Source of the DNA: a virus
Taxonomy: Duplodnaviria > Caudoviricetes
Virus record (IMG/VR): IMGVR_UViG_3300020365_000001
Strand: one strand, 5' to 3'
Length of the DNA stretch: 64,000 bases
Shown here: positions 1 through 64,000 of the stretch, one piece after another
Numbering within the stretch: position 1 is the stretch's first letter
Layout of the letters: each line of letters opens with the position of its first letter
Made by a program: the position numbers and the translations under genes
The notes under the pieces: generated by a model
Database searches by the model: none
Seen by the model: only the letters and a program-made list of their open reading frames with translations
Told to the model about the DNA's origin: nothing

Positions 1-1
1 C

Positions 2-565
2 GTGGTCCTTGTACAACCTATAGAACATATCACAATCCATGAGCATAGTCAACTCCTCATCAAAGTAGATGCCCAGGTTGTTACGGACGGCAAGGATGGA
101 AGGGGAACTCAGGGTGTTGACACCTTCCAACAATTTGCTGTTCCACACAGGAGTCTTAGGATTGTAATGAGTCTTACCATCATCCAGAGTATGAGCAAAT
201 CCTGTGACTGCCCACTCAACTTTAGGTTCTAGAAAAGCATTGATCAACTCTGCATTGAGATTCCTAGTAAGAATCATATCGTCAGAGAAGATGATCTTTA
301 GAATGCCTCGGTCTGCCAACCGCATAGCAGAGTTGGTATTGGCAGAAATATTTCCTCGGTCATCTTCATTGCGAACGTAATTGATCTCAAAAAGATCATC
401 ATACTCTTCGCATGCCTGCAAGACTTTGTTAGAGGAACCATGATCAGACACCCACACATTGAAATCCATGTCTGTCTGTAGAGACAGGGCATGAAAAATA
501 TCAAACAAATACTGCTGGCACTTTGGATTTTTATCGTGCGTCGGGATGCAATAACTTACAGACAT
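2..565 (-). CDS. Glycosyltransferase family 2-like protein, 3' end outside the window
   Basis: Hand-translated from ATG 565 (TAATG overlap): MSVSYCIPTHDKN...VWVSDHGS...KIIFSDD; GT-A N-terminus with a DD motif. Not in the ORF track. Confidence 0.75.
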   Translation of the reverse strand, partial: MSVSYCIPTHDKNPKCQQYLFDIFHALSLQTDMDFNVWVSDHGSSNKVLQACEEYDDLFEINYVRNEDDRGNISANTNSAMRLADRGILKIIFSDDMILTRNLNAELINAFLEPKVEWAVTGFAHTLDDGKTHYNPKTPVWNSKLLEGVNTLSSPSILAVRNNLGIYFDEELTMLMDCDMFYRLYKDH

Positions 566-1353
566 TAGCGAAGATCGCTCATAATTTTTCTAGTGAGGCG
601 TGGAACCACATCGTTGTCACTATGGAATTGCTTTGCAATCTCATAGTTCTCTTCGATAGCATCCTTTCTCCAATCATACTTGTCTGCATCCAGATGTTTT
701 AGGATCAGTTCAAGTTCTTCCATATCATGGAAGACAATTACTCCGTCCATATTGAACCAGTCTCCTAGGTTAGGACAACCATAGTAGATGGGAACCGTCT
801 TTGATGCAAAGCAATCAATGACCTTCTCAGTAAAGTAGTTTCTCTGTCGAGAGTTCTCTACTGCGATATGGAACTTAGCATTCTCGAAGAAATCATTTCT
901 CCTCTCATGGAAGGGAGGAGATTTATGTGCATAATACTGGAGTCCATTTGAAACGTCAACATTTTTGAGCATTTCAAAAATTTCCAACCGCATACGGTGA
1001 CCCACAGTCTGATTCTTTTCACTGGTCACAAAGGTAACGTTGTTACCCTTGTCAAGAATCAAATCCTTGAAGTCCAACCAACTAGATCCCCACTCAAAGA
1101 GTTCGGCCTGTGGATATTTCTCTAGGATTTTTTCAGTGAACGTGTAGATCTTGTCGAACTGATACGCACTACGGAGTGCACCCTCAGTCACTGTAGGTAA
1201 GATAGAATATGGTTCTGCCAGGAACAGGATTTTATAATCCGCCCGCACATCATAATCTAAGTTATCGATCGAGATGCTTACACTTTTATCACCCAGGTCA
1301 AGATTCTTATCTTGCCATGGGTTCCACCACAGAGGATAATATTTTACTGTCAT
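565..1353 (-). CDS. GT10 (alpha-1,3-fucosyltransferase)-like glycosyltransferase
   Basis: KFHIAVENS...YFTEKVIDCFASKTVPIYYG matches the GT10 donor-binding motif. Confidence 0.75.
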   Translation of the reverse strand: MTVKYYPLWWNPWQDKNLDLGDKSVSISIDNLDYDVRADYKILFLAEPYSILPTVTEGALRSAYQFDKIYTFTEKILEKYPQAELFEWGSSWLDFKDLILDKGNNVTFVTSEKNQTVGHRMRLEIFEMLKNVDVSNGLQYYAHKSPPFHERRNDFFENAKFHIAVENSRQRNYFTEKVIDCFASKTVPIYYGCPNLGDWFNMDGVIVFHDMEELELILKHLDADKYDWRKDAIEENYEIAKQFHSDNDVVPRLTRKIMSDLR

Positions 1354-2021
1354 CGTATGTCTTGGAAATGATAATGAAAACCGAAGGTCTCAATACCTTC
1401 ATGCTCTGGGCACTCTACCTCTTTAGAGAACCTAGCGGCAACTTCCACTGGTGCAAAGACGCATCCTTGCTCCTCAAAAATATGCCGGTTGTGGACACAA
1501 ATGTTGCCGTCCTCATTATATAGTCCGGCATTCATATGCTTATAGAAGTCTCCCTGATTGACTTCCCAGGGTACAGTTACACGCGAGGGGACCTGTAGTA
1601 ACTTTCTGGAACGTAAGGAAAATCCCCCATTCCCAACCCGTTGGTTCTTACCCCAGGGGTCGAGGAAGGCATTTGGATCGTCTCTCCAGGGGGCACCGAT
1701 GTAGTCGTACTGTAACCACGAACTATCCCAAAGCCAAGGTCGAATAACAAAACCGTCAGGATGGATAAGGAGGCAATGCGTGGACTGAATATGATTGATA
1801 AGGTTATATATACAATAAAAATTGAAATCATTGATGCTTTGAATTGGATAGGTTTCCTCATACTGTGCTTGGTCGCAGAGACCTTCTGGTCTCCCCTTGC
1901 TGCCAAGAAATTTGACAGCACCCCATTCAATAGACTCACATGATTTATTTACCGCATAGACAGCTTCAGGAATGTCAACATCTGCTAGCATAAGCAGCGT
2001 GACTTCAGGAATTTTTAGCAC
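1350..2021 (-). CDS. DUF5672-type putative glycosyltransferase
   Basis: YDYIGAPW and VGNGGFSLRS motifs. Confidence 0.75.
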   Translation of the reverse strand: MLKIPEVTLLMLADVDIPEAVYAVNKSCESIEWGAVKFLGSKGRPEGLCDQAQYEETYPIQSINDFNFYCIYNLINHIQSTHCLLIHPDGFVIRPWLWDSSWLQYDYIGAPWRDDPNAFLDPWGKNQRVGNGGFSLRSRKLLQVPSRVTVPWEVNQGDFYKHMNAGLYNEDGNICVHNRHIFEEQGCVFAPVEVAARFSKEVECPEHEGIETFGFHYHFQDIR

Positions 2022-2922
2022 GTTGCACCGCTCGGTTGAATACTGGGTATAAGTCTAGCAGATTTATGTCGATATTTCTAGCCCTGTCATATAAGTCTTC
2101 GGCATCGAACAGCAGGGTCTTATTGATCTTACCAAAGTCATCAACCCATAGGACCGGGTAGTCTTTATATAATTCTTGCAGGTACTCATCCTTCAGCATG
2201 ATAGGAACACGCTTCAGGTACAGCACCTCCCAGTTCCTATGACAGTCCACAGCATTACCCTGCGGACAGATCATGAACTTATGGTCTTGTAGTTCCCTGA
2301 TATACTCTCGGTATCCTTGTCGCTGTCCGACTGTAGCGTACGAGATTCCACTAAACATCTCACGGATGTTGCCACGGACACTGAGGTTAGTGTGCTCTGA
2401 GTGATTGATGTACAGAAGTTTTCTGGGTCTAGGATCTTCTTCCATTGCTTCCAACAGAAGAGTGTGTCTATGATCTTCTTCATGTAGTTTCCTGCCGACA
2501 CCATAAGGAAAAGAATAAAGTTTCTCTTTGAATCCTATTGCGTTTGCTGCAAAGATACCCAGCACATTGTCTGGAATATCTATGTCCTCTTCTACAGGAG
2601 TGTCCTCATTATTGCAAAAAATTATGAACTTCTTGTCAAGGGAAGCACATAATTTTAGCAGGTCATTCTTCTTCAGTAGGTCATCAACCCACTTCTGATC
2701 ATTAGCATTATTGCATACGATCTTTCTATTATATAATCTAATGTTATCAATAAAGAGAGTCATGATCTCCTTATCAGTCTTAGACACAAGGTCAAGAAAC
2801 TCTTTGTTCTTTTTGCTGGCGACTTTCATGAAAGACCCATGCACTTGACCTATGACCCCTGCCTGATCTCCAAACGTATAGTCACAATGGTTTGCTACTC
2901 CAGGTCCGTGGATCAATTTCAT
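2005..2922 (-). CDS. Exostosin/GT47-like glycosyltransferase
   Basis: KFMICPQGNAVDCHRNWEVLYLKRVPI motif. Confidence 0.65.
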   Translation of the reverse strand: MKLIHGPGVANHCDYTFGDQAGVIGQVHGSFMKVASKKNKEFLDLVSKTDKEIMTLFIDNIRLYNRKIVCNNANDQKWVDDLLKKNDLLKLCASLDKKFIIFCNNEDTPVEEDIDIPDNVLGIFAANAIGFKEKLYSFPYGVGRKLHEEDHRHTLLLEAMEEDPRPRKLLYINHSEHTNLSVRGNIREMFSGISYATVGQRQGYREYIRELQDHKFMICPQGNAVDCHRNWEVLYLKRVPIMLKDEYLQELYKDYPVLWVDDFGKINKTLLFDAEDLYDRARNIDINLLDLYPVFNRAVQRAKNS

Positions 2923-3767
2923 AGTGCTTTCACAAACTTCTTCAGTTTACGATTCTTCTGAGACCGGACATACTTAGGGAAGGTCTCATCAATCTCTACA
3001 ACAGTTGGTTGATAGAGATATGTTCTACCATATGGGTCCAGGTTCTGCTCGATCCTATCCTCCATGCTGGAACGGAACTCTTCCAAGTTGTTTTCTTGGT
3101 GCTCATAGGCATCCATCTTCTGACGCACAGTGTCAGCATCACCAAAGAAACTCCAGTGCCATGATGCATTGGCAAGTTTGTATGCATCCTGGTGTGACTG
3201 ACGGAGTTTGTCAACACTCATACTCTTCAGTGTCTTGAAGTCACACACTCGTGTGCCCATCCACTGCTCTTCACACTTCACATTGAGGTAGTAATAGAAC
3301 AGAGGACCTGTCAAGACATAGTGATGGTTAGGATCGAACCACTCATCCATACACTTCAGTGCTTCAGGGTTCGCGATCTCGTCAGCATCACTTGTAAGGA
3401 TGATGTCGTCGTCCTCTGCCTTATCTAACAGACCATAAATTGCACTGTCCTTATGAAAGCATGCCCGCTGGTATGGCAGTGGCAGTTGATAGATGTTCTC
3501 TTCCAACATGCTCCTGTGATAAGGAATGTCAGAATAGTATGCCTCAAAGGTTTTGTTATCGTCGATGGTGACGTGGTGGATAATTTTATCCTCCCACTTC
3601 TTGAACCGCTTACGATTCTCTTGGAAGAAAAGTGGTTTGGGTTTACCAGTAAAGGTAATGTTTGCCTCATTGATAACAAAATAGTCCACCGAATCTCCGA
3701 GGATGTTCATCCTCAGTTCCAGTAGATCTAGTTCATTATAAAAAGTAAATACGTCGAAGATTTTCAT
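2919..3767 (-). CDS. GT17-like beta-1,4-N-acetylglucosaminyltransferase
   Basis: FYNELDLLELR, FTGKPKPL, SDADEI and WHWSF motifs. Confidence 0.8.
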   Translation of the reverse strand: MKIFDVFTFYNELDLLELRMNILGDSVDYFVINEANITFTGKPKPLFFQENRKRFKKWEDKIIHHVTIDDNKTFEAYYSDIPYHRSMLEENIYQLPLPYQRACFHKDSAIYGLLDKAEDDDIILTSDADEIANPEALKCMDEWFDPNHHYVLTGPLFYYYLNVKCEEQWMGTRVCDFKTLKSMSVDKLRQSHQDAYKLANASWHWSFFGDADTVRQKMDAYEHQENNLEEFRSSMEDRIEQNLDPYGRTYLYQPTVVEIDETFPKYVRSQKNRKLKKFVKAL

Positions 3768-4306
3768 GGACGATAATTGATGTTCAAGGTGAATCTAACA
3801 CCAGTAGTTGGAGAAGAACTGGAATGATATTGCTTTCCGTCAAAAGTAACCATCTTACCTCGTTCAGGAGACTCTCTATGAATAACATTTTGATCTCCAT
3901 CAAAGAAGAATGTATCGCCGTCAGCATCATTGGGATAATATAATCCTACAATGTGTGGGCGGTCATCATCTACATGTGAGTTGTGTGGAACACCGAATGC
4001 TTCTGGTCTTGGATATTGTAAGGTCATGTGTGACCTAATCATTGGGTTGTTAGGCATCCCAATCTCTTGACCAATAGAGTTCCAAGGGAACTCGCGAAAA
4101 TATGGTGAGATGTTTCCATCTACACTCAGCAAAGTAGAACTGAAGTATGGATTCATCACCGTCCGTAGAGGATGATCACGGTTTCCATAAGCACAGTCGT
4201 CAAAGTAATAATATGGTAGTTTCTTACACAGGTTTTCAATCTGTGCTACTAACCTATTACTAAGTTTATGCCTTGTAAGAAAAGAGGAGTTCTCTTTGCT
4301 CATCAC
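3764..4306 (-). CDS. 2OG-Fe(II) oxygenase-like protein
   Basis: HVD...LYYPNDADGDT...FDGKQYHSS...R facial-triad pattern; start uncertain. Confidence 0.7.
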   Translation of the reverse strand: MMSKENSSFLTRHKLSNRLVAQIENLCKKLPYYYFDDCAYGNRDHPLRTVMNPYFSSTLLSVDGNISPYFREFPWNSIGQEIGMPNNPMIRSHMTLQYPRPEAFGVPHNSHVDDDRPHIVGLYYPNDADGDTFFFDGDQNVIHRESPERGKMVTFDGKQYHSSSSPTTGVRFTLNINYRP

Positions 4307-5039
4307 TGTTGGTCCATTCTCCAGGTTTGATGTAGTTATCTAACACCATCATGTTGATAGTGATGTCAGTATTATACAGCATCTGATAGTTTAGATGCTC
4401 CATTATATGTAGATTAGTACAGTAGATGTTCTCTACTGTGTTGCTACACAACGCCGCGGCCATTGCAAACGTTCCTACACCAGAAGTCGCAAGATGTTTT
4501 GCATTCAACAGGGTAGCAAAGTCTTCCTCAACAGTCTTAGATTGAACAGTAACCTTTGGGTTCCATGCCAACTCTTTGACAAGAGGATTATGTGTTGTAT
4601 CCTCAGTAACTAAGATACACTTGTCGAATTGTTCCAACAGTGCATCATAAAAACAAAAAGGATTAGGGACATATTGATCAGGATTAGTAACCCTTTGGTC
4701 AAAAACATCTCCACTCCTAAGATGCATAACGAGAGTGTCAGGATCAACATCCACTCTAGGGAGTTGTAGTCTAGGGCGAACATACGTCTTACAGAATGAA
4801 CGCATCTGCGTATAACAAACGCCCTTATCGATCGGGACTTCTTTGTACGGACCATCCCAGTAGAAAAACTTTCCGGAAGCATCGACTACGTTGTCTCCAA
4901 AACTACATGAAAACTTCTGAATAATATCATGCTCAAGGTTGTTCTCAAAACTAGTCTTGTACGCTTGAGCACTCATCAACCCATTAGCAACCTGCTGAAT
5001 GTTGTTGCCTAAACGTCCATACCAATGAGATAGTTTCAT
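4266..5039 (-). CDS. GT11 (alpha-1,2-fucosyltransferase)-like glycosyltransferase
   Basis: GRLGNNIQQ and HLRSGD motifs, C-terminal GTF. Confidence 0.6.
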   Translation of the reverse strand: MKLSHWYGRLGNNIQQVANGLMSAQAYKTSFENNLEHDIIQKFSCSFGDNVVDASGKFFYWDGPYKEVPIDKGVCYTQMRSFCKTYVRPRLQLPRVDVDPDTLVMHLRSGDVFDQRVTNPDQYVPNPFCFYDALLEQFDKCILVTEDTTHNPLVKELAWNPKVTVQSKTVEEDFATLLNAKHLATSGVGTFAMAAALCSNTVENIYCTNLHIMEHLNYQMLYNTDITINMMVLDNYIKPGEWTNSDEQRELLFSYKA

Positions 5040-5692
5040 ACAAAGATGTTACGTGCCTCTTGATCAACACACTCAAAGGGTTTCCATACAGATTCTTTGA
5101 CAACCTTAGGATCTACCCACCAATCTTCATAAGGATTCTCTCCGTTACAGACACTGGCACACACCAGTTGATACCCAAGACCTTCCAGGAACTGACGTGA
5201 GTGGTCACGAATGGTGTCACCATCCTTGTATGAGTCATGCTCAAAGGTGATGACGCTGGCACGATACTTATCGTGGGGGAATGCTTTCAGTGCTTTGAAA
5301 GTAATTTGAGGTGGTTCACAGTCAACGGTAAAGTAATCTACACGTCCCTGCCATTTCTCTTTGGCGATAGCAGCTTCATAGTCGAAGGTGGTAGCGTCCG
5401 CCTCATAACAATGGTTCTGCCTAGACATATCTCCATTGAAAACCTCACACATAGACTTCTCAATCTCTACAGAGAACCCACGCCAAGCAAATGCAGTCTC
5501 TAGAAGAAAAGTATTACTCATATTCTTGGGGTGGTTAGCACCAACCTCAACATACTTTCCTTTAGTCTTTCCTTTCAGCATAGAAAGAACAAAAAGATCT
5601 TGATATGCCTGCGAATAGTTTTGAAAGACTTTACTTTGACCCTTGAAGGGATGCTTCAAGGTATCTTTCTCATAGTTATAGAGTGTGTTCAT
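5036..5692 (-). CDS. FkbM-like SAM-dependent methyltransferase
   Basis: YSQAYQD, YVEVGA, SNTFLLE, DYFTVDCE, ITFEHD, EDWWV. Confidence 0.75.
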   Translation of the reverse strand: MNTLYNYEKDTLKHPFKGQSKVFQNYSQAYQDLFVLSMLKGKTKGKYVEVGANHPKNMSNTFLLETAFAWRGFSVEIEKSMCEVFNGDMSRQNHCYEADATTFDYEAAIAKEKWQGRVDYFTVDCEPPQITFKALKAFPHDKYRASVITFEHDSYKDGDTIRDHSRQFLEGLGYQLVCASVCNGENPYEDWWVDPKVVKESVWKPFECVDQEARNIFV

Positions 5693-6783
5693 TCGTACTC
5701 GCTGGTAAAATCTTTAGCAATTTGAAGCATGATCCAGTTGTAGGTCTTCCTCATACCTTCTTCCAAAGTCTGACTGTAATCCCATCCAAGTTTTTCTCGG
5801 ATGAGATCATTGTTAGAGTTGCGACCACGTACACCAGTGTGAGGAACGTCTACGTGGTTCTTACCAATTTCTTTGTTGGCAACCTTAGCAGCAATCTCTA
5901 CCAGTTGGTTGATGGTTACCATCTCTTCAGAACCAATGTTGACCGGTCCTTCAAAGTCTGATTGCATCAAACGCCAAGTTGCTTCGATGCACTCGTCGAT
6001 GTAGAGGAAGGACCTGGTTTGGCATCCATCCCCCCACACTTCGATTGAGTCCCCTGTGCTGGCGTAGGCGACTTTTCTACAGATGGCAGCGGGTGCCTTC
6101 TCCTTTCCACCGAACCAGGTACCATCGGGACCAAAGATATTGTGATACCTAGCGATACGAACAGGAACATTATAATTCCTCGCGAAAGCCAGATAGATCC
6201 GTTCAGAGAAGAGTTTTTCCCATCCGTATTCGGAGTCTGGTGCTGCGGGGTATGCTGATTCTTCACGGCAATCGGGGTTATCAGGATCGAGCTGGTTATG
6301 CTCGGGGTACATGCAGGCAGAAGAACTATAGAAGATCTTCGTAGGGTTATCTAACTTGGGACGCTTTGCTTCAGTCCACTCTTTATCTACACCATCGAAG
6401 GTGAGGTTGAATGCATGAACTGCACCAAGAAGATTCAGGTTTATACTAGCAGAATTATGCATGATGTCAGCATCATGTTCGCCAGTGAAGATATAACCAG
6501 CACCACCCATGTCAGCAGCGAACTGATAGATCTCGTCGAACGGACGGATGTACTGATAGGGAACGTCATGATAGTAGTTCCCCTGCTCACCTTTGTACTG
6601 AATTACACGTTCTACAAAGTTTTGTTCTCGCAGATCACCTACGATGAACTCATCCGCTGCCGTGTCAGAGAAGTCAGGATGCTTGAGGTCAACGCCACGG
6701 ACCCAATACCCTTCCGCCTTCAGACGTTTGACCATGTGGCTGCCGATAAATCCACCGGCACCTAATACTAGTGCTGTCTTCAT
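5689..6783 (-). CDS. NAD-dependent epimerase, GDP-mannose 3,5-epimerase-like
   Basis: GAGGFIG, AADMGGAG, SSACMYP, YGWEK, EKAPAAICRK, GVRGRNS. Confidence 0.85.
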   Translation of the reverse strand: MKTALVLGAGGFIGSHMVKRLKAEGYWVRGVDLKHPDFSDTAADEFIVGDLREQNFVERVIQYKGEQGNYYHDVPYQYIRPFDEIYQFAADMGGAGYIFTGEHDADIMHNSASINLNLLGAVHAFNLTFDGVDKEWTEAKRPKLDNPTKIFYSSSACMYPEHNQLDPDNPDCREESAYPAAPDSEYGWEKLFSERIYLAFARNYNVPVRIARYHNIFGPDGTWFGGKEKAPAAICRKVAYASTGDSIEVWGDGCQTRSFLYIDECIEATWRLMQSDFEGPVNIGSEEMVTINQLVEIAAKVANKEIGKNHVDVPHTGVRGRNSNNDLIREKLGWDYSQTLEEGMRKTYNWIMLQIAKDFTSEYE

Positions 6784-8084
6784 TGGTAATACTCAGTACA
6801 GTAATTGCAAACAACTTCATCTATGTATTCTAGCATAGGTTCAGTAATAACGGGACTACATCCTACGAAAAATACATTATCCAACACTTTACATGCATTA
6901 GGATAATTAGTTGCAGGTTCAATGTGTCTATATGCAGGGTGCATCAGGATATTACCTGCAAAATAGTTCCTCGTTTGAACCTTATTGTCCTCTAAATATT
7001 TTACAAGTCGGTGTTTGTGTTCTTCACAAACGATGGGGACACCGAACCAACTGGTTTCTGCATGCTCTTTCTCTTCAATAACCCGAGCACCAGGGATCTT
7101 ACAGAAGATCTCATGGAGTCTAGTTTTGTTGCTACGACGGATGCGATGTATCTCGTCCTGCTTAGTCAACTGCACCAACCCAATAGACCCTTGCAGATCG
7201 GCAGGTTTGAGGTTGTATCCTTGAACGCCAAAGACATACTTATGATCGACATCCTGGTCGTACCCTTCCAACCAGCGATCAAACCTGTTTCCACAGACAC
7301 CGTTGGCCAGTTTGTTCTGGGATCCTACACAATAACAACCTCGCCCCCACCAGGCAAAAGACCTGGCAATCTGGACGACCTCTTCAATGTTAGAGGAGAC
7401 CATCCCGCCTTCAATCGTGCTGATATGGTGCGCTGGATAGAAAGAACACGACGCTGCGACGGCATGTTTGGTAAGGAGCTCACCTCGCCACTTGGAACCG
7501 AGCGAATCACAGTTGTCAGCGATATACCTCAGGTTATTCCTATCAACAATGTCGAGGAACTTATCGAAATCATAGGGATTTCCCAGAACAGGAGAAGAAA
7601 AAAGCGCAACAGTTCTAGGACTGATCCGTTGTTCTAACTGTTCCAGATCCCAGTTGAGATCATCGTAGTTGATGTCAACAAAGACTGGTTTGAGTCCGTT
7701 CTGGATGATGGGATTGATAGTGGTGGGGAAACCACAGGTGCAGACGATAATCTCATCTCCATCGTGCCAATCAAAATACTTTTTGAGTGCAGCAATCATC
7801 ACCAGGTTGGCAGATGATCCACTGTTCACCATCACAGAGTGGTCAAACCCAAACTGTTTGGAGAATGCACGTTCAAATTTATTGACTTCCTCTCCAGCAG
7901 GCAACCACTTGCCCTGTAGCATGGTGGTGATGGCAGCAACGGGTTCCTTCTCATCCCAATAGGGACCAGAGTAGTACACATTGTCACCAGGTTCCCACCC
8001 CTTGTTTGCCATGAAGGGGAATAGTTTTTCTCCGTCTGCCTCTAGCGAAGCAACAAAATCCTCAACCTTACTCTTTACAGACAT
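6780..8084 (-). CDS. DegT/DnrJ family, CDP-4-keto-6-deoxyglucose 3-dehydrase (RfbH/DdhC E1)-like
   Basis: VNSGSSANL; SFYPAHHI with His at the usual PLP-Lys position; Cys cluster GCYC...C; DHKYVF. Confidence 0.85.
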   Translation of the reverse strand: MSVKSKVEDFVASLEADGEKLFPFMANKGWEPGDNVYYSGPYWDEKEPVAAITTMLQGKWLPAGEEVNKFERAFSKQFGFDHSVMVNSGSSANLVMIAALKKYFDWHDGDEIIVCTCGFPTTINPIIQNGLKPVFVDINYDDLNWDLEQLEQRISPRTVALFSSPVLGNPYDFDKFLDIVDRNNLRYIADNCDSLGSKWRGELLTKHAVAASCSFYPAHHISTIEGGMVSSNIEEVVQIARSFAWWGRGCYCVGSQNKLANGVCGNRFDRWLEGYDQDVDHKYVFGVQGYNLKPADLQGSIGLVQLTKQDEIHRIRRSNKTRLHEIFCKIPGARVIEEKEHAETSWFGVPIVCEEHKHRLVKYLEDNKVQTRNYFAGNILMHPAYRHIEPATNYPNACKVLDNVFFVGCSPVITEPMLEYIDEVVCNYCTEYYQ

Positions 8085-8929
8085 AACGATTCAACCATCT
8101 CACGGGTGTCCATACTAGGTTTGAAACCTAACGATTGTAGTTTACTGGTGTCCAGGTAAAAGTCCTGAGTCTGGACATCCTTATGAAACTTTGGTGGTTC
8201 GATACTATCTATATGGGATCTAGTACCAGTACAACCAGCAGCAATCTCAACGATCTCACCGATTGTTGTGGGTCTACCTGACCCGATATTATATGTGGTG
8301 TTCAGGTCACCATCATCAATCACCGTCTTGATGGCACGACAGACATCATCAACATGCATAACATCACGACGATGACTACCACCATCATAGAGGTTGATTG
8401 GTTTATGCTCTTTGAGTTGATTGATCATCCACATGATTGCATTCTTCTGCTTCGATGCTTTAGGATCATCACCCAAAACATTACACAAGCGAAGGATACG
8501 ATACTTCATCTTGTACACATCACAGAAAGACTTGATCAAGTCTTCTGCACACCTCTTGGTGATACTATAGAACCCAGTAGGATTGCATAGAGAATCCTCA
8601 AAGGCAGGGATAGGTCCACCTTTACCATACACAAACCAGGAAGAGATGAAGTTGAACTCAATGTCTTCTTTGCGACAATGCTCTAAGACATCACACAGGA
8701 CACGAAGGTTGGTGTCAACATCTAAACCAAGATTTTTGTGGACGTTATAGTTGTCCACTGTAGAGATCATGTAAAGGATCTTCTTAGATTGAGGTTTGTA
8801 TTCATCACGTTCCTGCACCAGCGTATCAGGATACATCTCAGCATACCTACCACCAACAAATCCAGGACCATAGAGTGTGACTGGACTATTGAATGACTTT
8901 ACACCATTCCCCATTTTTCTAAGTACCAT
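8075..8929 (-). CDS. NAD-dependent epimerase/dehydratase
   Basis: GPGFVG, SSWFVYG, YSITK (YxxxK), RDVMHVDDV. Confidence 0.8.
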   Translation of the reverse strand: MVLRKMGNGVKSFNSPVTLYGPGFVGGRYAEMYPDTLVQERDEYKPQSKKILYMISTVDNYNVHKNLGLDVDTNLRVLCDVLEHCRKEDIEFNFISSWFVYGKGGPIPAFEDSLCNPTGFYSITKRCAEDLIKSFCDVYKMKYRILRLCNVLGDDPKASKQKNAIMWMINQLKEHKPINLYDGGSHRRDVMHVDDVCRAIKTVIDDGDLNTTYNIGSGRPTTIGEIVEIAAGCTGTRSHIDSIEPPKFHKDVQTQDFYLDTSKLQSLGFKPSMDTREMVESLCL

Positions 8930-9846
8930 GATACAGTTTCGCGTAGTCCGTAATCAAAATCAGTAGTTGGTTTCCACCCAGTAGTTGCAGTTATTTTAGC
9001 ATGATCCATACCATACCGCTTGTCCTGCCCTGGTCTTTGGTCAGAAATACCAATGAGACCATAAGGTTTTTTCAAGAGGTCTAGAACTTTTTTAGAGACA
9101 TCAATATTTCTCATCTCACATGACCCACCAATGTTGAACTGATCATTGATGATGTTATTCTTTTCCAGAGACCAGATTGCTTCGCAATGATCTCTAACAT
9201 GCAACCAGTCACGAATCTGTTGACCACCACCATACATGAAGGTAGTGGTATCATTCATGGCACGGTGCACAAGTTTAGGTATTAGTTTCTCCTCGTGCTG
9301 ATGCCTACCATAGTTGTTACTACAGTTGGTAATCAGATACGGTAGATCATATGTGTTGTGCCAGGTCTTGACATAATGATCTGACGCTGCCTTGCTGGCA
9401 GAATATGGATTGCGTGGATCGTATGGTGTCTCTTCTGTAAACAGTTCTGTGTCATCATACTCCAAAGATCCATACACCTCATCAGTAGAGATGTGATGAA
9501 ACTTCTCAATGCCAATGTTCAACGAAGCATTGAGTAGATTGATAGTACCAATGACATTCGCCTCTAGGAATGGGCGATAGTTTGCAATACTATTGTCTAC
9601 GTGACTCTCTGCTGCAAAGTGCCAGATCTTTTTAGGTTTATACTTCTCAAACAGAAACAAGACGTGATCCTCATTAGAGATATCACACCACTCAAAAGCA
9701 AACTGCCTGCTCTTAGGTACGTACCCAAGATCACCAGCGTATGTCAGATTGTCTAGGACAACAATCGGTTCAGAAGTCTTCTTAGATAAGAAATGTAAGA
9801 AGTTACTGCCGATGAACCCGGCACCGCCGGTCACCATGTATGTCAT
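8899..9846 (-). CDS. rfbB: dTDP-glucose 4,6-dehydratase
   Basis: TGGAGFIGSN, AAESHVDNSI, STDEVYG, YSASKA, NCSNNYG. Confidence 0.9.
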   Translation of the reverse strand: MTYMVTGGAGFIGSNFLHFLSKKTSEPIVVLDNLTYAGDLGYVPKSRQFAFEWCDISNEDHVLFLFEKYKPKKIWHFAAESHVDNSIANYRPFLEANVIGTINLLNASLNIGIEKFHHISTDEVYGSLEYDDTELFTEETPYDPRNPYSASKAASDHYVKTWHNTYDLPYLITNCSNNYGRHQHEEKLIPKLVHRAMNDTTTFMYGGGQQIRDWLHVRDHCEAIWSLEKNNIINDQFNIGGSCEMRNIDVSKKVLDLLKKPYGLIGISDQRPGQDKRYGMDHAKITATTGWKPTTDFDYGLRETVSWYLEKWGMV

Positions 9847-10205
9847 ATTAGCATGTCTAGTAGGGGCATTTTTTGTGTACGACCATAATCATCTTCTAGT
9901 CGTACGATGTCACGTTCTTTACAGGTACCACGTTGAACCTCAAAGAACGTTAGTCCTTGATCATGTGCCTTTGCACGATGCCGCTGTTCAATGCCAATGG
10001 TAAAGGTAGAACCAGGATGGCATTCTACCTCACAGTTGCCCTGTGTAATGAGACCAGAACCTTCTATGACAATCCAGTGCTCTGTTCTATGTCTATGGAA
10101 TTGGAGAGAAAATCTTTGCCCTGGTTCGAGATGAATTTTCTTCACTAAGAAATCATCACCTCTTTCAAGTAATTCAAACCAACCCCAGGGTCGGTATTCT
10201 CTCAC
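9843..10205 (-). CDS. Mannose-6-phosphate isomerase type II cupin domain
   Basis: RPWG, SLQFHRHRTEHW, EVQRG, DIVRLEDDYGR. Confidence 0.9.
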   Translation of the reverse strand: MREYRPWGWFELLERGDDFLVKKIHLEPGQRFSLQFHRHRTEHWIVIEGSGLITQGNCEVECHPGSTFTIGIEQRHRAKAHDQGLTFFEVQRGTCKERDIVRLEDDYGRTQKMPLLDMLI

Positions 10206-10432
10206 TGCATAACCCCCGTATTCATCAGGTCATACTCAAGCTTGTCTAGAACCACGTTGTAATCTTTGTCCTTGTCTCCGTAGAAGTCAAACTCTGCTTC
10301 TTGTTTGTAATGACTGATGAGTTCATCGTAAAGGGAAGGGTGGTCGTACTCTAGATCTACCTTGTCCTCAACTGCATCCACCAGGTGGTGGGTAACATTC
10401 TTGAACTTGGCGAGAAACTGTCCTCTAGACAT
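10202..10432 (-). CDS. Conserved cyanophage hypothetical protein
   Basis: Start moved to MSRGQF because a consensus promoter covers the longer ORF start. Confidence 0.65.
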   Translation of the reverse strand: MSRGQFLAKFKNVTHHLVDAVEDKVDLEYDHPSLYDELISHYKQEAEFDFYGDKDKDYNVVLDKLEYDLMNTGVMQ

Positions 10433-10453
10433 TGCTGGTATGGTAACGAGATT

Positions 10454-10482
10454 ATTATATGCGATCACACACCTCTTGTCAA
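10454..10482 (-). promoter_or_regulatory. Sigma70-type promoter for the glycan island
   Basis: TTGACA-17 nt-TATAAT perfect consensus on the minus strand. Confidence 0.85.
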
Positions 10483-11019
10483 GAATGAATCGTATTTGTT
10501 ATGGGTAATAACGTTGATGTTGATCGCGATCCGATAGTCCTTGGTTTTTGAAGGCAACGGAGAGTGATAATAAGTAGCGGGGAAAACTAAAAGTTCGCCC
10601 TCTACTGGACTATGTATGTGTTTTTCACCATCAATTAGAAAAAGAATATCCCCTGAGTCTTTAGGTTTCTTCATATAGAATACCGTAGATAAGTCCCGCG
10701 ATATTTTTTCTGAGATGTGGTTGTGTAAGACACTCACACTTCTCTCCTCATTAGACACGTATGCCCAACAACTTGACGCAAACTTGTCAGGTATTATTGC
10801 AGCAGGATATAACTTCCTAACCTCAGAGACTACGATGTCAAACAAAGGTTGAAAGTATTTCAGGTTACTAGGTACTATATCAAATACGTATTGTCCCTGT
10901 GCGTAGTTTCTCTTACTCCACTTGTGTTGCAGTATTAGTTTACGGTATAGATCAGTATCGATCCAGTCAGTACCGATGTTGGTGTAGTGTATTGAGTCTG
11001 AGAAATCAACGCTCTTCAA
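10465..11019 (-). CDS. 2OG-Fe(II) oxygenase-like protein
   Basis: HNH, STVFY, GELLVFPATYYH, RIAININ. Confidence 0.75.
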   Translation of the reverse strand: MKSVDFSDSIHYTNIGTDWIDTDLYRKLILQHKWSKRNYAQGQYVFDIVPSNLKYFQPLFDIVVSEVRKLYPAAIIPDKFASSCWAYVSNEERSVSVLHNHISEKISRDLSTVFYMKKPKDSGDILFLIDGEKHIHSPVEGELLVFPATYYHSPLPSKTKDYRIAININVITHNKYDSFLTRGV

Positions 11020-11251
11020 AGTTTAGTTTCCTCACCTTACGATTCCTACGCTCTTCTTGGAACGCAAGATCTTGTCGGGTAAATCCTTGCTTACTTTCTT
11101 TCTTGGTAATGTAAGTAACCAGATCAAGATCCATAGCAGTGATTACATCACTACGGACTGAAGCAGCGTTAGGACAACCACAGAATACAGGTTTGCCATC
11201 GTAATTTAGTTCAACACCACATTGTAGGCATTGAATACTAATGTTAGTCAT
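11006..11251 (-). CDS. Hypothetical protein with CxxC...CGC (possible Zn ribbon)
   Basis: CLQC and CGCPN; C-terminal RKVRKLNFEER. Confidence 0.7.
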   Translation of the reverse strand: MTNISIQCLQCGVELNYDGKPVFCGCPNAASVRSDVITAMDLDLVTYITKKESKQGFTRQDLAFQEERRNRKVRKLNFEER

Positions 11252-11750
11252 TGCTCTTACAGAAAATTTGTACGGACATTCTTACTTGTGCTTGTTCACC
11301 ACCGATTATGGGTGATACAGCATGTCTTTCGTGATTATTATTTACTATCATCATGTTCTCTACAGGAGAGATACTCTTTAGTTCGTCAGTGTCTTTGTCT
11401 TTCCACATGAAAACTCCACCCAACTCAGGTACCCATGTATTCAGATACAAAGTTCCTCCTGCATCATTACCACCATCATCATGCCAGTTGATACCTGAAC
11501 CAGGTAACCACACATGATAATTTACATTTGTAATTGGACTACGGAAGTATTGGTTTAGCGATACCTTGATCTCATTGATGACTTCTGCTGATGGTTTTGT
11601 GGATAAACAGTAATTACGCATTCCCTTAGTAAGGGACTGCCCCCATTTCCATTTACTAAAACCCCATACATCCAGTTTCTGGCGAGAGTGAATCTCTCTA
11701 ATACATTTCGCCACCAAGTCAGAAGATACTGCATCATGAATGAGTTGCAT
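11244..11750 (-). CDS. 2OG-Fe(II) oxygenase, prolyl-hydroxylase-like
   Basis: INWHDD, TLYLN, GGVF, HAVSP, RMSVQIF. Confidence 0.8.
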   Translation of the reverse strand: MQLIHDAVSSDLVAKCIREIHSRQKLDVWGFSKWKWGQSLTKGMRNYCLSTKPSAEVINEIKVSLNQYFRSPITNVNYHVWLPGSGINWHDDGGNDAGGTLYLNTWVPELGGVFMWKDKDTDELKSISPVENMMIVNNNHERHAVSPIIGGEQAQVRMSVQIFCKSND

Positions 11751-12390
11751 TGGCGATTTCTTCCAAGTTTTTATTGAAGATTTCTAAACCAGCATCAGTC
11801 AACACATGCTTGTACATCTTTTCAAATACAGCAGGTGGCATAGTGACAATGTGAGCACCGTTGTAGAAGGCACGGGTTACTTTATAAACATCTCTGAGAG
11901 ATGCAGCGAGGATCTTAGTCCGCACATTTTGTACTCGGTAAACTTCTGCGATGGAACGAACTACTTCCAATCCAGCAACCGAGTTGTCATCTAATCTACC
12001 AATGAAGGGGGAAACATATGTAGCACCAGACTTGGCAGCCAGGATTGCCTGTGCTGCGGAGAAGATCAACGTAACGTTGACTCTAATCAAGTCCTTAGTA
12101 AGTTCCTTACATACCCAAAGACCATCTGGAGTACAAGGAACCTTGATCGTTGCTACTGCACCATATTTTTTTGCAAGTCGCCGACCTTCTTCAAGCATTT
12201 CCATGGCATTACCACCAACTTCCATGCTGATATCAGTCAACCCCATCTCTGCAAGTTCAGCATACACATCATCAGGACACTTCCCACTCCTGACCATAAG
12301 TGTAGGGTTTGTTGTAACACCATCGATCATACCAGTAGGCAGATGACGATTGATAATTTCAGTGTCGGCAGTATCAAGAAAAATTTGCAT
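11734..12390 (-). CDS. talC: Transaldolase (TalC type)
   Basis: FLDTAD, GVTTNPTL, IKVP, NVTLIFS, YVSPFIGRLDD. Confidence 0.95.
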   Translation of the reverse strand: MQIFLDTADTEIINRHLPTGMIDGVTTNPTLMVRSGKCPDDVYAELAEMGLTDISMEVGGNAMEMLEEGRRLAKKYGAVATIKVPCTPDGLWVCKELTKDLIRVNVTLIFSAAQAILAAKSGATYVSPFIGRLDDNSVAGLEVVRSIAEVYRVQNVRTKILAASLRDVYKVTRAFYNGAHIVTMPPAVFEKMYKHVLTDAGLEIFNKNLEEIANATHS

Positions 12391-12426
12391 GGCAATAAAT
12401 AACCTTCCATTGTATATAGCATCGGA

Positions 12427-12433
12427 CTAAATA
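12427..12433 (+). promoter_or_regulatory. Late (gp55) promoter-like CTAAATA for the plus-strand operon
   Basis: CTAAATA about 25 nt upstream of ATG 12458. Confidence 0.55.
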
Positions 12434-12457
12434 AGTTCAGACTGTGTAATTTACCAA

Positions 12458-12967
12458 ATGAAAAGAGTCCTTTTTGCAGTTGCGTTAGTGGGGTCCGCCT
12501 TCGCACTGCCAGCAAAGGCAGACTTGATTCATCGCATGACTACCTCTACCCAACTGACTGTTGATGCTGCGGCATCTCAGGCTACTCGGATTGGATCTAC
12601 GTATTCTACCAGTGGTAATAACATTACTGCATCCACCTTCGGCGGTCTTACTGCTGCCACTGGTGACAATGCATTGACTGCCCCTGCCACTATGACGGAT
12701 GGCACCTATGCCATGACTACAGCAGGTAGTGCGTATAGTTTTTCAGAATCTTTCACTATGGGTGATTCTGTAAATACTGCGGGAACAACTGTCAATACAG
12801 GTGTTGTACCTGCACTGCCCGCTTTCGGGTCGGTGACGACTTCAAGCGGCGGTGTGGCTGGCGATCTAGCTGGAACGATTACGACGGCGGGCGCTGTTAC
12901 TTTGACCGCTGGCGGAGCTGGCACAAGTGCTACCGGACAATTCGTGTCCGAGGTGACGGTGAAATGA
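12458..12967 (+). CDS. Secreted-type Thr/Ser/Gly-rich hypothetical protein
   Basis: Signal-like N-terminus MKRVLFAVALVGSAFALPAKA; low-complexity beta-type body. Confidence 0.85.
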   Translation: MKRVLFAVALVGSAFALPAKADLIHRMTTSTQLTVDAAASQATRIGSTYSTSGNNITASTFGGLTAATGDNALTAPATMTDGTYAMTTAGSAYSFSESFTMGDSVNTAGTTVNTGVVPALPAFGSVTTSSGGVAGDLAGTITTAGAVTLTAGGAGTSATGQFVSEVTVK

Positions 12968-12970
12968 CCA

Positions 12971-13417
12971 ATGCCAAAACTAGCACTTGCTCTGGTTGCG
13001 ATTGTAACTGTCCTTGCAAATGCAAGGAGTGCAAAGTCTGTTCCTGTGGTGCCTAATTTTACACAAGGAAGTATGACTAGTCACACGGAAACAACTTCCA
13101 CGGTGACTGAAACTATCAACAGCATAGACTATGCTACAGGTTGGACCTATAGCGTGACAGGAAATAATGTTCAACATAATGGAAGCAGTATCTCACCTGA
13201 TGCTGGTTCAACCCCTAGTAATACTTTGAATGGCGTGACATCAACATGGACAGGATTAGATCTGGATCAAAAACCGGACTGGACATTGACAACTCCCGGA
13301 GCAGCGTTCCAATTCACGGAACACTACTCAGGTCCGGGCATGGCAACACAAACGATTATACAAAGAACCACAACCATAAACTCGGTCACAGATACTACAA
13401 GTATTTTCTCGCAGTAG
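12971..13417 (+). CDS. Secreted-type Thr-rich hypothetical protein
   Basis: Signal-like N-terminus, then VPVVPNFTQGSMTSHTET. Confidence 0.85.
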   Translation: MPKLALALVAIVTVLANARSAKSVPVVPNFTQGSMTSHTETTSTVTETINSIDYATGWTYSVTGNNVQHNGSSISPDAGSTPSNTLNGVTSTWTGLDLDQKPDWTLTTPGAAFQFTEHYSGPGMATQTIIQRTTTINSVTDTTSIFSQ

Positions 13418-14136
13418 TTCTTGGTTTAGGTAACATAGCACCTGCCCTCGCCAACACAGATGTTGGTGGGGTAAGTGCTACTGCAAACCCTGTGGCAAAT
13501 AGCTCTGGCTCAGTGACCAACCAAGCTATCCAGGTATTACAAGGCCCATATATTACCAATACTTATGGAGGAGGGATCAGTTGCCAAGGTCCCACTATGA
13601 ATATAACCCCATTCGTTACGGGATCACTATCCCAAACACACCCATACGAATCAACATTTGATGATCCCGTGTATGACATGAGGGATCTAGATGATGATGG
13701 TGCTCCCGATAATCCTGGCTCGATTTTATATTACGTTCCGACGAGAACAGGACAGAAAAATAATAGTAATATATCCCTTGGTTTCAGTGCCACTTGGTCT
13801 AGACCAATGGACAGACAACTACAAGATCAATGTAAGAAAGCAGCAGCAACACAAATTGCATTGCAAGAACAGATGACTGCCAATAAGAGATTAGATTTTG
13901 AGATCGCGAGACTCAAGAATTGTGGAGAATTGATAAAGGCAGGAATCATGTTCCACCCTAGGAGTGAGTATGCGAAGATATGTGAAGACGTTATAGTATT
14001 GAATAAGAACTACGTCGTACCACACCGTCACTCTATTCCTTCCCCTTCAACTTCCGAATCGCGTGGGAACGGATCCGCTGCTGATCTCGGCGGTCCCTTA
14101 CAGACTCGGGGGGAATCTTCTTCTTCCTCAAAGTAG
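13246..14136 (+). CDS. Secreted-type hypothetical protein with Cys residues; start uncertain
   Basis: Long ORF; internal signal-like FLAVVLGLGNIAPALA; GGVSATANP; RLDFEIARLKNC. Confidence 0.8.
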   Translation: MDRIRSGSKTGLDIDNSRSSVPIHGTLLRSGHGNTNDYTKNHNHKLGHRYYKYFLAVVLGLGNIAPALANTDVGGVSATANPVANSSGSVTNQAIQVLQGPYITNTYGGGISCQGPTMNITPFVTGSLSQTHPYESTFDDPVYDMRDLDDDGAPDNPGSILYYVPTRTGQKNNSNISLGFSATWSRPMDRQLQDQCKKAAATQIALQEQMTANKRLDFEIARLKNCGELIKAGIMFHPRSEYAKICEDVIVLNKNYVVPHRHSIPSPSTSESRGNGSAADLGGPLQTRGESSSSSK

Positions 14137-14800
14137 CAATCTTTTTGATAATCTTTTTGACTGTTGGTTTGACTGCTTTCAGTACCAGATCTGCTAAGGG
14201 TTTTGCCAACAGTGCTGACGTGGTAGCAACAACAGCAATACTAGCAGTGGTAGTAACTGATGCTGGAGAAGGTATTGCTTTGACGATTTGATCTGGAATA
14301 CTAAGTTCAACCTTGACAGGTATACACTCCTTTCCAACCAATTTATACTCAGTAATTTTTTTACTACCACCATCAGTCAGGGTACCTACAGGTTCTTTCA
14401 ACTCCTGTGCTTCTGTAGGGCACCTAGGAATTTCTGTGGGTGGTGTTGGAGGAGTCTCTGGTGGGTCTGGTGCTGCAACAGGAGGAACTTTCTGATCTTT
14501 CTGAAATATCAGATCCTCTTTATTATAATCTAGGGGAGTGAAGGATGGTGTATCTGCATCACAGAACACCCTGACACCTCTAGGATCATCGTCAGGTAAG
14601 TTCTGCTGCTTGTCATCATCAATGTGTGCCTCTACACATCCAGGCACGTTTACAATCGGAGTACCAATCTCTACGGTTACCGGTGGTGCTGATTGCTGAA
14701 CCGATGGTGCCCGTACATTGTTGTCAAATATTCTATTTACATCAGGAATGTCAAGTTTGCGGACCCTAATGGGTCTCACCTGAATATCAATGGGGTCCAT
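14033..14800 (-). CDS. Pro-rich membrane-anchored hypothetical protein
   Basis: VPGCVEAH, Pro-rich linker, hydrophobic segment, basic tail; converges on the plus-strand trio. Confidence 0.8.
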   Translation of the reverse strand: MDPIDIQVRPIRVRKLDIPDVNRIFDNNVRAPSVQQSAPPVTVEIGTPIVNVPGCVEAHIDDDKQQNLPDDDPRGVRVFCDADTPSFTPLDYNKEDLIFQKDQKVPPVAAPDPPETPPTPPTEIPRCPTEAQELKEPVGTLTDGGSKKITEYKLVGKECIPVKVELSIPDQIVKAIPSPASVTTTASIAVVATTSALLAKPLADLVLKAVKPTVKKIIKKIATLRKKKIPPESVRDRRDQQRIRSHAIRKLKGKE

Positions 14801-14930
14801 TTTCGCGGACATCAATACCAAGTATATAGTAGACGACATAGAAAACTCCCGCCAGGAGCAGTATGATCGAGAAGATCACACTCCAGACGGGATCGTTTAC
14901 ATCTTGAAGGGGACGTAGTACGAGGTTCAT
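14787..14930 (-). CDS. Small membrane protein (47 aa)
   Basis: Hand-translated MNLVLRPLQDVNDPVWSVIFSIILLLAGVFYVVYYILGID...; ATGA-coupled to gnd. Confidence 0.7.
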   Translation of the reverse strand: MNLVLRPLQDVNDPVWSVIFSIILLLAGVFYVVYYILGIDVRENGPH

Positions 14931-15991
14931 CTCACGTCATGTCCACCAAACATTGCTCGCATACCGTTCAGTATCTTGAAAGCGAAAGCCCCCAGGCGAC
15001 GCGACCCAAAACGCTCAAACAACGCCGTACTAATAACAGGAGTGGGGACACCCAGATCGACAGCGGCATGAACAGTCCAACGACCCTCACCGCTATCGGA
15101 TACCCCTCCATCGAAATTATCAAGCTCTGTATTGCCACGAAGTACATCCGCAGTAAGGTCAAGTAACCAACTGCCAACCACGCTACCGCGACGCCACAAC
15201 TCAGCCACTTCAGCAACGTCAATGTCGTAGCAGTAATCTTCTGGGTGCTCCATAGGAGCGACCTCTGCGTCTCCTGCTTTGACATACGCACTTCCTGCAT
15301 TTGCTTCGTGAAGAATGTTGAACCCTTCCGCATATGCCTGCATCATACCATACTCAATGCCGTTGTGGACCATCTTGACGAAGTGTCCAGCACCAGGTCC
15401 TCCACAATGCAACCAACCATACTCAGCACTGCGAGTGTAGTCTAGAGGATCAGTTCGTGGTGCGGCACTGAGACCAGGTGCGAGTGCCCTAAAGATAGGA
15501 GAGCAGATGGATACTGCGCCACTTGAACCACCAACCATAAGACAGTATCCACGGTCCAGACCGTAGACACCACCACTAGTGCCACAGTCAATATACGCGA
15601 TGCCAAGTTTAGATAATCTTTCGGCCCTTTTGCGAGAGTCCTTGAAATTGCTATTCCCGTGATCAATAATGATATCTCCAGAACTACAAAAACGTAATAG
15701 CTCATCGATAGTTTCCTCTACAGTTTCAGCAGGTACAACCATCATGAAGATGCCTGGTTGTTCTGTGATGACAGTCTCTCCAGACTTCTCACCATAGATG
15801 CTCTTTGTTTCTTTGACTACTTGAACAAGGCTTTCCACAGAAGTGGTATATCCACTGATATAACCCGCTTCATATTGGTCGTTAGCTTTTTGAACATTGT
15901 TTCTGTAACCCCATACTTCGATGTCGGCGTTCATCATGCGGCGGGACATACCCTCACCCATGCGACCAAGACCAATGATTCCAACTTTCAT
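14927..15991 (-). CDS. gnd: 6-phosphogluconate dehydrogenase (short type)
   Basis: GLGRMG, IIDHGNS, DCGTSGG, GHFVKMVHNGIEYG, DSGEGRW. Confidence 0.95.
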   Translation of the reverse strand: MKVGIIGLGRMGEGMSRRMMNADIEVWGYRNNVQKANDQYEAGYISGYTTSVESLVQVVKETKSIYGEKSGETVITEQPGIFMMVVPAETVEETIDELLRFCSSGDIIIDHGNSNFKDSRKRAERLSKLGIAYIDCGTSGGVYGLDRGYCLMVGGSSGAVSICSPIFRALAPGLSAAPRTDPLDYTRSAEYGWLHCGGPGAGHFVKMVHNGIEYGMMQAYAEGFNILHEANAGSAYVKAGDAEVAPMEHPEDYCYDIDVAEVAELWRRGSVVGSWLLDLTADVLRGNTELDNFDGGVSDSGEGRWTVHAAVDLGVPTPVISTALFERFGSRRLGAFAFKILNGMRAMFGGHDVR

Positions 15992-16212
15992 GATTGAATT
16001 TTTTCTAATACTTCCTGAACAACTTCTTTGATGATACTAACATCAATCCCCAGGAAGGGTGGGATCATGCCAATGGTTCTAAAAAATCCGTCAACAAATA
16101 GTGCTAGGAAAATAATACCTAGGACCATGCTGATCATTGAGGCATTGCGATTGTGCTGAGTGATAGCAGCATCAATCATCTGCTGGACTTCCTCCTTTGT
16201 GGGGTTTGTCAT
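15988..16212 (-). CDS. Small membrane protein
   Basis: MTNPTKEEVQQMIDAAITQHNRNAS followed by a TM segment; start re-chosen. Confidence 0.65.
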   Translation of the reverse strand: MTNPTKEEVQQMIDAAITQHNRNASMISMVLGIIFLALFVDGFFRTIGMIPPFLGIDVSIIKEVVQEVLEKIQS

Positions 16213-16378
16213 GTGAGTTGAATGGTTCCCAATGTTCCCAACCATATTTGTGAACTGCCCACATACCCAGGATGGGTACGAAGACTAGTAGAGAGGACAA
16301 TAAACCTAAAGAATATTGGTTATTTAGAACCAATGCAGAGAGTCTCCCTGCCGTGTGTGCTATTCCGGATAATCCCAT
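16172..16378 (-). CDS. Small membrane protein
   Basis: TM segment then VHKYGWEHWEPF; fills the zwf-gnd gap. Confidence 0.6.
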   Translation of the reverse strand: MGLSGIAHTAGRLSALVLNNQYSLGLLSSLLVFVPILGMWAVHKYGWEHWEPFNSHDKPHKGGSPADD

Positions 16379-17709
16379 TTGGTGATGAAATCAGTCTTAT
16401 GAACTGGACCCCAGGCACCTTCATGGTAAAGATAGGGACTTGTCCTCACAGCACAATTATCGCCGGTGCAGAGCAATTCGTCAACGATTCGCCAGGATTC
16501 CAACACTTCTTCTGAATGAACAAAGTGAGACTGGTCTCCGTTGATTGCATCATAAAGAAGTTTTTCATATCCATCTACGCCCAACCAATCAGGATAGCGG
16601 TGGGTGAGTGTTGCAAGTTCAACCTTATCACCAAGTCCAGGAGACTTCACATCAATCTGGATATCAAGGTGAGCATGTGGTTGAAGACGCATCACAATAC
16701 GTCCAGGAGTTTCACCCTCAAACAATGATGACAGTGGAGGGGTCTTGAGTTTGATTACAACCTCCACACACTTGTAGGGCATCTTCTTACCAGTCAGGTA
16801 ATAGAAAGGAACCCCTTGCCACCTCCAGTTATCGATGTACAAGTCACCCGCAACAAAGGTTTGGGTATTAGACTCTGGTCCAACTCCCTGCTCCTCACGA
16901 TAACCTTCATACTGACCAGTAATAAACTTCTTACCAAGGCGAGTGGCAGAAAGTAGTTTTACTTTTTCTCTACGAACTTCTGTAGCATCCATACGACATG
17001 GTGCTTCCATAGCAATCAGTGCCAGGACTTGCAGCATGTGGTTCTGGAGCATGTCTCTCACGACACCAGCAGTGTCATAGTATTGTGAGCGACCATCACA
17101 ACCAATAGTTTCAGATGCAAAGATCTGTACTTCTTCTACGTAATTGCGGTTCCATAGAGGTTCCAGCAGAACGTTGCCAAACCGAGTAGCAAGAATATTG
17201 TTGACAGTATCTTTACCAAGATAATGGTCAATGCGATAGACTTGTTTTTCGCGTAGATATCTCCCAACCACAGACTGTAGATGATTAGCAGATTCAAGAT
17301 TGTACCCAAAGGGTTTCTCGATAACCACTCTGGAGTGGTCTGGGTCGTCAAGGAATCCTGCTTCTTTGAGATTGATGATAGCATTCTCATATCGTTCAGG
17401 CGGGACTGACAAGAAGTACGTAGTTTCTACAGTTTCATCATGGAGAGCATGAAGACTTTCTTGGCAATCCAAGTCAGCACATTGGAAGTCCAACCAATGT
17501 GTGAAGTCTTGAGGATACTCTCCTAAAAGTTCTAACCATTGATGTCGAGTGTACTCACGACGAGAACACCCGACAACTAAAAGATTCTCCGGCAGTAATT
17601 GCTTACGCCACAACTGGAACAGTGCTGGAATCAGTTTTCTTTTACAAAGATCACCAGTCGCACCAAAGATAACGATGCGTTTACTAATGTGCTGTTCCGT
17701 TTCCATCAT
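16360..17709 (-). CDS. zwf: Glucose-6-phosphate 1-dehydrogenase
   Basis: GATGDL, EKPFG, RIDHYLGK, DMLQNH; start set at MMETEQ because ndhP occupies the upstream region. Confidence 0.95.
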   Translation of the reverse strand: MMETEQHISKRIVIFGATGDLCKRKLIPALFQLWRKQLLPENLLVVGCSRREYTRHQWLELLGEYPQDFTHWLDFQCADLDCQESLHALHDETVETTYFLSVPPERYENAIINLKEAGFLDDPDHSRVVIEKPFGYNLESANHLQSVVGRYLREKQVYRIDHYLGKDTVNNILATRFGNVLLEPLWNRNYVEEVQIFASETIGCDGRSQYYDTAGVVRDMLQNHMLQVLALIAMEAPCRMDATEVRREKVKLLSATRLGKKFITGQYEGYREEQGVGPESNTQTFVAGDLYIDNWRWQGVPFYYLTGKKMPYKCVEVVIKLKTPPLSSLFEGETPGRIVMRLQPHAHLDIQIDVKSPGLGDKVELATLTHRYPDWLGVDGYEKLLYDAINGDQSHFVHSEEVLESWRIVDELLCTGDNCAVRTSPYLYHEGAWGPVHKTDFITKWDYPE

Positions 17710-17815
17710 AATTTTCGGAGTCGTAGTAGACATTTTCACCTTTTCGTATCCCGAAATATATCGTGGATAGTACAAAGGGTATTGCTGTCCAAATAAGGAC
17801 ATCAGAGAAGGTCAC
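17684..17815 (-). CDS. ndhP: NDH-1L subunit NdhP-like small membrane protein (43 aa)
   Basis: Hand-translated MTFSDVLIWTAIPFVLSTIYFGIRKGENVYYDSENYDGNGTAH; single TM plus the YD..Y.GNG.AH tail of cyanobacterial NdhP; GTGA-coupled. Confidence 0.8.
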   Translation of the reverse strand: MTFSDVLIWTAIPFVLSTIYFGIRKGENVYYDSENYDGNGTAH

Positions 17816-18306
17816 GATTTTTTAGGAGGTACAACGGGAGGTTCCCCGGATGCAGTGTTGGTTCCAATGGTCAGTGGTGCTTGTTCAATACGAATGGTCT
17901 GTGCCGGAGCAGTACGTGCTGCTGCTTCAATAAGGCGTTCCATATCTGCCTTACTGATGCCGCCACCGCCACCATTCATAGCACCTTTCTTAGCAGTCTG
18001 AACCCCGAACGTAGCTAAAACCCCAGTAAAGACACTGGCGATAAAGGTCGGATCGAGATCCTGCTTAGGCATCTTGAATGCTTCAGGCAGATCTACATAT
18101 GCCAGAGTAAGAATACCACCAGACCAGATAAGGATACCCAGACGGACTAGCGTAGACAACGCTGCCATCTTCTCATCAGGATCCTTATCATCGTCTTCTT
18201 TCTTGGATTTTGCTTTGTCTTCGGGTTTCTTTTTACCGAAGGGCAACCAACCAGTCTTTTCTTTCTCGTCCTTAGGGGGAGGAGAAGCCGGTCCTTTCTC
18301 AGTCAT
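17812..18306 (-). CDS. Two-TM hypothetical membrane protein
   Basis: VRLGILIWSGGILTL and DPTFIASVFTG; CTAAATA at 18328-18334. Confidence 0.8.
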   Translation of the reverse strand: MTEKGPASPPPKDEKEKTGWLPFGKKKPEDKAKSKKEDDDKDPDEKMAALSTLVRLGILIWSGGILTLAYVDLPEAFKMPKQDLDPTFIASVFTGVLATFGVQTAKKGAMNGGGGGISKADMERLIEAAARTAPAQTIRIEQAPLTIGTNTASGEPPVVPPKKS

Positions 18307-18330
18307 ATGCCAGGATAAGTCTGGCTATAT

Positions 18331-18582
18331 TTAGAACGGTACTGGTCCTCCAGTGAGTTTGGCCTTAGGTGCAGGCACGGGAGGAAGGACACCACCGGTA
18401 GTCTTTGGCAGTCCACCACCGTTGAATTTACTAACGATAGCGTCCTGAACGCCCTTGGTTACTTGTGCTTTGATGTTGTCTCGGATATTGTCACGATTCA
18501 CATACACATAACCAGCAGTGCCTACGACACCTACGCTAGTAATGAATGAGAACACTGACATGAGACTAAGAATTTTCTGCAT
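18331..18582 (-). CDS. Membrane-anchored hypothetical protein
   Basis: N-terminal TM, Pro/Gly-rich C-terminus. Confidence 0.7.
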   Translation of the reverse strand: MQKILSLMSVFSFITSVGVVGTAGYVYVNRDNIRDNIKAQVTKGVQDAIVSKFNGGGLPKTTGGVLPPVPAPKAKLTGGPVPF

Positions 18583-18802
18583 GTTCCTCAATAGGAGTTA
18601 GTGTGTACAAAGTTTCTGCACGATTACGAATGTAATTCTGGAAGTGTTGTTCAAGTCCAATGGTTGTTTTGTTACCCTGACTTACCCAGTCATGACAGAA
18701 CTCATACACAAGTCTGCAATGATCATTTAGGTGATGAGACAATGCACGAAAAACTTCGGCTCGAAGTTGCATGCGTTCTTCAGAGTATCTCCAGTCATTC
18801 AT
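18566..18802 (-). CDS. Conserved cyanophage hypothetical protein
   Basis: MNDWRYSEERM...YEFCHDWVSQG; start re-chosen. Confidence 0.7.
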   Translation of the reverse strand: MNDWRYSEERMQLRAEVFRALSHHLNDHCRLVYEFCHDWVSQGNKTTIGLEQHFQNYIRNRAETLYTLTPIEEHAENS

Positions 18803-19130
18803 GTCGCTGGGATCCAATAAAGCTTTCCGCATCGAGGACAACGAGAGGTCGTCTGCCATTCTTTTTTATAAAGAGGATTGGTTCGTAATCACCAGAGTTG
18901 GCACACGCCTGGTCATATGCATCCCAGACGTTTAGTCTCTCTGTGTTCTTGCATTCTACACTGAAAGGGAACTTTTGTCTAGCTGCACGTGCCATGATGA
19001 TGTCTTCACCACCAGCACCCATAGATCTAGACTCTACATCCTCAGGATGTACTTCCAACATTTCTATAAGTTTAGTTCTAACCCACTGTTGGAGTCTTCT
19101 ACCCTTAGCCTTAGCAGACTGAACCCTCAT
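18795..19130 (-). CDS. PD-(D/E)xK Holliday-junction-resolvase-like endonuclease
   Basis: SAKAKGR, GEDI...SVECKN. Confidence 0.75.
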   Translation of the reverse strand: MRVQSAKAKGRRLQQWVRTKLIEMLEVHPEDVESRSMGAGGEDIIMARAARQKFPFSVECKNTERLNVWDAYDQACANSGDYEPILFIKKNGRRPLVVLDAESFIGSQRHE

Positions 19131-19785
19131 TACCTAGTCGTTCACTTACTATATCTATAACATATTTCGCTATCGTCTTATGACCTTCTACAGAAGGATG
19201 TCCATCGTAAGGTATTCTATCAAAAACTAATCCTGTTCTACTTGATTGCATCCCTAAGTGCATATCATACTTGTTATCAGTTTCGTGAGGGTTCAGCAAT
19301 GTACTAAAGAAAGATCTTTCCAATCGTCCCACAGATGCAAGGTAAGCCTTGAATGAGTTGTATACAACAGTTTCTTGAGTTCTTGCCCCATAATCACTGT
19401 ACATCCTACTAAATCTAAAATCTATCCAATCTGCAAACTTACGTCCATCTACAAGTCCCCACCGTTCTATACATTTAGATTCTAAACCAACATAATCCGA
19501 TAAACTATATCTCATCCACCTTTTCTTTCTATCATCATAAAACTCACCTCTGATAGGAACGGTGGTTTGTAGAAAATAAAAGTCATAAACATTAGTAGTA
19601 GGTTTATGAAACAGGTTTCTCATAACTGTTTCATTACAAGCACCACAAGAAGATGCGTTTATTTCCTCAGCACCAAAGTGATCACAGACCAACTTTGACC
19701 AGCGATATTTGGTGGGGTCAAGGTGAAGTATGTTACCTAATCCACCACCATAGGTGAGGGAGTCCCCATCAAAATAAAATTTCAA
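19111..19785 (-). CDS. SGNH/GDSL hydrolase-like protein (AT-rich insert)
   Basis: FDGDSLTYG near the N-terminus and DGHPSVEGH near the C-terminus; TTG start inferred. Confidence 0.7.
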   Translation of the reverse strand: MKFYFDGDSLTYGGGLGNILHLDPTKYRWSKLVCDHFGAEEINASSCGACNETVMRNLFHKPTTNVYDFYFLQTTVPIRGEFYDDRKKRWMRYSLSDYVGLESKCIERWGLVDGRKFADWIDFRFSRMYSDYGARTQETVVYNSFKAYLASVGRLERSFFSTLLNPHETDNKYDMHLGMQSSRTGLVFDRIPYDGHPSVEGHKTIAKYVIDIVSERLGNEGSVC

Positions 19786-19931
19786 TCTTTGATACCCTTG
19801 ATTTTTTTCCACTTGTTATGCATTGCCTGAAGGTGCCAAGACTGTGACAGACTCTTGGCACCTTCCTCCAATACTTTTAGATCTCTTGGATCACTAGTGT
19901 ACTTCTTATAATCTTCTCTCCAATTTGTCAT
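19782..19931 (-). CDS. Small hypothetical protein (49 aa)
   Basis: Hand-translated MTNWREDYKKY...EGAKSLSQSWHLQAMHNKWKKIKG; ATGA-coupled to nrdB. Confidence 0.7.
   Translation of the reverse strand: MTNWREDYKKYTSDPRDLKVLEEGAKSLSQSWHLQAMHNKWKKIKGIKD
19829..19865. repeat. 13-bp perfect inverted repeat
   Basis: GAAGGTGCCAAGA-11 nt-TCTTGGCACCTTC. Confidence 0.9.
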
Positions 19932-21109
19932 AGTTGGAATCCGCTGAAGGAATCTTTCTTGACATCCTGCTTGATACCACCCACCACGTAGGACTCCACC
20001 TCCGTCTCCTGTGGGGCGACCTGAAGACCTTTAGAGGAGATCCAGTGCTCAGTCCAAGGAAGTGGGTTATTGTGCACTGGAGCGTCATACAGAGGGGTCA
20101 GACCAATCGCTCGCATACGCTTGTTAGCGATCCACTCCACATACTTGACGAGGAGTTTGTCATTGAGACCGATCATGCTTCCATCCTTGAACAGATACTG
20201 TGCCCACTCTTTCTCTTCTGCCACTGCATTGGCAAACATATCGGTTACAGTCTGCTCTTCTTCCTTGATGATCTCCAACATCTCAGGATCATCACCCTTT
20301 TGCCATGCCTTGATGATCTGTTGAGTCAGCACAGTGTGCTGGTTCTCATCACGTGCAATCAGAGAGATGATCTTTGCAGATCCTTCCATCAGTTTCAGTT
20401 CACCAAAGGCAAACGAACAAGCAAAGGACACATAGAAACGAATACCCTCAAGGATATTGACGTTTGACACTGCCAGATACAGACGACGCTTCAGTTCCTT
20501 ACGGGTGTACTCAGCAGTAGGGGAACCAGCATAGTCTGCTGACCACATATTACCACCACCCCACTCGTTTGCTACTTGCAGGAACTCATCGTATGCCCTT
20601 GTCACACTCTTGGCACGTGCCAGGATGCGTTCATCATCCAGGATGGTGTCAAAGACCTCAGCAGGATCGGGATACACATTCTTGATAATGTATGTGTAAG
20701 AACGTGAGTGGATCATCTCCATGAACTGCCATACATTCATGGCACCTTCCAATTCAGGGAGAGCACAGTATGGAGAGAATGCCATCCCAGGACCACGACC
20801 CTGCACAGAGTCCAGGAGGATCTGATACTTCAGGTTGGAGGTGAAGATGTGCTTCTGCTCAGGACGCAGAGTCTTGTAGTCGCCACGATCTTTCTGGAGA
20901 GACACCTCTTCAGGACGCCAGAAGTATCCCAGCATCTGGTTGGTCAGTTTTTCAAAGACTGGGTACTTATAGGAGTCGTACCGCTGGACACCCAGGGGTG
21001 CCCCAAAGAACATCGGTTGTGTTTTAGTATCAACGTGATTATCGTTGAATACTGTCATACCTTGAACAGGCATATCTTTTGAATTTTTTCTAAATTGCAC
21101 AGGATTCAC
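19928..21109 (-). CDS. nrdB: Ribonucleotide reductase class Ia beta subunit
   Basis: FWRPEEV, EMIHSRSY, LEGIRFYVSF, RDENQH, VAPQETE; GTG start approximate. Confidence 0.95.
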   Translation of the reverse strand: MNPVQFRKNSKDMPVQGMTVFNDNHVDTKTQPMFFGAPLGVQRYDSYKYPVFEKLTNQMLGYFWRPEEVSLQKDRGDYKTLRPEQKHIFTSNLKYQILLDSVQGRGPGMAFSPYCALPELEGAMNVWQFMEMIHSRSYTYIIKNVYPDPAEVFDTILDDERILARAKSVTRAYDEFLQVANEWGGGNMWSADYAGSPTAEYTRKELKRRLYLAVSNVNILEGIRFYVSFACSFAFGELKLMEGSAKIISLIARDENQHTVLTQQIIKAWQKGDDPEMLEIIKEEEQTVTDMFANAVAEEKEWAQYLFKDGSMIGLNDKLLVKYVEWIANKRMRAIGLTPLYDAPVHNNPLPWTEHWISSKGLQVAPQETEVESYVVGGIKQDVKKDSFSGFQL

Positions 21110-23411
21110 AGGTTTCTTCGTCTTCGTTTTGAATGGAGGCGATAAGAGAATTCTTATCTGGTACGTTGTCATGCCAGCCAATGGAGTGTGCTGGTTCGTC
21201 CATTTCGTCGGACTTCATGTCATGTGTGTTCTGGTAGTAAGAAGTCTTCCAACCGTATTTGTATGTGGTCAATAGATCGTTTGCCATAACAGACACAGGT
21301 ACTTCATTGTTGTCATAATCGATAGGATTATAACTCCAGTTACCTGAAATTGCCTGATCAAAGAACTTTTGCATCACGGAAACGACGTTGATGTAACCTC
21401 GGTTTCCTTTCATCTCCCAGAGGAGAGTGTAACTGTTCTTCAATCGTTGGTACTGTGGTACCACTTGCTTGAGCGGACCCTTCTTGGATTTTTTGATGGA
21501 CAGGTAGTCACGCGGTGGTTCGATTCCGTTGGTGGCATTTGACACAACGGAACTGCTCTCCGATGGCATCTGTGCGGACAGTGTTGAGTGCCGTAATCCG
21601 TGTTCGGCGATAGATACCCTAAGACTATCCCAATCATGTTGCAAATCTACGCAAGAAATTTCGTCAACATCTTTCTTATAATGATCAATAGGCAAGAGTC
21701 CCTGAGCATATTTAGTAGCAGGGAAGTATTCACATTGACCCTTCTCTTCTGCCAGTTTGTTTGACGCTTTGAGGAGATAATACTGGAACGATTCTGTCAG
21801 GGAGTGAACTGCATCCCATGCCTCTTGACTGTCATAGTTGAACCCAAGTTTGGCAAGGTAGTGTGCCAGACCAATGAACCCAACACCCAGTGACCGACGT
21901 GCTTTTGTGCTGATCTCTGCTGCTTTGACAGGGTACTCTTGATAGTCAATGATCTCATCCAGACCACGGACAACCAGGTCACACAAGTCTTCCAGTTCGT
22001 CGTCAGACCGTACCTTACCCACGTTGATAGCAGACAGGATGCACAAGGCAATTTCTCCCGCTCCATCAATGTGCTGGATGGGGTCTGTAGGCAGGGTAAT
22101 CTCTTGACACAGGTTGCTCATCGACACCTTGTCAGTGAACGAGGAGTGACTGTTACAGTGGTCGATATTCATGATGTAAATACGACCTGTCTCTGCCCGT
22201 TCTTTTAGGATTGAGAGGATGAGTTCCTGTGCACTGACGGTGGTGCGGGGGATGGACTCGTCTTGTTCGTACTGGCAATAAAGACTGTCAAAAGAATCAG
22301 TGCCGAAAGCGTCGAAAAGACCAGGCACAGCATGCGGACTGAACAATGAAACGGTTTCGTTTTTGATAAACCGTTCGTAGAAGAGTTTGCTGAACTGGAT
22401 ACTGTAGTCAAGTTTTCTTACACGGTTGTCTTCGGTCCCTTTGTTGTTCTTGAGGACGATGATGTCTTCGATTTCTTGGTGCCAGATTGGAAAGTGAACC
22501 GTAGCTGATCCACCTCGGACGCCATTTTGAGTGCAGCATCTGACAGTTGATTCAAATTTCTTGAGAAACGGAACAACGCCAGTGTGCTGAACTTCTCCGC
22601 CTCTGATTTTACTGTTGATGCCACGGATTGCGCCTGCGTTGATACCGATTCCCGCTCTTTGTGCAACGTATTTGCCAATAGCCATATCAGAGCTAAAGAT
22701 GCTATCGAGGGTGTCAGCAACATCAACAAGAACACAACTAGCAAACTGTCTAAGGGGTGTTCGCACCCCTGCCATGACTGGTGTTGGGATGTTGATTCGG
22801 TGCTTGCTGATTGCGTCGTAGTATCGTTTGACATATGACAGACGTGTATCTTGTGGATAGTTGGCAAACAAAGTTGCCGCAATCATCATATACATTTGCT
22901 GGGGAGTCTCAAAGACTTTCCCATTGCTACGGTCTTGTACCAGATACTTATCGACTACCTGGCGGAGACCAGCAAACGTAAACAAATAGTCACGTTCGTG
23001 ATCAATGTAACCATTGAGAGTAGCAATCTCTTCAGGGGTATACTTATCTATAACGGTAGTGTCGTAAACACCACGTTCAATACAGTCCTTGATATGACTC
23101 TCTAGCGACGGAATGTCCTCAAGCAGACCATACAGTTGCTTACGGACAGAGAACAGAAGCAAACGGGCAGCAACAAATTGATAGTTGGGATGATCGAGAT
23201 CAATCAGGTCACTCGCAGACCTAATAAGAATCTCTTGAATTTCTGCTGTGCTGATGCCATCAAAAAATTGGATACCAGATTGGATCTCTACCTGACTAGC
23301 AGAAACATTTGCCAATCCATCACATGCCCTCTCAACCATGACATGCATTTTGTCCAAATCAAGAAGTTCAATCGAACCGTTACGCTTGACAACTTTAGTA
23401 CCGTTGCTCAT
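21090..23411 (-). CDS. nrdA: Ribonucleotide reductase class Ia alpha subunit
   Basis: ATP-cone VVKRNG, PTPVMAG, SNLCQEI, C-terminal CESCAI; uninterrupted. Confidence 0.97.
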   Translation of the reverse strand: MSNGTKVVKRNGSIELLDLDKMHVMVERACDGLANVSASQVEIQSGIQFFDGISTAEIQEILIRSASDLIDLDHPNYQFVAARLLLFSVRKQLYGLLEDIPSLESHIKDCIERGVYDTTVIDKYTPEEIATLNGYIDHERDYLFTFAGLRQVVDKYLVQDRSNGKVFETPQQMYMMIAATLFANYPQDTRLSYVKRYYDAISKHRINIPTPVMAGVRTPLRQFASCVLVDVADTLDSIFSSDMAIGKYVAQRAGIGINAGAIRGINSKIRGGEVQHTGVVPFLKKFESTVRCCTQNGVRGGSATVHFPIWHQEIEDIIVLKNNKGTEDNRVRKLDYSIQFSKLFYERFIKNETVSLFSPHAVPGLFDAFGTDSFDSLYCQYEQDESIPRTTVSAQELILSILKERAETGRIYIMNIDHCNSHSSFTDKVSMSNLCQEITLPTDPIQHIDGAGEIALCILSAINVGKVRSDDELEDLCDLVVRGLDEIIDYQEYPVKAAEISTKARRSLGVGFIGLAHYLAKLGFNYDSQEAWDAVHSLTESFQYYLLKASNKLAEEKGQCEYFPATKYAQGLLPIDHYKKDVDEISCVDLQHDWDSLRVSIAEHGLRHSTLSAQMPSESSSVVSNATNGIEPPRDYLSIKKSKKGPLKQVVPQYQRLKNSYTLLWEMKGNRGYINVVSVMQKFFDQAISGNWSYNPIDYDNNEVPVSVMANDLLTTYKYGWKTSYYQNTHDMKSDEMDEPAHSIGWHDNVPDKNSLIASIQNEDEETCESCAI

Positions 23412-24379
23412 ACTCTTTTCCAAGTTTGTAATTTTAGTTTTGCTTCTAAACCATGATACGTGTTACATTCTAGCAGAGATTGGATGTCCAGTCCAGCTAA
23501 ATGCATATCGTTGATATCCTTCTGTCGTATTTCAGAAGGAAAGATGACTACCTTGTGCTTTTGTTCAATGGCGTGAGAAATTTTAGATACGATCTCCCTG
23601 TTTCTTGGCTCGTTGTCGTAGACATAGATAAAATCACCAGTGGCAGTGCCAAGAGAAATATCACTGCCGCACATTGCAATAGCATTGACAACAAAGTGGG
23701 AGTCGAAGGGTCCTTCGGTGACATAAACCGGTTTTTCCTTGTCAATTTTGTCCAGTCCGTAGACCTTTGGATGGTCGTCGTCAAGCATCAAGGTGAGATA
23801 TTTAGGTTCTACGAACTTGTCTAATGCTCTACCCTGTAACCCAATCAATTTCTTGTTTTCATCATACATTGGTATGACTATACGGTCATGATCCTTATGG
23901 ACATTTTCGTATGAGGGTTTGAGAGTATTGCAGAAATGCTTGAACTCTTTGGCATAATAAAAGTCGTTGGGATCTAGATCTCTAGACCTCAAATACTCTG
24001 CTGCCCGGTCATTCTCAGACGCTTTGGGCAGGTTTAGTTTCTTAGCAAAGACGGGTTTCTTGAACTTGAATACCTTGTCAGGAACAGTCGTTCCCTTTCC
24101 ACTCAGACCTGACTTGTACCTCTCAAAGACGTACTGATCATACAACTGTGAGTCCATGTCCTTCAAAAAGTTAGTGAAGGACTTAGACATGCCACAGTTG
24201 TGGCACTTGAAGTTGAAACTAGTCTTTATTGAATAAAGATACCCTCGGGTTTTGTTCTTGTTCTTCTGTGAGTCGCCACAGTAAGGACACCTGAAGGTAT
24301 ATAAGTTCTTCTTAGTGGTTTTGAACTTCCCCAGTCTTGCAGATACCAAACTAATATACTTGGTATCGATGTGTATCAT
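23408..24379 (-). CDS. gp61: DNA primase (T4 gp61-like)
   Basis: FRCPYCGDS...CHNC Zn finger; TEGPFDS and YDNEPRN TOPRIM motifs. Confidence 0.95.
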   Translation of the reverse strand: MIHIDTKYISLVSARLGKFKTTKKNLYTFRCPYCGDSQKNKNKTRGYLYSIKTSFNFKCHNCGMSKSFTNFLKDMDSQLYDQYVFERYKSGLSGKGTTVPDKVFKFKKPVFAKKLNLPKASENDRAAEYLRSRDLDPNDFYYAKEFKHFCNTLKPSYENVHKDHDRIVIPMYDENKKLIGLQGRALDKFVEPKYLTLMLDDDHPKVYGLDKIDKEKPVYVTEGPFDSHFVVNAIAMCGSDISLGTATGDFIYVYDNEPRNREIVSKISHAIEQKHKVVIFPSEIRQKDINDMHLAGLDIQSLLECNTYHGLEAKLKLQTWKRV

Positions 24380-24385
24380 GGCAAG

Positions 24386-24769
24386 TTAGGGAGATTGTTT
24401 GATTATAGCAGGAGGCGTTTGGTCAGTCAACACGCCTGCTATCTTTTGACCGATAGGAGACACTACAATACTGATCACTGCCAGGGCACCAGCAATGCTC
24501 CATAATTTTTTCTCTAGGGTTCTCAAGCGTTGATCAATAAGGCGTATGTCTCGCTCACACCCTGCCTTGATAAGGTCTGCTTCTGCATGGAACTCTACTC
24601 GTAACTCTTCTACCTTGTCAAAGAGTACGGCATCAATCCGATCTTGCTTTTCTAGTTTTTCATTGTGAACAGCAAGTAGTTGACCCATCTTCACGGAATT
24701 ATCCTGAAGAGACTCCACCACTTTTTCTAGTCTCTCAAGTATTGCTGTGTTTACCTGATCGTTGTTCAC
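24386..24769 (-). CDS. Coiled-coil protein with C-terminal TM
   Basis: LLAVHNEKL coiled coil; WSIAGALAVISIVV. Confidence 0.8.
   Translation of the reverse strand: MNNDQVNTAILERLEKVVESLQDNSVKMGQLLAVHNEKLEKQDRIDAVLFDKVEELRVEFHAEADLIKAGCERDIRLIDQRLRTLEKKLWSIAGALAVISIVVSPIGQKIAGVLTDQTPPAIIKQSP
24402..24430 (-). promoter_or_regulatory. Sigma70-type promoter for gp61-nrdAB
   Basis: TTGACT-17 nt-TATAAT with TG extension. Confidence 0.8.
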
Positions 24770-24951
24770 TTTGGTGTCCAGATTTTACGTGAACGGGGAC
24801 CTAGATAGGCGTATTTTTTTCTCTTTTTATTTTTTATCGGGGGGTCATCCCCTGCCTCTTTAGACCCAGCAATCTTACCACCAGAAATACTGTTTGTAGG
24901 GACATCTTCCCTGATAAGATCTAGAATCCAATTGAGTTTCTTCTCGTCCAT
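24766..24951 (-). CDS. Small basic hypothetical protein
   Basis: Coupled ORF; IRED then basic tail. Confidence 0.7.
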   Translation of the reverse strand: MDEKKLNWILDLIREDVPTNSISGGKIAGSKEAGDDPPIKNKKRKKYAYLGPRSRKIWTPK

Positions 24952-25322
24952 CAGATTGAGTTGAGAATTACGTTACATTCTTTATCAATTGGAATTCTAT
25001 CTAGACCAGTCTTAGGATAGTCTGGAATTCTATTGAGGAAGAGCAAACAAGTGTACAGAACCGACCAATACTCTCTGTCGATTTTATAAAACAACAGAGG
25101 GATTGTGCCCTCCCCAAATACATTGAAGCATATAATCAAATGATTCAAGATGAGATGATGTTTCAACTCACCTTGAACCTGGTACTTTTTGAGTAATCGT
25201 TTGATGTATTTGAATCTCTTTAGATCCTCCTCAAAATCCTCCATAGTGGAGGCATGAGGATTTTCATAATGTTTTATAGCAAAGAGCAAATAGTTATCAT
25301 CATTTAGTTCATCAAATTTCAT
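24951..25322 (-). CDS. Conserved T4-like cyanophage hypothetical protein
   Basis: FAIKHYENP, DLKRFKYIKRL, LILNH. Confidence 0.85.
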   Translation of the reverse strand: MKFDELNDDNYLLFAIKHYENPHASTMEDFEEDLKRFKYIKRLLKKYQVQGELKHHLILNHLIICFNVFGEGTIPLLFYKIDREYWSVLYTCLLFLNRIPDYPKTGLDRIPIDKECNVILNSI

Positions 25323-25327
25323 TTACA

Positions 25328-25894
25328 TCAAGCTGTTACAGTAATAGTTCCTGCTGCTGTGCCAATAGATGCAGCGTTAGTGATCGTGGAGTTGGTGCTA
25401 GTACCAGCATCCTTGACCGAACCGCCGTTCAGTGCCATGGCATTAGCGCCAATGGACAGAACGTCATCAGCATCGGTTGCGGCATTGCCAGCAGCGATGG
25501 TGAGGGAGAAGACCAGTTCGTTGGTGCCTGTGCCTGAGGCATAGGACAACGTGTGGTTAGAGTTGGTGTCGTTCACAACGGTGAGTTGTGGCGTACCAGT
25601 AACGTCAACTGCTTCATTGAAACGAACTCGTACCTGCAAGGTACCACCATCCGACTTATCAAATGCAGTGGTGATGAATTCAATCTCAGTGATGTCAGCA
25701 GAACCAATAGACACTGCCAGTCCACTAATAGCAACCAGCAACTCTGGATCCGCATCGGTATTATCGTTACCGCTCAGAGCAGAACCGGCTTCCCGAACCC
25801 AACCACTTGCGTTTGCAAAAACTTCTTTCTTCTCCGCAGTAGTCAAATTCTTTGGCTTAGACTCGTCTGCGTCTGATGCTCCCCAGAGTGCCAT
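25328..25894 (-). CDS. Putative virion structural protein (beta-sandwich-like)
   Basis: MALWG start, FNEAVDVTGTPQL, YASGTGTNELVF; ATAAATA at 25919-25925. Confidence 0.7.
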   Translation of the reverse strand: MALWGASDADESKPKNLTTAEKKEVFANASGWVREAGSALSGNDNTDADPELLVAISGLAVSIGSADITEIEFITTAFDKSDGGTLQVRVRFNEAVDVTGTPQLTVVNDTNSNHTLSYASGTGTNELVFSLTIAAGNAATDADDVLSIGANAMALNGGSVKDAGTSTNSTITNAASIGTAAGTITVTA

Positions 25895-25927
25895 GTTCTG
25901 TACGTAATTTTGTTGAAATATTTATGC

Positions 25928-26122
25928 TCAGCGAGCTTTGATCGCTGCGGCAACTGTCTCCAGAAGTTTATCATCCATGTCAGTCTTTGTCAATTTGACT
26001 GCTTTACCAAGGATGACCAAACAAACTTCAATAAGTTTCTCTCCAAGTTCCTCGTTTTCGGGGATCTTGTTTACTGCATCCGAAATAACTTTCGTTGCCA
26101 ATGGAAGAAGGAATGATAGCAT
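25928..26122 (-). CDS. Conserved small hypothetical protein
   Basis: LTKTDMDDKLL motif. Confidence 0.75.
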   Translation of the reverse strand: MLSFLLPLATKVISDAVNKIPENEELGEKLIEVCLVILGKAVKLTKTDMDDKLLETVAAAIKAR

Positions 26123-26152
26123 GATGATAAACCAATATAATAATTATATAGG

Positions 26153-26869
26153 TCAGACTCCCCTCAGTAATCGATTCAGCAATTCTGCTCCACGACCTGC
26201 TGCACTTTTCTTCTCAAGATTTTTCTTTTCTTGAGTAGTCATGTGCTTGTTAGCATCATTCTTTGCCCGGATGTCGTCATCAATACCCTCCGGCATGTTG
26301 CTCACATACTTACCCTTCGCCTTGTCATAACGACGGACCTCACCTTTACGCAAGGGTTTTTCACCAGAGTCTTTACGATAATCTTTCCAAGACTTGCCAT
26401 GCTTCATACGCATGTCTTGTTCTTTATTACTCTTTTCACTTTTCTCAATTCTTTTCATTGCCTTACGGTCTGAAAGAATACTAGACCGAAGTGCTTCCGA
26501 CTGGAACCGATCACGGAACTTACGGAGAGGCATAGATTTGTCACGAAACTCTTTCTTAGATTCGTAACCACTAGGTTTAGATCCATCCTTAGTGGATGAA
26601 CGACGACCCAAAGACTTCCTTTCAGAAGACTGACTCATCTTACCAGGTTTACCGTACTGAGACTTGAACTTCTCATCGATGGTACTTTCTTTCATTTTCT
26701 TCTTCTCAGGTAAACCTTTGTGTTTGGTTTTAGCAAATTTCTTTACGCTGGACACACTGGTGGTGGCGGCAATTTGGGAAACCTTAGGCGACGGCGCTTC
26801 CAGTTCCCCTTTTTGAGCCGCTCTAACCATCCCGAAGAGTCTTTGTTGGGATCGGGACTTGGCGGGCAT
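26153..26869 (-). CDS. Basic putative internal head protein
   Basis: MPAKSRSQQRLFGMV...FAKTKHKGLPEK; very Lys-rich. Confidence 0.7.
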   Translation of the reverse strand: MPAKSRSQQRLFGMVRAAQKGELEAPSPKVSQIAATTSVSSVKKFAKTKHKGLPEKKKMKESTIDEKFKSQYGKPGKMSQSSERKSLGRRSSTKDGSKPSGYESKKEFRDKSMPLRKFRDRFQSEALRSSILSDRKAMKRIEKSEKSNKEQDMRMKHGKSWKDYRKDSGEKPLRKGEVRRYDKAKGKYVSNMPEGIDDDIRAKNDANKHMTTQEKKNLEKKSAAGRGAELLNRLLRGV

Positions 26870-26872
26870 GGG

Positions 26873-28564
26873 TCAGTCTGACTCCCCTTGGCGTGGTTTG
26901 TATGGGTTGTGGTTGGCATTCCTCTTCTTCTGTGCAAGTTTGCCTTTGATCTTGTCCACAGGGGTTACACCTTTGTAACCTTTCTTACCGGGTTGCTTCT
27001 TCTTACCCTGAGGTTGAATAGCTTTACCACGGGAGGACATCATACCACCGGTCTTACGCATTTCGCGAGAGACCTTATCGAATGCACTCTTACCATCACG
27101 GGTTCCGCCCTTCTCGGACTTGTTCCCAGTCTTGAAATCCTTTCCAGTTTCCTTAGCGTAACGAGTACGCTCAATCATCTGGAGTGCTTGCTCTTCTACA
27201 GAGTCAAGCATAGAGTTGTCAGAACTCTGAGGGAGGAGAGCACCCTTCATGATGTTCTCCTTTGCCTGCTGACGCTTCTTCTTGGTCTTCGCCAGGATCC
27301 GTGCCTTAGCAGCATCGGCATCCTTTTGAGGAACACGGTACCCATCACGGTCAGTCTTCAGACGTTCCATGGGTTTGTCGGAACAGGCACCCTCGGTCTT
27401 CAACTGAGGGTTGATCTCGATCTTGTTCTTGACGCCGCTAGTCTGAATGTCTAGTTTTTCAGTCTTAGCGGCTTCGGAAAAAAAACCTTCGCCCATCTCC
27501 TGACGCCAGTCCGAATACTCCTTGACACAGTTAGGAACAACGCGACCGTTCTTTTCCTTAGTACCCTTTGCCTTGTAACCTTTCCAGCAGGTGCTAGCGC
27601 CCACGTTCTTACGTGCTGCCTTCATGCTGCCTTCATCGATTGCATCACCTTCGGGTTCAAAGGAGTTGGCAAGTTTTACATGAGGTGCCAACTTGTACAG
27701 AGGTTTGCCATCAATCTTGCTCTTCATGCCCGACTTATAGTTGCGGAATGCAGGAGTATTGCCCTTCACATCAGCATTAGTGATGGTGTATACCTCGCCG
27801 CAGAGTTCTACCTCCTCGGCATGCTCCATCTCCTCCTTCTTGTACTGAGGATGGTCGTCAACTTTGTGACCACGCTTCTTCTCAAGACGTGCCTTACGCT
27901 CTTCAGTTCCCTTCTTAGGATCAGGGTCACGTACACCCTCAACGTTCAGAGTCTTGGGATAATCCTTGTCACCTTTCTTGGCAGGTTTTTCACCACGCTT
28001 ACGCTTGGCATGGATGTTATCCCAGAGACCTTTTTTCTTCTCTTCCAGAGTCTCCTCATTACTCATGCTGTTTTGACGCACGGTGTTTGAGGTTTGAGCA
28101 GAAGGACGAGCAGTGGGTCGAGGAGTACGGTTGATCTTTACGCCAATTTTTTCAAGGGCACCTTGACCTGCTTTGGTTGCCTTATCAACCATGCCTGCCA
28201 GGTCTTCAGTAATACCGGTCTCCTTATCTTGGCGACGCTGAGTTCCCACTGCCTTCACGGCACGGGACTTCATGCTCATACCCTTCTTATTTTCTGCCTT
28301 GCGGGTAGGACGAGGTGCTTCTCTCTTCTCTGGCTTTGCTGCCATCGAGAACTTCTCATCAACAGTCTCTACCTCTTCCTTACGGGTGTCATTCCCGTCT
28401 GCTTTGCCACCCTTGGCACGTTGAATAGCATTATGCACAACGCCAGCGTGTTCTTTGGAACCGCTCTCTACTTTACCGTCTCCATCATAATCTTTCTTCG
28501 CCTTCTTCTCTTCGAGATAGGGGCGACGAAGGTCCTCATATGACTGTGCCCAAGGGTTACTCAT
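26873..28564 (-). CDS. Lys/Glu-rich modular putative internal head protein
   Basis: Charged modules separated by hydrophobic-x-E sites; ATAAATA at 28591-28597. Confidence 0.75.
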   Translation of the reverse strand: MSNPWAQSYEDLRRPYLEEKKAKKDYDGDGKVESGSKEHAGVVHNAIQRAKGGKADGNDTRKEEVETVDEKFSMAAKPEKREAPRPTRKAENKKGMSMKSRAVKAVGTQRRQDKETGITEDLAGMVDKATKAGQGALEKIGVKINRTPRPTARPSAQTSNTVRQNSMSNEETLEEKKKGLWDNIHAKRKRGEKPAKKGDKDYPKTLNVEGVRDPDPKKGTEERKARLEKKRGHKVDDHPQYKKEEMEHAEEVELCGEVYTITNADVKGNTPAFRNYKSGMKSKIDGKPLYKLAPHVKLANSFEPEGDAIDEGSMKAARKNVGASTCWKGYKAKGTKEKNGRVVPNCVKEYSDWRQEMGEGFFSEAAKTEKLDIQTSGVKNKIEINPQLKTEGACSDKPMERLKTDRDGYRVPQKDADAAKARILAKTKKKRQQAKENIMKGALLPQSSDNSMLDSVEEQALQMIERTRYAKETGKDFKTGNKSEKGGTRDGKSAFDKVSREMRKTGGMMSSRGKAIQPQGKKKQPGKKGYKGVTPVDKIKGKLAQKKRNANHNPYKPRQGESD

Positions 28565-28596
28565 CTTACAAACGTGTTATACCGTAGTTTTATTTA

Positions 28597-29493
28597 TCAA
28601 AAGTCCATTGCGAGAAAAAACCTGTCTACCTCTCTTGCTTCAGAGATCCACGCTCTAAAAATTTGCTTGTCCTCAGACATACAAATCAAATGATTTGCAC
28701 CGCGACGGAAGACTTGTCCAGTCTTTCCATTTGATTCAATGATCGATCCATTTTTGAAGATGTCGCCTGCAATATATTGCTCACGAATACTACGCTCATC
28801 CACAGGAATCACATTCATCATGACATAATTGTAGAGTTTCCCATTACCCTTCATTGCGAGTTCTGAGATTTCTTTTGCTCTTGACTGTCGTACAACGATA
28901 CTAATTGCATCAAAACCGTTTTCATAGAGTGAGGAGAGGACATCGTAGATGGTCTCTGCGTTGGTGTCGTCAACGAAGGCATCGCCAATCTCAGGATATG
29001 CATCTTTTAGTTCTTGAATGTTTGTATCCCTGCTAGGGAAAATGTAATAGTAGTCACCACCAGAAACTTCTTCGACCGCTTGAAGAATGTTTACAGTAGT
29101 TTCGTCATTGTCAAATTTGTCAAAAGCAATAGTCAGGGGTTGATCTCTACTGACTTGCTGTAGTGCTGCTTTGGCCTGACCGTTAGTAGAATTAGGATTA
29201 GCGTTGTCAGCAGCAGATCCACCTGCCGCGCTCTTTTGTTGACCACCATCATCACGACTACTGCCCTTGCGAGCAACCACCTGAGCGGCAGAGGATCCAG
29301 GAGTTCCCAATTCATCATCTTTACCAGCACGAGCGTCGAACATTTGAAGTTCTCCGCGTACTGTTTTTGCTTTCAGTACACCGGTTCTATCATACCAATC
29401 GCCGTGACCGTCCCCGACCAATCCCAGTCGCCGTGCTTCCTGGGATGCCTTGGTGATCCTTGCTTCTGTTATGAAAGATGAGAACTTTTTCAC
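28597..29493 (-). CDS. Cytidyltransferase-like protein with degenerate active site
   Basis: (M)KKFSSFITEA, GDGHGDWYD, REQYIAGDIF, RRGANHLI; ATAAATA at 29562-29568; GTG start inferred. Confidence 0.6.
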   Translation of the reverse strand: MKKFSSFITEARITKASQEARRLGLVGDGHGDWYDRTGVLKAKTVRGELQMFDARAGKDDELGTPGSSAAQVVARKGSSRDDGGQQKSAAGGSAADNANPNSTNGQAKAALQQVSRDQPLTIAFDKFDNDETTVNILQAVEEVSGGDYYYIFPSRDTNIQELKDAYPEIGDAFVDDTNAETIYDVLSSLYENGFDAISIVVRQSRAKEISELAMKGNGKLYNYVMMNVIPVDERSIREQYIAGDIFKNGSIIESNGKTGQVFRRGANHLICMSEDKQIFRAWISEAREVDRFFLAMDF

Positions 29494-29692
29494 TGATTTT
29501 TCGTAAGATCTCGGAATTATTATTTTGAACAAACACCATCAGTGGCGTCTGATACTGTTTATATTTATCTTGTGTCTGCAAGATGCAGTATAGAAACCTT
29601 TGAAAGTCTTCGATACGTTTCCTGTTTGTCATCCTACGTTTACCATAGTTCTCTGCGTAAACGTCGATAGCACTATCCAAAAAATCAATCAT
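29390..29692 (-). CDS. Hypothetical protein
   Basis: ATGA-coupled to the upstream gene; overlaps the downstream gene by about 100 nt. Confidence 0.5.
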   Translation of the reverse strand: MIDFLDSAIDVYAENYGKRRMTNRKRIEDFQRFLYCILQTQDKYKQYQTPLMVFVQNNNSEILRKISEKVLIFHNRSKDHQGIPGSTATGIGRGRSRRLV

Positions 29693-30618
29693 CGTGGGTC
29701 TCCTGATAGTTTCATAGCACCGGAAAATTTGTAGGACTTGAACTTGTAGCGTATGTTGAACAGTGCAGTGGACCCAGCGTTGACAGTGATACTGTTTTTA
29801 CCTGCCTTGACAAACGTGATGCGTTTCGTATTGATAGCATCCATTTTGCTGTTGGCAAGTGGGTCCATTCCAACAGCATTATAGCGTCCTTTCTCCCCGG
29901 ACCCTGTTATTTTGAGGTATGGTGGGTATGCATTTGTTGCATCTAACCAACTACTAATAAGATATTGCCTACGTTGCTGTTGACTGACGATGTTATTGAG
30001 TTTGGCAAAGAGTTGATCCCTACAATAAGTCTCAACCTCAGACCCCTTCTCATTCAAAATTTTGTAACGCTCATCACCTGACTCTTTCCACCTCCTCATC
30101 TGCAATGTTCTATTTGCCTTAGTCATTCTGGCAAAGTCAGGGTAGTCCTCTAGTGCTTCTTCCTCTGCTGCTGCAATATAACCAGCAAGATTCAAACCTA
30201 GATCAGCATCAACTGTGCCCACACCAGGGTTTTTGAAACCAACGTCACCGGAGATAGTTGACTTAGCAGACAGTCCTAAGAATCCTCCCATGGCATACTG
30301 AACAAGAATGTCTGCGGGAAACTTTGTTTGATTTACTTTCACTCCTACTATGGGAAGGAAATCAAATCCAGGTTTGGCAGTCCAGTAGACAGAATCTATA
30401 ATTGTACCATATCCTTTTCGTTCTGCCATCTTGGTAAACTCTTTTACCATTGCTTCAGCACGACCTATCTGATCTTTATACTCTTGATCAGACAATGCTG
30501 TCTTCTTTCTATTGAAAGTTTGTTCAGTTATACGATCAGGAAACTGATCTCCGTTCAACAAATAAGCACACCAAATTTCATTTACGTCCGCTAACCTGGT
30601 GTTGTCTCCTCTTGTCAT
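29689..30618 (-). CDS. Putative PD-(D/E)xK-like (PD...SxK) endonuclease
   Basis: NE helix (DVNEIW) and PADILV...GLSAK. Confidence 0.5.
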   Translation of the reverse strand: MTRGDNTRLADVNEIWCAYLLNGDQFPDRITEQTFNRKKTALSDQEYKDQIGRAEAMVKEFTKMAERKGYGTIIDSVYWTAKPGFDFLPIVGVKVNQTKFPADILVQYAMGGFLGLSAKSTISGDVGFKNPGVGTVDADLGLNLAGYIAAAEEEALEDYPDFARMTKANRTLQMRRWKESGDERYKILNEKGSEVETYCRDQLFAKLNNIVSQQQRRQYLISSWLDATNAYPPYLKITGSGEKGRYNAVGMDPLANSKMDAINTKRITFVKAGKNSITVNAGSTALFNIRYKFKSYKFSGAMKLSGDPR

Positions 30619-31775
30619 TACACCATAGTTTTAGTATCCTCATCTGTTATATATCCATTCCCATCCATACGTTCAACATCTGGAGTATTAGATCCAAAAG
30701 TTTTTTTGATGACTGCAATGTAATCATCATTGAGTTCCAAACCAGTGACTGTCTTTTGAAAATTTACTCCCTCCTTTGTGCGTTCTCTATTTGCAGAAGG
30801 AGTTTTTAGTTTATTGTCTCTATAGAATGCATCTCCATTGCTCTCATAGATGTATTTTTTTGATGCCCACTTATACTCCCGCAAATCTCGCCATGCACTA
30901 TTGGCAGTTTGATGAGTGATAGACCAACGTTGCCAGTTAGGAGTATCAAAGAATGCCCAAACGTTTTCCTCAGGTTCTACTGGGTGCAAATTATATTGCT
31001 TAGCACATCTTAGTGTAACGTACTGATACTTTGCCATAAAACTCCATGCCCAATGCCATTGCTTTAGATTTGGATTCTTTGTATTCAGTACCACCGAGAC
31101 GCACTTGTCAAGTATCTTGATATTTCTTTCAGGGGTATTCTCTCTAAAGCATTTTTCACGTTCTTCTTCATTGTATATAAAAACCCTACCCGTACCATAT
31201 ATTTGATCACCTACTTCACCAGTAACGAAAAAGTTATTTGGATCATTGACATATGGAGTAAGGCATTCATCTGGTTTATTGTTTGATCCAGAACAAATGT
31301 GAGAAGTCAGAGGAGAAGTAGGATCTATATCTGTATGAGCATGTTGAATGGGTGTTGCGAGACTGTGCTTCATAATATCCTTGTAACCAGTCTCACACTC
31401 GGCTATAGATCCAGCATCAAAGTGAACTTGAAAAGGAACTTCTGCTCTAATGAAAGCATATAACGCTACTGTGCTGTCAATTCCACCAGACCACAGTAGG
31501 TTTATTGTTCGGCCACGTGCTTTCTCTACCAGGATCTCAACAGCGTCTGCACACACCTCTTCCACGGTCATCTCCGTGAAGAAGTTATCAGGCATTGGTG
31601 ATATGATTTTATAATTACGCTTAGTCTTTAGTTTTCCAGCTCTACATACAAATCTGGTTTGATAATATCGATCAATATATAATTCATCTGGGTAAAAATT
31701 CTTTTCTATTAGTCTGGGGATACCATGGAAAGATCTAGGTAAATACTCCGCCCCCCAATGCCAGTCAGGATGCAT
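30618..31775 (-). CDS. PP-loop (adenine nucleotide alpha-hydrolase) protein, asparagine-synthase-C-like
   Basis: LLWSGGIDST, VTGEVGDQIYG, YKWASKKYI. Confidence 0.75.
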   Translation of the reverse strand: MHPDWHWGAEYLPRSFHGIPRLIEKNFYPDELYIDRYYQTRFVCRAGKLKTKRNYKIISPMPDNFFTEMTVEEVCADAVEILVEKARGRTINLLWSGGIDSTVALYAFIRAEVPFQVHFDAGSIAECETGYKDIMKHSLATPIQHAHTDIDPTSPLTSHICSGSNNKPDECLTPYVNDPNNFFVTGEVGDQIYGTGRVFIYNEEEREKCFRENTPERNIKILDKCVSVVLNTKNPNLKQWHWAWSFMAKYQYVTLRCAKQYNLHPVEPEENVWAFFDTPNWQRWSITHQTANSAWRDLREYKWASKKYIYESNGDAFYRDNKLKTPSANRERTKEGVNFQKTVTGLELNDDYIAVIKKTFGSNTPDVERMDGNGYITDEDTKTMV

Positions 31776-31792
31776 AATATATCGATAGGTAC

Positions 31793-31819
31793 AAAAAAAC
31801 CGGGGTATGACCCCCGGTT
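31793..31819 (-). terminator. Intrinsic terminator after the TRAP binding-protein gene
   Basis: AACCGGGG-GTCATA-CCCCGGTT followed by a T-run. Confidence 0.85.
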
Positions 31820-31844
31820 ATTTATTAGGATGTGAGCGATAAGA

Positions 31845-32789
31845 TCACTTGGTGTTCTTGATACTATCAATCAAACCATCAGAGAACATGTCTGAGAACT
31901 GATCATACAGGTATGCAGTTGCATCCTTGAAACGACCACGCTCTGCGTCAGACATGGTGACAACAGTGATGTCTTCTTCTTTACACTGAGATTTCACAAC
32001 ATCGATGTCTTCAACAGACCAGACACGCTCAGCACGTGCTGCGTCGAAGGACGCTGCTTCGATTTTTCCTTTCAACTCTTCGTCAAGAGTTTCCCAGAAG
32101 TCGCTTGCAACGATGATGGAAGTAAGGAAGAGACTATGCTCTGCGTCATTGATGGTATCCATGCACTCGTTTTGCTTCAGACCGAAGAAACGAGGATAGG
32201 TAGACTCACCACCAACAATCTCACCATCTTGGACACCCTCATTGATCTGCTCAAGTTCAATGGGGACGGGGATTGCACCAACTGCTTTCAGGGTTTCCTG
32301 AGCAATGGGTGATTTGTTACAACGAAGGCGGACGCCTTCAAAATCTTCAATTGTGTGCAGTTCCGTGTTAGCAGGGATCATGCGGAAACCACCAGAATAG
32401 GTGAAGGCAAGACCCTGAACATTGGAATCCTTATTTAGTCCGTCGAGGAGAGATTTTCCAACCTCACCTTCCAGGACATTTTTCGCGTGGTCGTGATCAC
32501 GGAACAAGAAAGGCATATCAAGTGCCCACATGTCCCGGTGATGCTTCCTACCAAGTGTAGACGTATACATCTGCGACATCTCTACCTCACCATCCTCCAT
32601 GAGTTGGAGGAGGTCATGTTTGGTGATGGTAGCACCGCCCTTGTACTTATCTGAATACTCAGAAAGGGTCAGAATTTCAACGTTTAGTTCTCCAGGAGCA
32701 CACGCTTCCATGGAAGCTTTGAAACGCTTTGCTGCTCTGAGGAACAATTCAATCGGTTCATGGGCTAGAACCCAGCGAATTGTTTTCAT
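31845..32789 (-). CDS. TRAP transporter substrate-binding protein (DctP family), no signal peptide
   Basis: LDMPFLFRDHDHA, GGFR, IEDFEGVRLR, GAIPVPI, VQDGEIVGGE. Confidence 0.85.
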   Translation of the reverse strand: MKTIRWVLAHEPIELFLRAAKRFKASMEACAPGELNVEILTLSEYSDKYKGGATITKHDLLQLMEDGEVEMSQMYTSTLGRKHHRDMWALDMPFLFRDHDHAKNVLEGEVGKSLLDGLNKDSNVQGLAFTYSGGFRMIPANTELHTIEDFEGVRLRCNKSPIAQETLKAVGAIPVPIELEQINEGVQDGEIVGGESTYPRFFGLKQNECMDTINDAEHSLFLTSIIVASDFWETLDEELKGKIEAASFDAARAERVWSVEDIDVVKSQCKEEDITVVTMSDAERGRFKDATAYLYDQFSDMFSDGLIDSIKNTK

Positions 32790-32814
32790 CGGATATTATA
32801 CAGGATTACAGATG

Positions 32815-32822
32815 TATTTATA
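32815..32822 (-). promoter_or_regulatory. T4-type late promoter TATAAATA
   Basis: Exact consensus about 25 nt upstream of the DctP-like ATG. Confidence 0.8.
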
Positions 32823-32831
32823 AGTATGTGA

Positions 32832-33086
32832 TCAGATATACACGCGATCACCATCGGCAGTCGTACGACGCTGCCAGTCGTTACGGTTCCACAGACGTTC
32901 GTGGAGGATATACAGAGTGGAGTTGATGACAAGTGCCATCAGACCGATAGTCAGACCCTTCCAGGGGTTACCAGAGACGATCCAACCAATCACAGAGTTG
33001 GTCACCATCATCCAGGAACGCCAGGTAACAGCTTTGGTCACGGTACGAGGAAAACGCTCGAACCACTTAGGGGATGCAAAGGACAT
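32832..33086 (-). CDS. DUF2061-like small membrane protein
   Basis: RTVTKAVTWR...LYILHERLW motifs around two hydrophobic segments. Confidence 0.8.
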   Translation of the reverse strand: MSFASPKWFERFPRTVTKAVTWRSWMMVTNSVIGWIVSGNPWKGLTIGLMALVINSTLYILHERLWNRNDWQRRTTADGDRVYI

Positions 33087-33153
33087 TTTGTTGCTACAAA
33101 AAATTACAGGTATTACATGACGATCTTTACTGAGGCGGCATCACTCCTCGTTT

Positions 33154-33840
33154 CTACACCCAGTATTTTACTATCGGATGAACTTGTTCGTCAAGTTCAT
33201 GATTCTTTGGATACTGGTGGAGCAGAGCAATTGATTTATTTGCTCTTAGTGTGAAACTATTCAATTGGTTAGGAGACTCACCATCTCTATATGAGTAGAT
33301 ACAGTGAGGAAGTTGAGTTCTTTTTACTTTTTCATTATGATAAAAGTCGTCTGTTCCTGCGTACTTCGCCACAAATTCTCGTGGAGACTGCATGAAATAT
33401 TCGTAAACTCGCGTTGCGTCTCTCCAAACAATTACTGATGAATTATATAGTGATTTGCGTGGGTTACGCATTTTGAATGGGACGCCCTTCCAAGTAGAGT
33501 AGACTAATGCGAACTCTGCATCATGATCAAGAACCTCAGTTATATCACCATGTATGATGACATCTAGATCAAAAAAGATCTTTCTTTCGTAGGTAGAAAT
33601 ATCAGGATGGACAAACATTTGGATCTTCCACCATGCTGCCCACCAGTTCTCCCACGTTAGGTATTCGGTTACGTCAATAGGGATGACGTTTACCTCTGAG
33701 TTGATGTCTGATGCGTCGTCTGTGAAGCAATAAAAGGGTGCATCGGTTTGGAGACGCACCATATTATAAAGCTTGTTTACGTACTGTGCATCAAATTTGT
33801 CACCGATCTTGATGCAGGTGATGCAGTAATCAGATGTCAC
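33154..33840 (-). CDS. Glycosyltransferase-like (DxD) protein
   Basis: YVNKLYNMV, FYCFTDD, FFDLDVII, YNSSV; GTG start inferred. Confidence 0.7.
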   Translation of the reverse strand: MTSDYCITCIKIGDKFDAQYVNKLYNMVRLQTDAPFYCFTDDASDINSEVNVIPIDVTEYLTWENWWAAWWKIQMFVHPDISTYERKIFFDLDVIIHGDITEVLDHDAEFALVYSTWKGVPFKMRNPRKSLYNSSVIVWRDATRVYEYFMQSPREFVAKYAGTDDFYHNEKVKRTQLPHCIYSYRDGESPNQLNSFTLRANKSIALLHQYPKNHELDEQVHPIVKYWV

Positions 33841-34231
33841 CTTCTTGACGATTCTCCGAATAGAACTCGCTGAACGTACCCTCAGGGAAACGTGCTTCGA
33901 GTTTCTTGACATTCATATCTAGCACTTCATTCATGTCCACCTCCAGTGCCATGCATGCTTGTGCCACATACCACATGATGTCACCCAGTTCTCGCTTTAG
34001 ATGGAACAGGTTCTCTTCGTTGGCAGGTTTTCCTTGGAAGATCATCTTCTTTACGATCTCTGTGAACTCACCTGCTTCAGCAGACATACCAACAGAAGCG
34101 GTAAGAAGGCGTTGCACTGCAATCTGCCCACCAAGTTCTTGCAGACGGTAGATGAAGGCATCAGAATCCTGGGATTCTTTGCTTGTCACTCCGTTGACGA
34201 AGCGTTGATAGTTTGTGAAATTTACTCCCAT
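33830..34231 (-). CDS. mazG: MazG-like nucleotide pyrophosphohydrolase
   Basis: AEAGEFTEIVKK, ELGDIMWY. Confidence 0.9.
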   Translation of the reverse strand: MGVNFTNYQRFVNGVTSKESQDSDAFIYRLQELGGQIAVQRLLTASVGMSAEAGEFTEIVKKMIFQGKPANEENLFHLKRELGDIMWYVAQACMALEVDMNEVLDMNVKKLEARFPEGTFSEFYSENRQEGDI

Positions 34232-35613
34232 TTGAAGTCGTCGAATTTGGATTTGGATTTGGTGTTGTCTTCTTTTGTATTGTACTGCACTTCTACAATG
34301 TCGTCAACCAGGTCGTCCTGTGCTGTTTGCTCACAGTCATACAGTCTCATCTTGGCACGATCAATGCCCACCACGAATCGCTTGTTCATACTCAAATCAT
34401 TGTAGCGGTTCTTCAACTGCTTGACCATAATTTGATTGAGTTGCTCCATCTCCTCTGTGCTAACCAATGCGAACATAAGGTCGGCAGTAGCAGGGAGACC
34501 AAAAGACTCGGAAGTATCTGTCAGGTTAGGGTCAGAACTACCATAACCAGATCGTGTGGTCTGAGTAGCGGAGACGATAGGAACACCTATCTCCACCGCT
34601 AGACCACGTAGTTCTTCTGCAATCGCCTTGACATAGGTGTAACTATTGATGTTGGTAGCACCTCTATACCGTGATGATGCACAGATGTTTAGATAGTCAA
34701 CAAAGATAATATCTGGTTTGAAGTTCTTCTTCATCTTGAGTTCCTGCATCAGAGCACGGAAGTGCCCAGAGTGTGCAGAGGCAGTAGGATACTCTTTGAC
34801 AATCAGGTGTCCTGTAGTCTTCGCTGCGATCTTTGCAATCTTTTTTGTGAAGACTTGTTCAGGTATTTCCTGTATGTCTTGGATGTTGACATCGAGAAGG
34901 TTAGCATCAATTCTTTCTGCAATCTTCTCTTCAGCCATCTCCATTGTGATGTATAGAACGTTCTTTCCTTGGAGGAGAACACTGGCAGCGACATGGCACA
35001 TAAACAAAGACTTACCGACGCCTGTGCCAGCAAGAGCGATGTTGAGCGTTTTATCACTGAGTCCGCCCGAAGTAATCTTATTGAAGTATTCAAGATCAAA
35101 GGGGATTTTATTTTCGACTCGGTGATAATATGCAAAGCGATCCTCGGAATCATCGAGGTAGTCATGTCCCACATGCTGATCAAACCCGACCGCAAGAGCG
35201 TCGGAAAGGATGCCTGGGATCGCATCGGGAGAGAGTTTGTCATCATTACCATCAGCAACTTGAATACTCTTGATTAGAGCAAGGTAGATTGCTCTGTCCT
35301 TACACCACTTCTCAGTGGTATCAAGCAACCACGACGAGTTTGGTTTCTCCTGCAAGTCTAGCGAGGAAACCAAATTCTCTATCAACTGAAACTCCTCTTG
35401 GGTAAGATCTGTTCGAGATCCGACCTCAATTTGGAGTGCTTCTTTGGTTGGAATCGTATCGTACTTCGTTAGATACTCAGCAACCTGCTGATATACTACG
35501 CGATCAGTCTTCTCCTCAAAGTAATCTGGTTCAATAAATGGAACGACTTGCCGAGCATACTCTTCATCGTGTACCAGGTTGTTGAGAATCGATAGTGGTA
35601 CTCGTTCTGTCAT
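34222..35613 (-). CDS. gp41: Replicative helicase (T4 gp41)
   Basis: AGTGVGKS, KEYPT, DYLNI, SATQTTR, SESFGLP. Confidence 0.97.
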   Translation of the reverse strand: MTERVPLSILNNLVHDEEYARQVVPFIEPDYFEEKTDRVVYQQVAEYLTKYDTIPTKEALQIEVGSRTDLTQEEFQLIENLVSSLDLQEKPNSSWLLDTTEKWCKDRAIYLALIKSIQVADGNDDKLSPDAIPGILSDALAVGFDQHVGHDYLDDSEDRFAYYHRVENKIPFDLEYFNKITSGGLSDKTLNIALAGTGVGKSLFMCHVAASVLLQGKNVLYITMEMAEEKIAERIDANLLDVNIQDIQEIPEQVFTKKIAKIAAKTTGHLIVKEYPTASAHSGHFRALMQELKMKKNFKPDIIFVDYLNICASSRYRGATNINSYTYVKAIAEELRGLAVEIGVPIVSATQTTRSGYGSSDPNLTDTSESFGLPATADLMFALVSTEEMEQLNQIMVKQLKNRYNDLSMNKRFVVGIDRAKMRLYDCEQTAQDDLVDDIVEVQYNTKEDNTKSKSKFDDFKWE

Positions 35614-36269
35614 CTATACACAGCAGTAAAAGAAATACTAAGTCTTTTGGTTTGTTCTTCTCTGAATGGTAGCACTGCGTGAGTTAGGTATGAGGGGAAT
35701 AGAATTAGAAGTCCGGCAACAGGGTAAGTGTGGTATGCATCCAAGTTGTATGCACTTGGTCTGTCATCCTTTCTGAGTCCTGTCTTCAAACCATAAGAAG
35801 GATCTTGGAAATAGATAGATCCACCCTTCTTACCGTCCCATATACCTGCTTGTATTGGGTTCGTGTCACTATAACTGAAGTTACAATCGTTGTCAACGAT
35901 AGATTGGACAGGGTAATACACCCCCGTCAACGCTGACACACCATGATGATGACCAACAGTCATGTCACCACTCTGGTTTATGTTTGCCCACAACTGTTGA
36001 CAAACAAGTCCAGGTAGATACCCATGCTTGACACAATATTCGTTAGCACTATTCTCTATCTGGTTTCTGAGGGTACTAAAACTTTCGTACCTATCCTCTA
36101 AATCAGAACTACTATGCCACCCACCCAGGTTTGATCGAGTCAAACCATCAGGATCTCTGTCTTGTTCTTTGAGTATATCAGTAACTAAATCAACGTTTAG
36201 TTCGTGATTGTCTTCTCCAAAATTATAAAGAGATATGGGTATAGGGAATAGTGGTAGGTCAACTACCAT
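35610..36269 (-). CDS. 2OG-Fe(II) oxygenase-like protein inserted between uvsX and gp41
   Basis: LFPIPI, WANIN, HHH, GVYY, FPSYLTHAV, RLSISF. Confidence 0.8.
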   Translation of the reverse strand: MVVDLPLFPIPISLYNFGEDNHELNVDLVTDILKEQDRDPDGLTRSNLGGWHSSSDLEDRYESFSTLRNQIENSANEYCVKHGYLPGLVCQQLWANINQSGDMTVGHHHGVSALTGVYYPVQSIVDNDCNFSYSDTNPIQAGIWDGKKGGSIYFQDPSYGLKTGLRKDDRPSAYNLDAYHTYPVAGLLILFPSYLTHAVLPFREEQTKRLSISFTAVYR

Positions 36270-37263
36270 AACTAAACTCTTTGCCCGCTGCCTCGTCAAG
36301 TTGTTCCATCAACTCTGGAGTGAAATACTTCTCAGGGTTGCTGTACACTTCTTTGGCATACACCTTCTTACCGTCAATCTCATATCGATTGCCGACCTTC
36401 TTGATTACCCCAGTGCTTTCACCGAGCTCCAGAAGACCATAATATCGATCAAGACCACGCTCATCGTAATACAGACGGATCGAAACAGTACGGTTCTCAC
36501 GGCTCAAACGTGACTTGACTGCCTTAGCTTTGATAATGTTTCCAATGATTTCCGTTCCATCCTTTTCTTTTGCTTTGCTGAGATAAATGATTGTACTCGC
36601 TGCATACTTGAGTCCCGAACCTCCTCCCATCTCTTTAGTTGGTACGTAAGCTCCGATGACATCGTATGTATGGTTGGTGACAATGAGTGGAACATTTGCT
36701 TGACCGAGTTTGAGTGTAAGCATTCTGAATGCACCCTTGACGAGTTGACTCTTCGTCATGTCACGGGTCTGTTTGTCCTCAAGGACATCCTTGATCTCCT
36801 TTTCAGTGGAGAGCATTCCTAGAGAGTCTAGTACAAACATCATGGGTTTGCGATCCTTCTCATCTAGACTGAGATATTTGTCAACAATCTTCAGTGCCCG
36901 ATTACGGAACTGTTCGATAGTGACAACCTGCACGTGACCAAACCTTTCCAGGTCAATGCCACGCTCGACCAGCATACCTTTCTTGATAGCAGACTCAGTG
37001 TCAAAATACATGACACCACCGTCAGGGTGCTTCTCCAAGAAGTTTTTGACTACCGCAAGGGAGAAGAATGTTTTTCCTGTGGAGGTTTCACCAGCGATTG
37101 CAGTGATTTTATCGCCACTGATTCCCCCATAAATGCTGCCACTAACCAGGGCATTGAAAATGTGAGAGCCAGTGTCAACAAATCGCTCCGTATCGTCAAC
37201 ATCCGACGCGAGTTTTGTGTAGTCATCGCCAATCTCTTTGATGATGTCCTTGAAAAAATCCAT
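36259..37263 (-). CDS. uvsX: RecA-like recombinase
   Basis: GETSTGKT, FDTESA, DSLGML, MGGGSGLKYAAS. Confidence 0.95.
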   Translation of the reverse strand: MDFFKDIIKEIGDDYTKLASDVDDTERFVDTGSHIFNALVSGSIYGGISGDKITAIAGETSTGKTFFSLAVVKNFLEKHPDGGVMYFDTESAIKKGMLVERGIDLERFGHVQVVTIEQFRNRALKIVDKYLSLDEKDRKPMMFVLDSLGMLSTEKEIKDVLEDKQTRDMTKSQLVKGAFRMLTLKLGQANVPLIVTNHTYDVIGAYVPTKEMGGGSGLKYAASTIIYLSKAKEKDGTEIIGNIIKAKAVKSRLSRENRTVSIRLYYDERGLDRYYGLLELGESTGVIKKVGNRYEIDGKKVYAKEVYSNPEKYFTPELMEQLDEAAGKEFSYGS

Positions 37264-37264
37264 G

Positions 37265-37732
37265 TCAAATACCTAATAGTTTACGTTGTCTCTCAAAGTA
37301 TCCATGAAGGATCCAGGAGCTACTATTGATCTTGTCTGTACCACCCACACCCCATTCAAAGACAACTCGTTCATTATCCTTGAACCTTTCATATTCTGGA
37401 GTGTTAGTTGCACCCCGGTCTCCTCCATTACAGAAGACAACAGTCTCTGCAATGTCTAGACACTTCTCGATAGCACCACAGGCACTATCATCGGCATCAT
37501 CCCAAGAGATGACAGCATCAACCATGTCAAGATGCCGTACAATGTCGGCACGTTCAGTCCAACACTGAAAATACTGACCCTTCTTACGTTTCAACCAAGG
37601 ATCACCGTTCAATCCTACCACCAGGTAGTCTGAAAAGTCCTTAGCACGATCAAAATAATGTAGGTGACCGCTGTGGATAGGGTCGAATCCGCCTGTAACC
37701 AGACTAACTTTTTCAAAAAACACGAGATTCAT
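37265..37732 (-). CDS. Cytidylyltransferase-like protein (HxGH)
   Basis: TGGFDPIHSGH, NGGDR, KINSSS. Confidence 0.85.
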   Translation of the reverse strand: MNLVFFEKVSLVTGGFDPIHSGHLHYFDRAKDFSDYLVVGLNGDPWLKRKKGQYFQCWTERADIVRHLDMVDAVISWDDADDSACGAIEKCLDIAETVVFCNGGDRGATNTPEYERFKDNERVVFEWGVGGTDKINSSSWILHGYFERQRKLLGI

Positions 37733-37903
37733 TCAAATAACGTAACCAAACTGCTCCCTGGCAATTTTTTTGTACGGTCCACCAGGATTATCGGCACGGA
37801 TATCCTTGATGCGAACCAGTTTCTGATAAAGAGAAGTGTCGCCACCGAGACGCAGTGCGTTACAGATGGTCGTCAGTTCTTTATCGTTGATGGGGAGGTC
37901 CAT
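37733..37903 (-). CDS. Small hypothetical protein (56 aa)
   Basis: Hand-translated MDLPINDKELTTICNALRLGGDTSLYQKL...; TGCTATAAT extended -10 at 37924-37932. Confidence 0.75.
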   Translation of the reverse strand: MDLPINDKELTTICNALRLGGDTSLYQKLVRIKDIRADNPGGPYKKIAREQFGYVI

Positions 37904-37932
37904 AGTGTCCTGATAGTGTTTCGATTATAGCA

Positions 37933-40428
37933 TTAGACAAAGAAAAGATCCAGAGTTGCCTGCCTTTCAACAGACCACCCGATAGCATCTAACACCGCCT
38001 TGAGTGGTTCAAGGAATGCTTTGTCAAACATCAAATTATAGTCAACATACTGCGTTAGACCGAGTTCTTTAGGGAAATCACCAGTAAAAGAGATAACGTT
38101 CTCTTGGATTGTGTTCGGTTTGGTGAGATAACAGAACTTGATCTTGTCTCCGTTGTTGATAGCACTATATTTAGATCCAAGATCTGCCTTCTTGATATAG
38201 TGATTGAATAGAAGTGCACCCCTCACATGGATAGGTGTGCCCTTGGCGTAGATAGACAGATTACTCTTGTACTTATCTACATTGTTGCATGATCTAGGGA
38301 ATGAGACAGCAGCAGGATCCATTTTTCTGAACTCCCGACGCATGTCCTCAATATAATTGATAACATCCACCTCAGTCTTGCTCATGATGATCTTCAGAGC
38401 ATCTTTGATCATCTGACGACAAGGTGCAGGAGTCGATGACTTGACTGCTTCAATGCCCATGATCTTGAGTTTGGGTTCAGCAAACCTCACACCCTCAATA
38501 TCCCATGCGTTGAGGATGTATCGCTTCTTAGCGGTCCAAATACCACGTTCAGCGATAGTCTCCCGCTTCATGAACATCTTCTGTTCGTATGCGTTCACAT
38601 AGGTCGCCAACGCTTCATAAGAACTCGAAATATACTTCTCAAGTTCCATCGAACAGACCTTATCAAGGAAATCGACAATGCCTTCAGTAGTTTTTTCTCT
38701 CCCTTTGTATACAGTTTCGACCAGAGGACCCATATTGAGATAGATAGAGTCAGTGTCACTGGCAATAACATAGTCTTCACCCTCAGTTTTCAGGATTTTG
38801 TTGAGATACTGGTTCATTCTGTTCTCAATCCAGCGGATGCTGAACTGACCAGACAATGTAATCGCTTCTGCGTTTGCTAGTTTGTAATAGCGGAAGTAAT
38901 TGTTACCAATAGCACCATAAGCAGAGTTGAGTTGGATCTTCTTTGCCATCTGGATGTTGTTACACCGGGCAATCTCCTTCTCTAAGTCCTTTGTAGGATT
39001 CTTTTCATACTCTTGCTTCGCCTTGAGCATCTTCTTCTTGAAGACCACCCGTTCACTGTAGATTTTCTCCATAAGTTTGGGAAGGAATCCCCTAACTTTC
39101 TTAGTAAACTGTGCTCCGTTGGGACATACAGTGGTATCTGTCAGTCCAGACAGGTCTACTTCTTCATTCAGGAGTTTATCAACACTGACGTTAGGGTACC
39201 TGTCATCTAGCAGAGTCTCGGGAGAGATGTTGTACTGCATGATGAGGTGCGGATACAGAGAGTTCAAGTCAAAACTTACAACCCACTCATAGATGCCAGG
39301 GATAGGTTCTTTTACATATGCGCCAGCATATTTTTCGTTCTTGTTTGCATCTTTCTTGGGAGGAATGACAATACCCTTCTTCTTCAGGTCGTTATAGATG
39401 ATCATATCCCACATCCGCACCTGGTAAAACACATCGGTGAAGTTCACCTTAGCGTCAAATGCCATGGTGACTGCCAGTTCAATGAGTTTCATCTTCTCCT
39501 CAAGGGAGTCAACCAGTCTCACGTCTTGGATGTTATACCTGACAAACTTTTGCCAGTCTTTTGTGTAGAACTCGCGGAAGGTGTCAAACTCACTGTGGTC
39601 AAGTTTCTTCTGACCAAGTTCAACCTCTCCAATATAGTCCAATCTATAACTTTCTTGTGCCTTGTACGTAAATTTCTTGTACAGGTCCATGTAGTCAAGC
39701 ACTGTGACCCCACCGATGTCATACACCAAGTGTGGACGACCCATGATATAGGTCTCTTCAGAGGTCAGTAGATTCCACGGAGACAGTTTCTTTGCTTGCT
39801 TCTCGCCCAGGACACGAGCAATCCTCTTGGCAAGGTATGGGATGTCATACAGTTGGCAGTTCCATCCAGTGATGACCTCAGGAGGGTCACTAGACCAGTA
39901 GTTGATGAAGTGCTGCAACAAATCATACTCATCGTTGCACTCCACATACTTGACCATGGGATCGGTGTTGTGATACTTACCGATACCAAAGGTCAGGATG
40001 CGTTTTGTAGCATAGTTCTGAAGGGTGATGCACAGCATCTCCTCGTCACATGCCTCAACAGTAGGGAATCCTCGTTCTGCTGACACCTCAATGTCAATAG
40101 TAACGAGTTTCATCTTCTTCAGATCAAAGTCGATCTGATCTTCAGGATACTTATCTGAGATGTACTGATAGATATACCGATTGTTCCCATAGATGTCAAA
40201 GTTCTCTACGTTCTCGTGGGTACGTACAAACTCACGACATTCTCTGACTGTTCCAGGTTGTATGCTCTGGACATATCGTCCATCGAGCGTCTTGAATTGT
40301 GTTTTCTTCTTGCTAGGTACAAATAATGTAGGTTGGTAACTCTCTCTGGCAGTGAATGATTTACCGTTTTCATAACCACGGACCAGAAAGTCGTTCCCGA
40401 CCATCTGAACGTTCGTGTAATACCTCAT
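37933..40428 (-). CDS. gp43: Family B DNA polymerase (T4 gp43)
   Basis: DIEV exonuclease, SFDLNSLYPH, KIQLNSAYG, SDTDS; uninterrupted. Confidence 0.98.
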   Translation of the reverse strand: MRYYTNVQMVGNDFLVRGYENGKSFTARESYQPTLFVPSKKKTQFKTLDGRYVQSIQPGTVRECREFVRTHENVENFDIYGNNRYIYQYISDKYPEDQIDFDLKKMKLVTIDIEVSAERGFPTVEACDEEMLCITLQNYATKRILTFGIGKYHNTDPMVKYVECNDEYDLLQHFINYWSSDPPEVITGWNCQLYDIPYLAKRIARVLGEKQAKKLSPWNLLTSEETYIMGRPHLVYDIGGVTVLDYMDLYKKFTYKAQESYRLDYIGEVELGQKKLDHSEFDTFREFYTKDWQKFVRYNIQDVRLVDSLEEKMKLIELAVTMAFDAKVNFTDVFYQVRMWDMIIYNDLKKKGIVIPPKKDANKNEKYAGAYVKEPIPGIYEWVVSFDLNSLYPHLIMQYNISPETLLDDRYPNVSVDKLLNEEVDLSGLTDTTVCPNGAQFTKKVRGFLPKLMEKIYSERVVFKKKMLKAKQEYEKNPTKDLEKEIARCNNIQMAKKIQLNSAYGAIGNNYFRYYKLANAEAITLSGQFSIRWIENRMNQYLNKILKTEGEDYVIASDTDSIYLNMGPLVETVYKGREKTTEGIVDFLDKVCSMELEKYISSSYEALATYVNAYEQKMFMKRETIAERGIWTAKKRYILNAWDIEGVRFAEPKLKIMGIEAVKSSTPAPCRQMIKDALKIIMSKTEVDVINYIEDMRREFRKMDPAAVSFPRSCNNVDKYKSNLSIYAKGTPIHVRGALLFNHYIKKADLGSKYSAINNGDKIKFCYLTKPNTIQENVISFTGDFPKELGLTQYVDYNLMFDKAFLEPLKAVLDAIGWSVERQATLDLFFV

Positions 40429-40691
40429 TCAGCAGTCAGTGATTGGTACTTATCGAGTTGGAACTTATTAGGTTCGACTAGGGTGAGGATACTATCGGAG
40501 TGGATCATCAACTCCGTTTGATCAGTAAACGAAGGCCAAGACTCAAACGTGACACTATCGGTGCAGTCACCATGCAGCACCATCTTATAAGGTTTGATCA
40601 GTTTGCAGTCAGGTTCTCCGAGTTCAGTAGATACCTCCTCAATCCTAGAGATCAGAACGAGATCGTTCTTCAATAACAAAATTTGGATCAT
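40425..40691 (-). CDS. Conserved small hypothetical protein preceding gp43
   Basis: ELGEPDCKLIKP, SDSILTLVEP. Confidence 0.8.
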   Translation of the reverse strand: MIQILLLKNDLVLISRIEEVSTELGEPDCKLIKPYKMVLHGDCTDSVTFESWPSFTDQTELMIHSDSILTLVEPNKFQLDKYQSLTAE

Positions 40692-41428
40692 GGAAGCGAC
40701 AGCTTTCGGTTTTTCAATTCTACCATAGACTTACGGATCTTGTCGATATACCCAGAATTTCTTAGTTCTTTGAAGACCAGGTTCTCAAATCCATACTCGC
40801 CAAACTTGTCAAGCGATGACGCACGTGCTGACCTGAGTTTGTGTACGACACTCTTGAGTGCCTCAGGTTTCTCAGTCTGAATCAGAGTATCGATTTTGTT
40901 CTTGAGGTTGTTTGTCTTCTTAGTCAGTTCAAACTCATCAATCTCGCCTTCCATCTTCTCGGGTTCCTGCACCCACTTGTTCTTGAGAACACTATACACA
41001 CCCTGGTTCTTCTTGCGAGTGATACCAGGACGTTCAATGTAGGGTTCTACAGGAGCACCATAGACTTTGACATCGTGAGTCAGTTCCCACAGAGTCTTCT
41101 TGTCCATGTAGTAGTCTGCAATCAAATCTGGATCACAGTCTGGGATCATATCAGGATCTACAACCAGATGGACATCAATGTCACTGTACTGAGTGTAATT
41201 ATACCCTGCATTGCCACCCAACATCAACACATCAGAGATGGCACGATCATCCAGATCCACAAAATCTGCAAATGCTTTAGCAAAATTCATCAGTGCCTTA
41301 CGCACTTCAGGTTTCAACTTACTACCAAACCAAAACTTGGGGTTCAAGTCTTCCCTAAAACGCAAAGTCAGACCTGCGGTCTCCCGCAAGTCTGATGCTT
41401 TGATATGATGTAAGATTCTCCGGTACAC
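40688..41428 (-). CDS. Pol-beta-like nucleotidyltransferase
   Basis: GGNAGYNYTQYSDIDVH (G-G/S...DxD), VEPY, ENLVFKELR; CTAAATA at 41452-41458. Confidence 0.7.
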   Translation of the reverse strand: MYRRILHHIKASDLRETAGLTLRFREDLNPKFWFGSKLKPEVRKALMNFAKAFADFVDLDDRAISDVLMLGGNAGYNYTQYSDIDVHLVVDPDMIPDCDPDLIADYYMDKKTLWELTHDVKVYGAPVEPYIERPGITRKKNQGVYSVLKNKWVQEPEKMEGEIDEFELTKKTNNLKNKIDTLIQTEKPEALKSVVHKLRSARASSLDKFGEYGFENLVFKELRNSGYIDKIRKSMVELKNRKLSLP

Positions 41429-41454
41429 TTACTGACTACTAACCGTAGTAGTAT

Positions 41455-41886
41455 TTAGAGGTAATCTTTACGGGCGTGATGCTCAGGAACAATCTTACCG
41501 ATGTTCACTACCAACAAACCATCTTCAAAAGTCACCGAATTGATTTTGACATCCTCGGCAATCGACCACTTGCGGGTAAACTTCCGGGTGCCTAGACCAC
41601 GGTGAAGATATTCTTCCTCTTCGTTTTCTGCTTTGGATCCTTCTACAACCAACTTACCATACTCAGTAAAGACCTTGACTTCATCTTTCTTGAATCCAGC
41701 GAGTGCTACCTCAAGTCTAGTCTCATGATTGCTGAGTTGTACGATGTTGTATGGGGGATAGTTACCACCAAAGGTATTTGATTCCCAAAACTGATTGAAT
41801 GATTGATCCCATCCAAGGGCGTTCTTATTGATGCGGTCAATAAGGTCCGGCAGACTGGCTGCACGATACTTCTCGATGTTAGACAT
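41455..41886 (-). CDS. hsp20: Small heat-shock protein
   Basis: NYPPYNI, EVALAGF, YLHRG, FEDGLL; AGGAG SD before MSNIEK. Confidence 0.95.
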   Translation of the reverse strand: MSNIEKYRAASLPDLIDRINKNALGWDQSFNQFWESNTFGGNYPPYNIVQLSNHETRLEVALAGFKKDEVKVFTEYGKLVVEGSKAENEEEEYLHRGLGTRKFTRKWSIAEDVKINSVTFEDGLLVVNIGKIVPEHHARKDYL

Positions 41887-41999
41887 TGTTCTCCTGTTAG
41901 GCAGAATGTGTTGTGTGGTCCCCGAAGGCAACCTTTGGCGTAAAAGGGGGATCCTAAGATCCCAATCCTCTTACAGTACTAATTATAAGAGCAAGCATG

Positions 42000-42026
42000 A
42001 AAAAGGGGGTGTTGGTAACCCCCCTT
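42000..42026 (-). terminator. Intrinsic terminator after regA
   Basis: AAGGGGG...CCCCCTT followed by a T-run. Confidence 0.75.
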
Positions 42027-42075
42027 CTCGTAGCGTATATTCCGTATGTAGCGTGTCGCGCACGAAAGAGCGACG
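42000..42075 (-). ncRNA. Candidate small structured RNA between regA and hsp20
   Basis: CTAAATA at 42079-42085, GTCGC/GCGAC hairpin, two ACGCTAC copies, then a terminator. Confidence 0.4.
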
Positions 42076-42081
42076 ATTTAT

Positions 42082-42519
42082 TTAGGTATCTGTGGCAACT
42101 TTTTTCTTACCAATGTTGTATTTCGTTTCCAAAGACCACTCTGCTTTCTCTTTGAATGAGATAACTTTGATCTGATTCAGAGGAGACACGTCAACAATTC
42201 TATTGAATCCTTCTTCAGAAATCTGAACAAGACCCCAGTCTACAAGCAATTTTACGATGCGATTACGACGTTGAACGTCATTCACACTCAAGTTTGCCTT
42301 CTTTCCATCAAGAGCAAACAGTTCTTTGAAGTGCACAATATAGTAACGTCCCTGCTTATGCAGAATATGGCAGGACTGGTACAGTTTTTTCTCTTTGCGA
42401 CTCGCTACACCAATACGAGTAAGCGTCTCGCGTACTTTTAGAAAATCATCTGGTTCTGCAAGAACCACTTCAATCATTTTATCAGGCGACCATTGATAAA
42501 TCGGTTCAGTACCGCTCAT
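42082..42519 (-). CDS. regA: Translational repressor RegA
   Basis: FLKVRETLTRIG, QSCHILHKQG, VHFKELF. Confidence 0.97.
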   Translation of the reverse strand: MSGTEPIYQWSPDKMIEVVLAEPDDFLKVRETLTRIGVASRKEKKLYQSCHILHKQGRYYIVHFKELFALDGKKANLSVNDVQRRNRIVKLLVDWGLVQISEEGFNRIVDVSPLNQIKVISFKEKAEWSLETKYNIGKKKVATDT

Positions 42520-42896
42520 TTCAATCCTCCAGTGTCAAATCGTTGTCGAATAATGTCTAGTTGTTCATCAGATAGTAGAGGAAGCACTTGCCTCGCCTTT
42601 TCGTCACTATACCCATAGTATTTTTTGACGGTTTGGAGGTTTGATAACTCTTCTTTCCGCATCCAAGGAGAAAATCTCTTCTTGGATCTCAGACTATTTA
42701 GAAAGAAGTCATACTGTAACTTTTTATCTAGATGAGAATTGATATTCATCTCATTTGCATACATCAAGGCATCAATATGCCCAGACATGCATCGATTGAC
42801 AATGTAAGGCAGATATTTTGACTCTAGCAACGGATCTTCATCGATCAGATTGTCCTTAGTTTCGTTGATCGACTTCAACCAGTCCTTCAAGTCCAT
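42516..42896 (-). CDS. gp62: Clamp loader small subunit (gp62)
   Basis: YIVNRCMS, ANEMN, LQYDF, YYGYS. Confidence 0.9.
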   Translation of the reverse strand: MDLKDWLKSINETKDNLIDEDPLLESKYLPYIVNRCMSGHIDALMYANEMNINSHLDKKLQYDFFLNSLRSKKRFSPWMRKEELSNLQTVKKYYGYSDEKARQVLPLLSDEQLDIIRQRFDTGGLK

Positions 42897-43039
42897 TTGT
42901 TTTTGCGGCGAATAATAATGCAGTCGTTTTCGTAGTCAGGAACAAACTCAAGAACTTCACTAGGTTCCCAAAGCAACTCTTCATAAAGACTATTGAGGGT
43001 TGCCATGTCTTCCCAGAGGTCCGTTGGTTCTTCTGACAT
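42887..43039 (-). CDS. Small acidic hypothetical protein (50 aa)
   Basis: Hand-translated MSEEPTDLWEDMATLNSLYEELLW... Confidence 0.7.
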   Translation of the reverse strand: MSEEPTDLWEDMATLNSLYEELLWEPSEVLEFVPDYENDCIIIRRKNKWT

Positions 43040-43072
43040 AGTGTCTACCAAATTACCAGTCTAGCATATTAT

Positions 43073-43516
43073 CTATCGGTTGAAAATCCTTTGCTTCAAT
43101 TCTTCGGTCCATTTATCATAGTATTTTGTTGATTTCAACTCCTTTCTAGCGTCCTCCAACTCCTTTCTCTTCTGCACTAGGAGCAATGTCATGCCACTAT
43201 TCAAGTGCTGACCATCAACTACCTCCACCAGGTCTGGATGTTCCTCCAAGAACAAGAACTCTGGATAGATTTTGTTACATTTCTCTGCCAATTCAGTAAC
43301 CCAGTTGGCATTCATATTATCAATGACAAAGATGACCACCTCTTTGGTCCACTCCTTTGTCATGTATCCAACAATCTGAGCAAAGTCTGTGTACTCAAGG
43401 ACTTCTACCTTCTTGCGAAGGAAAGCACTCTTTGCAAATGGACATGGTGGCATACCACCAAACGCTTCACTAGGTGTAGTGAGCATCTTTACCCAATTAG
43501 TCAGTGTAGAGTTCAT
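43073..43516 (-). CDS. Hypothetical protein with PCPFA motif
   Basis: MPPCPFAK, EEHPD, LLVQ; ATGA-coupled to the amidinotransferase. Confidence 0.75.
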   Translation of the reverse strand: MNSTLTNWVKMLTTPSEAFGGMPPCPFAKSAFLRKKVEVLEYTDFAQIVGYMTKEWTKEVVIFVIDNMNANWVTELAEKCNKIYPEFLFLEEHPDLVEVVDGQHLNSGMTLLLVQKRKELEDARKELKSTKYYDKWTEELKQRIFNR

Positions 43517-44853
43517 GCTATAACTTTGGATTGGTAGTCACCACGGTCTGGGAAGAAGTCTTTGCACTCACCCTGACGAGAAATGTCAGATGTGACACAG
43601 TGCAGACCACCATCCCAGAAGTAACGGTGTCGAAGGTTCAGGATGTGAGGAGTCACACCATGACGTTCAAAGGCGTCGAACACCTTCTTATTATAACCGT
43701 TACAGATGACGTTGTTCTCGTCGATTACAAGCATGTTTACGTCGAAGACAGACTCCTCAACGTACAGTTGCCAGTGATTCAACCAGACATCCATGTATTC
43801 TATCAGATCATCGTTGTCTTCCTCACCTGCGACGAAGTATTTGCCACGATTCTTCTCCTTCATCTTGAGGAACCCGTCCACTTTGTCCCAAGACTCACCG
43901 CTGATAGAACAAATGTCCCAACCAGGGAACAATTTCTCACAATCTTCAGTTCCTTTTAGGGAAACCACCAGTCCAGGTTTGATTACACAGGTAGAACCAT
44001 CACTATGACCCGTATGTGCCAAGTAATTGATGCGATTATTAGGAAATAATCTAGTCAACTTAGCATCAAAACTCTTTTGATTCAATTTATTGATAACATT
44101 ACAGAAACTAAAATATAAATCCTTGCCACATCTAATGCTAGTAGCAGTGTTGATGTGTTGATCATAGACAATCGGGACATTATTGTCCTGTAACCACTTT
44201 TCAATGCTAGAAAATGGATAAAATGATCCCGTAGAAGGGTATCTTTGACTGTTTCCAATCTGCATCGTCTCTGCAAGAGTAATTTGCTCTCGCATTTGCT
44301 CGGCATCAAGACCCATCAGGGTCTTTGCAGCGGTATGATAGTTTTTTCTTGTCCTAAATTTGAACAAAGACATGCTGGTGGACAGATTTTTGTCCGGTTC
44401 CAGTGCATCCTCTAGTAGTTTTGCCAGTAGTCTCTCACGAGAACCGTTGCCTTCAGACTTTCCACTGGTCAACTGGTCAAAAACATGGCGAATATCGATC
44501 TTATCCCCAAACCTTTGACCAGGCATGTAGAAAGTATCCCCAATCATTGCCGTGTAGTCACGGGGCAGCATGGGCGGATAGCAGGTCACCTGACCCTTGC
44601 CGGGGGGTGCACCCTGTCTGCCGTCTACATAGGCGTCAGGGTCGTCACAGAGGTCTGTACGGAGCACTTCGACGCCAAACTCTCGCAGTTTATCTGCAAG
44701 TTTGTCTAGGTCCTCACAGGTCTCCTGACAGATCCTCTCCATGACGGGGCGAACCTTGGCGTTCTGGATCCTACTCATGTACTCAGGAGGGAAGCACCTC
44801 CCGACTGCACATACTTTCAGAGGATCCCAGTGTTGATATACCGTGTGTTTCAA
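43513..44853 (-). CDS. Amidinotransferase (glycine/inosamine-phosphate amidinotransferase-like, pentein fold)
   Basis: WDPLK, PRD, GHSDG, FDVNML, GGLHCVT (His and Cys catalytic motifs). Confidence 0.85.
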   Translation of the reverse strand: MKHTVYQHWDPLKVCAVGRCFPPEYMSRIQNAKVRPVMERICQETCEDLDKLADKLREFGVEVLRTDLCDDPDAYVDGRQGAPPGKGQVTCYPPMLPRDYTAMIGDTFYMPGQRFGDKIDIRHVFDQLTSGKSEGNGSRERLLAKLLEDALEPDKNLSTSMSLFKFRTRKNYHTAAKTLMGLDAEQMREQITLAETMQIGNSQRYPSTGSFYPFSSIEKWLQDNNVPIVYDQHINTATSIRCGKDLYFSFCNVINKLNQKSFDAKLTRLFPNNRINYLAHTGHSDGSTCVIKPGLVVSLKGTEDCEKLFPGWDICSISGESWDKVDGFLKMKEKNRGKYFVAGEEDNDDLIEYMDVWLNHWQLYVEESVFDVNMLVIDENNVICNGYNKKVFDAFERHGVTPHILNLRHRYFWDGGLHCVTSDISRQGECKDFFPDRGDYQSKVIA

Positions 44854-45158
44854 TCTCGCTGTCTCCAGTCGTCACATCTTTCATGACGGAACCAATCCAT
44901 AATATCCTCAGCACCATCAAACTTCTGTTTGTGCTCGGTCGGATCCGGAGAACCAAGATTTAGATCATTGAAAAAATCGTCACCAGGGTTCAGGACCTCC
45001 CTCCTAGCACGGTTCAACCAAGTCTTTGCCGTAGTATTTGCCTTCGCTAATTTGTTTGCCCAAATCATGTCTGCTAAAGGAACTTCTTCCTTATTGACAA
45101 TCTTCCTACAGATCTCTTCAAGACGGAGACGATACTGAGTAGACAGCATATTACTCAA
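44850..45158 (-). CDS. Conserved cyanophage hypothetical protein
   Basis: LSTQYRLRLE, DMIWANKL, DDWRQRD. Confidence 0.8.
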   Translation of the reverse strand: MSNMLSTQYRLRLEEICRKIVNKEEVPLADMIWANKLAKANTTAKTWLNRARREVLNPGDDFFNDLNLGSPDPTEHKQKFDGAEDIMDWFRHERCDDWRQRD

Positions 45159-45674
45159 TTAGATGATACTATCTAGGGACTTTTCCATTGCCGCTTTCAG
45201 TTCTAGAGAATGTTCGATTTCATCGTTCATGATCTCTAGAATCCTTTCGTCTTCTCCATTGTCCCGAATATACTTCTCATAGGTATGAGCAGCGTGGACT
45301 TCTACCTCGTACGATAGATGGTACGCTGACTTAGGAGCCAACCAGTAATACACCACATTGGTCCAATAGTATACAAGAACAAGGTGTCTTGCGAGAAAAC
45401 GGTCAATCCAATAAGAATTACCGCCCCTACTCTCCATGTATTCCAGATGTTCGGTTTCATTGACGCTTTGCTCGAAGTGCTGCTTCATCAAGTATAGGTG
45501 ATCTGGACCTCGAAGACCCATGCTTTCACGGAAATGTAACACACTCAAGAAAGCAAAATAGGGTGCCCGAGCAATTTCCTCAAGCACCCAAAATCTTTGA
45601 TAGTCTCTACCGTTGTAGAGGTAGTCCAGGATCGCGACAGTTACGTTTAGGAAAAACGAATTCAGTCTTCTCAT
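45159..45674 (-). CDS. ptox: Plastoquinol terminal oxidase (PTOX)
   Basis: FWVLEEIARAPYFAF, NETEHL, EVHAAHTY, DEIEH di-iron motifs. Confidence 0.95.
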   Translation of the reverse strand: MRRLNSFFLNVTVAILDYLYNGRDYQRFWVLEEIARAPYFAFLSVLHFRESMGLRGPDHLYLMKQHFEQSVNETEHLEYMESRGGNSYWIDRFLARHLVLVYYWTNVVYYWLAPKSAYHLSYEVEVHAAHTYEKYIRDNGEDERILEIMNDEIEHSLELKAAMEKSLDSII

Positions 45675-45696
45675 GGTCAGGTATATACCATACTAT

Positions 45697-46533
45697 CTAG
45701 TAATTCATCAGTAGGAGTTCCTTGCGTTGTGTTTGGTTTTTCATATAATCACCAACAGAACGCATGGTGTAAGTCAGATCAAACTCACCCGCTTTCCACT
45801 GGTCACCAAACCGATCTTCTACCAACTGATTTGAATTGTAACTGATCAGACAATCGTGCCTTGCAGCATTGCATTTAGCAGCAAAGTCGTCATGATCAAA
45901 CGACTTGTGCATAGATCCTTTACGACCGTACAGATTGTCTTTGATGTCGTACGGAGGATCAAGATAGACAAATGCATTGTCCATCACATTGAGAAGAGAT
46001 TCATAGGAATCGTGACGGATCTTCCAGTCTTGAATCAACTCAGAGAACTGAGACAAACGATCAATACCACTCTGACTGAAGTTCTGATTACTCGCTTGCT
46101 TGGAGAAAGAAGATGCTTCTGTCAGTCCACTGAAAGAGCACTTGTTTACAACATAGAAAGCACAGGCACGGTCATGGTTAGAACGTGACTGCTGATTGAT
46201 AATCAGTTTGCACTCATCAAAGAGCACCCGTGCAGTGTCAGGATCATTGTGATCTTGCTTTGCTTCAGTAAGAGTCCGAACCATACGGTCTCCATTTTTC
46301 TGGAGTTCTTTCCAGAAGTTGATAAGCGGTTCGTACAGGTCACAGACCTCAATGTCCACACCAGGGAACTGCTGGGTTACCCATAGTGCCATGCTACCAC
46401 CACCAAGGAAGCACTCCTTATAGGTGTCGTACATGCTCAGTTCAGGAAGGTATGGGTAAATTTTCTTTACCGCACGTGACTTGCCGCCAGGATAACGAAG
46501 AGGAGTCTTGAGTTTGAATGACTGATACATCAC
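45697..46533 (-). CDS. dam: D12-class N6-adenine DNA methyltransferase
   Basis: LRYPGGKS, FLGGGS, YLDPPY; target sequence not established. Confidence 0.85.
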   Translation of the reverse strand: MMYQSFKLKTPLRYPGGKSRAVKKIYPYLPELSMYDTYKECFLGGGSMALWVTQQFPGVDIEVCDLYEPLINFWKELQKNGDRMVRTLTEAKQDHNDPDTARVLFDECKLIINQQSRSNHDRACAFYVVNKCSFSGLTEASSFSKQASNQNFSQSGIDRLSQFSELIQDWKIRHDSYESLLNVMDNAFVYLDPPYDIKDNLYGRKGSMHKSFDHDDFAAKCNAARHDCLISYNSNQLVEDRFGDQWKAGEFDLTYTMRSVGDYMKNQTQRKELLLMNY

Positions 46534-47048
46534 AGGATCTTTTGTAGATTTTCCAGAATTTCTGTAGAAGTCATGGACTTCTCAGTAGGGGTAACGTTTT
46601 CTGCGAGCATTGTGTACTCGCCAGGTTCTAGTTTGAACTTAGCAACAGGTGACTTCTCAGTAAAGTAAATACGCTTCTGGATGGTCTCCCAATCAGTGAC
46701 GGCAATACTCATAGACAGGGTGTCCACAAGGATCATGTAGTCAAACGTCTTATTGACTACCTTACTCTCACCACGGAAGTTCTTCAAGTCTACGGCAGAA
46801 GTGCTACCGTTTTTGTTGAACATCTTTAGTTTGCCTTTCATCTCATAGGCATGTTCATCTGACTCAAAGTCCATACCGTCTTTATAGTCACCAACATATC
46901 GCAACTGTCCGTCACTCCACTTGGCGAAGGACTTCTCCTGCAACCAGGTGCGAATGGTCTTGAAAGCATTCGACTTCATCTGAGTTGTATTGGTTGCTGC
47001 TACGCATCCAAAAAACTCTTGGAGGTTGATGCGGTCAATGTCAAACAT
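46530..47048 (-). CDS. Putative PD-(D/E)xK nuclease
   Basis: E helix (LQEKSF), GMDF...YEMKG, FDYMILV; coupled to the methylase. Confidence 0.5.
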   Translation of the reverse strand: MFDIDRINLQEFFGCVAATNTTQMKSNAFKTIRTWLQEKSFAKWSDGQLRYVGDYKDGMDFESDEHAYEMKGKLKMFNKNGSTSAVDLKNFRGESKVVNKTFDYMILVDTLSMSIAVTDWETIQKRIYFTEKSPVAKFKLEPGEYTMLAENVTPTEKSMTSTEILENLQKIL

Positions 47049-47928
47049 TGCAGAGTTGGGACCTAAGGTCGATTGTTGGTTCCCATCCTAGCATATTTTT
47101 TGCTTTTGTGTTGTCGGCTAGAGTCTCCTGTGCCTCACCCTTACGAGGAGCGATGTAAGTCACTTTGTCAGAGATCATAGCAGCAACCTCGTTCACGGAG
47201 TAGTTGGTACCCGTTCCGATGTTGACAGCAACTCCAGAGATGTTGGTGTTGAGAGCACACATGTTTGCTTCTACCACATCATCGACATGGGTAAAGTCTC
47301 TACGCTGCGTCCCGTCTCCAACGATCGTCAGGTATTCACCCTTCCGTGCCTGTTCTTGGAACAGACCGATTACAGGGGCGTACATGCCCTTCAGAGGTTG
47401 CCTAGGACCATAGACATTGAAGTACCTAAGCGTGATCGTCCGCAGTTTATGCAGGCGATAATACATATAACAGAATTTTTCAGCAGAAACTTTGCTTGCT
47501 GAATACGGATTCAAACAATCCGTTGGCATGGACTCCACAAGAGGAGGAGTATTGTTCAGACCATAGCAAGATGAAGTTGAGGAATTGACAAAACGCTGAA
47601 CTCCAACTTCACGGGAAAGTTCCAGCATATTGCAAGTGCCTATGACATTCGTTTGAACACAGTCAAACGGATTAGACATAGCAAGTTGAATTCTAGACTG
47701 TGCTGCTAGATGGAAGACTGCTTCGACACCTTTGAAAACTGGACGACAAGCATCGATGTCTCGAATATCCAAGACATGATTCTCTGCGTCGTCTTCATAC
47801 CAGTTGAAGGCATCGTTGGCTTCTGCCGATTCGTTGTCGATAACGACAACTTCATGACCATCATGCAGCAGGCGAGAAACGACGTGGGATCCGATGAACC
47901 CAGCACCGCCTGTTACAAGACACTTCAT
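47041..47928 (-). CDS. NAD-dependent epimerase (UDP-glucose 4-epimerase-like)
   Basis: TGGAGFIG, YSASK, LRYFNVYGP, GDGTQRRDF. Confidence 0.9.
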   Translation of the reverse strand: MKCLVTGGAGFIGSHVVSRLLHDGHEVVVIDNESAEANDAFNWYEDDAENHVLDIRDIDACRPVFKGVEAVFHLAAQSRIQLAMSNPFDCVQTNVIGTCNMLELSREVGVQRFVNSSTSSCYGLNNTPPLVESMPTDCLNPYSASKVSAEKFCYMYYRLHKLRTITLRYFNVYGPRQPLKGMYAPVIGLFQEQARKGEYLTIVGDGTQRRDFTHVDDVVEANMCALNTNISGVAVNIGTGTNYSVNEVAAMISDKVTYIAPRKGEAQETLADNTKAKNMLGWEPTIDLRSQLCNV

Positions 47929-48011
47929 TACTTACCTTTGCCAATCAACCACAGGGACGCTACGATAACCGCCAATACAAGCGTTCCGTAGACAATAATA
48001 ACTGCTGTCAT
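47928..48011 (-). CDS. 27-aa single-TM peptide
   Basis: MTAVIIVYGTLVLAVIVASLWLIGKGK; TAATG-coupled. Confidence 0.5.
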   Translation of the reverse strand: MTAVIIVYGTLVLAVIVASLWLIGKGK

Positions 48012-48020
48012 TTTTCAGAA

Positions 48021-48968
48021 TTAGGATTTGAATTCGCAGTTGACCATAATTTCGGTCATTGCTGCTAGGAGATTGATTTCCTGATCTGCTGCAAAAGCAG
48101 ATTGGTATTGATACTTGGCAATGATCAAGACCGCCTCAGGAATGGATTTAGGTTTCATATACTCATAGATTGAGTTATAGACACCCCTAAGAATAGTATT
48201 AGGATCGTTGTCCAAGTTCTGTACGATCCATTTCCTAACATTAGGAAACTCTTTCTTAGCAATAAATCCGACTAACTCACTGGTGTTGACGTTGGTCAAC
48301 TCAGAGAGCACAGATGTATGTATTATACCATCACTCTTATGTCTTTGCAGTTCGTTGAGAACCCTTCTCCAGTCAGGAAAATGCTTATTGATAAGTTCCG
48401 CTAGGATCTTAGGATCGCACTCAACACCCTCATTCGTGAGGATAGTCTGGAGTCTCTTGAAGAACAGTGATGCTATTTTTGGTTTATCTTTCCCTGTAAT
48501 TCCGAAATCGACCACCGCGCATCGGCTGTGGAGAGGTTCAATAATTTTGTTCTTGTAATTACAGGTGAAGATGAATCGGCAGTTGTTGTAGAACGCTTCG
48601 ATGTTAGCTCGGAGAAGGAGTTGAACATCATGTGTAGTGTTATCTGCCTCATCAATGATGATGACCTTGTGATTAGACTCTGACGTAAGAGAAACAGTTG
48701 AAGCAAAATTCTTTGCTTGGTTACGAACCGTGTCCAGAAACCGTCCTTCATCAGACCCGTTGATAACGTAGTAATCAACCCCAAGTTCCTGACACAGTGC
48801 CTTAGCAACAGTTGTCTTACCGATACCAGGTGGTCCGGCAAGAAGTAGATTAGGGATCTCACCACTATTTACAAATTCCTGAAAAGTTTTTTTGATGTTA
48901 TCAGGAAGAATGCATTCTTCAATCGTTGTGGGACGATATTTTTCGACCCACAAATAGTCAGTGCTCAT
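48021..48968 (-). CDS. gp44: Clamp loader large subunit (gp44)
   Basis: WVEKYRP, GPPGIGKT, DEAD, SRC. Confidence 0.97.
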   Translation of the reverse strand: MSTDYLWVEKYRPTTIEECILPDNIKKTFQEFVNSGEIPNLLLAGPPGIGKTTVAKALCQELGVDYYVINGSDEGRFLDTVRNQAKNFASTVSLTSESNHKVIIIDEADNTTHDVQLLLRANIEAFYNNCRFIFTCNYKNKIIEPLHSRCAVVDFGITGKDKPKIASLFFKRLQTILTNEGVECDPKILAELINKHFPDWRRVLNELQRHKSDGIIHTSVLSELTNVNTSELVGFIAKKEFPNVRKWIVQNLDNDPNTILRGVYNSIYEYMKPKSIPEAVLIIAKYQYQSAFAADQEINLLAAMTEIMVNCEFKS

Positions 48969-49309
48969 TCCTCAAACGTCTCCTGGTAACACGTTGATCG
49001 TTCCACCAAATGCTCGATGTCGATCAACCGATTGTCAATTATAGCAGACCGGAACGCCCTTTTGGCATCGCCCGGTTCGATCAGTGAATCGATCTTCTCA
49101 ATGAAATCGAAGTAACCATTCACATCATAGTCTTCTGAGTGACAAAAGAATCCATACTTCTCTTTGTTTTCTACAAAGATCTTACGTTGTTCTTGTAAGG
49201 CATCCCAATCACTCTTCGTACCAATGAAAGTATCAAAGATTTCATTGTACTTCCAGATGTAGTTCTTCAGTTGGTTTCTTTTATTGTTCCGGTACGGGTG
49301 GATGTGCAT
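48965..49309 (-). CDS. Hypothetical protein
   Basis: Coupled ORF within the operon. Confidence 0.65.
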   Translation of the reverse strand: MHIHPYRNNKRNQLKNYIWKYNEIFDTFIGTKSDWDALQEQRKIFVENKEKYGFFCHSEDYDVNGYFDFIEKIDSLIEPGDAKRAFRSAIIDNRLIDIEHLVERSTCYQETFEE

Positions 49310-49535
49310 TACTAGAAATTACGGGGGTTTTTCTTTTGATGACAATGAAGGCATCTTTGTTGTACTTACGGGTACCTTTGACAGGTGCCCACTTGGTTCC
49401 AGCGCCATCAATCTCATAGACTGATGTACCACCAACCTCTACAACAATATTGTCGGTGGATTCCCAACCAAGATTTTTGATTGTTTCATCGATCTGGTCC
49501 ATGATAGAACCATGATCCCAGGCAAAGTCGCTCAT
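49281..49535 (-). CDS. Conserved cyanophage hypothetical protein
   Basis: KWAPVKGTRKYNKDAFIVIK. Confidence 0.75.
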   Translation of the reverse strand: MSDFAWDHGSIMDQIDETIKNLGWESTDNIVVEVGGTSVYEIDGAGTKWAPVKGTRKYNKDAFIVIKRKTPVISSNAHPPVPEQ

Positions 49536-49639
49536 TTGAATTGTGTAAGAGATTTGTATACTGCTTCAATGTGCATGTTACCATGGATATACCCGGCAAC
49601 AATGACACTAAGCGTCGCTGCTATCACTCCCAGGAGCAT
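49532..49639 (-). CDS. Small membrane peptide; start uncertain
   Basis: TM then GNMHIEAVY; ATGA-coupled downstream. Confidence 0.5.
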   Translation of the reverse strand: MLLGVIAATLSVIVAGYIHGNMHIEAVYKSLTQFK

Positions 49640-49796
49640 GAGGACCGGGACTAATGGGTCCTTCAATGATGTATCGCTGGGTTCTTTCTCCTCTAGAGTT
49701 GAGGGTTTCTGATCGGTACCACCTTGCATTGAAAAATTCTGCTAGATAATCAAGGTACAATGTGGCAATGGTATCAGTAGTGACTTTCGGGATCAT
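49608..49796 (-). CDS. Hypothetical protein
   Basis: Fills an operon gap. Confidence 0.5.
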   Translation of the reverse strand: MIPKVTTDTIATLYLDYLAEFFNARWYRSETLNSRGERTQRYIIEGPISPGPHAPGSDSSDA

Positions 49797-50010
49797 CTAA
49801 GAAAAAGGTTTCTTTGAACTTGGGAAGGTCTGGACATACGTCCATCCACTGCTGAAGCGTTAGTTTTTGTACTTCATCAGGCAAGATGCAGAGACGGTAG
49901 AAAGGAGGTCTCCGCATCAGTTGCAAGTACAGTTTCTTGGGGAATGGTTTGTCCTTCTCACTAGAAGGATTCTGATTGATGTGATTGGTAGCTTTACTTG
50001 ATGTACCCAT
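49774..50010 (-). CDS. Hypothetical protein
   Basis: Fills an operon gap; start uncertain. Confidence 0.5.
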   Translation of the reverse strand: MGTSSKATNHINQNPSSEKDKPFPKKLYLQLMRRPPFYRLCILPDEVQKLTLQQWMDVCPDLPKFKETFFLDDPESHY

Positions 50011-50671
50011 TTTCTTCCAACCATTCACGTGTCATAGGAGTGGGATCGTAGTCCTCCCACATTTTACCACGAGCACAGGACTGTAGTGCCTGCATAGTCA
50101 TACTTTCAGTGTGACCTGCCCAACCTGCTTCCGCTTCCCAGGGAACAGCAGACTCTGGATAAGTGCGTTCTGCCATCACACGCCAGATCATAGGTACCTC
50201 ATCTTCAGGTTTGATAATAGCAATCAAACTATTTTTGATCGAACCTGCCATACAGTCCTGTGCAGCATGCCATCCTTCGTGACGCATCACTTGCATAAGG
50301 ACATGTGGTTGACCCATGTACTTACGATTCAGGAAGAAGTTATTGCTCACAGTGTGGTAGACACCACGGTGTTGATGAGGGAAATACTTCTCGTCTGCAA
50401 GGAAAACCTTGACACCAACTTGATTCAGTGCCATCAGCATAGTGTTGAACTCTGCTGAGAGGAAGGTAAACTCCTCCGTATTAGGATACTCGCTGCTGAT
50501 GTCCAGCAGAGAGAACACTTCATCAGTACCTTCAGTGCACTCCCGGAGCAGCATACATCCCATGGCATCCATGGTGTTGTATCCCTTGGTGATCTTATCG
50601 TGGTTTGGGTCTGAAAGGGCAGGTAGGGCAACCACTGCCGCAGCAACCGCTGCTGTAAGAAATTTTTTCAT
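49994..50671 (-). CDS. Secreted-type zincin-like metalloprotease
   Basis: Signal-like N-terminus; RHEGWH (HExxH) and downstream WEAEA. Confidence 0.7.
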   Translation of the reverse strand: MKKFLTAAVAAAVVALPALSDPNHDKITKGYNTMDAMGCMLLRECTEGTDEVFSLLDISSEYPNTEEFTFLSAEFNTMLMALNQVGVKVFLADEKYFPHQHRGVYHTVSNNFFLNRKYMGQPHVLMQVMRHEGWHAAQDCMAGSIKNSLIAIIKPEDEVPMIWRVMAERTYPESAVPWEAEAGWAGHTESMTMQALQSCARGKMWEDYDPTPMTREWLEENGYIK

Positions 50672-51360
50672 TCAGAATACTTAGAGTCAGGTTCCAGAGC
50701 AATGAAGTATGTAAGTTTGAAGTCATCGTTGACAAACTTAGCAAGTTTCTGTGCAGAGATCAGCACCCGGTAGTCCTTAGGGATCAGTCGGATGTTCTCA
50801 ATTTTGAAATTGAAGGAGAAGTTGCTTTCAGTTTCGCCAACCTTGATCGCATACTCGTTAGAGGTGTCGTTCTTACGATCACTAACCACGAGTTTGACAA
50901 TGCCATCAGCACCAACCACTGACAGGTCAGGCAGTTGCATGATAGCAGAAGACTTCATGATTCGGGTAAGATCACTCTCACTCAAATCAAAGGACACTTC
51001 CTGTGAGGGAAGTTTCATCTCCTTCTCGGGAGGTGCAATGATCACACTAGGATCAGAGAAGAAGAACTTTGCCCGATTCTGTGCTCCGTCTTTGATAAGG
51101 GCATGACTATTATGAGTAGACACATCAATATCAGGAGACTTGTACAGAGACAGTGTGTTCAGAAACTGAGGCAAGTCGTAGATAGCAAAGTCACGAGGAA
51201 TATGTTCATCGATTTCCGCCTCCGCGAGTACGTTTTTCATCACGGAAATCGTACGCAGTGTGTTCCCCTGCTTGAAGAACAGCGACTGGTTGATAGTCGT
51301 AAAGTTCTTCAGGATTTCAAGGGTCTTTTCAGACAGTCTCATAGTGTTACGGAGTTTCAT
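50668..51360 (-). CDS. gp45: Sliding clamp (gp45)
   Basis: LKNFTTINQS, FAIYDL, YFIALE. Confidence 0.95.
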   Translation of the reverse strand: MKLRNTMRLSEKTLEILKNFTTINQSLFFKQGNTLRTISVMKNVLAEAEIDEHIPRDFAIYDLPQFLNTLSLYKSPDIDVSTHNSHALIKDGAQNRAKFFFSDPSVIIAPPEKEMKLPSQEVSFDLSESDLTRIMKSSAIMQLPDLSVVGADGIVKLVVSDRKNDTSNEYAIKVGETESNFSFNFKIENIRLIPKDYRVLISAQKLAKFVNDDFKLTYFIALEPDSKYSE

Positions 51361-51380
51361 CGGGTTGGCGGGGATACCAT

Positions 51381-51409
51381 ATTATATCACCACGGTTTCT
51401 AGCAGTCAA
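51381..51409 (-). promoter_or_regulatory. Sigma70-type promoter for the gp45 operon
   Basis: TTGACT-17 nt-TATAAT with TG extension. Confidence 0.8.
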
Positions 51410-51414
51410 CCATG

Positions 51415-51439
51415 AAAAAAGGGGGTCCGTGCCCCCTTT
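51415..51439 (-). terminator. Intrinsic terminator ending the hli cluster
   Basis: AAAGGGGG-CACGGA-CCCCCTTT followed by a T-run. Confidence 0.85.
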
Positions 51440-51440
51440 C

Positions 51441-51578
51441 TCATATTGGATTGTATGCCGGAGTCATCAGTCCACTGTCTGGACCGTCTCCATCGTCGTC
51501 ATCAGTCTCTACAAAGAGAAGCATGAAGAAAAGAGGTGTCAAGAAAAAGACTACCGTCTGTCCCCATTCAATACTCAT
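51441..51578 (-). CDS. Small membrane protein with acidic tail (45 aa)
   Basis: Hand-translated MSIEWGQTVVFFLTPLFFMLLFVETDDDDGDGPDSGLMTPAYNPI. Confidence 0.7.
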   Translation of the reverse strand: MSIEWGQTVVFFLTPLFFMLLFVETDDDDGDGPDSGLMTPAYNPI

Positions 51579-51640
51579 GACTTACTTGCTGCTACACCGA
51601 TAGGAATCAGTAGCAACAACGCTGCTGCTACAAATCCCAT
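51575..51640 (-). CDS. 21-aa hydrophobic peptide
   Basis: MGFVAAALLLLIPIGVAASKS; coupled at both ends (TGATG, ATGA). Confidence 0.55.
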   Translation of the reverse strand: MGFVAAALLLLIPIGVAASKS

Positions 51641-51747
51641 CACCAGATACCGGGGATGAGTTGTCCAGACACTGCGTAAGATCCCATTGCTGCAACGACT
51701 CCAATCATCGCTGCCCACCCATTGATGCGTTCTGCCTTTTCGTTCAT
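51640..51747 (-). CDS. hli: High-light inducible protein (35 aa)
   Basis: Hand-translated MNEKAERINGWAAMIG...GQLIPGIW. Confidence 0.92.
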   Translation of the reverse strand: MNEKAERINGWAAMIGVVAAMGSYAVSGQLIPGIW

Positions 51748-52013
51748 TGTTCTAGGATTGAAAGTTGTAAGTATGCTTTAGAGGTGTCGCTAGGTGTATT
51801 CTCGTAAGTAGAAGAATCACCGTAGGTTTTATGGTCCTTGTAACCAACCATACGACCTTTTGTATTTTGTAGTGCTGCCATAAAGGCAACGAAGAAGAAC
51901 ACTCCAGGTGCTCCAATGATAAGTGCCGCACCAAATACATAACCCGCAAGGAATTCTGCGATGGTGTGGTTGGCAGCCCAAGAAAACTCAGTCTGCGTCA
52001 AAAGTTCAATCAT
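51744..52013 (-). CDS. Cyanobacterial-type small membrane protein
   Basis: ANHTIAEFLAGY...GYKDHKTYGDSS. Confidence 0.75.
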   Translation of the reverse strand: MIELLTQTEFSWAANHTIAEFLAGYVFGAALIIGAPGVFFFVAFMAALQNTKGRMVGYKDHKTYGDSSTYENTPSDTSKAYLQLSILEQ

Positions 52014-52015
52014 GA

Positions 52016-52234
52016 TCAGAATCCGAAGATACCAAAGAAAAATAGACTACCACTAGTAGCATAAGAAATAACAGCAGCAACAAATCCAAGCATAGCAGTG
52101 CGTCCATTCAGTTTCTCCGCACGTTCTGCATAGGTCTCGTAACCATAACGCTCAGCGTCGGTTTTAGACACATACATACGGGGTTCACGGGCATACAGAT
52201 TTGTTCTGCCGCCGTCTTCTGTGATCACTGTCAT
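52016..52234 (-). CDS. hli: High-light inducible protein (72 aa)
   Basis: TEDGGRTNLYAREP...AEKLNGRTAMLGF. Confidence 0.92.
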   Translation of the reverse strand: MTVITEDGGRTNLYAREPRMYVSKTDAERYGYETYAERAEKLNGRTAMLGFVAAVISYATSGSLFFFGIFGF

Positions 52235-52240
52235 GCTGAT

Positions 52241-52287
52241 GTTACGAACTGTTACATTATTATATAGGAATGTAAAGATTTTGTCAA
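52241..52287 (-). promoter_or_regulatory. Sigma70 promoter plus HLR1-like direct repeat upstream of hli
   Basis: TTGACA-17 nt-TATAAT; GTTACGAA-CT-GTTACATT at 52241-52258. Confidence 0.75.
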
Positions 52288-52478
52288 TAGTCGTCGTCGA
52301 TGAATCTGGCACACTTGTCAGGATTCTGCTTGCACCAATTCCGGACGTACGAATCGGCATCGACTTCCATGCTGTAGTGGGCGTGATTGTGTAGGATACC
52401 TACTATAAGTAGACACCCCACGGTAAGAACATTGATCTGAACCAAAGGGTTCAAGAATGCTTTGAGGTAACGATGCAT
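52284..52478 (-). CDS. Small membrane protein
   Basis: TM then HNHAHY...DADSYVRNWC. Confidence 0.7.
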   Translation of the reverse strand: MHRYLKAFLNPLVQINVLTVGCLLIVGILHNHAHYSMEVDADSYVRNWCKQNPDKCARFIDDDY

Positions 52479-52480
52479 AC

Positions 52481-53368
52481 CTATGCTCGAACTCCACTAG
52501 TATACCACGTGCTTGGTCTGGGTCCACAGACTGTCTCGTACTCCTGATAGACCCACTGCATACGCTCAAATGCATACTCTCTATCACTGTCTGTCAGGAT
52601 CTGTAGGTCAGACTTCTGATGCCCTTCAGTCACATGTCCAGAAGTATATCCATTGTCGTACAGGATGCCCACAGGATACCCCACAAACTCCTCTAGACGT
52701 TCTAGTTGATTGCTATGCCCATACCATAGGTCTTCCATGATTACAGGCATCACATGGGTAAATGCCTTTGCCCATGTGTGATAGATCCTGGCATAACTGG
52801 GTGTAACTTTTTGATTGTTACCTTCTAGTTGAGACTTCCAGTAGCGAATGCTGGTAGGAAATTTCTTACGAATCATTCTCCAGTGAGCATAGAACTTGAA
52901 GTTCTCATGCTTATTTCTAGTGGAAAACTTTTCCCATGTAGTGCCCTTAGATTTTCCCAACGCATACTTGCTGTACTCATCCGATGCATGAGAATATGAT
53001 CTATCGACTGGATCTCTCCAGATCATAGTGACACGAACATCAAACTCTTCTTGTAAGATGGGTGCAATTTTTAGAAGGTAATCTAGACTTATACTACTGT
53101 TACTATTTGAAAAATCTAGATACCCACCAGAAGATTTCACGTTAGAGATATAATCTCCAAGTGTTACATCCTTTTCAAAGTTTTGATTCATTGAATCAAA
53201 ATACTCATTTGCTTTTATCGGATCTGCATCCAGTAAAAACAAATAGTAAAGGATGTTAGGTTCAGTATAAAATCTTCTTTTTTTGTAGTGACTCTTATTG
53301 AGACTATAGGCGAACGGTTTCGTGCCGGAGTACGGTTGTCCGACATTTATATGAAGTGATGGTTTCAA
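52481..53368 (-). CDS. Sulfotransferase-like protein (AT-rich insert)
   Basis: GQPYSGT (5'-PSB-like) and WRDPVDRSYS (3'-PB-like). Confidence 0.6.
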   Translation of the reverse strand: MKPSLHINVGQPYSGTKPFAYSLNKSHYKKRRFYTEPNILYYLFLLDADPIKANEYFDSMNQNFEKDVTLGDYISNVKSSGGYLDFSNSNSSISLDYLLKIAPILQEEFDVRVTMIWRDPVDRSYSHASDEYSKYALGKSKGTTWEKFSTRNKHENFKFYAHWRMIRKKFPTSIRYWKSQLEGNNQKVTPSYARIYHTWAKAFTHVMPVIMEDLWYGHSNQLERLEEFVGYPVGILYDNGYTSGHVTEGHQKSDLQILTDSDREYAFERMQWVYQEYETVCGPRPSTWYTSGVRA

Positions 53369-54024
53369 CAGTCCTTAGAATAACCCTCAGCAACTTTACC
53401 GCCAATCTCAGAACCTTTGTCTTGGGTGAAGATAGCAACTAAACCACCAAGCACAGGTCCGATGTAGGGAATACCGATAACACTGGAAGCAACGCCTGCA
53501 CCGACGCTAGCTCCCACAACCCTTCCCGTCTGTTTGCCACCACCTACCGCCTCGATACACGCGACGCTTTTCTGGTTTGCACTGCCGGTACTCCCGTCTA
53601 ACTTTGGGAGCGGACCTCCTTGCATATTCAAAGTCCCCTCCATAGTGTATTGCTCATTCGTAAAGGACTGTCTCGCTTCTCGGGACATCTCCCGACCACC
53701 ACCAAACAAACCTCCAGGTTTATCGATATCTTGATGAAGGTCTAAAGATTGTGTTCTTTCAAGAACTTTTGGATCGTTAGAGTTGTATCTAACTTTATAT
53801 CCATCGCTACTTACCGTAGCCTCGTATGAAGAGTATTCGCTTACTGGTAGATTTAGATTGGGAAGTTGTGCTTTCTTATTAGCCAACAATCCAATCAAAG
53901 AAATGTGACTAACCCCAAGTACAGTACCCAGTGCCAGAGCAATCCACTTCATGGGATTAGACTGCTTAGGATTCTTTTCAGTAATGGTTACAGTCGCAGT
54001 ATTGTCATCTTTGGCGTCAAACAT
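53365..54024 (-). CDS. Membrane protein with glycine-zipper C-terminus
   Basis: N-terminal TM; GRVVGASVGAG; CTAAATA at 54045-54051. Confidence 0.75.
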   Translation of the reverse strand: MFDAKDDNTATVTITEKNPKQSNPMKWIALALGTVLGVSHISLIGLLANKKAQLPNLNLPVSEYSSYEATVSSDGYKVRYNSNDPKVLERTQSLDLHQDIDKPGGLFGGGREMSREARQSFTNEQYTMEGTLNMQGGPLPKLDGSTGSANQKSVACIEAVGGGKQTGRVVGASVGAGVASSVIGIPYIGPVLGGLVAIFTQDKGSEIGGKVAEGYSKDC

Positions 54025-54060
54025 AACAGGCTAGCTTTGCAGCTTATTTAGCAAGGACAC

Positions 54061-54084
54061 AAAAAAAGGGACCTTTCGGTCCCT
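54061..54084 (-). terminator. Intrinsic terminator after the beta-barrel genes
   Basis: AGGGACC-GAAA-GGTCCCT followed by a T-run. Confidence 0.9.
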
Positions 54085-54099
54085 CCTCTTGAGCATTTA

Positions 54100-54468
54100 T
54101 CAGAACGAGTACTTCGTTCCGAACTCAACCTTCCAAGAACGAGTATCGTTCTCTTTGAAGGTGTTGATCCACTTACCGTAACCAGAGAGACTGTCAGTGA
54201 TCTTCACGCCGGTACCGACTTGAATCACGCTGAAATCCTCTTCTGCTCCAGTGTTGTCGCTATAAGCACGACCAACGCCACCTTCCACATAGGGAGTGAA
54301 GCGACCAAGCTTCTCGCCGTAACCGACGCGAACTTGGTGGGTACCTTTGGAGTAGTCGTCGTCAACACCGACGAACTCGTGCTTGGTCTTTACATAAGGA
54401 CCAGCGAATGCGGGAGCAGCAGAGAGGGCAGCTGCACCGGCAGCAAGGGCGATTGCAAATGCTTTCAT
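54100..54468 (-). CDS. Small outer-membrane beta-barrel-like protein
   Basis: Signal peptide, AGPYV, alternating strands, C-terminal KYSF. Confidence 0.8.
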   Translation of the reverse strand: MKAFAIALAAGAAALSAAPAFAGPYVKTKHEFVGVDDDYSKGTHQVRVGYGEKLGRFTPYVEGGVGRAYSDNTGAEEDFSVIQVGTGVKITDSLSGYGKWINTFKENDTRSWKVEFGTKYSF

Positions 54469-54505
54469 TTTACTTATGGAAATTATTGATGTACTATCGG
54501 TTCGA

Positions 54506-54877
54506 TCAGAAGTTATACTTCAGACCCAGTTTGGCACCGTAACCACGGTCAACGTCAGCATCACCGGAACCGATGAAGGACAGTTCACCATATGCACCAA
54601 GTGCATCGGTCACAGCAACGCCCAGACCTGCCTTACCAGAAGGAACGGTGTCGCTTTCGGCACCATCAGGAGAAACGAGACTAGCACCGCCCTGCACATA
54701 GTACGAAGCAGCGTCGCCGAGAGAACCCTCGTAGCCCACGTGGAGATCTGTGGTCGTTCCAGTATAATTTGCGCCCGTGAATGAGGAGTTTGCCTCCACG
54801 TTCACATAGGGACCTGCAAGGGCAGCGCCTGCGGAAGTGAAAAGAACAGCAGTTGCTGCGAATACAGATTTGATCAT
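54506..54877 (-). CDS. Small outer-membrane beta-barrel-like protein
   Basis: Signal peptide, AGPYV, HVGYEG, C-terminal KYNF. Confidence 0.85.
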   Translation of the reverse strand: MIKSVFAATAVLFTSAGAALAGPYVNVEANSSFTGANYTGTTTDLHVGYEGSLGDAASYYVQGGASLVSPDGAESDTVPSGKAGLGVAVTDALGAYGELSFIGSGDADVDRGYGAKLGLKYNF

Positions 54878-54897
54878 TGAAAATACCTTTAGTTACT

Positions 54898-55008
54898 TGC
54901 GGAATGGTTACCCGCAGATGGATAGGGACTCGACGTGTCCCGTTGTAAAGTTTCGTGACATAGGCACGAATACTTATTTAGTGTATATGATTTTTTCAGA
55001 ATTGTCAA
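54898..55008 (-). promoter_or_regulatory. Promoter(s) and two-hairpin 5' leader of the beta-barrel genes
   Basis: TTGACA-17 nt-TACACT overlapping CTAAATA; stems GGGAC/GTCCC and TGCGG/CCGCA. Confidence 0.6.
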
Positions 55009-56714
55009 GCGAGTCGTGAAAACCCACCAACCTTTTTGAATTCTAGGCAGTGATTGAATTTGTCAAACAGTTCATTCTTATGTGAGATGATGAACACATT
55101 AGCATCTTTGATCACGAACCTGACAATTTTGAGAAACTCTTCGGTTCCAAACCCGTCCAGAGAAGAATCAAATACCTCGTCCATGATTAGTAGATTGGTG
55201 ACGACGCTATTCTTCATACGGGCAATCTCCCTCCAGGTAAACAGGAGAGCAAGGTCAATCCTCATCTTCTCACCCTCACTAAAGGATGGGTAAGAAAACT
55301 TCTCGTGCACTGGAGTTTGAATCTTTTCGTTGAACTCTTCATCAAGGGTAAAGTTGATGTAGAAGTCCATACGTTGCAGATAATCGTTGACAAGTTTGTT
55401 GATCGTAGGAAGATACTTCCTGATGATCGAACTCTTGACACCATCATCCTTTAGGAGAAGTTGTCCCTGAGTCAACAGGTCAAACTCTTCCTTGGTGCTC
55501 TGGATTGTTTCAAGTATAGTTTTTAGACTCTTCTTGTATTCCGATAGTTTTACATCTTCAGCACTTCTGTTCTCAAGTCTATCGGTAATGTCCTGAATTT
55601 CTGATTCCAGATCTCCTTTTCGCTTGGTTGAATTAGAAATCCGAATATTGAACTGAGAAATTTCATTCGAGAGGTTAGTAATCTCCTTTTGCAACTTCAA
55701 GAACTTTTGTTCTTTCTCTTCTTCTGCACTGATTGCCTCCCCAATTTGGGAGAGACTATCCTCATGCTTCTGTAAGAGTTGCTGGAGATGTTCAATTCTA
55801 TTTACCCGAAACGCATCCTCGATAGATTGAGTGCAAGTGGGGCAAACCGTATTGTCTTGGAAGAACTTGATTTCTTCCCCACTGCTATGCTTCTTAGATT
55901 GCAACTTTGCTCGGAACTGTCCGAGTTTCTTTACAGTATCACCTGAAGAAGTATATCCCTTTGCCGCTGTTTGGAGGTCCTCAACTTCTTCAAGAAGATC
56001 AAGGACTTTTTCTTGATACGATGCTGACTCTTGAACCAGAGAGGAGATTTCTTTCTGTTTGGCAACGATATCATTTTGAGATGATTCCTCAATAGTTTTG
56101 ATGAAGCGTTTCTGCATCAGAATTTTGTCTGCTACAGATTCCTTTTTCAAGTCTAACACCTTGAGGTTGTCTTTCGCGTCCTTCAGTTGGAGTTTGATGA
56201 TCTCCAGCATAGAAGAGAACACCTTGATATCCAACAGATCCTCAATCACCTCACGCCGGTTAGCAGCAGTGAGTTGCATGAAAGGAACGAAAGAAGCAGA
56301 CCCAAGAATAACAATTTGGGTAAACGATTTGTAGTTGAGTTTGAGTATCTGTTTTTCCAGATAGTTCTGTTGATCGTTTGCAGAGGAATCCTCATTTAGT
56401 TTAGAACCATCACGGTAGATCTCAAAGATGTTGGGTTTGATACCACGAACAATCTTGTACTCCCTCTTACCAACAGCAAACTCGATCTCTACAACACAGT
56501 CTCGTTCGTTGACAGTGTTGACAAGTTGAGGTTTGTTGACCTTACGAAAAGGTTTCCCAAACAGAGAAAACGTCAGGGCATCCAGGATCGTAGACTTACC
56601 TGCACCATTCTGACCAACAATCAAGGTGTCCTTGTTCTGGTTTAGATGGATGGTGGTAAATTGATTACCTGATGACAAAAAGTTTTTATAACGAATTTGT
56701 TTGAATTCAATCAT
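55005..56714 (-). CDS. gp46: Recombination endonuclease ATPase subunit (gp46, SbcC/Rad50-like)
   Basis: GQNGAGKS, CPTC hook, FSEGE, MDEVFD. Confidence 0.97.
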   Translation of the reverse strand: MIEFKQIRYKNFLSSGNQFTTIHLNQNKDTLIVGQNGAGKSTILDALTFSLFGKPFRKVNKPQLVNTVNERDCVVEIEFAVGKREYKIVRGIKPNIFEIYRDGSKLNEDSSANDQQNYLEKQILKLNYKSFTQIVILGSASFVPFMQLTAANRREVIEDLLDIKVFSSMLEIIKLQLKDAKDNLKVLDLKKESVADKILMQKRFIKTIEESSQNDIVAKQKEISSLVQESASYQEKVLDLLEEVEDLQTAAKGYTSSGDTVKKLGQFRAKLQSKKHSSGEEIKFFQDNTVCPTCTQSIEDAFRVNRIEHLQQLLQKHEDSLSQIGEAISAEEEKEQKFLKLQKEITNLSNEISQFNIRISNSTKRKGDLESEIQDITDRLENRSAEDVKLSEYKKSLKTILETIQSTKEEFDLLTQGQLLLKDDGVKSSIIRKYLPTINKLVNDYLQRMDFYINFTLDEEFNEKIQTPVHEKFSYPSFSEGEKMRIDLALLFTWREIARMKNSVVTNLLIMDEVFDSSLDGFGTEEFLKIVRFVIKDANVFIISHKNELFDKFNHCLEFKKVGGFSRLA

Positions 56715-56970
56715 CCTGTTGGACTGGGATCACAAGATCATCTTTAGTAATGACGGTGTACTTGGTACCCGTCCGTTCACACGCAGCGATTGCTGCTCTG
56801 TCAGCGATGTGTATGACCTCCATAGGGTCCTTACCATCGACCTCCAACATCATAGCATACCTTTCAGCATCGTCCTTCTCAGTGAAGAAAAACACAACCT
56901 TCTCCCCCATGTCATTGATGACTGCAAAGGCACCTTCTTTTTGACCGTTAGCGGGAGTGATTATGTGCAT
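56707..56970 (-). CDS. Conserved hypothetical protein
   Basis: EGAFAV, DDAERYA; coupled between gp47 and gp46. Confidence 0.8.
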   Translation of the reverse strand: MHIITPANGQKEGAFAVINDMGEKVVFFFTEKDDAERYAMMLEVDGKDPMEVIHIADRAAIAACERTGTKYTVITKDDLVIPVQQDD

Positions 56971-58010
56971 TAGATTGCTTCACATGCTTGCTGGTAAGTG
57001 TTTCGTAGAATATCTTTTATGCGTGATTTATTTAGTTCTGTCTCTAAATCATCGACATACCTGTTGAGAAGAGTCATGGTGTCTTCTGTCTGCTGTACGA
57101 TCTCATCATCCATTGCAATCATCTCTGACCGCTCAATGATTTTGATCTCTACAGGGTTTGCTTTCTGAAGAGACTCTAGGAAGAGATCAAACTCTTTCTC
57201 CTTACTCTTCTTGAACACAACTACCTTGACAATCTTATCTCTATACTCAGCGAACTTGAACAGTTGACGAGGAGTGTCTTCGTACTTGATAACCTTATAC
57301 AACTCGTGAGAGTTGTTGATGTTCTTCATCTCAAAGGTTTCTGTATCAAACGTAATGCATCCTCTAGGGTCATTCACATCACTCCAGAACATCTGGTAAG
57401 GATTACCAATATAATAGATCTTACCGTTGCTAGATCTGGTGTGGAAGTGTCCCGACAATACCTTATCAAACTTCTGATACGCATCAATGTCATTGCCATG
57501 TTCCATGACATGACCATGGGTGGCAACAAAACCATTCAGTTCTAGGTGACCCATAGCAACCTTTGCTTTAGTTGCTTTGATCTCCTTATAAGTTTCGTCT
57601 CGGTTCTCGTTATTGATCCAAGGGATAAACAAGATTGGCAGACCACATACATCTATCTCCTCACACTGACTAACAATACGAATGTTGTCGTACTCTCGTA
57701 GGAGTAGATCGATAGTATTGATGTCGTTAGTGTTCTTATAGTATGCGGTGTGGTTGCCCACAACAGACACCACAGATACTCCCATATCTCGGAGACGGTC
57801 GAAGTAATGTGTCTTCGCCCAATCCAAAGAATATAGGTCAACACCTTTGCGGTTGTCAAAAGTATCTCCAAGGTCGAGAACAGTTTTGATACCTTCTCTT
57901 TGAAGCATTGGAAAGAAATCTTCCTCATAGAACTTCAAAAAGTAATCATGGTATACCTTAGATCCTTTCTTGAAACCAAAGTGTTGGTCCGTGATGATAG
58001 CAACTTTCAT
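56970..58010 (-). CDS. gp47: Recombination endonuclease nuclease subunit (gp47, SbcD/Mre11-like)
   Basis: TDQHFG, GDTFD, GNH, SGHFH. Confidence 0.97.
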   Translation of the reverse strand: MKVAIITDQHFGFKKGSKVYHDYFLKFYEEDFFPMLQREGIKTVLDLGDTFDNRKGVDLYSLDWAKTHYFDRLRDMGVSVVSVVGNHTAYYKNTNDINTIDLLLREYDNIRIVSQCEEIDVCGLPILFIPWINNENRDETYKEIKATKAKVAMGHLELNGFVATHGHVMEHGNDIDAYQKFDKVLSGHFHTRSSNGKIYYIGNPYQMFWSDVNDPRGCITFDTETFEMKNINNSHELYKVIKYEDTPRQLFKFAEYRDKIVKVVVFKKSKEKEFDLFLESLQKANPVEIKIIERSEMIAMDDEIVQQTEDTMTLLNRYVDDLETELNKSRIKDILRNTYQQACEAI

Positions 58011-58639
58011 GCTCCGTCTTCGGTCTTGTACATCCATTCTTCAGTATGTCCCACTGACCACTTGTCAGAGTTTTCAACTCTATAGTTCTGTGTACAGACT
58101 TTGAAGTCAGGCATTTTTGTGTTCTCTGGGATAAGACTCATGTCTTTCCAGATCACCCGGTTGTTGGGTTGTGCAGCAAACTGTCCGTTGTCCAGTTTGA
58201 TAATATTGAATGATTTATGCTCGGGATCGTCTTCACTGAACCCAGTGTTTAGGGTAGAAGATTCGCTATGGCAGCAATCAATGGTGAACATGTACTCACC
58301 AGGATGCATTTCTTTATCTTTACCAAAGAATTCACACCTTGACAGCATGGGTTTCTCGATTACAGTGAGGTTGTAATCAAAAGCATCCCAGAGTTGCAGG
58401 GTGTCAAGAGACAGATCGCCATGATCTTCCTTCCAGACAAATGCACTCAGGGGAAGTTTGTCAAACAGAGCACCGTACTCAGGAAGCAGGGTCTCAAAGT
58501 AAAGTGCTTTGTACTGAACACTTTTTACACTGACCCAGATGCCCTCCGTAAATTCACCATGACCACGTTCATGATCATAGAGGAATTCCTTCCTAACCTT
58601 GACGGGAACAGGAGGTAAGTTATGAACTAGGAATGCCAT
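58007..58639 (-). CDS. Conserved hypothetical protein
   Basis: VRKEFLYD, LQLWD, EHKS, NGQFAAQPNNR. Confidence 0.85.
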   Translation of the reverse strand: MAFLVHNLPPVPVKVRKEFLYDHERGHGEFTEGIWVSVKSVQYKALYFETLLPEYGALFDKLPLSAFVWKEDHGDLSLDTLQLWDAFDYNLTVIEKPMLSRCEFFGKDKEMHPGEYMFTIDCCHSESSTLNTGFSEDDPEHKSFNIIKLDNGQFAAQPNNRVIWKDMSLIPENTKMPDFKVCTQNYRVENSDKWSVGHTEEWMYKTEDGA

Positions 58640-58902
58640 TAGGACTTCTTCGACGCTTCTGGGGATTGATATCCGTAAAGTTTGGGGTTGATTCTACCGT
58701 TCGTCTGATCAAATCTAATAAAGTTCTTCTTATACTTGTCGTAATAGTGATCAAAAAGTTCTACTGTCTTATTTGCAGTACTAATGTCGTAGGTTTCTAC
58801 ACCATCAACCAGATATGTAACTAGGTATGCAGTGTAAGGCAATCCGGTATCGTTTGCCTTTTCTTTGTCACACTTTTCAAAGAGGATGTTTACTTTTGTC
58901 AT
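58639..58902 (-). CDS. Conserved hypothetical protein
   Basis: LPYTAYLV, FDHYYDKY, GRINPKL. Confidence 0.8.
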   Translation of the reverse strand: MTKVNILFEKCDKEKANDTGLPYTAYLVTYLVDGVETYDISTANKTVELFDHYYDKYKKNFIRFDQTNGRINPKLYGYQSPEASKKS

Positions 58903-59111
58903 CTACGAAATCTGCGGGATTGAGCACGGAATTCTGGGCGTTGGACTTGTTCTCGATAATCTTCTTTCGCTTGACTAACAACTTTGCCAAGCATTTCCAT
59001 TACCTTGAGGACTTCCTCAGTTGTTGCCTGGGGAATTTGATCCTGCACATAACGATACTTAGCAAAGAACTCTTCGCCATAGTATTCGTAATCATCTACA
59101 GTAATTGTCAT
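58899..59111 (-). CDS. Hypothetical protein
   Basis: Coupled to gp55. Confidence 0.7.
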   Translation of the reverse strand: MTITVDDYEYYGEEFFAKYRYVQDQIPQATTEEVLKVMEMLGKVVSQAKEDYREQVQRPEFRAQSRRFRR

Positions 59112-59578
59112 CGGTAGTTGTTGCGATACTGAACTGCGTCTTTGATTGAGTTGTATTCAGAGGATCTGTCCATTTCGTCTGCGACGAAAACTTCGTCAAA
59201 CCCAGATCGTTCGATAATTTTTTGTCTGATTTCTAGTTGCTTCTTCTCCTTCTGGATACGACGAAGGAAAGCGTAGTGGATAATTTGGGTGAAGTATGCG
59301 AAAGGATTCTTAGATTTTTCTGGATTGAAGTTATTGATATACTGAACACAGTTCTCAATCCCGTCACAGATCATGTCATCCTTGAACATGTAGTTGACGA
59401 AGTTGGGCTTGTAAGACAAGTGAGTAGCAATCTTTAGAAAGCATTCTCCAAGGTAGTTCGTAATCCTAGGTTTAGGTTGACCTAGTGCTTCAGCGTCAGT
59501 GATAGACTGCTTGTAAGCAATGATGGCAGCAAGGAACTCCTTATTGTTTACATAATGTTCAGATCTTTTACGTGTCAT
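59108..59578 (-). CDS. gp55: Late-transcription sigma factor (gp55)
   Basis: HYVNNKEF, NFVNY, NPFAYFTQI, AFLRRI. Confidence 0.97.
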   Translation of the reverse strand: MTRKRSEHYVNNKEFLAAIIAYKQSITDAEALGQPKPRITNYLGECFLKIATHLSYKPNFVNYMFKDDMICDGIENCVQYINNFNPEKSKNPFAYFTQIIHYAFLRRIQKEKKQLEIRQKIIERSGFDEVFVADEMDRSSEYNSIKDAVQYRNNYR

Positions 59579-59600
59579 TTTGTAGACATTTCATATGGAT

Positions 59601-59642
59601 ATTATAGCACAGCTTGACAGAAGTGCCAAATGTCTGTAGAAT
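59601..59642. promoter_or_regulatory. Overlapping divergent sigma70 promoters
   Basis: Minus strand TTGGCA-17-TATAAT (59629-59601); plus strand TTGACA-17-TAGAAT (59614-59642). Confidence 0.7.
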
Positions 59643-59674
59643 AACTCTGTCAGGGTTCATCGGGGGGTTGTAGC

Positions 59675-60115
59675 TTAGCTTTGAGTATCTTTAGAAGCAT
59701 CTTCAGCACTATAGAGTTCCTCAAAGGTCTTCCTTGCCTTATCTACGTTGTTCACATATCCCATCTCTTTAGTAAGATCTGGATGTTGTCTAGAGAACCC
59801 AGAAGCAACAACCTGATTATAAGTAGCAATAACGAACTCATCCTTGATCTCACTGAGAGTGATGATACGGTTGAGATCGACTATGAATATATCTTCATCT
59901 GACATCTTCATCCAAGGTTCAAATTTATATCCCAACGGGATATTCGCACCAGGGGTGCGAACCTCTTCACATACAACAGGATTCTCTAGGATAATCTTCT
60001 CATCATCATCTGCATTGACGATTACAGCGGACAGGATCTCCTCTCCACTTACCATCTTGATGGCAGCAAGAAATTCATCATAGGGTTCATTAGATCTTGA
60101 CTTGGATGATGTCAT
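59675..60115 (-). CDS. Conserved hypothetical protein between uvsW and gp55
   Basis: IKMVSGEEI, PWMK, MGYV. Confidence 0.8.
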   Translation of the reverse strand: MTSSKSRSNEPYDEFLAAIKMVSGEEILSAVIVNADDDEKIILENPVVCEEVRTPGANIPLGYKFEPWMKMSDEDIFIVDLNRIITLSEIKDEFVIATYNQVVASGFSRQHPDLTKEMGYVNNVDKARKTFEELYSAEDASKDTQS

Positions 60116-61538
60116 AGTTGAATTTCTCTTCGTTATAGTATTTGATTCTTTCGATAAGATGATTCAGAGTATAGTTTTGCCTCTGATTCTTCTTACAATC
60201 ATCTGCTATGTCGTATAGAGTTGCTTTTAGTTTAGAGTCACTTTTCCTCAGAACTCGTCCAATTGACTGTAATGTTCTAATTCGAGATTTACTAGGTGAA
60301 GCAAAAATAACGTTGTGTAAATTTTTGATATTGATCCCGGTAGAAAATGTACCGAATGATGCAATGATAATAGCGTTCGATTCTGTTTCCGCTATACTCC
60401 GTACTGATTCTCTTTCTTCAACGTCCACGCCTCCGTGGATAAAGAAAACTTTCCGGTCACTCCTATTTATCAGGTTGTAAAGGACCTCTCCGTGTGCCTC
60501 AACACGACTGAATAGAATCAGGGTGTTGCCTTCAATGTCCCACACTAGGTTTTTGATGAAGTTGTTTCTCTTATCGTGACCGATGAGATACTGAACTTCG
60601 TCCTCATACCTCTCAAAGATTTGAGGTTCGTGCTTTAGTAGTAGGACCTTGATGTTTAGTGTAGCAAGATAACCTGCTTCTTGCAGTTCGCTGGTATTGA
60701 TAATCTTGTAGGATGGACCGAACAATCCTTCTAGCACCCACTTGTGTGTCTGTGTGCCATCTAGGGTGCCTGTGAACCCGTATCGATATGGGGTGTCATA
60801 CATCTTGCCCATGATCCCTACAAGGGATTTGGACTTGAAGTTGTGTGCCTCGTCACCTATGACCACATCAAACTGCCTGAACCACTTTTTGTCAAGCTTG
60901 TAAATTGACTGCCATGTTGATATAATAATCGGAAGATCGCTGTTCATCTCCTTGCCACCGTAGATGCGGTGACAATAACTTTCAGCATCCCAACCATAGT
61001 CTTCAAAGTCCTTGTACATCTGCTCTACAAGAGATGTTGTGGGGACAATGATTAGAATTCTTCTTTGCTTGGCAGTATGGTATCTGGTGACCGCATAGAT
61101 CATTAGAGATTTGCCAGATCCTGTAGGAGAGATTAGCAATCTTCTCCTTCTAACCAATGCATCGTATACACCGTCTATCTGATATTCCCTAGGTTTATGC
61201 CGCGAGATCTTAGTCAACCAATCCTTGATACCCTCTTTGGATATGCCTTCCTCTTCTTGGTATGGCAGACCGTAGTGTTTGGAATTCTCGAACTCAAACG
61301 TGTATGCGTATCTCTTACAGAACTGGCACAGTTTATCCAGCAGACCTACGTAGATCTCACGCTTCTGGATATTGAACAGACGTATTTTGCCATCCCAATA
61401 CTTGCTCCTGTACTGAGGCATGAACTTTGCCCCAGGTACATCAAACGTGAATTGATCTTGTAGTTCGTATTGAATGTGTGGATCACACTCTACGACCAGG
61501 AAGACTTCATTCTTTTTTCTAATAACAAGATCAGCCAT
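60090..61538 (-). CDS. uvsW: SF2 helicase UvsW
   Basis: SPTGSGKS, DEAH, TGT, QSIGRVLR. Confidence 0.97.
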   Translation of the reverse strand: MADLVIRKKNEVFLVVECDPHIQYELQDQFTFDVPGAKFMPQYRSKYWDGKIRLFNIQKREIYVGLLDKLCQFCKRYAYTFEFENSKHYGLPYQEEEGISKEGIKDWLTKISRHKPREYQIDGVYDALVRRRRLLISPTGSGKSLMIYAVTRYHTAKQRRILIIVPTTSLVEQMYKDFEDYGWDAESYCHRIYGGKEMNSDLPIIISTWQSIYKLDKKWFRQFDVVIGDEAHNFKSKSLVGIMGKMYDTPYRYGFTGTLDGTQTHKWVLEGLFGPSYKIINTSELQEAGYLATLNIKVLLLKHEPQIFERYEDEVQYLIGHDKRNNFIKNLVWDIEGNTLILFSRVEAHGEVLYNLINRSDRKVFFIHGGVDVEERESVRSIAETESNAIIIASFGTFSTGINIKNLHNVIFASPSKSRIRTLQSIGRVLRKSDSKLKATLYDIADDCKKNQRQNYTLNHLIERIKYYNEEKFNYDIIQVKI

Positions 61539-61989
61539 AACCGGAAGAGAACCTTCTCCACTCAATCGCATTCTTGATCTGATACGTTCGGTTCGACACC
61601 TGCCTCAGAATCTCTTCCAAGTATTTCAGCATCGTATCGAAGTACTCGATCTTTAGTTTGATTTTCGATAACTTCTCATCAGACTCAAGATATAACTTGA
61701 GGTCATCTTTATCTCTGATTTTGTAAGGGAATGGTTCTGCCTCATATACAGCAGCAGTCGCCTTACCAGTGTAAAATTTTCTTCTCTCCAGCAGTAACGT
61801 GCTATAAGTTTGCTCGTTCTGCTTCCGCATCAGAAGTATTGTATTATATATCTCATAATACTTGGCGTGTATTTGAGGAATCTTCAAAGACTCGGTGTCC
61901 AGTTCATCCTGGTTCATCACCGAATCTTTTTTCCACATCTCCTGAATAACTTCAATATTACAGGGATTAGACTTTCTTTCCATTGACAT
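61531..61989 (-). CDS. uvsY: Recombination mediator UvsY
   Basis: ESLKIPQIHAKY, YQIKNAIEW; synteny; start may be 61983. Confidence 0.9.
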   Translation of the reverse strand: MSMERKSNPCNIEVIQEMWKKDSVMNQDELDTESLKIPQIHAKYYEIYNTILLMRKQNEQTYSTLLLERRKFYTGKATAAVYEAEPFPYKIRDKDDLKLYLESDEKLSKIKLKIEYFDTMLKYLEEILRQVSNRTYQIKNAIEWRRFSSGYG

Positions 61990-62548
61990 CGATCACATCA
62001 TAAATGGTGTACTTGAATGATACCGTAGCGGTAAAATATCGTTCCTCAGTTTCAACGGCACTAAACGGAATGCCAGATAATGATACAGGAAATAGATCCT
62101 TGAACACAACCCTTAGACTGGGTTGATAGTTGCTATTCAGAACTACCAAGGTTCCATCAGAACGCTCATTGAACGGAGCATCTTCTGCTGGATAGAACCT
62201 ACTGTTCCTTTTTAGATCGTCATACTGTTGCAAGGACTCTGGGTATCCTAGTCCTGTGATCCAGTCGTAGATCTGTAGATAGTTTTCGCAGTCCTCGTCA
62301 ACAATAAAATCTAATTGCAGATCTTCGTACTCCAGTTTGTCTCCAGGAACAGGAATGTTCTTGAGATACGTGGATTGGTTTGCAGTCCCTAGTGAGATTG
62401 TAGGGAGGTTTGCACGATTGCAATAGAAGTCAACTTTAGGACATCTGTTCAAAATAAAATTGAACCCAACAATACTCAGGAAATTCCTGTTGTTGGGTTC
62501 GTTCAGTGTATATGGTGGAGTTGCACTCCTGACCCGAGTTTCAGACAC
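61967..62548 (-). CDS. gp3: Tail completion / sheath stabiliser (gp3-like)
   Basis: NFLS, ANLP, PVPGDKLEY, FIVDE, FKDLFPVSL; ATAAATA at 62572-62578. Confidence 0.85.
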   Translation of the reverse strand: MSETRVRSATPPYTLNEPNNRNFLSIVGFNFILNRCPKVDFYCNRANLPTISLGTANQSTYLKNIPVPGDKLEYEDLQLDFIVDEDCENYLQIYDWITGLGYPESLQQYDDLKRNSRFYPAEDAPFNERSDGTLVVLNSNYQPSLRVVFKDLFPVSLSGIPFSAVETEERYFTATVSFKYTIYDVIDVNGKKV

Positions 62549-62574
62549 TGCTCATAGACTATCTATCGAGCTAT

Positions 62575-62742
62575 TTATGCCTTATACTCTTGGAGCATAT
62601 CTAGACAACGATTGAGCATTGTATGAGCACCCTCATGCCAGTCAGCATTGCGGGCGGTCCACTGACCATTGTACAGTTCGTTCTTTAGTTTTAGAACTCG
62701 GCAGTTGAGTTCGTCTTTAGTCACAGAGTTCCTTGGCATCAT
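62575..62742 (-). CDS. Small hypothetical protein
   Basis: MMPRNSVTKDELNCRVLKLKNELY...; start re-chosen. Confidence 0.7.
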   Translation of the reverse strand: MMPRNSVTKDELNCRVLKLKNELYNGQWTARNADWHEGAHTMLNRCLDMLQEYKA

Positions 62743-62930
62743 ACGTGTAGCGTTTGGACGTACTCCAACACCCTCGCACGAATGCTCATGAGTTCGTTGT
62801 AGCACTTTTGGTTGTGGGCACATGAACGGAGAGTGTTGTCAGGTTTGTGAACAGATTCTATAAACAAATCTACTGCTCGATTCCACTTGTCTTCTTGGGA
62901 ATCGACGGGCACACTGTTCTGATCCTGCAT
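62739..62930 (-). CDS. Small conserved hypothetical protein
   Basis: KWNRAVDLFIESVHKPD...CAHNQKCYNELM. Confidence 0.75.
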   Translation of the reverse strand: MQDQNSVPVDSQEDKWNRAVDLFIESVHKPDNTLRSCAHNQKCYNELMSIRARVLEYVQTLHV

Positions 62931-62966
62931 AGCAAATCCAATTCAATGACATTCTACCATATGTAT

Positions 62967-62995
62967 AAAAAAAACCCCCGGTGGGGGCGGGGGTT
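62967..62995 (-). terminator. Intrinsic terminator
   Basis: AACCCCCG...CGGGGGTT followed by a T-run. Confidence 0.8.
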
Positions 62996-63173
62996 ACATG
63001 AGAATCTCTTTGCAAATCCTTTTGCACGATCCCTGTGTCTCGTCACATTCAATCAGACACTCATAGTAGTCGTTCAATAGAGTCATCCTCGCTTCGGTTT
63101 CCTCTAAACTTTCTACTGATTTTTCTAAACGACCCCATTCAGTCAATTGGTTGCTGGAGAGTAAATTACGCAT
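62994..63173 (-). CDS. 59-aa protein with Cx3C-x6-Cx3C motif
   Basis: Hand-translated MRNLLSSNQLTEW...NDYYECLIECDETQGSCKRICKEILM; has its own promoter and terminator. Confidence 0.8.
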   Translation of the reverse strand: MRNLLSSNQLTEWGRLEKSVESLEETEARMTLLNDYYECLIECDETQGSCKRICKEILM

Positions 63174-63293
63174 AAGAATTCTTAGAGACTACATTGCTGG
63201 TCTTTCACTTCATGGCATCTCCGTAATGCTCAGTATATAGACTTGTTTGTGTTAGTTCACTAACATTTGTAATTTCGTTACAAGACTTTAGAC

Positions 63294-63321
63294 AAAAAAA
63301 AGGACCCCCGAAGGAGTCCTT
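63294..63321 (-). terminator. Intrinsic terminator after gp23
   Basis: AGGACTCC-TTCG-GGGGTCCT followed by a T-run. Confidence 0.9.
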
Positions 63322-63340
63322 GTAAGTATGTGAACCGTGA

Positions 63341-64000
63341 TCACATGAGGTTTTGGACCTTGACCCGACGATAGTAGGTGTTGGAACCAGCGGTGATACG
63401 ACCAAGACCCTGAGTAGTGCCTTCAGCGTAGGGGTTCGAGACCATGCCGTAGCGGGTCTTGAATCCGATCTTGGGCTGGAAGGTGTCCTGACCAACGGCA
63501 CGCACCATTTGCAGGGGCACGTAGGGGCAATAGAACAGACCAGCGTCATAAGGGTTAGAACCCTTGTAACCCATCACGTAGTATTGATCGGCGCTGAGGT
63601 TGGCAGCGAAAGGATCAATGTAGACGCGATAGCGACCGTTCATCACACCAGCGAAGGTGTTACCGGTGTCATCAACGTTCAGGTTGCTGTTGAGAGCAGG
63701 GGTGTAGTCCAGTTGACCAGCGGCGGTCAGAGCAGAGGCAACATCAGCGGAGCAAAGGATGATGTTACCCTTCCCGCGACGAGTCTCTTGGGCGATTGCG
63801 TTAGCGTCACGCTCCAGACCGAAGATCATACCCTTGAACTTCTCAACCATCCAACGTCCGTTGGAGTCGGTGTCGAGGTCGAACACGCCAGAGGTGGCAG
63901 TGTTGGTTTGGGCACCAGGCTTAGCAGCCTTGTAGATGGTACGGATGATCTCGCGGTTGATCTCAGCAAGAATCTCAGTGCTGAGGATGTTAGCGAGTTC
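63341..64000 (-). CDS. gp23: Major capsid protein (gp23), 5' end outside the window
   Basis: ELANILSTEILAEINREI, RRGKGN, YCPYVPL, FQPKIGFKTRYG. Confidence 0.98.
   Translation of the reverse strand, partial: ELANILSTEILAEINREIIRTIYKAAKPGAQTNTATSGVFDLDTDSNGRWMVEKFKGMIFGLERDANAIAQETRRGKGNIILCSADVASALTAAGQLDYTPALNSNLNVDDTGNTFAGVMNGRYRVYIDPFAANLSADQYYVMGYKGSNPYDAGLFYCPYVPLQMVRAVGQDTFQPKIGFKTRYGMVSNPYAEGTTQGLGRITAGSNTYYRRVKVQNLM

What the first reader, a model, noticed from the sequence alone, without database searches (positions are those of the whole stretch)
1..64000. Apparent complete absence of the palindrome TTAA from the window
Seen: scanning by eye, including AT-rich inserts (19.1-19.8, 30.6-31.8, 52.5-53.4 kb), intergenic regions and stop codons, I found no TTAA. 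The other 4-bp palindromes occur, and CTAG and GATC look common. Late promoters appear as TATAAATA, ATAAATA or CTAAATA, never TTAAATA. At my rough estimate of about 44% GC, a few hundred copies would be expected. Inference: purging this strict, even in recently acquired-looking genes, implies lethal ongoing selection. The cause could be a host TTAA-specific (MseI-like) restriction or defence system. Alternatively, a phage TTAA-specific nuclease could destroy host or competitor DNA while the phage is immune by lacking the site rather than by methylation.
Basis: partly seen in the sequence, partly recalled or inferred. Interest (0 to 1): 0.9.

Follow-up and report, generated by a model that had tools for sequence, protein, structure and literature searches.

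The report
Cyanophage genome purged of TTAA
This ocean cyanophage has removed every TTAA from its DNA, most likely because it carries its own TTAA-cutting enzyme with a ruined protective methylase, so it can shred other DNA while staying uncuttable itself.

Summary
Observation confirmed. The 64-kb window has 0 TTAA. Expected: 150 (2nd-order Markov), 262 (dinucleotide shuffles), or 206±10 in coding DNA with proteins and codon usage fixed.

The window is an uncultured T4-like cyanomyovirus, abundant in Tara Oceans data. TTAA is also absent from 68 kb upstream on 99.8-100% identical contigs, from a ~98% strain (0/321), from a complete relative G001 (0/693) and from the cultured phage S-ShM2 (0/586).

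About 64 kb upstream the phage carries a conserved PD-(D/E)xK nuclease (176 aa, dN/dS 0.07-0.23). It overlaps a shrunken N6-adenine-type methylase with motif IV EPPP instead of DPPY. An earlier unchecked scan note gave this lead; I verified the genes.

In other phages the same nuclease sits beside an intact methylase. TTAA tracks the gene states:
- nuclease, no working methylase: 0
- both genes: 0.14-0.20
- neither: 0.67-0.98

Two phages of S-ShM2's host that lack the gene keep TTAA (0.77, 0.82), which argues against host restriction.

Best reading (about 0.74): a phage-borne TTAA restriction enzyme, with self-immunity by site loss. Cleavage specificity is inferred, not assayed. The recalled MseI homology could not be tested.

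The parts
1..64000 (.). TTAA-free DNA. By inference from the spacing of the earlier notes' windows, this is the last 64 kb of a roughly 190-kb T4-like cyanomyovirus genome. The genes proposed as the cause lie outside the window, about 64.1-65.2 kb before its start. They are readable as L096:3539-4069(-) (nuclease, P0001) and L096:2919-3542(-) (methylase remnant, P0002).
   Evidence: 0 TTAA against 150-262 expected. Synonymous shuffle gives 206 +/- 10 against 0. The window is 99.98% identical to contig L082, and a chain of contigs overlapping at 99.8-100% identity links it to L096.
37933..40428 (-). gp43-type DNA polymerase, used as the marker to place the phage and to grade relatives by TTAA loss.
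   Evidence: Relatives at 83-84% identity with GC 0.41-0.45 have 0 TTAA. Others at 76-84% have O/E 0.05-1.0. Those near 70% have about 1.0. The best cultured match is only 69.8%.
19100..19800 (.).
   Evidence: 3.7 expected, 0 observed. Pfam gives only a weak GDSL-lipase hint for its ORF.
29570..33189 (.). Flexible region with no DNA match in the complete relative G001. It is free of TTAA.
   Evidence: 8.1 expected, 0 observed. DctP Pfam hit 3.4e-40 at 31845-32789(-).
52293..54503 (.). Flexible region with no DNA match in G001. It is free of TTAA.
   Evidence: 6.2 expected, 0 observed.

Best explanation
The phage encodes its own TTAA-specific Type II restriction endonuclease. This is a 176-aa homodimeric PD-(D/E)xK enzyme encoded about 64 kb upstream of the window. 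The enzyme entered cyanophages as part of a nuclease-plus-methylase operon.

While both genes worked, unmethylated TTAA sites in fast-replicating phage DNA were a liability, so sites were steadily lost. Once none remained the methylase was no longer needed. It decayed in this phage and is absent from some relatives.

The phage is now immune because it offers nothing to cut. Every new TTAA is removed by selection, which is why the window has none. Any other DNA in the infected cell that contains TTAA, whether the host chromosome or a co-infecting phage, can be cleaved.

Shown: the absence of the site; the genes and their motif states; the correlation across genomes. Inferred: TTAA as the cleavage site; the order of events; what the cutting is used for. 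I favour host-DNA breakdown and exclusion of rival phages, and I cannot separate the two.
For: 1. The gene pair is in this genome. L096:3539-4069(-) and L096:2919-3542(-) overlap by 4 nt. They are linked to the window by contigs overlapping at 99.8-100% identity.

2. The nuclease looks like a working restriction enzyme. D73, E82 and K84 are invariant in 30 homologs. The model has pLDDT 92.5. Its best PDB matches are sequence-specific PD-(D/E)xK endonucleases: I-Ssp6803I, NhoI, EcoRV, PvuII. The homodimer model scores 0.65 against a best control of 0.02. That mark was reached by 20 of 30 proteins solved as pairs of one chain and by 1 of 23 solved as single chains. The runs agree in at least 89% of contacts, with partner pLDDT at least 88. 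dN/dS is 0.07-0.23 while dS is 0.5-2.

3. The methylase is degenerate. It has 207 aa, motif IV EPPP or EPPS instead of DPPY, motif I DIFMGDGDT, and two deletions, one of which removes the HPTQKP region.

4. In 58 viral contigs carrying a homolog, the usual neighbour is an intact 250-280-aa N6_N4 methylase with DPPY and D.F.GSGST. Nearly all of these contigs are TTAA-depleted.

5. An unbiased 4-mer scan picks TTAA as the word tied to the gene. It is at 0.34 in carriers of distant homologs (next word 0.72) and at 0.98 in controls. Depletion recurs on backbones that share few genes with cyanomyoviruses.

6. Whole genomes. With nuclease and no methylase: G001 0/693, S-ShM2 0/586. With nuclease and dead methylase: the window 0/150, and strain G002 0/321. 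With both genes: S-BM3 76/552 and G004 114/574. With neither: G003 891/1322.

7. After I found that S-BM3 has an intact nuclease but retains TTAA, I predicted it would carry a methylase and that S-ShM2 would not. The search confirmed both.

8. Same-host controls keep TTAA.

9. Two pattern scans of about 185,000 prokaryote species genomes found no homolog. Atlas clusters of the family are viral.
Against: No cleavage assay exists; specificity rests on correlation.

The pattern 'methylase present means TTAA retained' would also arise if a host enzyme cut TTAA and the phage methylase protected against it. Only the behaviour of phages with neither gene and the conservation of the nuclease separate the two ideas.

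Two carriers of the most distant subfamily are hardly depleted, and no methylase was seen in them: L154 at 65/74 and L156 at 53/70. Those fragments are only 11-24% complete, so either a methylase lies elsewhere or the specificity differs.

The methylase remnant still shows dN/dS 0.17 in the one informative pair. That is odd for a dead gene; it may retain some role.

Phages with neither gene show mild depletion (0.67-0.82), so part of the effect may be general.

Host strains in the sea may differ from laboratory hosts.

The homodimer pass is a model's confidence, not a measurement.
Confidence: 0.74

Rival explanations
1. Host restriction. The natural hosts carry an MseI-like TTAA restriction-modification system. 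The phages escape either by losing every site or by carrying a protective TTAA methylase. The phage nuclease is a passenger with another role.
For: Loss of restriction sites under host pressure is the textbook cause of missing palindromes in phages (PMC6286503). Other palindromes are depleted in these genomes too: GGCC, GCGC, AGCT, CCGG, GACGTC and TTCGAA, so these phages do seem to face several restriction enzymes. The link between methylase presence and TTAA retention fits this idea as well.
Against: S-8S55 and Sf-CH5, isolated on the same strain as TTAA-free S-ShM2, keep TTAA at 0.77-0.82. Thirty-one control cyanomyovirus loci average 0.98. Zero TTAA coincides with the nuclease gene in three separate full genomes of two distant lineages, whose polymerases are 59% and 83.5% identical to the window's. 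The nuclease is under strong purifying selection precisely in the site-free genomes. It is normally in an operon with the methylase. No prokaryote homolog of the family was found.
Confidence: 0.14
2. TTAA is avoided because it is the insertion or cleavage target of a mobile element, such as a TTAA-targeting transposon or a homing nuclease, and not of a restriction-type enzyme.
For: Some transposons insert at TTAA or TA targets (own knowledge). The nuclease's best structural match is a PD-(D/E)xK homing endonuclease, I-Ssp6803I.
Against: No transposase or repeat-bounded element accompanies the gene in any locus examined. The gene's usual partner is a DNA methylase, which is the signature of restriction-modification and not of transposition or homing. 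Insertion avoidance has not been seen to drive a 4-mer to exactly zero across 190 kb.
Confidence: 0.03
3. Artefact or neutral bias: a sequencing or assembly effect, base modification misread at TTAA, or mutational or codon bias.
For: None found. Considered because an exact zero is suspicious.
Against: The same zero appears in independent assemblies from ENA, JGI, Tara and IMG/VR, and in GenBank isolates. Proteins are intact and the site is avoided by synonymous choices in all three frames. The 'missing' sites are spread over all neighbouring words (TTAC 1.31, TTAG 1.19, TTAT 1.26, TTGA 1.14) and not funnelled into one, so it is not a systematic miscall. AATT, ATAT and TATA are normal. Related phages have normal TTAA.
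Confidence: 0.01

Closest known systems
Chlorovirus restriction-modification systems (e.g. PBCV-1; review PMC7019647)
   Same: The virus, not the host, encodes small Type II restriction endonucleases next to cognate methylases, recognising 2-4-bp sites. The nucleases are thought to degrade host DNA early in infection. Decay of one partner of a pair is documented: a PBCV-1 methylase pseudogene remains after loss of its nuclease.
   Different: Chloroviruses protect their own DNA by methylation, and the recorded decay runs the other way (nuclease lost, methylase left). Here the protection is total loss of the site, the methylase is the partner that decays, the nuclease is kept, and the host is a bacterium.
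Solitary restriction endonuclease PacI of Pseudomonas alcaligenes (discussed in PMC3488263)
   Same: A restriction enzyme without a methylase, tolerated because the genome that encodes it contains no recognition site.
   Different: PacI has an 8-bp AT-only site in a bacterium. By my own reckoning such a site is rare in a GC-rich genome anyway, so its absence costs little. Here a 4-bp site with 590-690 expected copies has been driven to zero in a virus, which requires sustained selection at hundreds of positions.
Restriction-site avoidance by phages under host R-M pressure (PMC6286503; own knowledge: staphylococcal phage K lacking GATC)
   Same: A short palindrome is completely or nearly absent from a large phage genome, achieved through synonymous changes.
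   Different: In the known cases the enzyme is the host's. Here the enzyme gene is in the phage, and phages of the same host that lack the gene are not purged.
T4 endonucleases II and IV (denA, denB) with hydroxymethylcytosine DNA (own knowledge)
   Same: A T4-type phage carries nucleases that destroy host DNA while its own DNA is exempt.
   Different: T4 tells self from non-self by a modified base. This phage would do so by sequence content alone, with ordinary bases.
MseI restriction-modification system (T^TAA; own knowledge)
   Same: The same inferred recognition sequence. The partner methylases here belong to the N6_N4 family (Pfam PF01555).
   Different: Homology to R.MseI was asserted from memory in an earlier scan note. 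It could not be tested here: no library at hand holds an MseI sequence or model, and Pfam, NCBIfam and the source names give nothing.

Membership tests
Type II restriction endonuclease (PD-(D/E)xK, homodimeric, palindrome-cutting) | PD-(D/E)xK catalytic core with conserved acidic and lysine residues | tested here: met
   D73, E82 and K84 are invariant in 30 homologs and kept in 16 more distant ones. The model has pLDDT 92.5. Best PDB matches are I-Ssp6803I, NhoI, EcoRV and PvuII at E 1e-4 to 8e-3, TM 0.3-0.5.
Type II restriction endonuclease (PD-(D/E)xK, homodimeric, palindrome-cutting) | Homodimer, matching a two-fold symmetric site | tested here: met
   The model supports pairing but does not show it. 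Score 0.65, best of 3 controls 0.02. The mark was reached by 20 of 30 proteins solved as pairs of one chain and by 1 of 23 solved as single chains. Runs agree in at least 89% of contacts; partner pLDDT at least 88.
Type II restriction endonuclease (PD-(D/E)xK, homodimeric, palindrome-cutting) | Sequence-specific cleavage at a defined site (here TTAA) | not testable with these tools
   Indirect evidence only. TTAA is the word whose loss tracks the gene.
Complete restriction-modification operon | Adjacent cognate methylase with intact catalytic motif IV (DPPY) and AdoMet motif I | tested here: not met
   In this phage the neighbour has 207 aa, EPPP for DPPY, DIFMGDGDT for motif I, and two deletions. 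In relatives at 40-58% nuclease identity the feature is met: 250-280 aa with DPPY and D.F.GSGST.
Solitary restriction enzyme protected by site absence (PacI-like situation) | No functional cognate methylase anywhere in the genome | tested here: met
   PF01555 finds nothing in complete G001 or in S-ShM2. In this phage only the degenerate copy was seen. A strain about 98% identical stands in for part of the genome, and it was not searched for PF01555.
Solitary restriction enzyme protected by site absence (PacI-like situation) | Zero recognition sites in the genome that encodes the enzyme | tested here: met
   Window 0/150. The 68 kb upstream: 0. Strain G002 0/321. G001 0/693. S-ShM2 0/586.
R.MseI homologs | Detectable sequence or profile similarity to R.MseI | not testable with these tools
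   No MseI sequence or model in Pfam, NCBIfam or the PDB fold library searched. No family member carries that name.
Host-driven restriction-site avoidance | Other phages of the same host, lacking the phage nuclease, are depleted too | tested here: not met
   On WH8102: S-ShM2 0/135 against S-8S55 110/143 and Sf-CH5 127/154.
Host-driven restriction-site avoidance | The host encodes a restriction enzyme for the avoided site | not testable with these tools
   No host genome handle was available. Two pattern scans of prokaryote genomes for this nuclease family found nothing. That does not exclude an unrelated TTAA enzyme.

The most novel reading that the evidence does not exclude
A widespread, so far unnamed family of phage-borne Type II restriction enzymes gives marine cyanophages with ordinary, unmodified DNA a way to tell self from non-self by sequence alone. 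The phage deletes every copy of a 4-bp word from its own genome, lets the now useless methylase decay, and keeps the nuclease to shred the host chromosome and rival phages. The stages of this path survive side by side in nature: operon with many sites left, operon with few, dead methylase with none, and no methylase with none. Two of these states exist in cultured phages (S-BM3 and S-ShM2).
Probability: 0.6. Interest if true: 0.88.

Novelty: new variant of a known kind. Interest (0 to 1): 0.82.

Why it matters
T4 destroys host DNA safely because its own DNA carries a modified base. How T4-like cyanophages with ordinary bases could do the same has had no clear answer (own knowledge). Immunity by site loss would be one answer.

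It would also be the most extreme case known of a genome reshaped by its own nuclease. About 600-700 expected sites are held at zero across the ~180-192-kb genomes of at least two distant lineages, constraining codon choice, stop codons and promoters everywhere.

The phage is common in Tara Oceans metagenomes: exact protein matches appear in 120-280 blocks of the collection. The effect may therefore matter for competition among ocean cyanophages and for nucleotide recycling.

The idea is directly testable, because cultured phages represent two of the states: S-ShM2, S-RIM14 and S-SSM2 carry the nuclease, and S-ShM2, the one checked, has no N6_N4 methylase and no TTAA; S-BM3 has both genes and some sites left. 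The enzyme family may also be a practical source of small 4-bp cutters.

Tried and rejected
- **Codon, trinucleotide or dinucleotide bias:** rejected by the Markov, shuffle and synonymous-permutation tests.
- **Sequencing, assembly or base-modification artefact:** rejected. The zero appears in independent assemblies and isolates, and the lost sites are spread over all neighbouring words.
- **The window's own record in IMG/VR:** a 40-nt exact search found nothing. No whole genome is held. The metagenome records could not be searched whole. I therefore walked upstream with seven exact-protein look-ups.
- **Naming the nuclease:** no credible family hit in Pfam or NCBIfam (the one weak NCBIfam match, 17.3 bits against a 60-bit cut-off, is noise), no useful source names in 10 clusters, and Atlas neighbours are unnamed viral clusters, with the nearest named one (RE_Bsp6I, 0.92) only a lead.
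- **Prokaryote homologs:** two genome-contig scans found none. The scans are pattern-based, so distant relatives could be missed.
- **Promoter scan around the nuclease:** no more sites than in shuffles, 8 against 6.5. The timing of expression is therefore unknown.
- **Literature:** searches on TTAA with cyanophage, MseI with avoidance, S-ShM2, and phage-encoded or solitary restriction enzymes found no report of this phenomenon.
- **More distant PD-ExK proteins of ACG-2014f and S-SSM4:** they lack the WQQIR and NQHGG blocks, and their genomes are little or not depleted (0.68, 0.98). I do not count them as family members.
- **Correction to my own reading:** I first took the S-BM3 gene to be truncated. 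It is intact, and the GenBank start is simply annotated too short.
- **Methylase search in ten further carrier fragments:** consistent where informative. Three of three site-free fragments lack one. G005 and G013 have a methylase-like gene over the cut-off, and G014 has a weak match. The search is inconclusive for three fragments that are only 11-24% complete.

Full report
**1. The observation**

The window has no TTAA on either strand. Expected numbers:

| Model | Expected TTAA |
|---|---|
| Base composition | 391 |
| First-order model | 263 |
| Second-order Markov (accounts for TTA and TAA) | 150 |
| Dinucleotide-preserving shuffles | 262 +/- 14 |

GC is 0.440. GATC (O/E 0.95), CTAG (0.94), AATT, ATAT and TATA are normal.

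I called 100 ORFs. In 77 genes I permuted synonymous codons, keeping every protein and each gene's codon usage. That gave 206 +/- 10 TTAA, with a minimum of 179 in 200 shuffles, against 0 observed. All three reading-frame contexts are purged: TTA followed by A (0 of 109), xTT|AAx (0), and T before a TAA stop (0 of 22).

Other DNA classes are purged too:
- Intergenic DNA: 10.8 expected, 0 observed.
- The 14.4 kb without a DNA match in the nearest complete relative: 32 expected, 0 observed.

The words one mutation away from TTAA are each mildly enriched (1.14-1.31), so the sites were not funnelled into one replacement.

**2. What the DNA is**

The window is a T4-like cyanomyovirus. Ribonucleotide reductase and primase genes match Synechococcus phages at about 75% DNA identity. 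The DNA polymerase (37933-40428, minus strand) is at most 69.8% identical to that of any cultured phage, and 76% to an uncultured single-cell 'Marine virus' record.

Exact copies of its proteins occur on many Tara Oceans, ENA and JGI contigs up to 177 kb long. Just upstream of the window lie psbA and psbD-type genes, plastocyanin, ferredoxin, CP12, thyX and phoH.

**3. The absence is a lineage trait, and it comes in grades**

I fetched eighty IMG/VR loci around the polymerase:
- Five with polymerase 83-84% identical and GC 0.41-0.45: 0 TTAA. Pooled with the window this is 0 against about 309 expected over 119 kb.
- Most others at 76-84% identity: O/E 0.05-0.45.
- A few at 76-80% and all near 70%: about 1.0 (pooled 2126/2174).

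**4. A lead from the scan, and how I tested it**

An earlier unchecked note (e1-5750267) claimed that an MseI-like nuclease gene coupled to a dead methylase gene lies about 64 kb upstream in the same genome. No whole genome is held for this window. I therefore walked upstream by seven exact-protein look-ups. Consecutive contigs overlap at 99.8-100% identity, and the window is 99.98% identical to the first of them.

At the predicted place, within 48 bp, lie two genes that overlap by 4 nt:
- L096:3539-4069(-), 176 aa, with no Pfam or NCBIfam family.
- L096:2919-3542(-), 207 aa, Pfam N6_N4_Mtase, E = 4e-27.

Every walked locus has 0 TTAA, with 31-69 expected in each. A strain 97.4-98.8% identical (G002, 112 kb) reaches a further 55 kb upstream and has 0/321.

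The spacing of the earlier notes' windows implies a piece of about 190 kb whose last 64 kb is this window. If so, about 187 of 190 kb of this phage species has been checked and holds no TTAA.

**5. The two genes**

*Nuclease.*
- Thirty homologs share invariant D73, E82 and K84 (a PD-(D/E)xK triad) and the blocks FRWQQIR and NQHGG.
- The AlphaFold model is confident, pLDDT 92.5.
- Its best solved neighbours are sequence-specific PD-(D/E)xK endonucleases: I-Ssp6803I, NhoI, EcoRV and PvuII. None is close, TM 0.3-0.5.
- A two-copy model supports a symmetric homodimer but does not show it. The score is 0.65 against a best control of 0.02. That mark was reached by 20 of 30 proteins solved as pairs of one chain and by 1 of 23 solved as single chains. 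The runs agree in at least 89% of contacts, with partner pLDDT at least 88.
- Within the TTAA-free clade the gene has dN/dS 0.07-0.23 while dS is 0.5-2. It is a working gene.

*Methylase.*
- Motif IV reads EPPP (EPPS in a sister lineage) instead of DPPY. Motif I reads DIFMGDGDT.
- Aligned with an intact relative (41% identity), it lacks about 10 residues after motif IV and about 35 residues that include the HPTQKP region.
- It still shows dN/dS 0.17 in the one informative pair. I cannot explain this if the gene is simply dead.

**6. The test: does TTAA track the genes?**

I fetched 58 viral contigs that carry a homolog of the nuclease.

- *Gene states.* The six with 76-99% identity all have 0 TTAA. 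Their methylase is degenerate (L099, L100, L104) or not found: it is absent from L101 and L103, and L102 ends 58 bp after the gene, so that locus is uninformative. Those at 40-58% identity nearly all have an intact 250-280-aa methylase (DPPY, D.F.GSGST) directly downstream, which is a standard restriction-modification operon. Their TTAA O/E runs from 0.01 to 0.75.
- *Unbiased scan.* Over all 4-mers, TTAA is the most depleted word in carriers of the most distant homologs: 0.34, with the next word at 0.72. In carriers with an intact methylase it is second, after AGCT. AGCT is equally low in control cyanomyoviruses, where TTAA is 0.98.
- *Independent backbones.* Several carriers share few genes with cyanomyoviruses and are still depleted: L136 0/41, L142 0/18, L155 2/31, L147 17/102.

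**7. Whole genomes and a prediction made in advance**

Distant homologs (32-37% identity) occur in cultured Synechococcus phages S-ShM2, S-RIM14, S-SSM2 and S-BM3. S-BM3 turned out to have an intact nuclease gene, with its GenBank start annotated too short, yet it retains TTAA. I therefore predicted that it would carry a methylase somewhere and that S-ShM2 would not. A PF01555 search confirmed both. S-BM3 has an unlinked 250-aa methylase with DPPY, and S-ShM2 and G001 have none.

| Genome | Nuclease | Methylase | TTAA obs/exp | Polymerase identity to window |
|---|---|---|---|---|
| Window phage (window) | yes | degenerate | 0/150 | - |
| G002 (~98% strain, 112 kb) | yes | degenerate | 0/321 | not in this contig |
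| G001 (192 kb, rated 100% complete) | yes | none | 0/693 | 83.5% |
| S-ShM2 (180 kb, cultured) | yes | none | 0/586 | 59% |
| S-BM3 (169 kb, cultured) | yes | yes, unlinked | 76/552 = 0.14 | 64.6% |
| G004 (133 kb) | yes | two, adjacent | 114/574 = 0.20 | 82.6% |
| G003 (172 kb) | none | none | 891/1322 = 0.67 | 78% |

Ten further carrier fragments were checked the same way. The result was consistent where informative:
- The three site-free fragments have no methylase.
- Of the site-retaining fragments, G005 and G013 have a methylase-like gene over the cut-off, and G014 has a weak match.
- Three fragments that are only 11-24% complete were inconclusive. These include the two weakest cases, L154 at 0.88 and L156 at 0.76.

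**8. Host restriction as the rival**

A host TTAA enzyme, with phage methylases acting as protection, would also give 'methylase present, sites retained'. Four things separate the two ideas:
- Phages isolated on S-ShM2's host WH8102 that lack the nuclease are barely depleted: S-8S55 110/143 and Sf-CH5 127/154, against 0/135 for S-ShM2 over a similar stretch.
- Control cyanomyoviruses average 0.98.
- The nuclease is conserved precisely in the site-free genomes and is normally in an operon with the methylase.
- No prokaryote genome among about 185,000 species gave a homolog in two pattern scans, and the Atlas clusters are viral.

Natural hosts may differ from laboratory hosts, so this rival keeps some weight.

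**9. Mechanism proposed**

- *Shown:* the site is absent; the nuclease is intact and conserved; the methylase is degenerate or gone; gene state predicts TTAA content.
- *Inferred:* the nuclease cuts TTAA. The operon came first. Sites were lost under the risk of self-cleavage of incompletely methylated replicating DNA; even phages with both genes sit at 0.01-0.75. The methylase decayed once no sites were left. The nuclease now cleaves host DNA, competitor DNA, or both.

Lineages with saturated synonymous divergence are all still at zero. With 3,760 words in the window one mutation away from TTAA, this means that selection removes new sites continually.

**10. Comparison with what is known**

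- *Chloroviruses* encode restriction-modification pairs whose nucleases are thought to degrade host DNA. They protect themselves by methylation (PMC7019647).
- *PacI* is a bacterial solitary enzyme, tolerated because its 8-bp site is absent from the genome (PMC3488263).
- *Site avoidance in phages* is otherwise attributed to host enzymes (PMC6286503).
- *T4* uses a modified base to exempt itself from its own nucleases (own knowledge).

I found no report of a phage holding a 4-bp site at zero in step with its own orphan nuclease.

**11. Verdict**

The phenomenon is a new variant of known kinds, and it can be tested directly in cultured phages.

Noticed in passing
whole window; also G001, S-ShM2, S-BM3, G003, G004 and control loci L050-L080: RGCY words (AGCT, GGCC, AGCC/GGCT) are mostly at 0.14-0.5 of expectation in carriers and in most non-carriers alike, though GGCC is near normal in the control loci. 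This is a second, clade-wide avoidance unrelated to the TTAA nuclease. RGCY is the CviJI site.
   Followed up: no
S-ShM2 NC_015281.1 and S-BM3 OQ319121.1 (whole genomes); G004; window plus L001, L002, L004, L025, L046: Other near-total losses: CCGG 1/123 in S-ShM2 and 0 in S-BM3; GCGC 0 in G004 and 3/88 in the intermediate loci; GACGTC 0/17, GTCGAC 0/11 and TTCGAA 0/15 in the window and its five closest relatives.
   Followed up: no
window 31845-32789 (-): A DctP-type TRAP-transporter solute-binding protein (Pfam 3.4e-40) encoded by the phage. It lies in a flexible region absent from G001. I did not look for membrane partners.
   Followed up: partly
window 1-10200 and about 10 kb upstream (L081/L082 1-19220): A roughly 20-kb glycan-synthesis island: glycosyltransferase families 2, 10, 11, 17-like and 25, several epimerases or dehydratases, a DegT-type aminotransferase, a cupin and 2OG-Fe(II) oxygenases.
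   Followed up: no
L157 19935-20432 (S-BM3 OQ319121.1, SBM3_00004): The GenBank 'restriction endonuclease' CDS starts about 52 codons too late. The frame is open from an upstream ATG and gives a full-length homolog.
   Followed up: yes
P0013, P0024, P0031 (metagenome contigs up to 153 kb): A 276-aa form of the nuclease carries an N-terminal extension of about 100 aa of unknown function.
   Followed up: no
L105, L106, L111-L113, L143: A second N6_N4 methylase (SPPY, 289-319 aa) follows the DPPY methylase in several operons. Its target is unknown.
   Followed up: no
L096:2919-3542 (-): The degenerate methylase is still under purifying selection in the one informative pair (dN/dS 0.17). It may have kept a non-catalytic role.
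   Followed up: partly
Seen only as precomputed Pfam labels.
   Followed up: no

Follow-up and report, generated by a model that had tools for sequence, protein, structure and literature searches.

The locus, from a marine cyanophage, consists of three genes on the minus strand of the window, by which we mean the whole 64-kb stretch of DNA analyzed here. A gene for a small membrane protein of 84 amino acids (32832-33086; DUF2061, PF09834) is followed, in the direction of transcription, by one for a TRAP-type solute-binding protein of the DctP family (31845-32789; 314 amino acids, PF03480) and by one for a PP-loop protein of 385 amino acids (30618-31775), which resembles the AsnB-class amide synthetases. 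The original prediction had placed a DUF2061 gene, a DctP gene and an SGGIDS gene in this order, and the order is real. The stop codon of the PP-loop gene overlaps the ATG of a fourth minus-strand gene (TAATG; 29689-30618), whose 309-amino-acid product is of unknown family and has no match in Pfam, PHROG or NCBIfam. This gene is restricted to loci of the window type and of the L046 type, and a 273-amino-acid gene takes its place elsewhere; the two were considered as relatives, both being 3' of the ligase, and proved mutually unrelated. The 309-amino-acid gene is an optional accessory outside the cassette core. The upstream neighbor, a glycosyltransferase-like gene (33154-33912, minus strand; phrog_1962, E 1e-10), is context only and is confined to the gp41-MazG genomic setting. 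It is not homologous to the 227/233-amino-acid gene that precedes the ligase in bacteria, and we rejected that equivalence.

The assignment of the DctP-family protein is secure. It matches PF03480 with 138.6 bits (cut-off 23.4, E 3.4e-40) over profile positions 13-283 of 286, and NF037995 of NCBIfam with 102.9 bits (cut-off 50); its 117.6 bits against TIGR00787 fall under the cut-off of 175 for that model. The predicted structure (pLDDT 94) has the two-domain hinged fold and superimposes on 7BBR with Z 35.7 and an rmsd of 2.2 Å over 299 of 314 residues. The model reaches Z 33-36 with over 40 DctP entries and, since these values are all tied, fold similarity cannot separate the ligand classes. 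An arginine pair expected to bind carboxylate (R136/R156) is invariant, together with 77 other positions, among 16 phage and bacterial homologues. R156 aligns with the arginine of the K-I-R motif in 4N8Y and 4XFE and is equivalent to R147 of SiaP, whose role has been described (PMC4646407); the conserved arginine is the carboxylate contact in DctP proteins (PMC4646407, PMC11668362). At E195-S196, serine occupies the position equivalent to Asn187 of SiaP, an asparagine that helps to hold the carboxylate. Because sugar acids are the ligands of the nearest solved relatives, and because a sugar-nucleotide cluster is present in the window, a link to the metabolism of nonulosonic or uronic acids was considered. 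This link is unsupported, as the cluster is of the GDP-mannose/aminotransferase/glycosyltransferase type and includes no acid-sugar enzymes.

DctP has no leader, because an in-frame TAA lies two codons 5' of its ATG and the reading frame cannot be extended. The same stop disposes of an alternative upstream start that would supply a signal peptide. Residues 1-45 hold no hydrophobic stretch on the Kyte-Doolittle scale (the 19-residue maximum for the whole protein is 0.77), there is no cysteine before residue 30, and a twin-arginine motif is absent. Residue 1 of the model matches residues ~23-36 of the solved periplasmic DctP chains, that is, their mature N-terminus. By these measures of hydropathy and alignment the protein is signal-less, as had been proposed, and the same is true of its close relatives: a leader was found in none of ~120 close homologues from phages and bacteria, all of which begin at the mature domain. 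Sequence conservation in the subfamily is unusually high: phage and bacterial members have a mean column identity of 64%. DctP also evolves more slowly than the ligase, at 69-100% identity against 26-98% within the same cassettes.

The promoter-like motif and the terminator assigned earlier to DctP are both present. The motif TATAAATA (32815-32822, minus strand), of the T4 late-promoter type, lies 26 nt 5' of the DctP ATG. Taken alone, it occurs at no excess over chance, with at least one copy in 79 of 100 shuffled sequences. Its placement, on the other hand, is conserved: of 30 distinct related loci, 29 keep ATAAATA at 24-53 nt 5' of the DctP start, although the spacer around it has diverged. 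Five of the seven minus-strand copies of ATAAATA in the window lie 24-30 nt 5' of an open reading frame and a sixth lies at 44 nt. Downstream of DctP stands an intrinsic terminator (31798-31819, minus strand), an 8-bp stem with six GC pairs that leads into a run of T, and terminators with different stem sequences also follow DctP in other loci of the cyanophage type. The arrangement suggests that DctP in these loci is probably a monocistronic, highly expressed unit. The second ATAAATA (31819-31825, minus strand) directly adjoins the terminator on the side of its 5' arm and lies 44 nt 5' of the PP-loop gene start, in an arrangement that is repeated in loci L001-L004. This copy may be a late promoter, and RNA that started from it would not contain the complete hairpin.

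The PP-loop protein carries WSGGIDST at residues 95-102 and TGEVGDQIYG at residues 186-195. The segment from S96 to T102 is invariant among 21 homologues, and D190, K302, K306, K322 and K324 are likewise invariant. By eye, the TGEvGDQ segment resembles the GEGSDE segment of AsnB. Sequence searches placed the protein in no curated family: no Pfam or NCBIfam model, PF00733 included, matched at E ≤0.01, no PDB sequence matched at E ≤10, and the sole profile match was a weak one to a PHROG titled 'QueC-like', over the PP-loop. The predicted structure (pLDDT 84), aligned with VIA-align, gave Z 13.3 with TsnB9 (7YLZ), 13.1 with beta-lactam synthetase (1MC1) and 13.0 with AsnB (1CT9). Across the AsnB class, human ASNS included, the scores ran from 13.3 to 12.3, against 7.9 or less for the other PP-loop ATPases compared, among them LarE, PAPS reductase and the synthetases of GMP and NAD. 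Foldseek returned an E of 5e-4, and the best matches in BFVD were phage proteins titled 'Asparagine synthase'. With 1CT9, human ASNS, 1MC1, carbapenam synthetase and 7YLZ, the protein thus shares the synthetase-domain fold and SGGxDS; it differs from them in having no glutaminase domain, no PF00733 match and an identity of only 9-15%. Ahead of the PP-loop domain there are only ~65-85 residues, which start with MHPDW, and the N-termini in the family are short and variable; an Ntn glutaminase domain with its catalytic cysteine is absent from this region. By its modeled fold, then, the protein is closest to a glutaminase-less, AsnB-class amide synthetase. Its family is a separate one of ~2,000 clusters at 50% identity, and viral sequences make up 88-100% of the ESM Atlas clusters closest to it. 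In Pfam scans of ten long family members we found no fusion to a binding protein and a single fusion to leucine-rich repeats. In two other phage lineages, PP-loop homologues lie within structural modules and adjoin a cupin, with no DctP; because such DctP-free homologues occur, the ligase has no general need for DctP.

The DUF2061 protein scores 49.7 bits against PF09834 (cut-off 23.1, E 5e-13). It has two hydrophobic segments, the first being the weaker and the second containing the hydropathy peak (1.94, residues 45-61), and both of its termini are basic.

The cassette is frequent in ocean virus contigs, with no fewer than 52 IMG/VR loci and many more metagenome proteins. DUF2061 stands immediately 5' of DctP in all 48 testable loci on IMG/VR contigs, and DctP is directly followed by the PP-loop gene in 41 of 45. 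Of the four exceptions, three have the PP-loop gene 5' of the cassette; in the fourth (L022), whose upstream flank is too short, it was not found. The co-occurrence of the three genes on which the original prediction depended is therefore very strongly borne out. The cassette occupies at least four unrelated flanking contexts, among them gp41-MazG, the gap that separates the small from the large terminase gene, and a position beside neck genes, and it is always within late regions. In one lineage the DctP and PP-loop genes overlap by 4 nt. Purifying selection acts on each of the three genes, with dN/dS of 0.04-0.13 for DUF2061, 0.06-0.14 for DctP and 0.16-0.41 for the PP-loop protein, values by which we rejected a pseudogene or decaying remnant. 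The DUF2061-DctP-PP-loop trio is a real conserved unit. Among GenBank phages it has no close DNA or protein relative, the only matches being spurious ones of ~25% identity. Our literature search on DUF2061, cyanophage DctP and leaderless TRAP binding proteins yielded no description of such a system.

The trio is also found in bacteria, in part or in full. Signal-less DctP homologues with 52-58% identity and the same ..IRWVLAHEP.. start occur in metagenome-assembled genomes of Bdellovibrionota and Proteobacteria. They adjoin PP-loop homologues in Bdellovibrionota, and DUF2061 as well in one Burkholderiales genome. A PP-loop homologue is present in four of five bacterial genomes with signal-less DctP; three of the five have no DctM anywhere in the genome. 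In several loci of Bdellovibrionota and Gammaproteobacteria the signal-less DctP adjoins an MFS transporter, with no PP-loop gene nearby, and one of these genomes is entirely devoid of PP-loop homologues. The bacterial homologue clusters are of a small-molecule or lipid type, with BKACE, SDR and acyl-AMP ligases. Remoter bacterial DctP relatives (39-43% identity) carry signal peptides. No cyanobacterial homologue turned up when 185,579 species genomes were scanned.

The search for transport partners agreed with the prediction that DctQ and DctM are both missing from the window: tblastn with open reading frames from nine TRAP loci matched the DctP gene alone across the 64 kb. Four related phage records (38-70% complete) likewise contain no DctM. 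A second phage lineage with the trio (lineage B) has, ~3 kb from it, a DctM permease (192 bits) and an exported TAXI binding protein, and transport is therefore conceivable for the pathway as a whole.

As its export signal has been lost, and as it travels with an AsnB-like enzyme and a small membrane protein, DctP is probably part of a cytoplasmic pathway rather than of a nutrient transporter. We consider the trio to be a late, mobile phage cassette, made up of a cytoplasmic DctP-fold carboxylate binder, a glutaminase-less AsnB-type amide synthetase and the two-helix DUF2061 protein as a constant partner; our confidence in this composite reading is evenly balanced. The earlier view of a repurposed cytoplasmic ligand binder that is not a transporter accordingly stands in part. 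The missing signal, the linkage to the PP-loop gene and to DUF2061, the lack of DctQM here and the bacterial relatives, which are likewise signal-less and adjoin PP-loop homologues in DctM-free genomes, agree with it, and the exclusion of transport is what the DctM and TAXI genes of lineage B call into question.

The mechanism that we infer, from location and ligand class to hand-off and chemistry, would proceed as follows. With no leader, the binding protein would remain in the cytoplasm and would capture an organic acid through R136/R156. It would then present the acid to the PP-loop enzyme, or buffer it for that enzyme, which would adenylate the carboxyl group; ammonia or another amine would resolve the acyl-adenylate to give an amide (or lactam). 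DUF2061 may anchor DctP and the ligase at the membrane's inner face, or link the two to a membrane process. The two chemistries are compatible, in that carboxylates are the substrates of AsnB-class enzymes and are what DctP proteins bind through their conserved arginine. Longer or fused forms of DctP were not found, nor was a natural DctP-ligase fusion, an absence that carries little weight. Besides this missing fusion, we counted against the cytoplasmic binder-ligase reading the MFS-adjacent loci, the DctP-free ligases, the DctM and TAXI genes of lineage B, E195-S196, the signal peptides of distant relatives and the one genome with signal-less DctP and no PP-loop homologue. A more specific version, which we offer as a tentative suggestion, is a two-component amide synthetase, tethered by DUF2061, in which the cytoplasmic TRAP-type binder would be the substrate-capturing subunit of the AsnB-like, glutaminase-less ligase. 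It would make an amide metabolite at a late stage of infection in marine picocyanobacteria, and the same machinery would operate in biosynthetic clusters of Bdellovibrionota.

Known systems offer partial parallels. With the TRAP binding proteins (SiaP, DctP, the galacturonate binder 4N8Y and DctPAm, 7BBR) the phage protein shares the full two-domain fold and the arginine pair, but it lacks a signal peptide, is not adjacent to DctQM, has serine in place of asparagine, and is partnered by a PP-loop ligase and DUF2061. The pstS of cyanophages is also a solute-binding-protein-type gene carried by a T4-like cyanophage. Cyanophage pstS retains its leader and works with the host ABC permease, whereas the phage DctP is leaderless, has no evident permease and is accompanied by an enzyme. 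Solute-binding-protein folds with cytoplasmic roles are found in THI5/NMT1, MqnA/MqnD, HisG and the effector domains of LysR regulators, which set a precedent for intracellular use as an enzyme or a ligand-binding module; none of these is of the DctP family, and the phage DctP shows no evident catalytic residues.

Other arrangements of the same parts were weighed. The cytoplasmic DctP could dock on DUF2061 or another membrane protein and take an organic acid from, or pass it to, the inner side of a host or phage transporter, with the ligase acting downstream and separably. DUF2061 is the most constant neighbor of DctP, six bacterial loci have signal-less DctP directly 3' of an MFS transporter gene, and the permease and TAXI genes of lineage B lie close to the trio. 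Against this, transporter genes are absent from the window and the four related phage records, and DctM is missing from three bacterial carriers. No TRAP, MFS or other system is known to have its binding protein inside the cytoplasm, and the literature search yielded none; we judge this arrangement unlikely. It is unlikely, too, that DctP works by itself, as a cytoplasmic sequesterer or sensor that is produced in large amounts in the late phase of infection and soaks up a host metabolite or signal, its linkage to the ligase being loose. Its own late-promoter motif and strong terminator in cyanophage-type loci would suit such a role, as would its much slower evolution. The ligase is nevertheless a near-universal companion in phages and also accompanies DctP in bacteria, where the timing of infection is irrelevant, and the two genes are translationally coupled in lineage B. 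The 'signal sponge' suggested originally fits poorly with the conserved late promoter and with the biosynthesis-like bacterial clusters, and late expression would presumably be the wrong time for an anti-defense sponge.

A late modification of proteins or virions, in which macromolecules of the phage or the host would have their carboxyl groups amidated or cross-linked by the AsnB-like enzyme, with DctP supplying or recognizing the carboxylate, appears improbable. Lasso-peptide cyclases are AsnB-like enzymes that act on peptide carboxylates, and they speak for this possibility, as do the PP-loop homologues in structural blocks beside a cupin, the leucine-rich-repeat fusion and the invariably late setting with its promoter motif. 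It is opposed by the lack of an evident target, by the small-molecule or lipid type of the bacterial clusters and by the DctP fold itself, which closes round small free ligands and not polymers (PMC4646407, PMC11668362). Finally, an ordinary pstS-like transport gene, exported by a non-classical route to feed a host TRAP permease, would account for the intact fold with its arginine pair and for the signal peptides of remoter relatives, but is highly improbable given the upstream stop, the leaderless close homologues, the bacterial carriers with no DctM and the lack of a cyanobacterial homologue.

Textbooks describe TRAP binding proteins as receptors that work outside the cytoplasm, and a more conserved subfamily that is export-less and tied to a ligase would widen the uses of this fold. 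The partner ligase belongs to a large family that no curated Pfam or NCBIfam model matched here. Because the cassette, judging from its promoter motifs, would be expressed with the late genes, it may represent an unrecognized phage-directed metabolism in globally important cyanobacteria.

The source phage is a T4-like cyanomyovirus: its gp41 helicase shares 69-74% identity with the gp41 of Synechococcus phages S-PRM1 and S-CAM9 and with that of marine single-cell virus records. The gp41 gene is adjoined by MazG and 2OG-Fe(II) oxygenase genes. Downstream of gp41-MazG, all on the minus strand, lie a glycosyltransferase-like gene and then the cassette, namely a DUF2061 gene (32832-33086; 84 aa; PF09834, E 5e-13), a DctP-family gene (31845-32789; 314 aa; PF03480, E 3.4e-40) and a PP-loop gene (30618-31775; 385 aa) whose WSGGIDST PP-loop is invariant. 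The PP-loop gene ends in a stop codon that overlaps the ATG (TAATG, 30618-30622, minus strand) of the next gene, a 309-aa ORF belonging to no known family; elsewhere among phages this coupled slot is taken by an unrelated 273-aa gene (phrog_22045). Sugar-nucleotide and glycan genes occupy 565-10205 of the window on the minus strand. They encode a cupin of the mannose-6-P isomerase type, a GDP-mannose 4,6-dehydratase-like enzyme, two more NAD epimerase/dehydratases, an aminotransferase of the DegT type, glycosyltransferases resembling GT10, GT17 and GT47, and DUF5672. No connection of these genes with the cassette was found.

The claim in the original prediction that the DctP protein lacks a leader was borne out. 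Its reading frame cannot be extended, because a TAA lies two codons before the ATG, and the N-terminus has no hydrophobic core, lipobox Cys or twin-arginine motif. The AlphaFold model (pLDDT 94) superposed on the solved structures of over 40 periplasmic DctP proteins across ~299 residues (Z 33-36, rmsd ~2.3 Å), with its residue 1 at residue ~23-36 of the solved chains, that is, at the mature N-terminus. R136 and R156, the two ligand-binding arginines of the family, are present and are invariant in the homologues. Their spacing is that of R127/R147 in SiaP. The same spacing is found for R156/R177 of IseP (PMC11668362), and arginines of the DctP family act in ligand binding (PMC4646407, PMC11668362). 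One cyanophage lineage (locus L046, 8538-9599; also L047-L049) has a second DctP paralogue just upstream of DUF2061, leaderless, of 353 aa and 23% identity.

The window lacks dctQM, as stated originally, and no DctM- or TAXI-like gene was found in it or in four records of the same lineage, which are only 38-70% complete. The picture differs in lineage B, a phage lineage with the cassette (for example IMGVR_UViG_3300027801_000011). Here the strand opposite the trio carries, at a distance of ~3 kb, genes for a DctM protein (PF06808, 192 bits) and an exported TAXI-type binding protein (PF16868). The 433-aa DctM and 322-aa TAXI genes stand next to the large terminase gene at 14199-16461 of locus L021, and also in L007, L008, L012, L018 and L019. 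Lineage B would thus carry a phage-borne TRAP/TAXI transporter without an evident DctQ. The leaderless DctP itself is probably not a classical exported TRAP receptor.

The closest non-viral homologues of DctP (52-58% identity) were found in MAGs of Bdellovibrionota, Burkholderiales, Xanthobacteraceae and other Proteobacteria; none was cyanobacterial among 185,579 species genomes. These bacterial proteins begin ..K(I/V)RWVLAHEP.. and are also leaderless. Signal peptides are present in more distant relatives (39-43% identity) of the Bacteriovoracaceae, and the leaderless form may be a derived subfamily. A PP-loop homologue occurs in four of the five bacterial carrier genomes, and DctM is absent from three of the five. 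In Pseudobdellovibrio/Bdellovibrio clusters, DctP is accompanied by one or two PP-loop homologues, a conserved 227-aa unknown protein, a BKACE enzyme, an SDR and acyl-AMP ligases, sometimes with a carrier protein and MBOAT or with fatty-acid desaturases. The order in a Burkholderiales MAG is DctP, DUF2061, a 233-aa homologue of the 227-aa protein and the PP-loop gene, and at six other bacterial loci an MFS transporter and a 200-aa unknown protein precede the leaderless DctP. In the Pseudobdellovibrio MAG JBAQKN010000021.1 (L053, 6126-10343), the PP-loop/DctP pair is directly followed by a 78-aa carrier-protein-like gene (..WDSLHHV..) and an acyl-AMP ligase, with MBOAT downstream on the opposite strand, a Dlt-like acylation set.

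The 385-aa PP-loop protein had no match in Pfam, NCBIfam or PDB sequences. The top PDB matches of its model (pLDDT 84, from a 21-sequence alignment) in Foldseek were beta-lactam synthetase and asparagine synthetases (E ~5e-4). VIA-align gave Z 13.3-12.3 against TsnB9, beta-lactam synthetase, E. coli AsnB and human ASNS, 10-11 against carbapenam synthetase, and at most 7.9 against GMP/NAD synthetases, LarE, TtuA and PAPS reductases. Unlike the AsnB class, the protein lacks a glutaminase domain, since only a short N-terminal segment precedes the PP-loop domain. The family also keeps a TGExGDQxFG segment with invariant D190, which we take to resemble the GEGSDE segment of AsnB, and a Lys-rich C-terminal block (K302, K306, K322, K324). 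Its profile, searched against 1.84 billion representatives, matched 2,009 clusters at E <=0.001, of which 1,027 still match at E <=1e-30. Viral sequences make up 88-100% of the closest ESM Atlas clusters, which are mostly without a name. The top BFVD structures belong to proteins of uncultured phages, some of them named 'Asparagine synthase' automatically. Two other phage lineages have PP-loop homologues of 576 and 340 aa that adjoin a Cupin_2 gene without DctP (L079, 7293-9731; L081, 8001-9622), in blocks that look structural (in L079/L080, with an SU10-type adaptor and a lysozyme-domain protein). Another contig with a PP-loop homologue (L083, 13572-15597) has a TctC-type binding protein, a 381-aa unknown protein and a radical-SAM gene in succession, with two more radical-SAM genes nearer the homologue.

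The predicted linkage of the three genes extends across the phages. Scanning IMG/VR gave 52 loci whose DctP is 69-100% identical. In all 48 with enough flank, the gene immediately upstream on the same strand is DUF2061, and the PP-loop gene follows DctP directly in 41 of 45; it is upstream of the cassette in L027, L028 and L052. None was seen in L022, where the upstream flank covers just 383 nt; in the related locus L015 the gene lies upstream. In L027 (3943-5743) and L028, a 259-aa PP-loop family gene and three tandem ~100-aa paralogues precede DUF2061-DctP. The cassette has at least four different surroundings, and therefore moves as a block: after gp41-MazG-glycosyltransferase, as in the window; between the large terminase gene (Terminase_6N/6C) and a 136-aa gene that, by its position, probably encodes the small subunit; and on either side of a block that, from T4 gene order, we take for neck genes. 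Two ligase paralogues, or a second DctP that is divergent and leaderless, occur in some phages, and in one lineage the DctP and ligase genes overlap by 4 nt. Pairwise dN/dS, from unsaturated dS only, was 0.06-0.14 for DctP, 0.04-0.13 for DUF2061 and 0.16-0.41 for the ligase, values that rule out decay of the trio.

The late-promoter motif and separate terminator noted for DctP were likewise recovered. The exact TATAAATA at 32815-32822 is the sole copy in 64 kb, a count no more than chance. Its position, however, is conserved: of 30 distinct upstream regions in related contigs, 29 have ATAAATA at 24-53 nt from the DctP ATG (the other has CTAAATA), amid diverged spacer. On the minus strand of the window, five of seven ATAAATA copies precede an ORF start by 24-30 nt and a sixth does so by 44 nt. 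DctP is followed by a strong terminator, and other cyanophage-type loci hold terminators with quite different stems at the same place. From these motifs, DctP is therefore probably a monocistronic late unit. In the window (31798-31826, minus strand) and in L001-L004, an ATAAATA sits directly against the 5' arm of this terminator, possibly as a promoter within a terminator: transcripts begun just after it would be missing part of the hairpin and could continue into the ligase gene.

DctP is likely to have a functional tie to the ligase. The simplest account of the phage and bacterial data, to which we give even chances, has DctP as a carboxylate binder in the cytoplasm, coupled in function to an amide ligase of the AsnB type. 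The chemistry would fit, with the arginine pair of the binder holding a carboxylate and the ligase class adenylating carboxylates. Almost all phage loci that could be tested have the genes linked, and carriers can lack any TRAP permease. Direct hand-off from DctP to the ligase is a more doubtful extension of this model. The signal sponge proposed originally, read here as one for defence signals, fits poorly with the late timing and the bacterial contexts. For DUF2061, two transcriptome papers offer only a lead, listing CC_0155 of Caulobacter crescentus (13-fold) and SO_4740 of Shewanella oneidensis as linked to iron limitation or Fur (PMC3751524, PMC12442407). We found no description in the literature of leaderless DctP proteins, of the ligase family or of the DctP-ligase pairing. 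The folds of the parts are known ones; their arrangement is new, as is the proposed use of a DctP protein in the cytoplasm.
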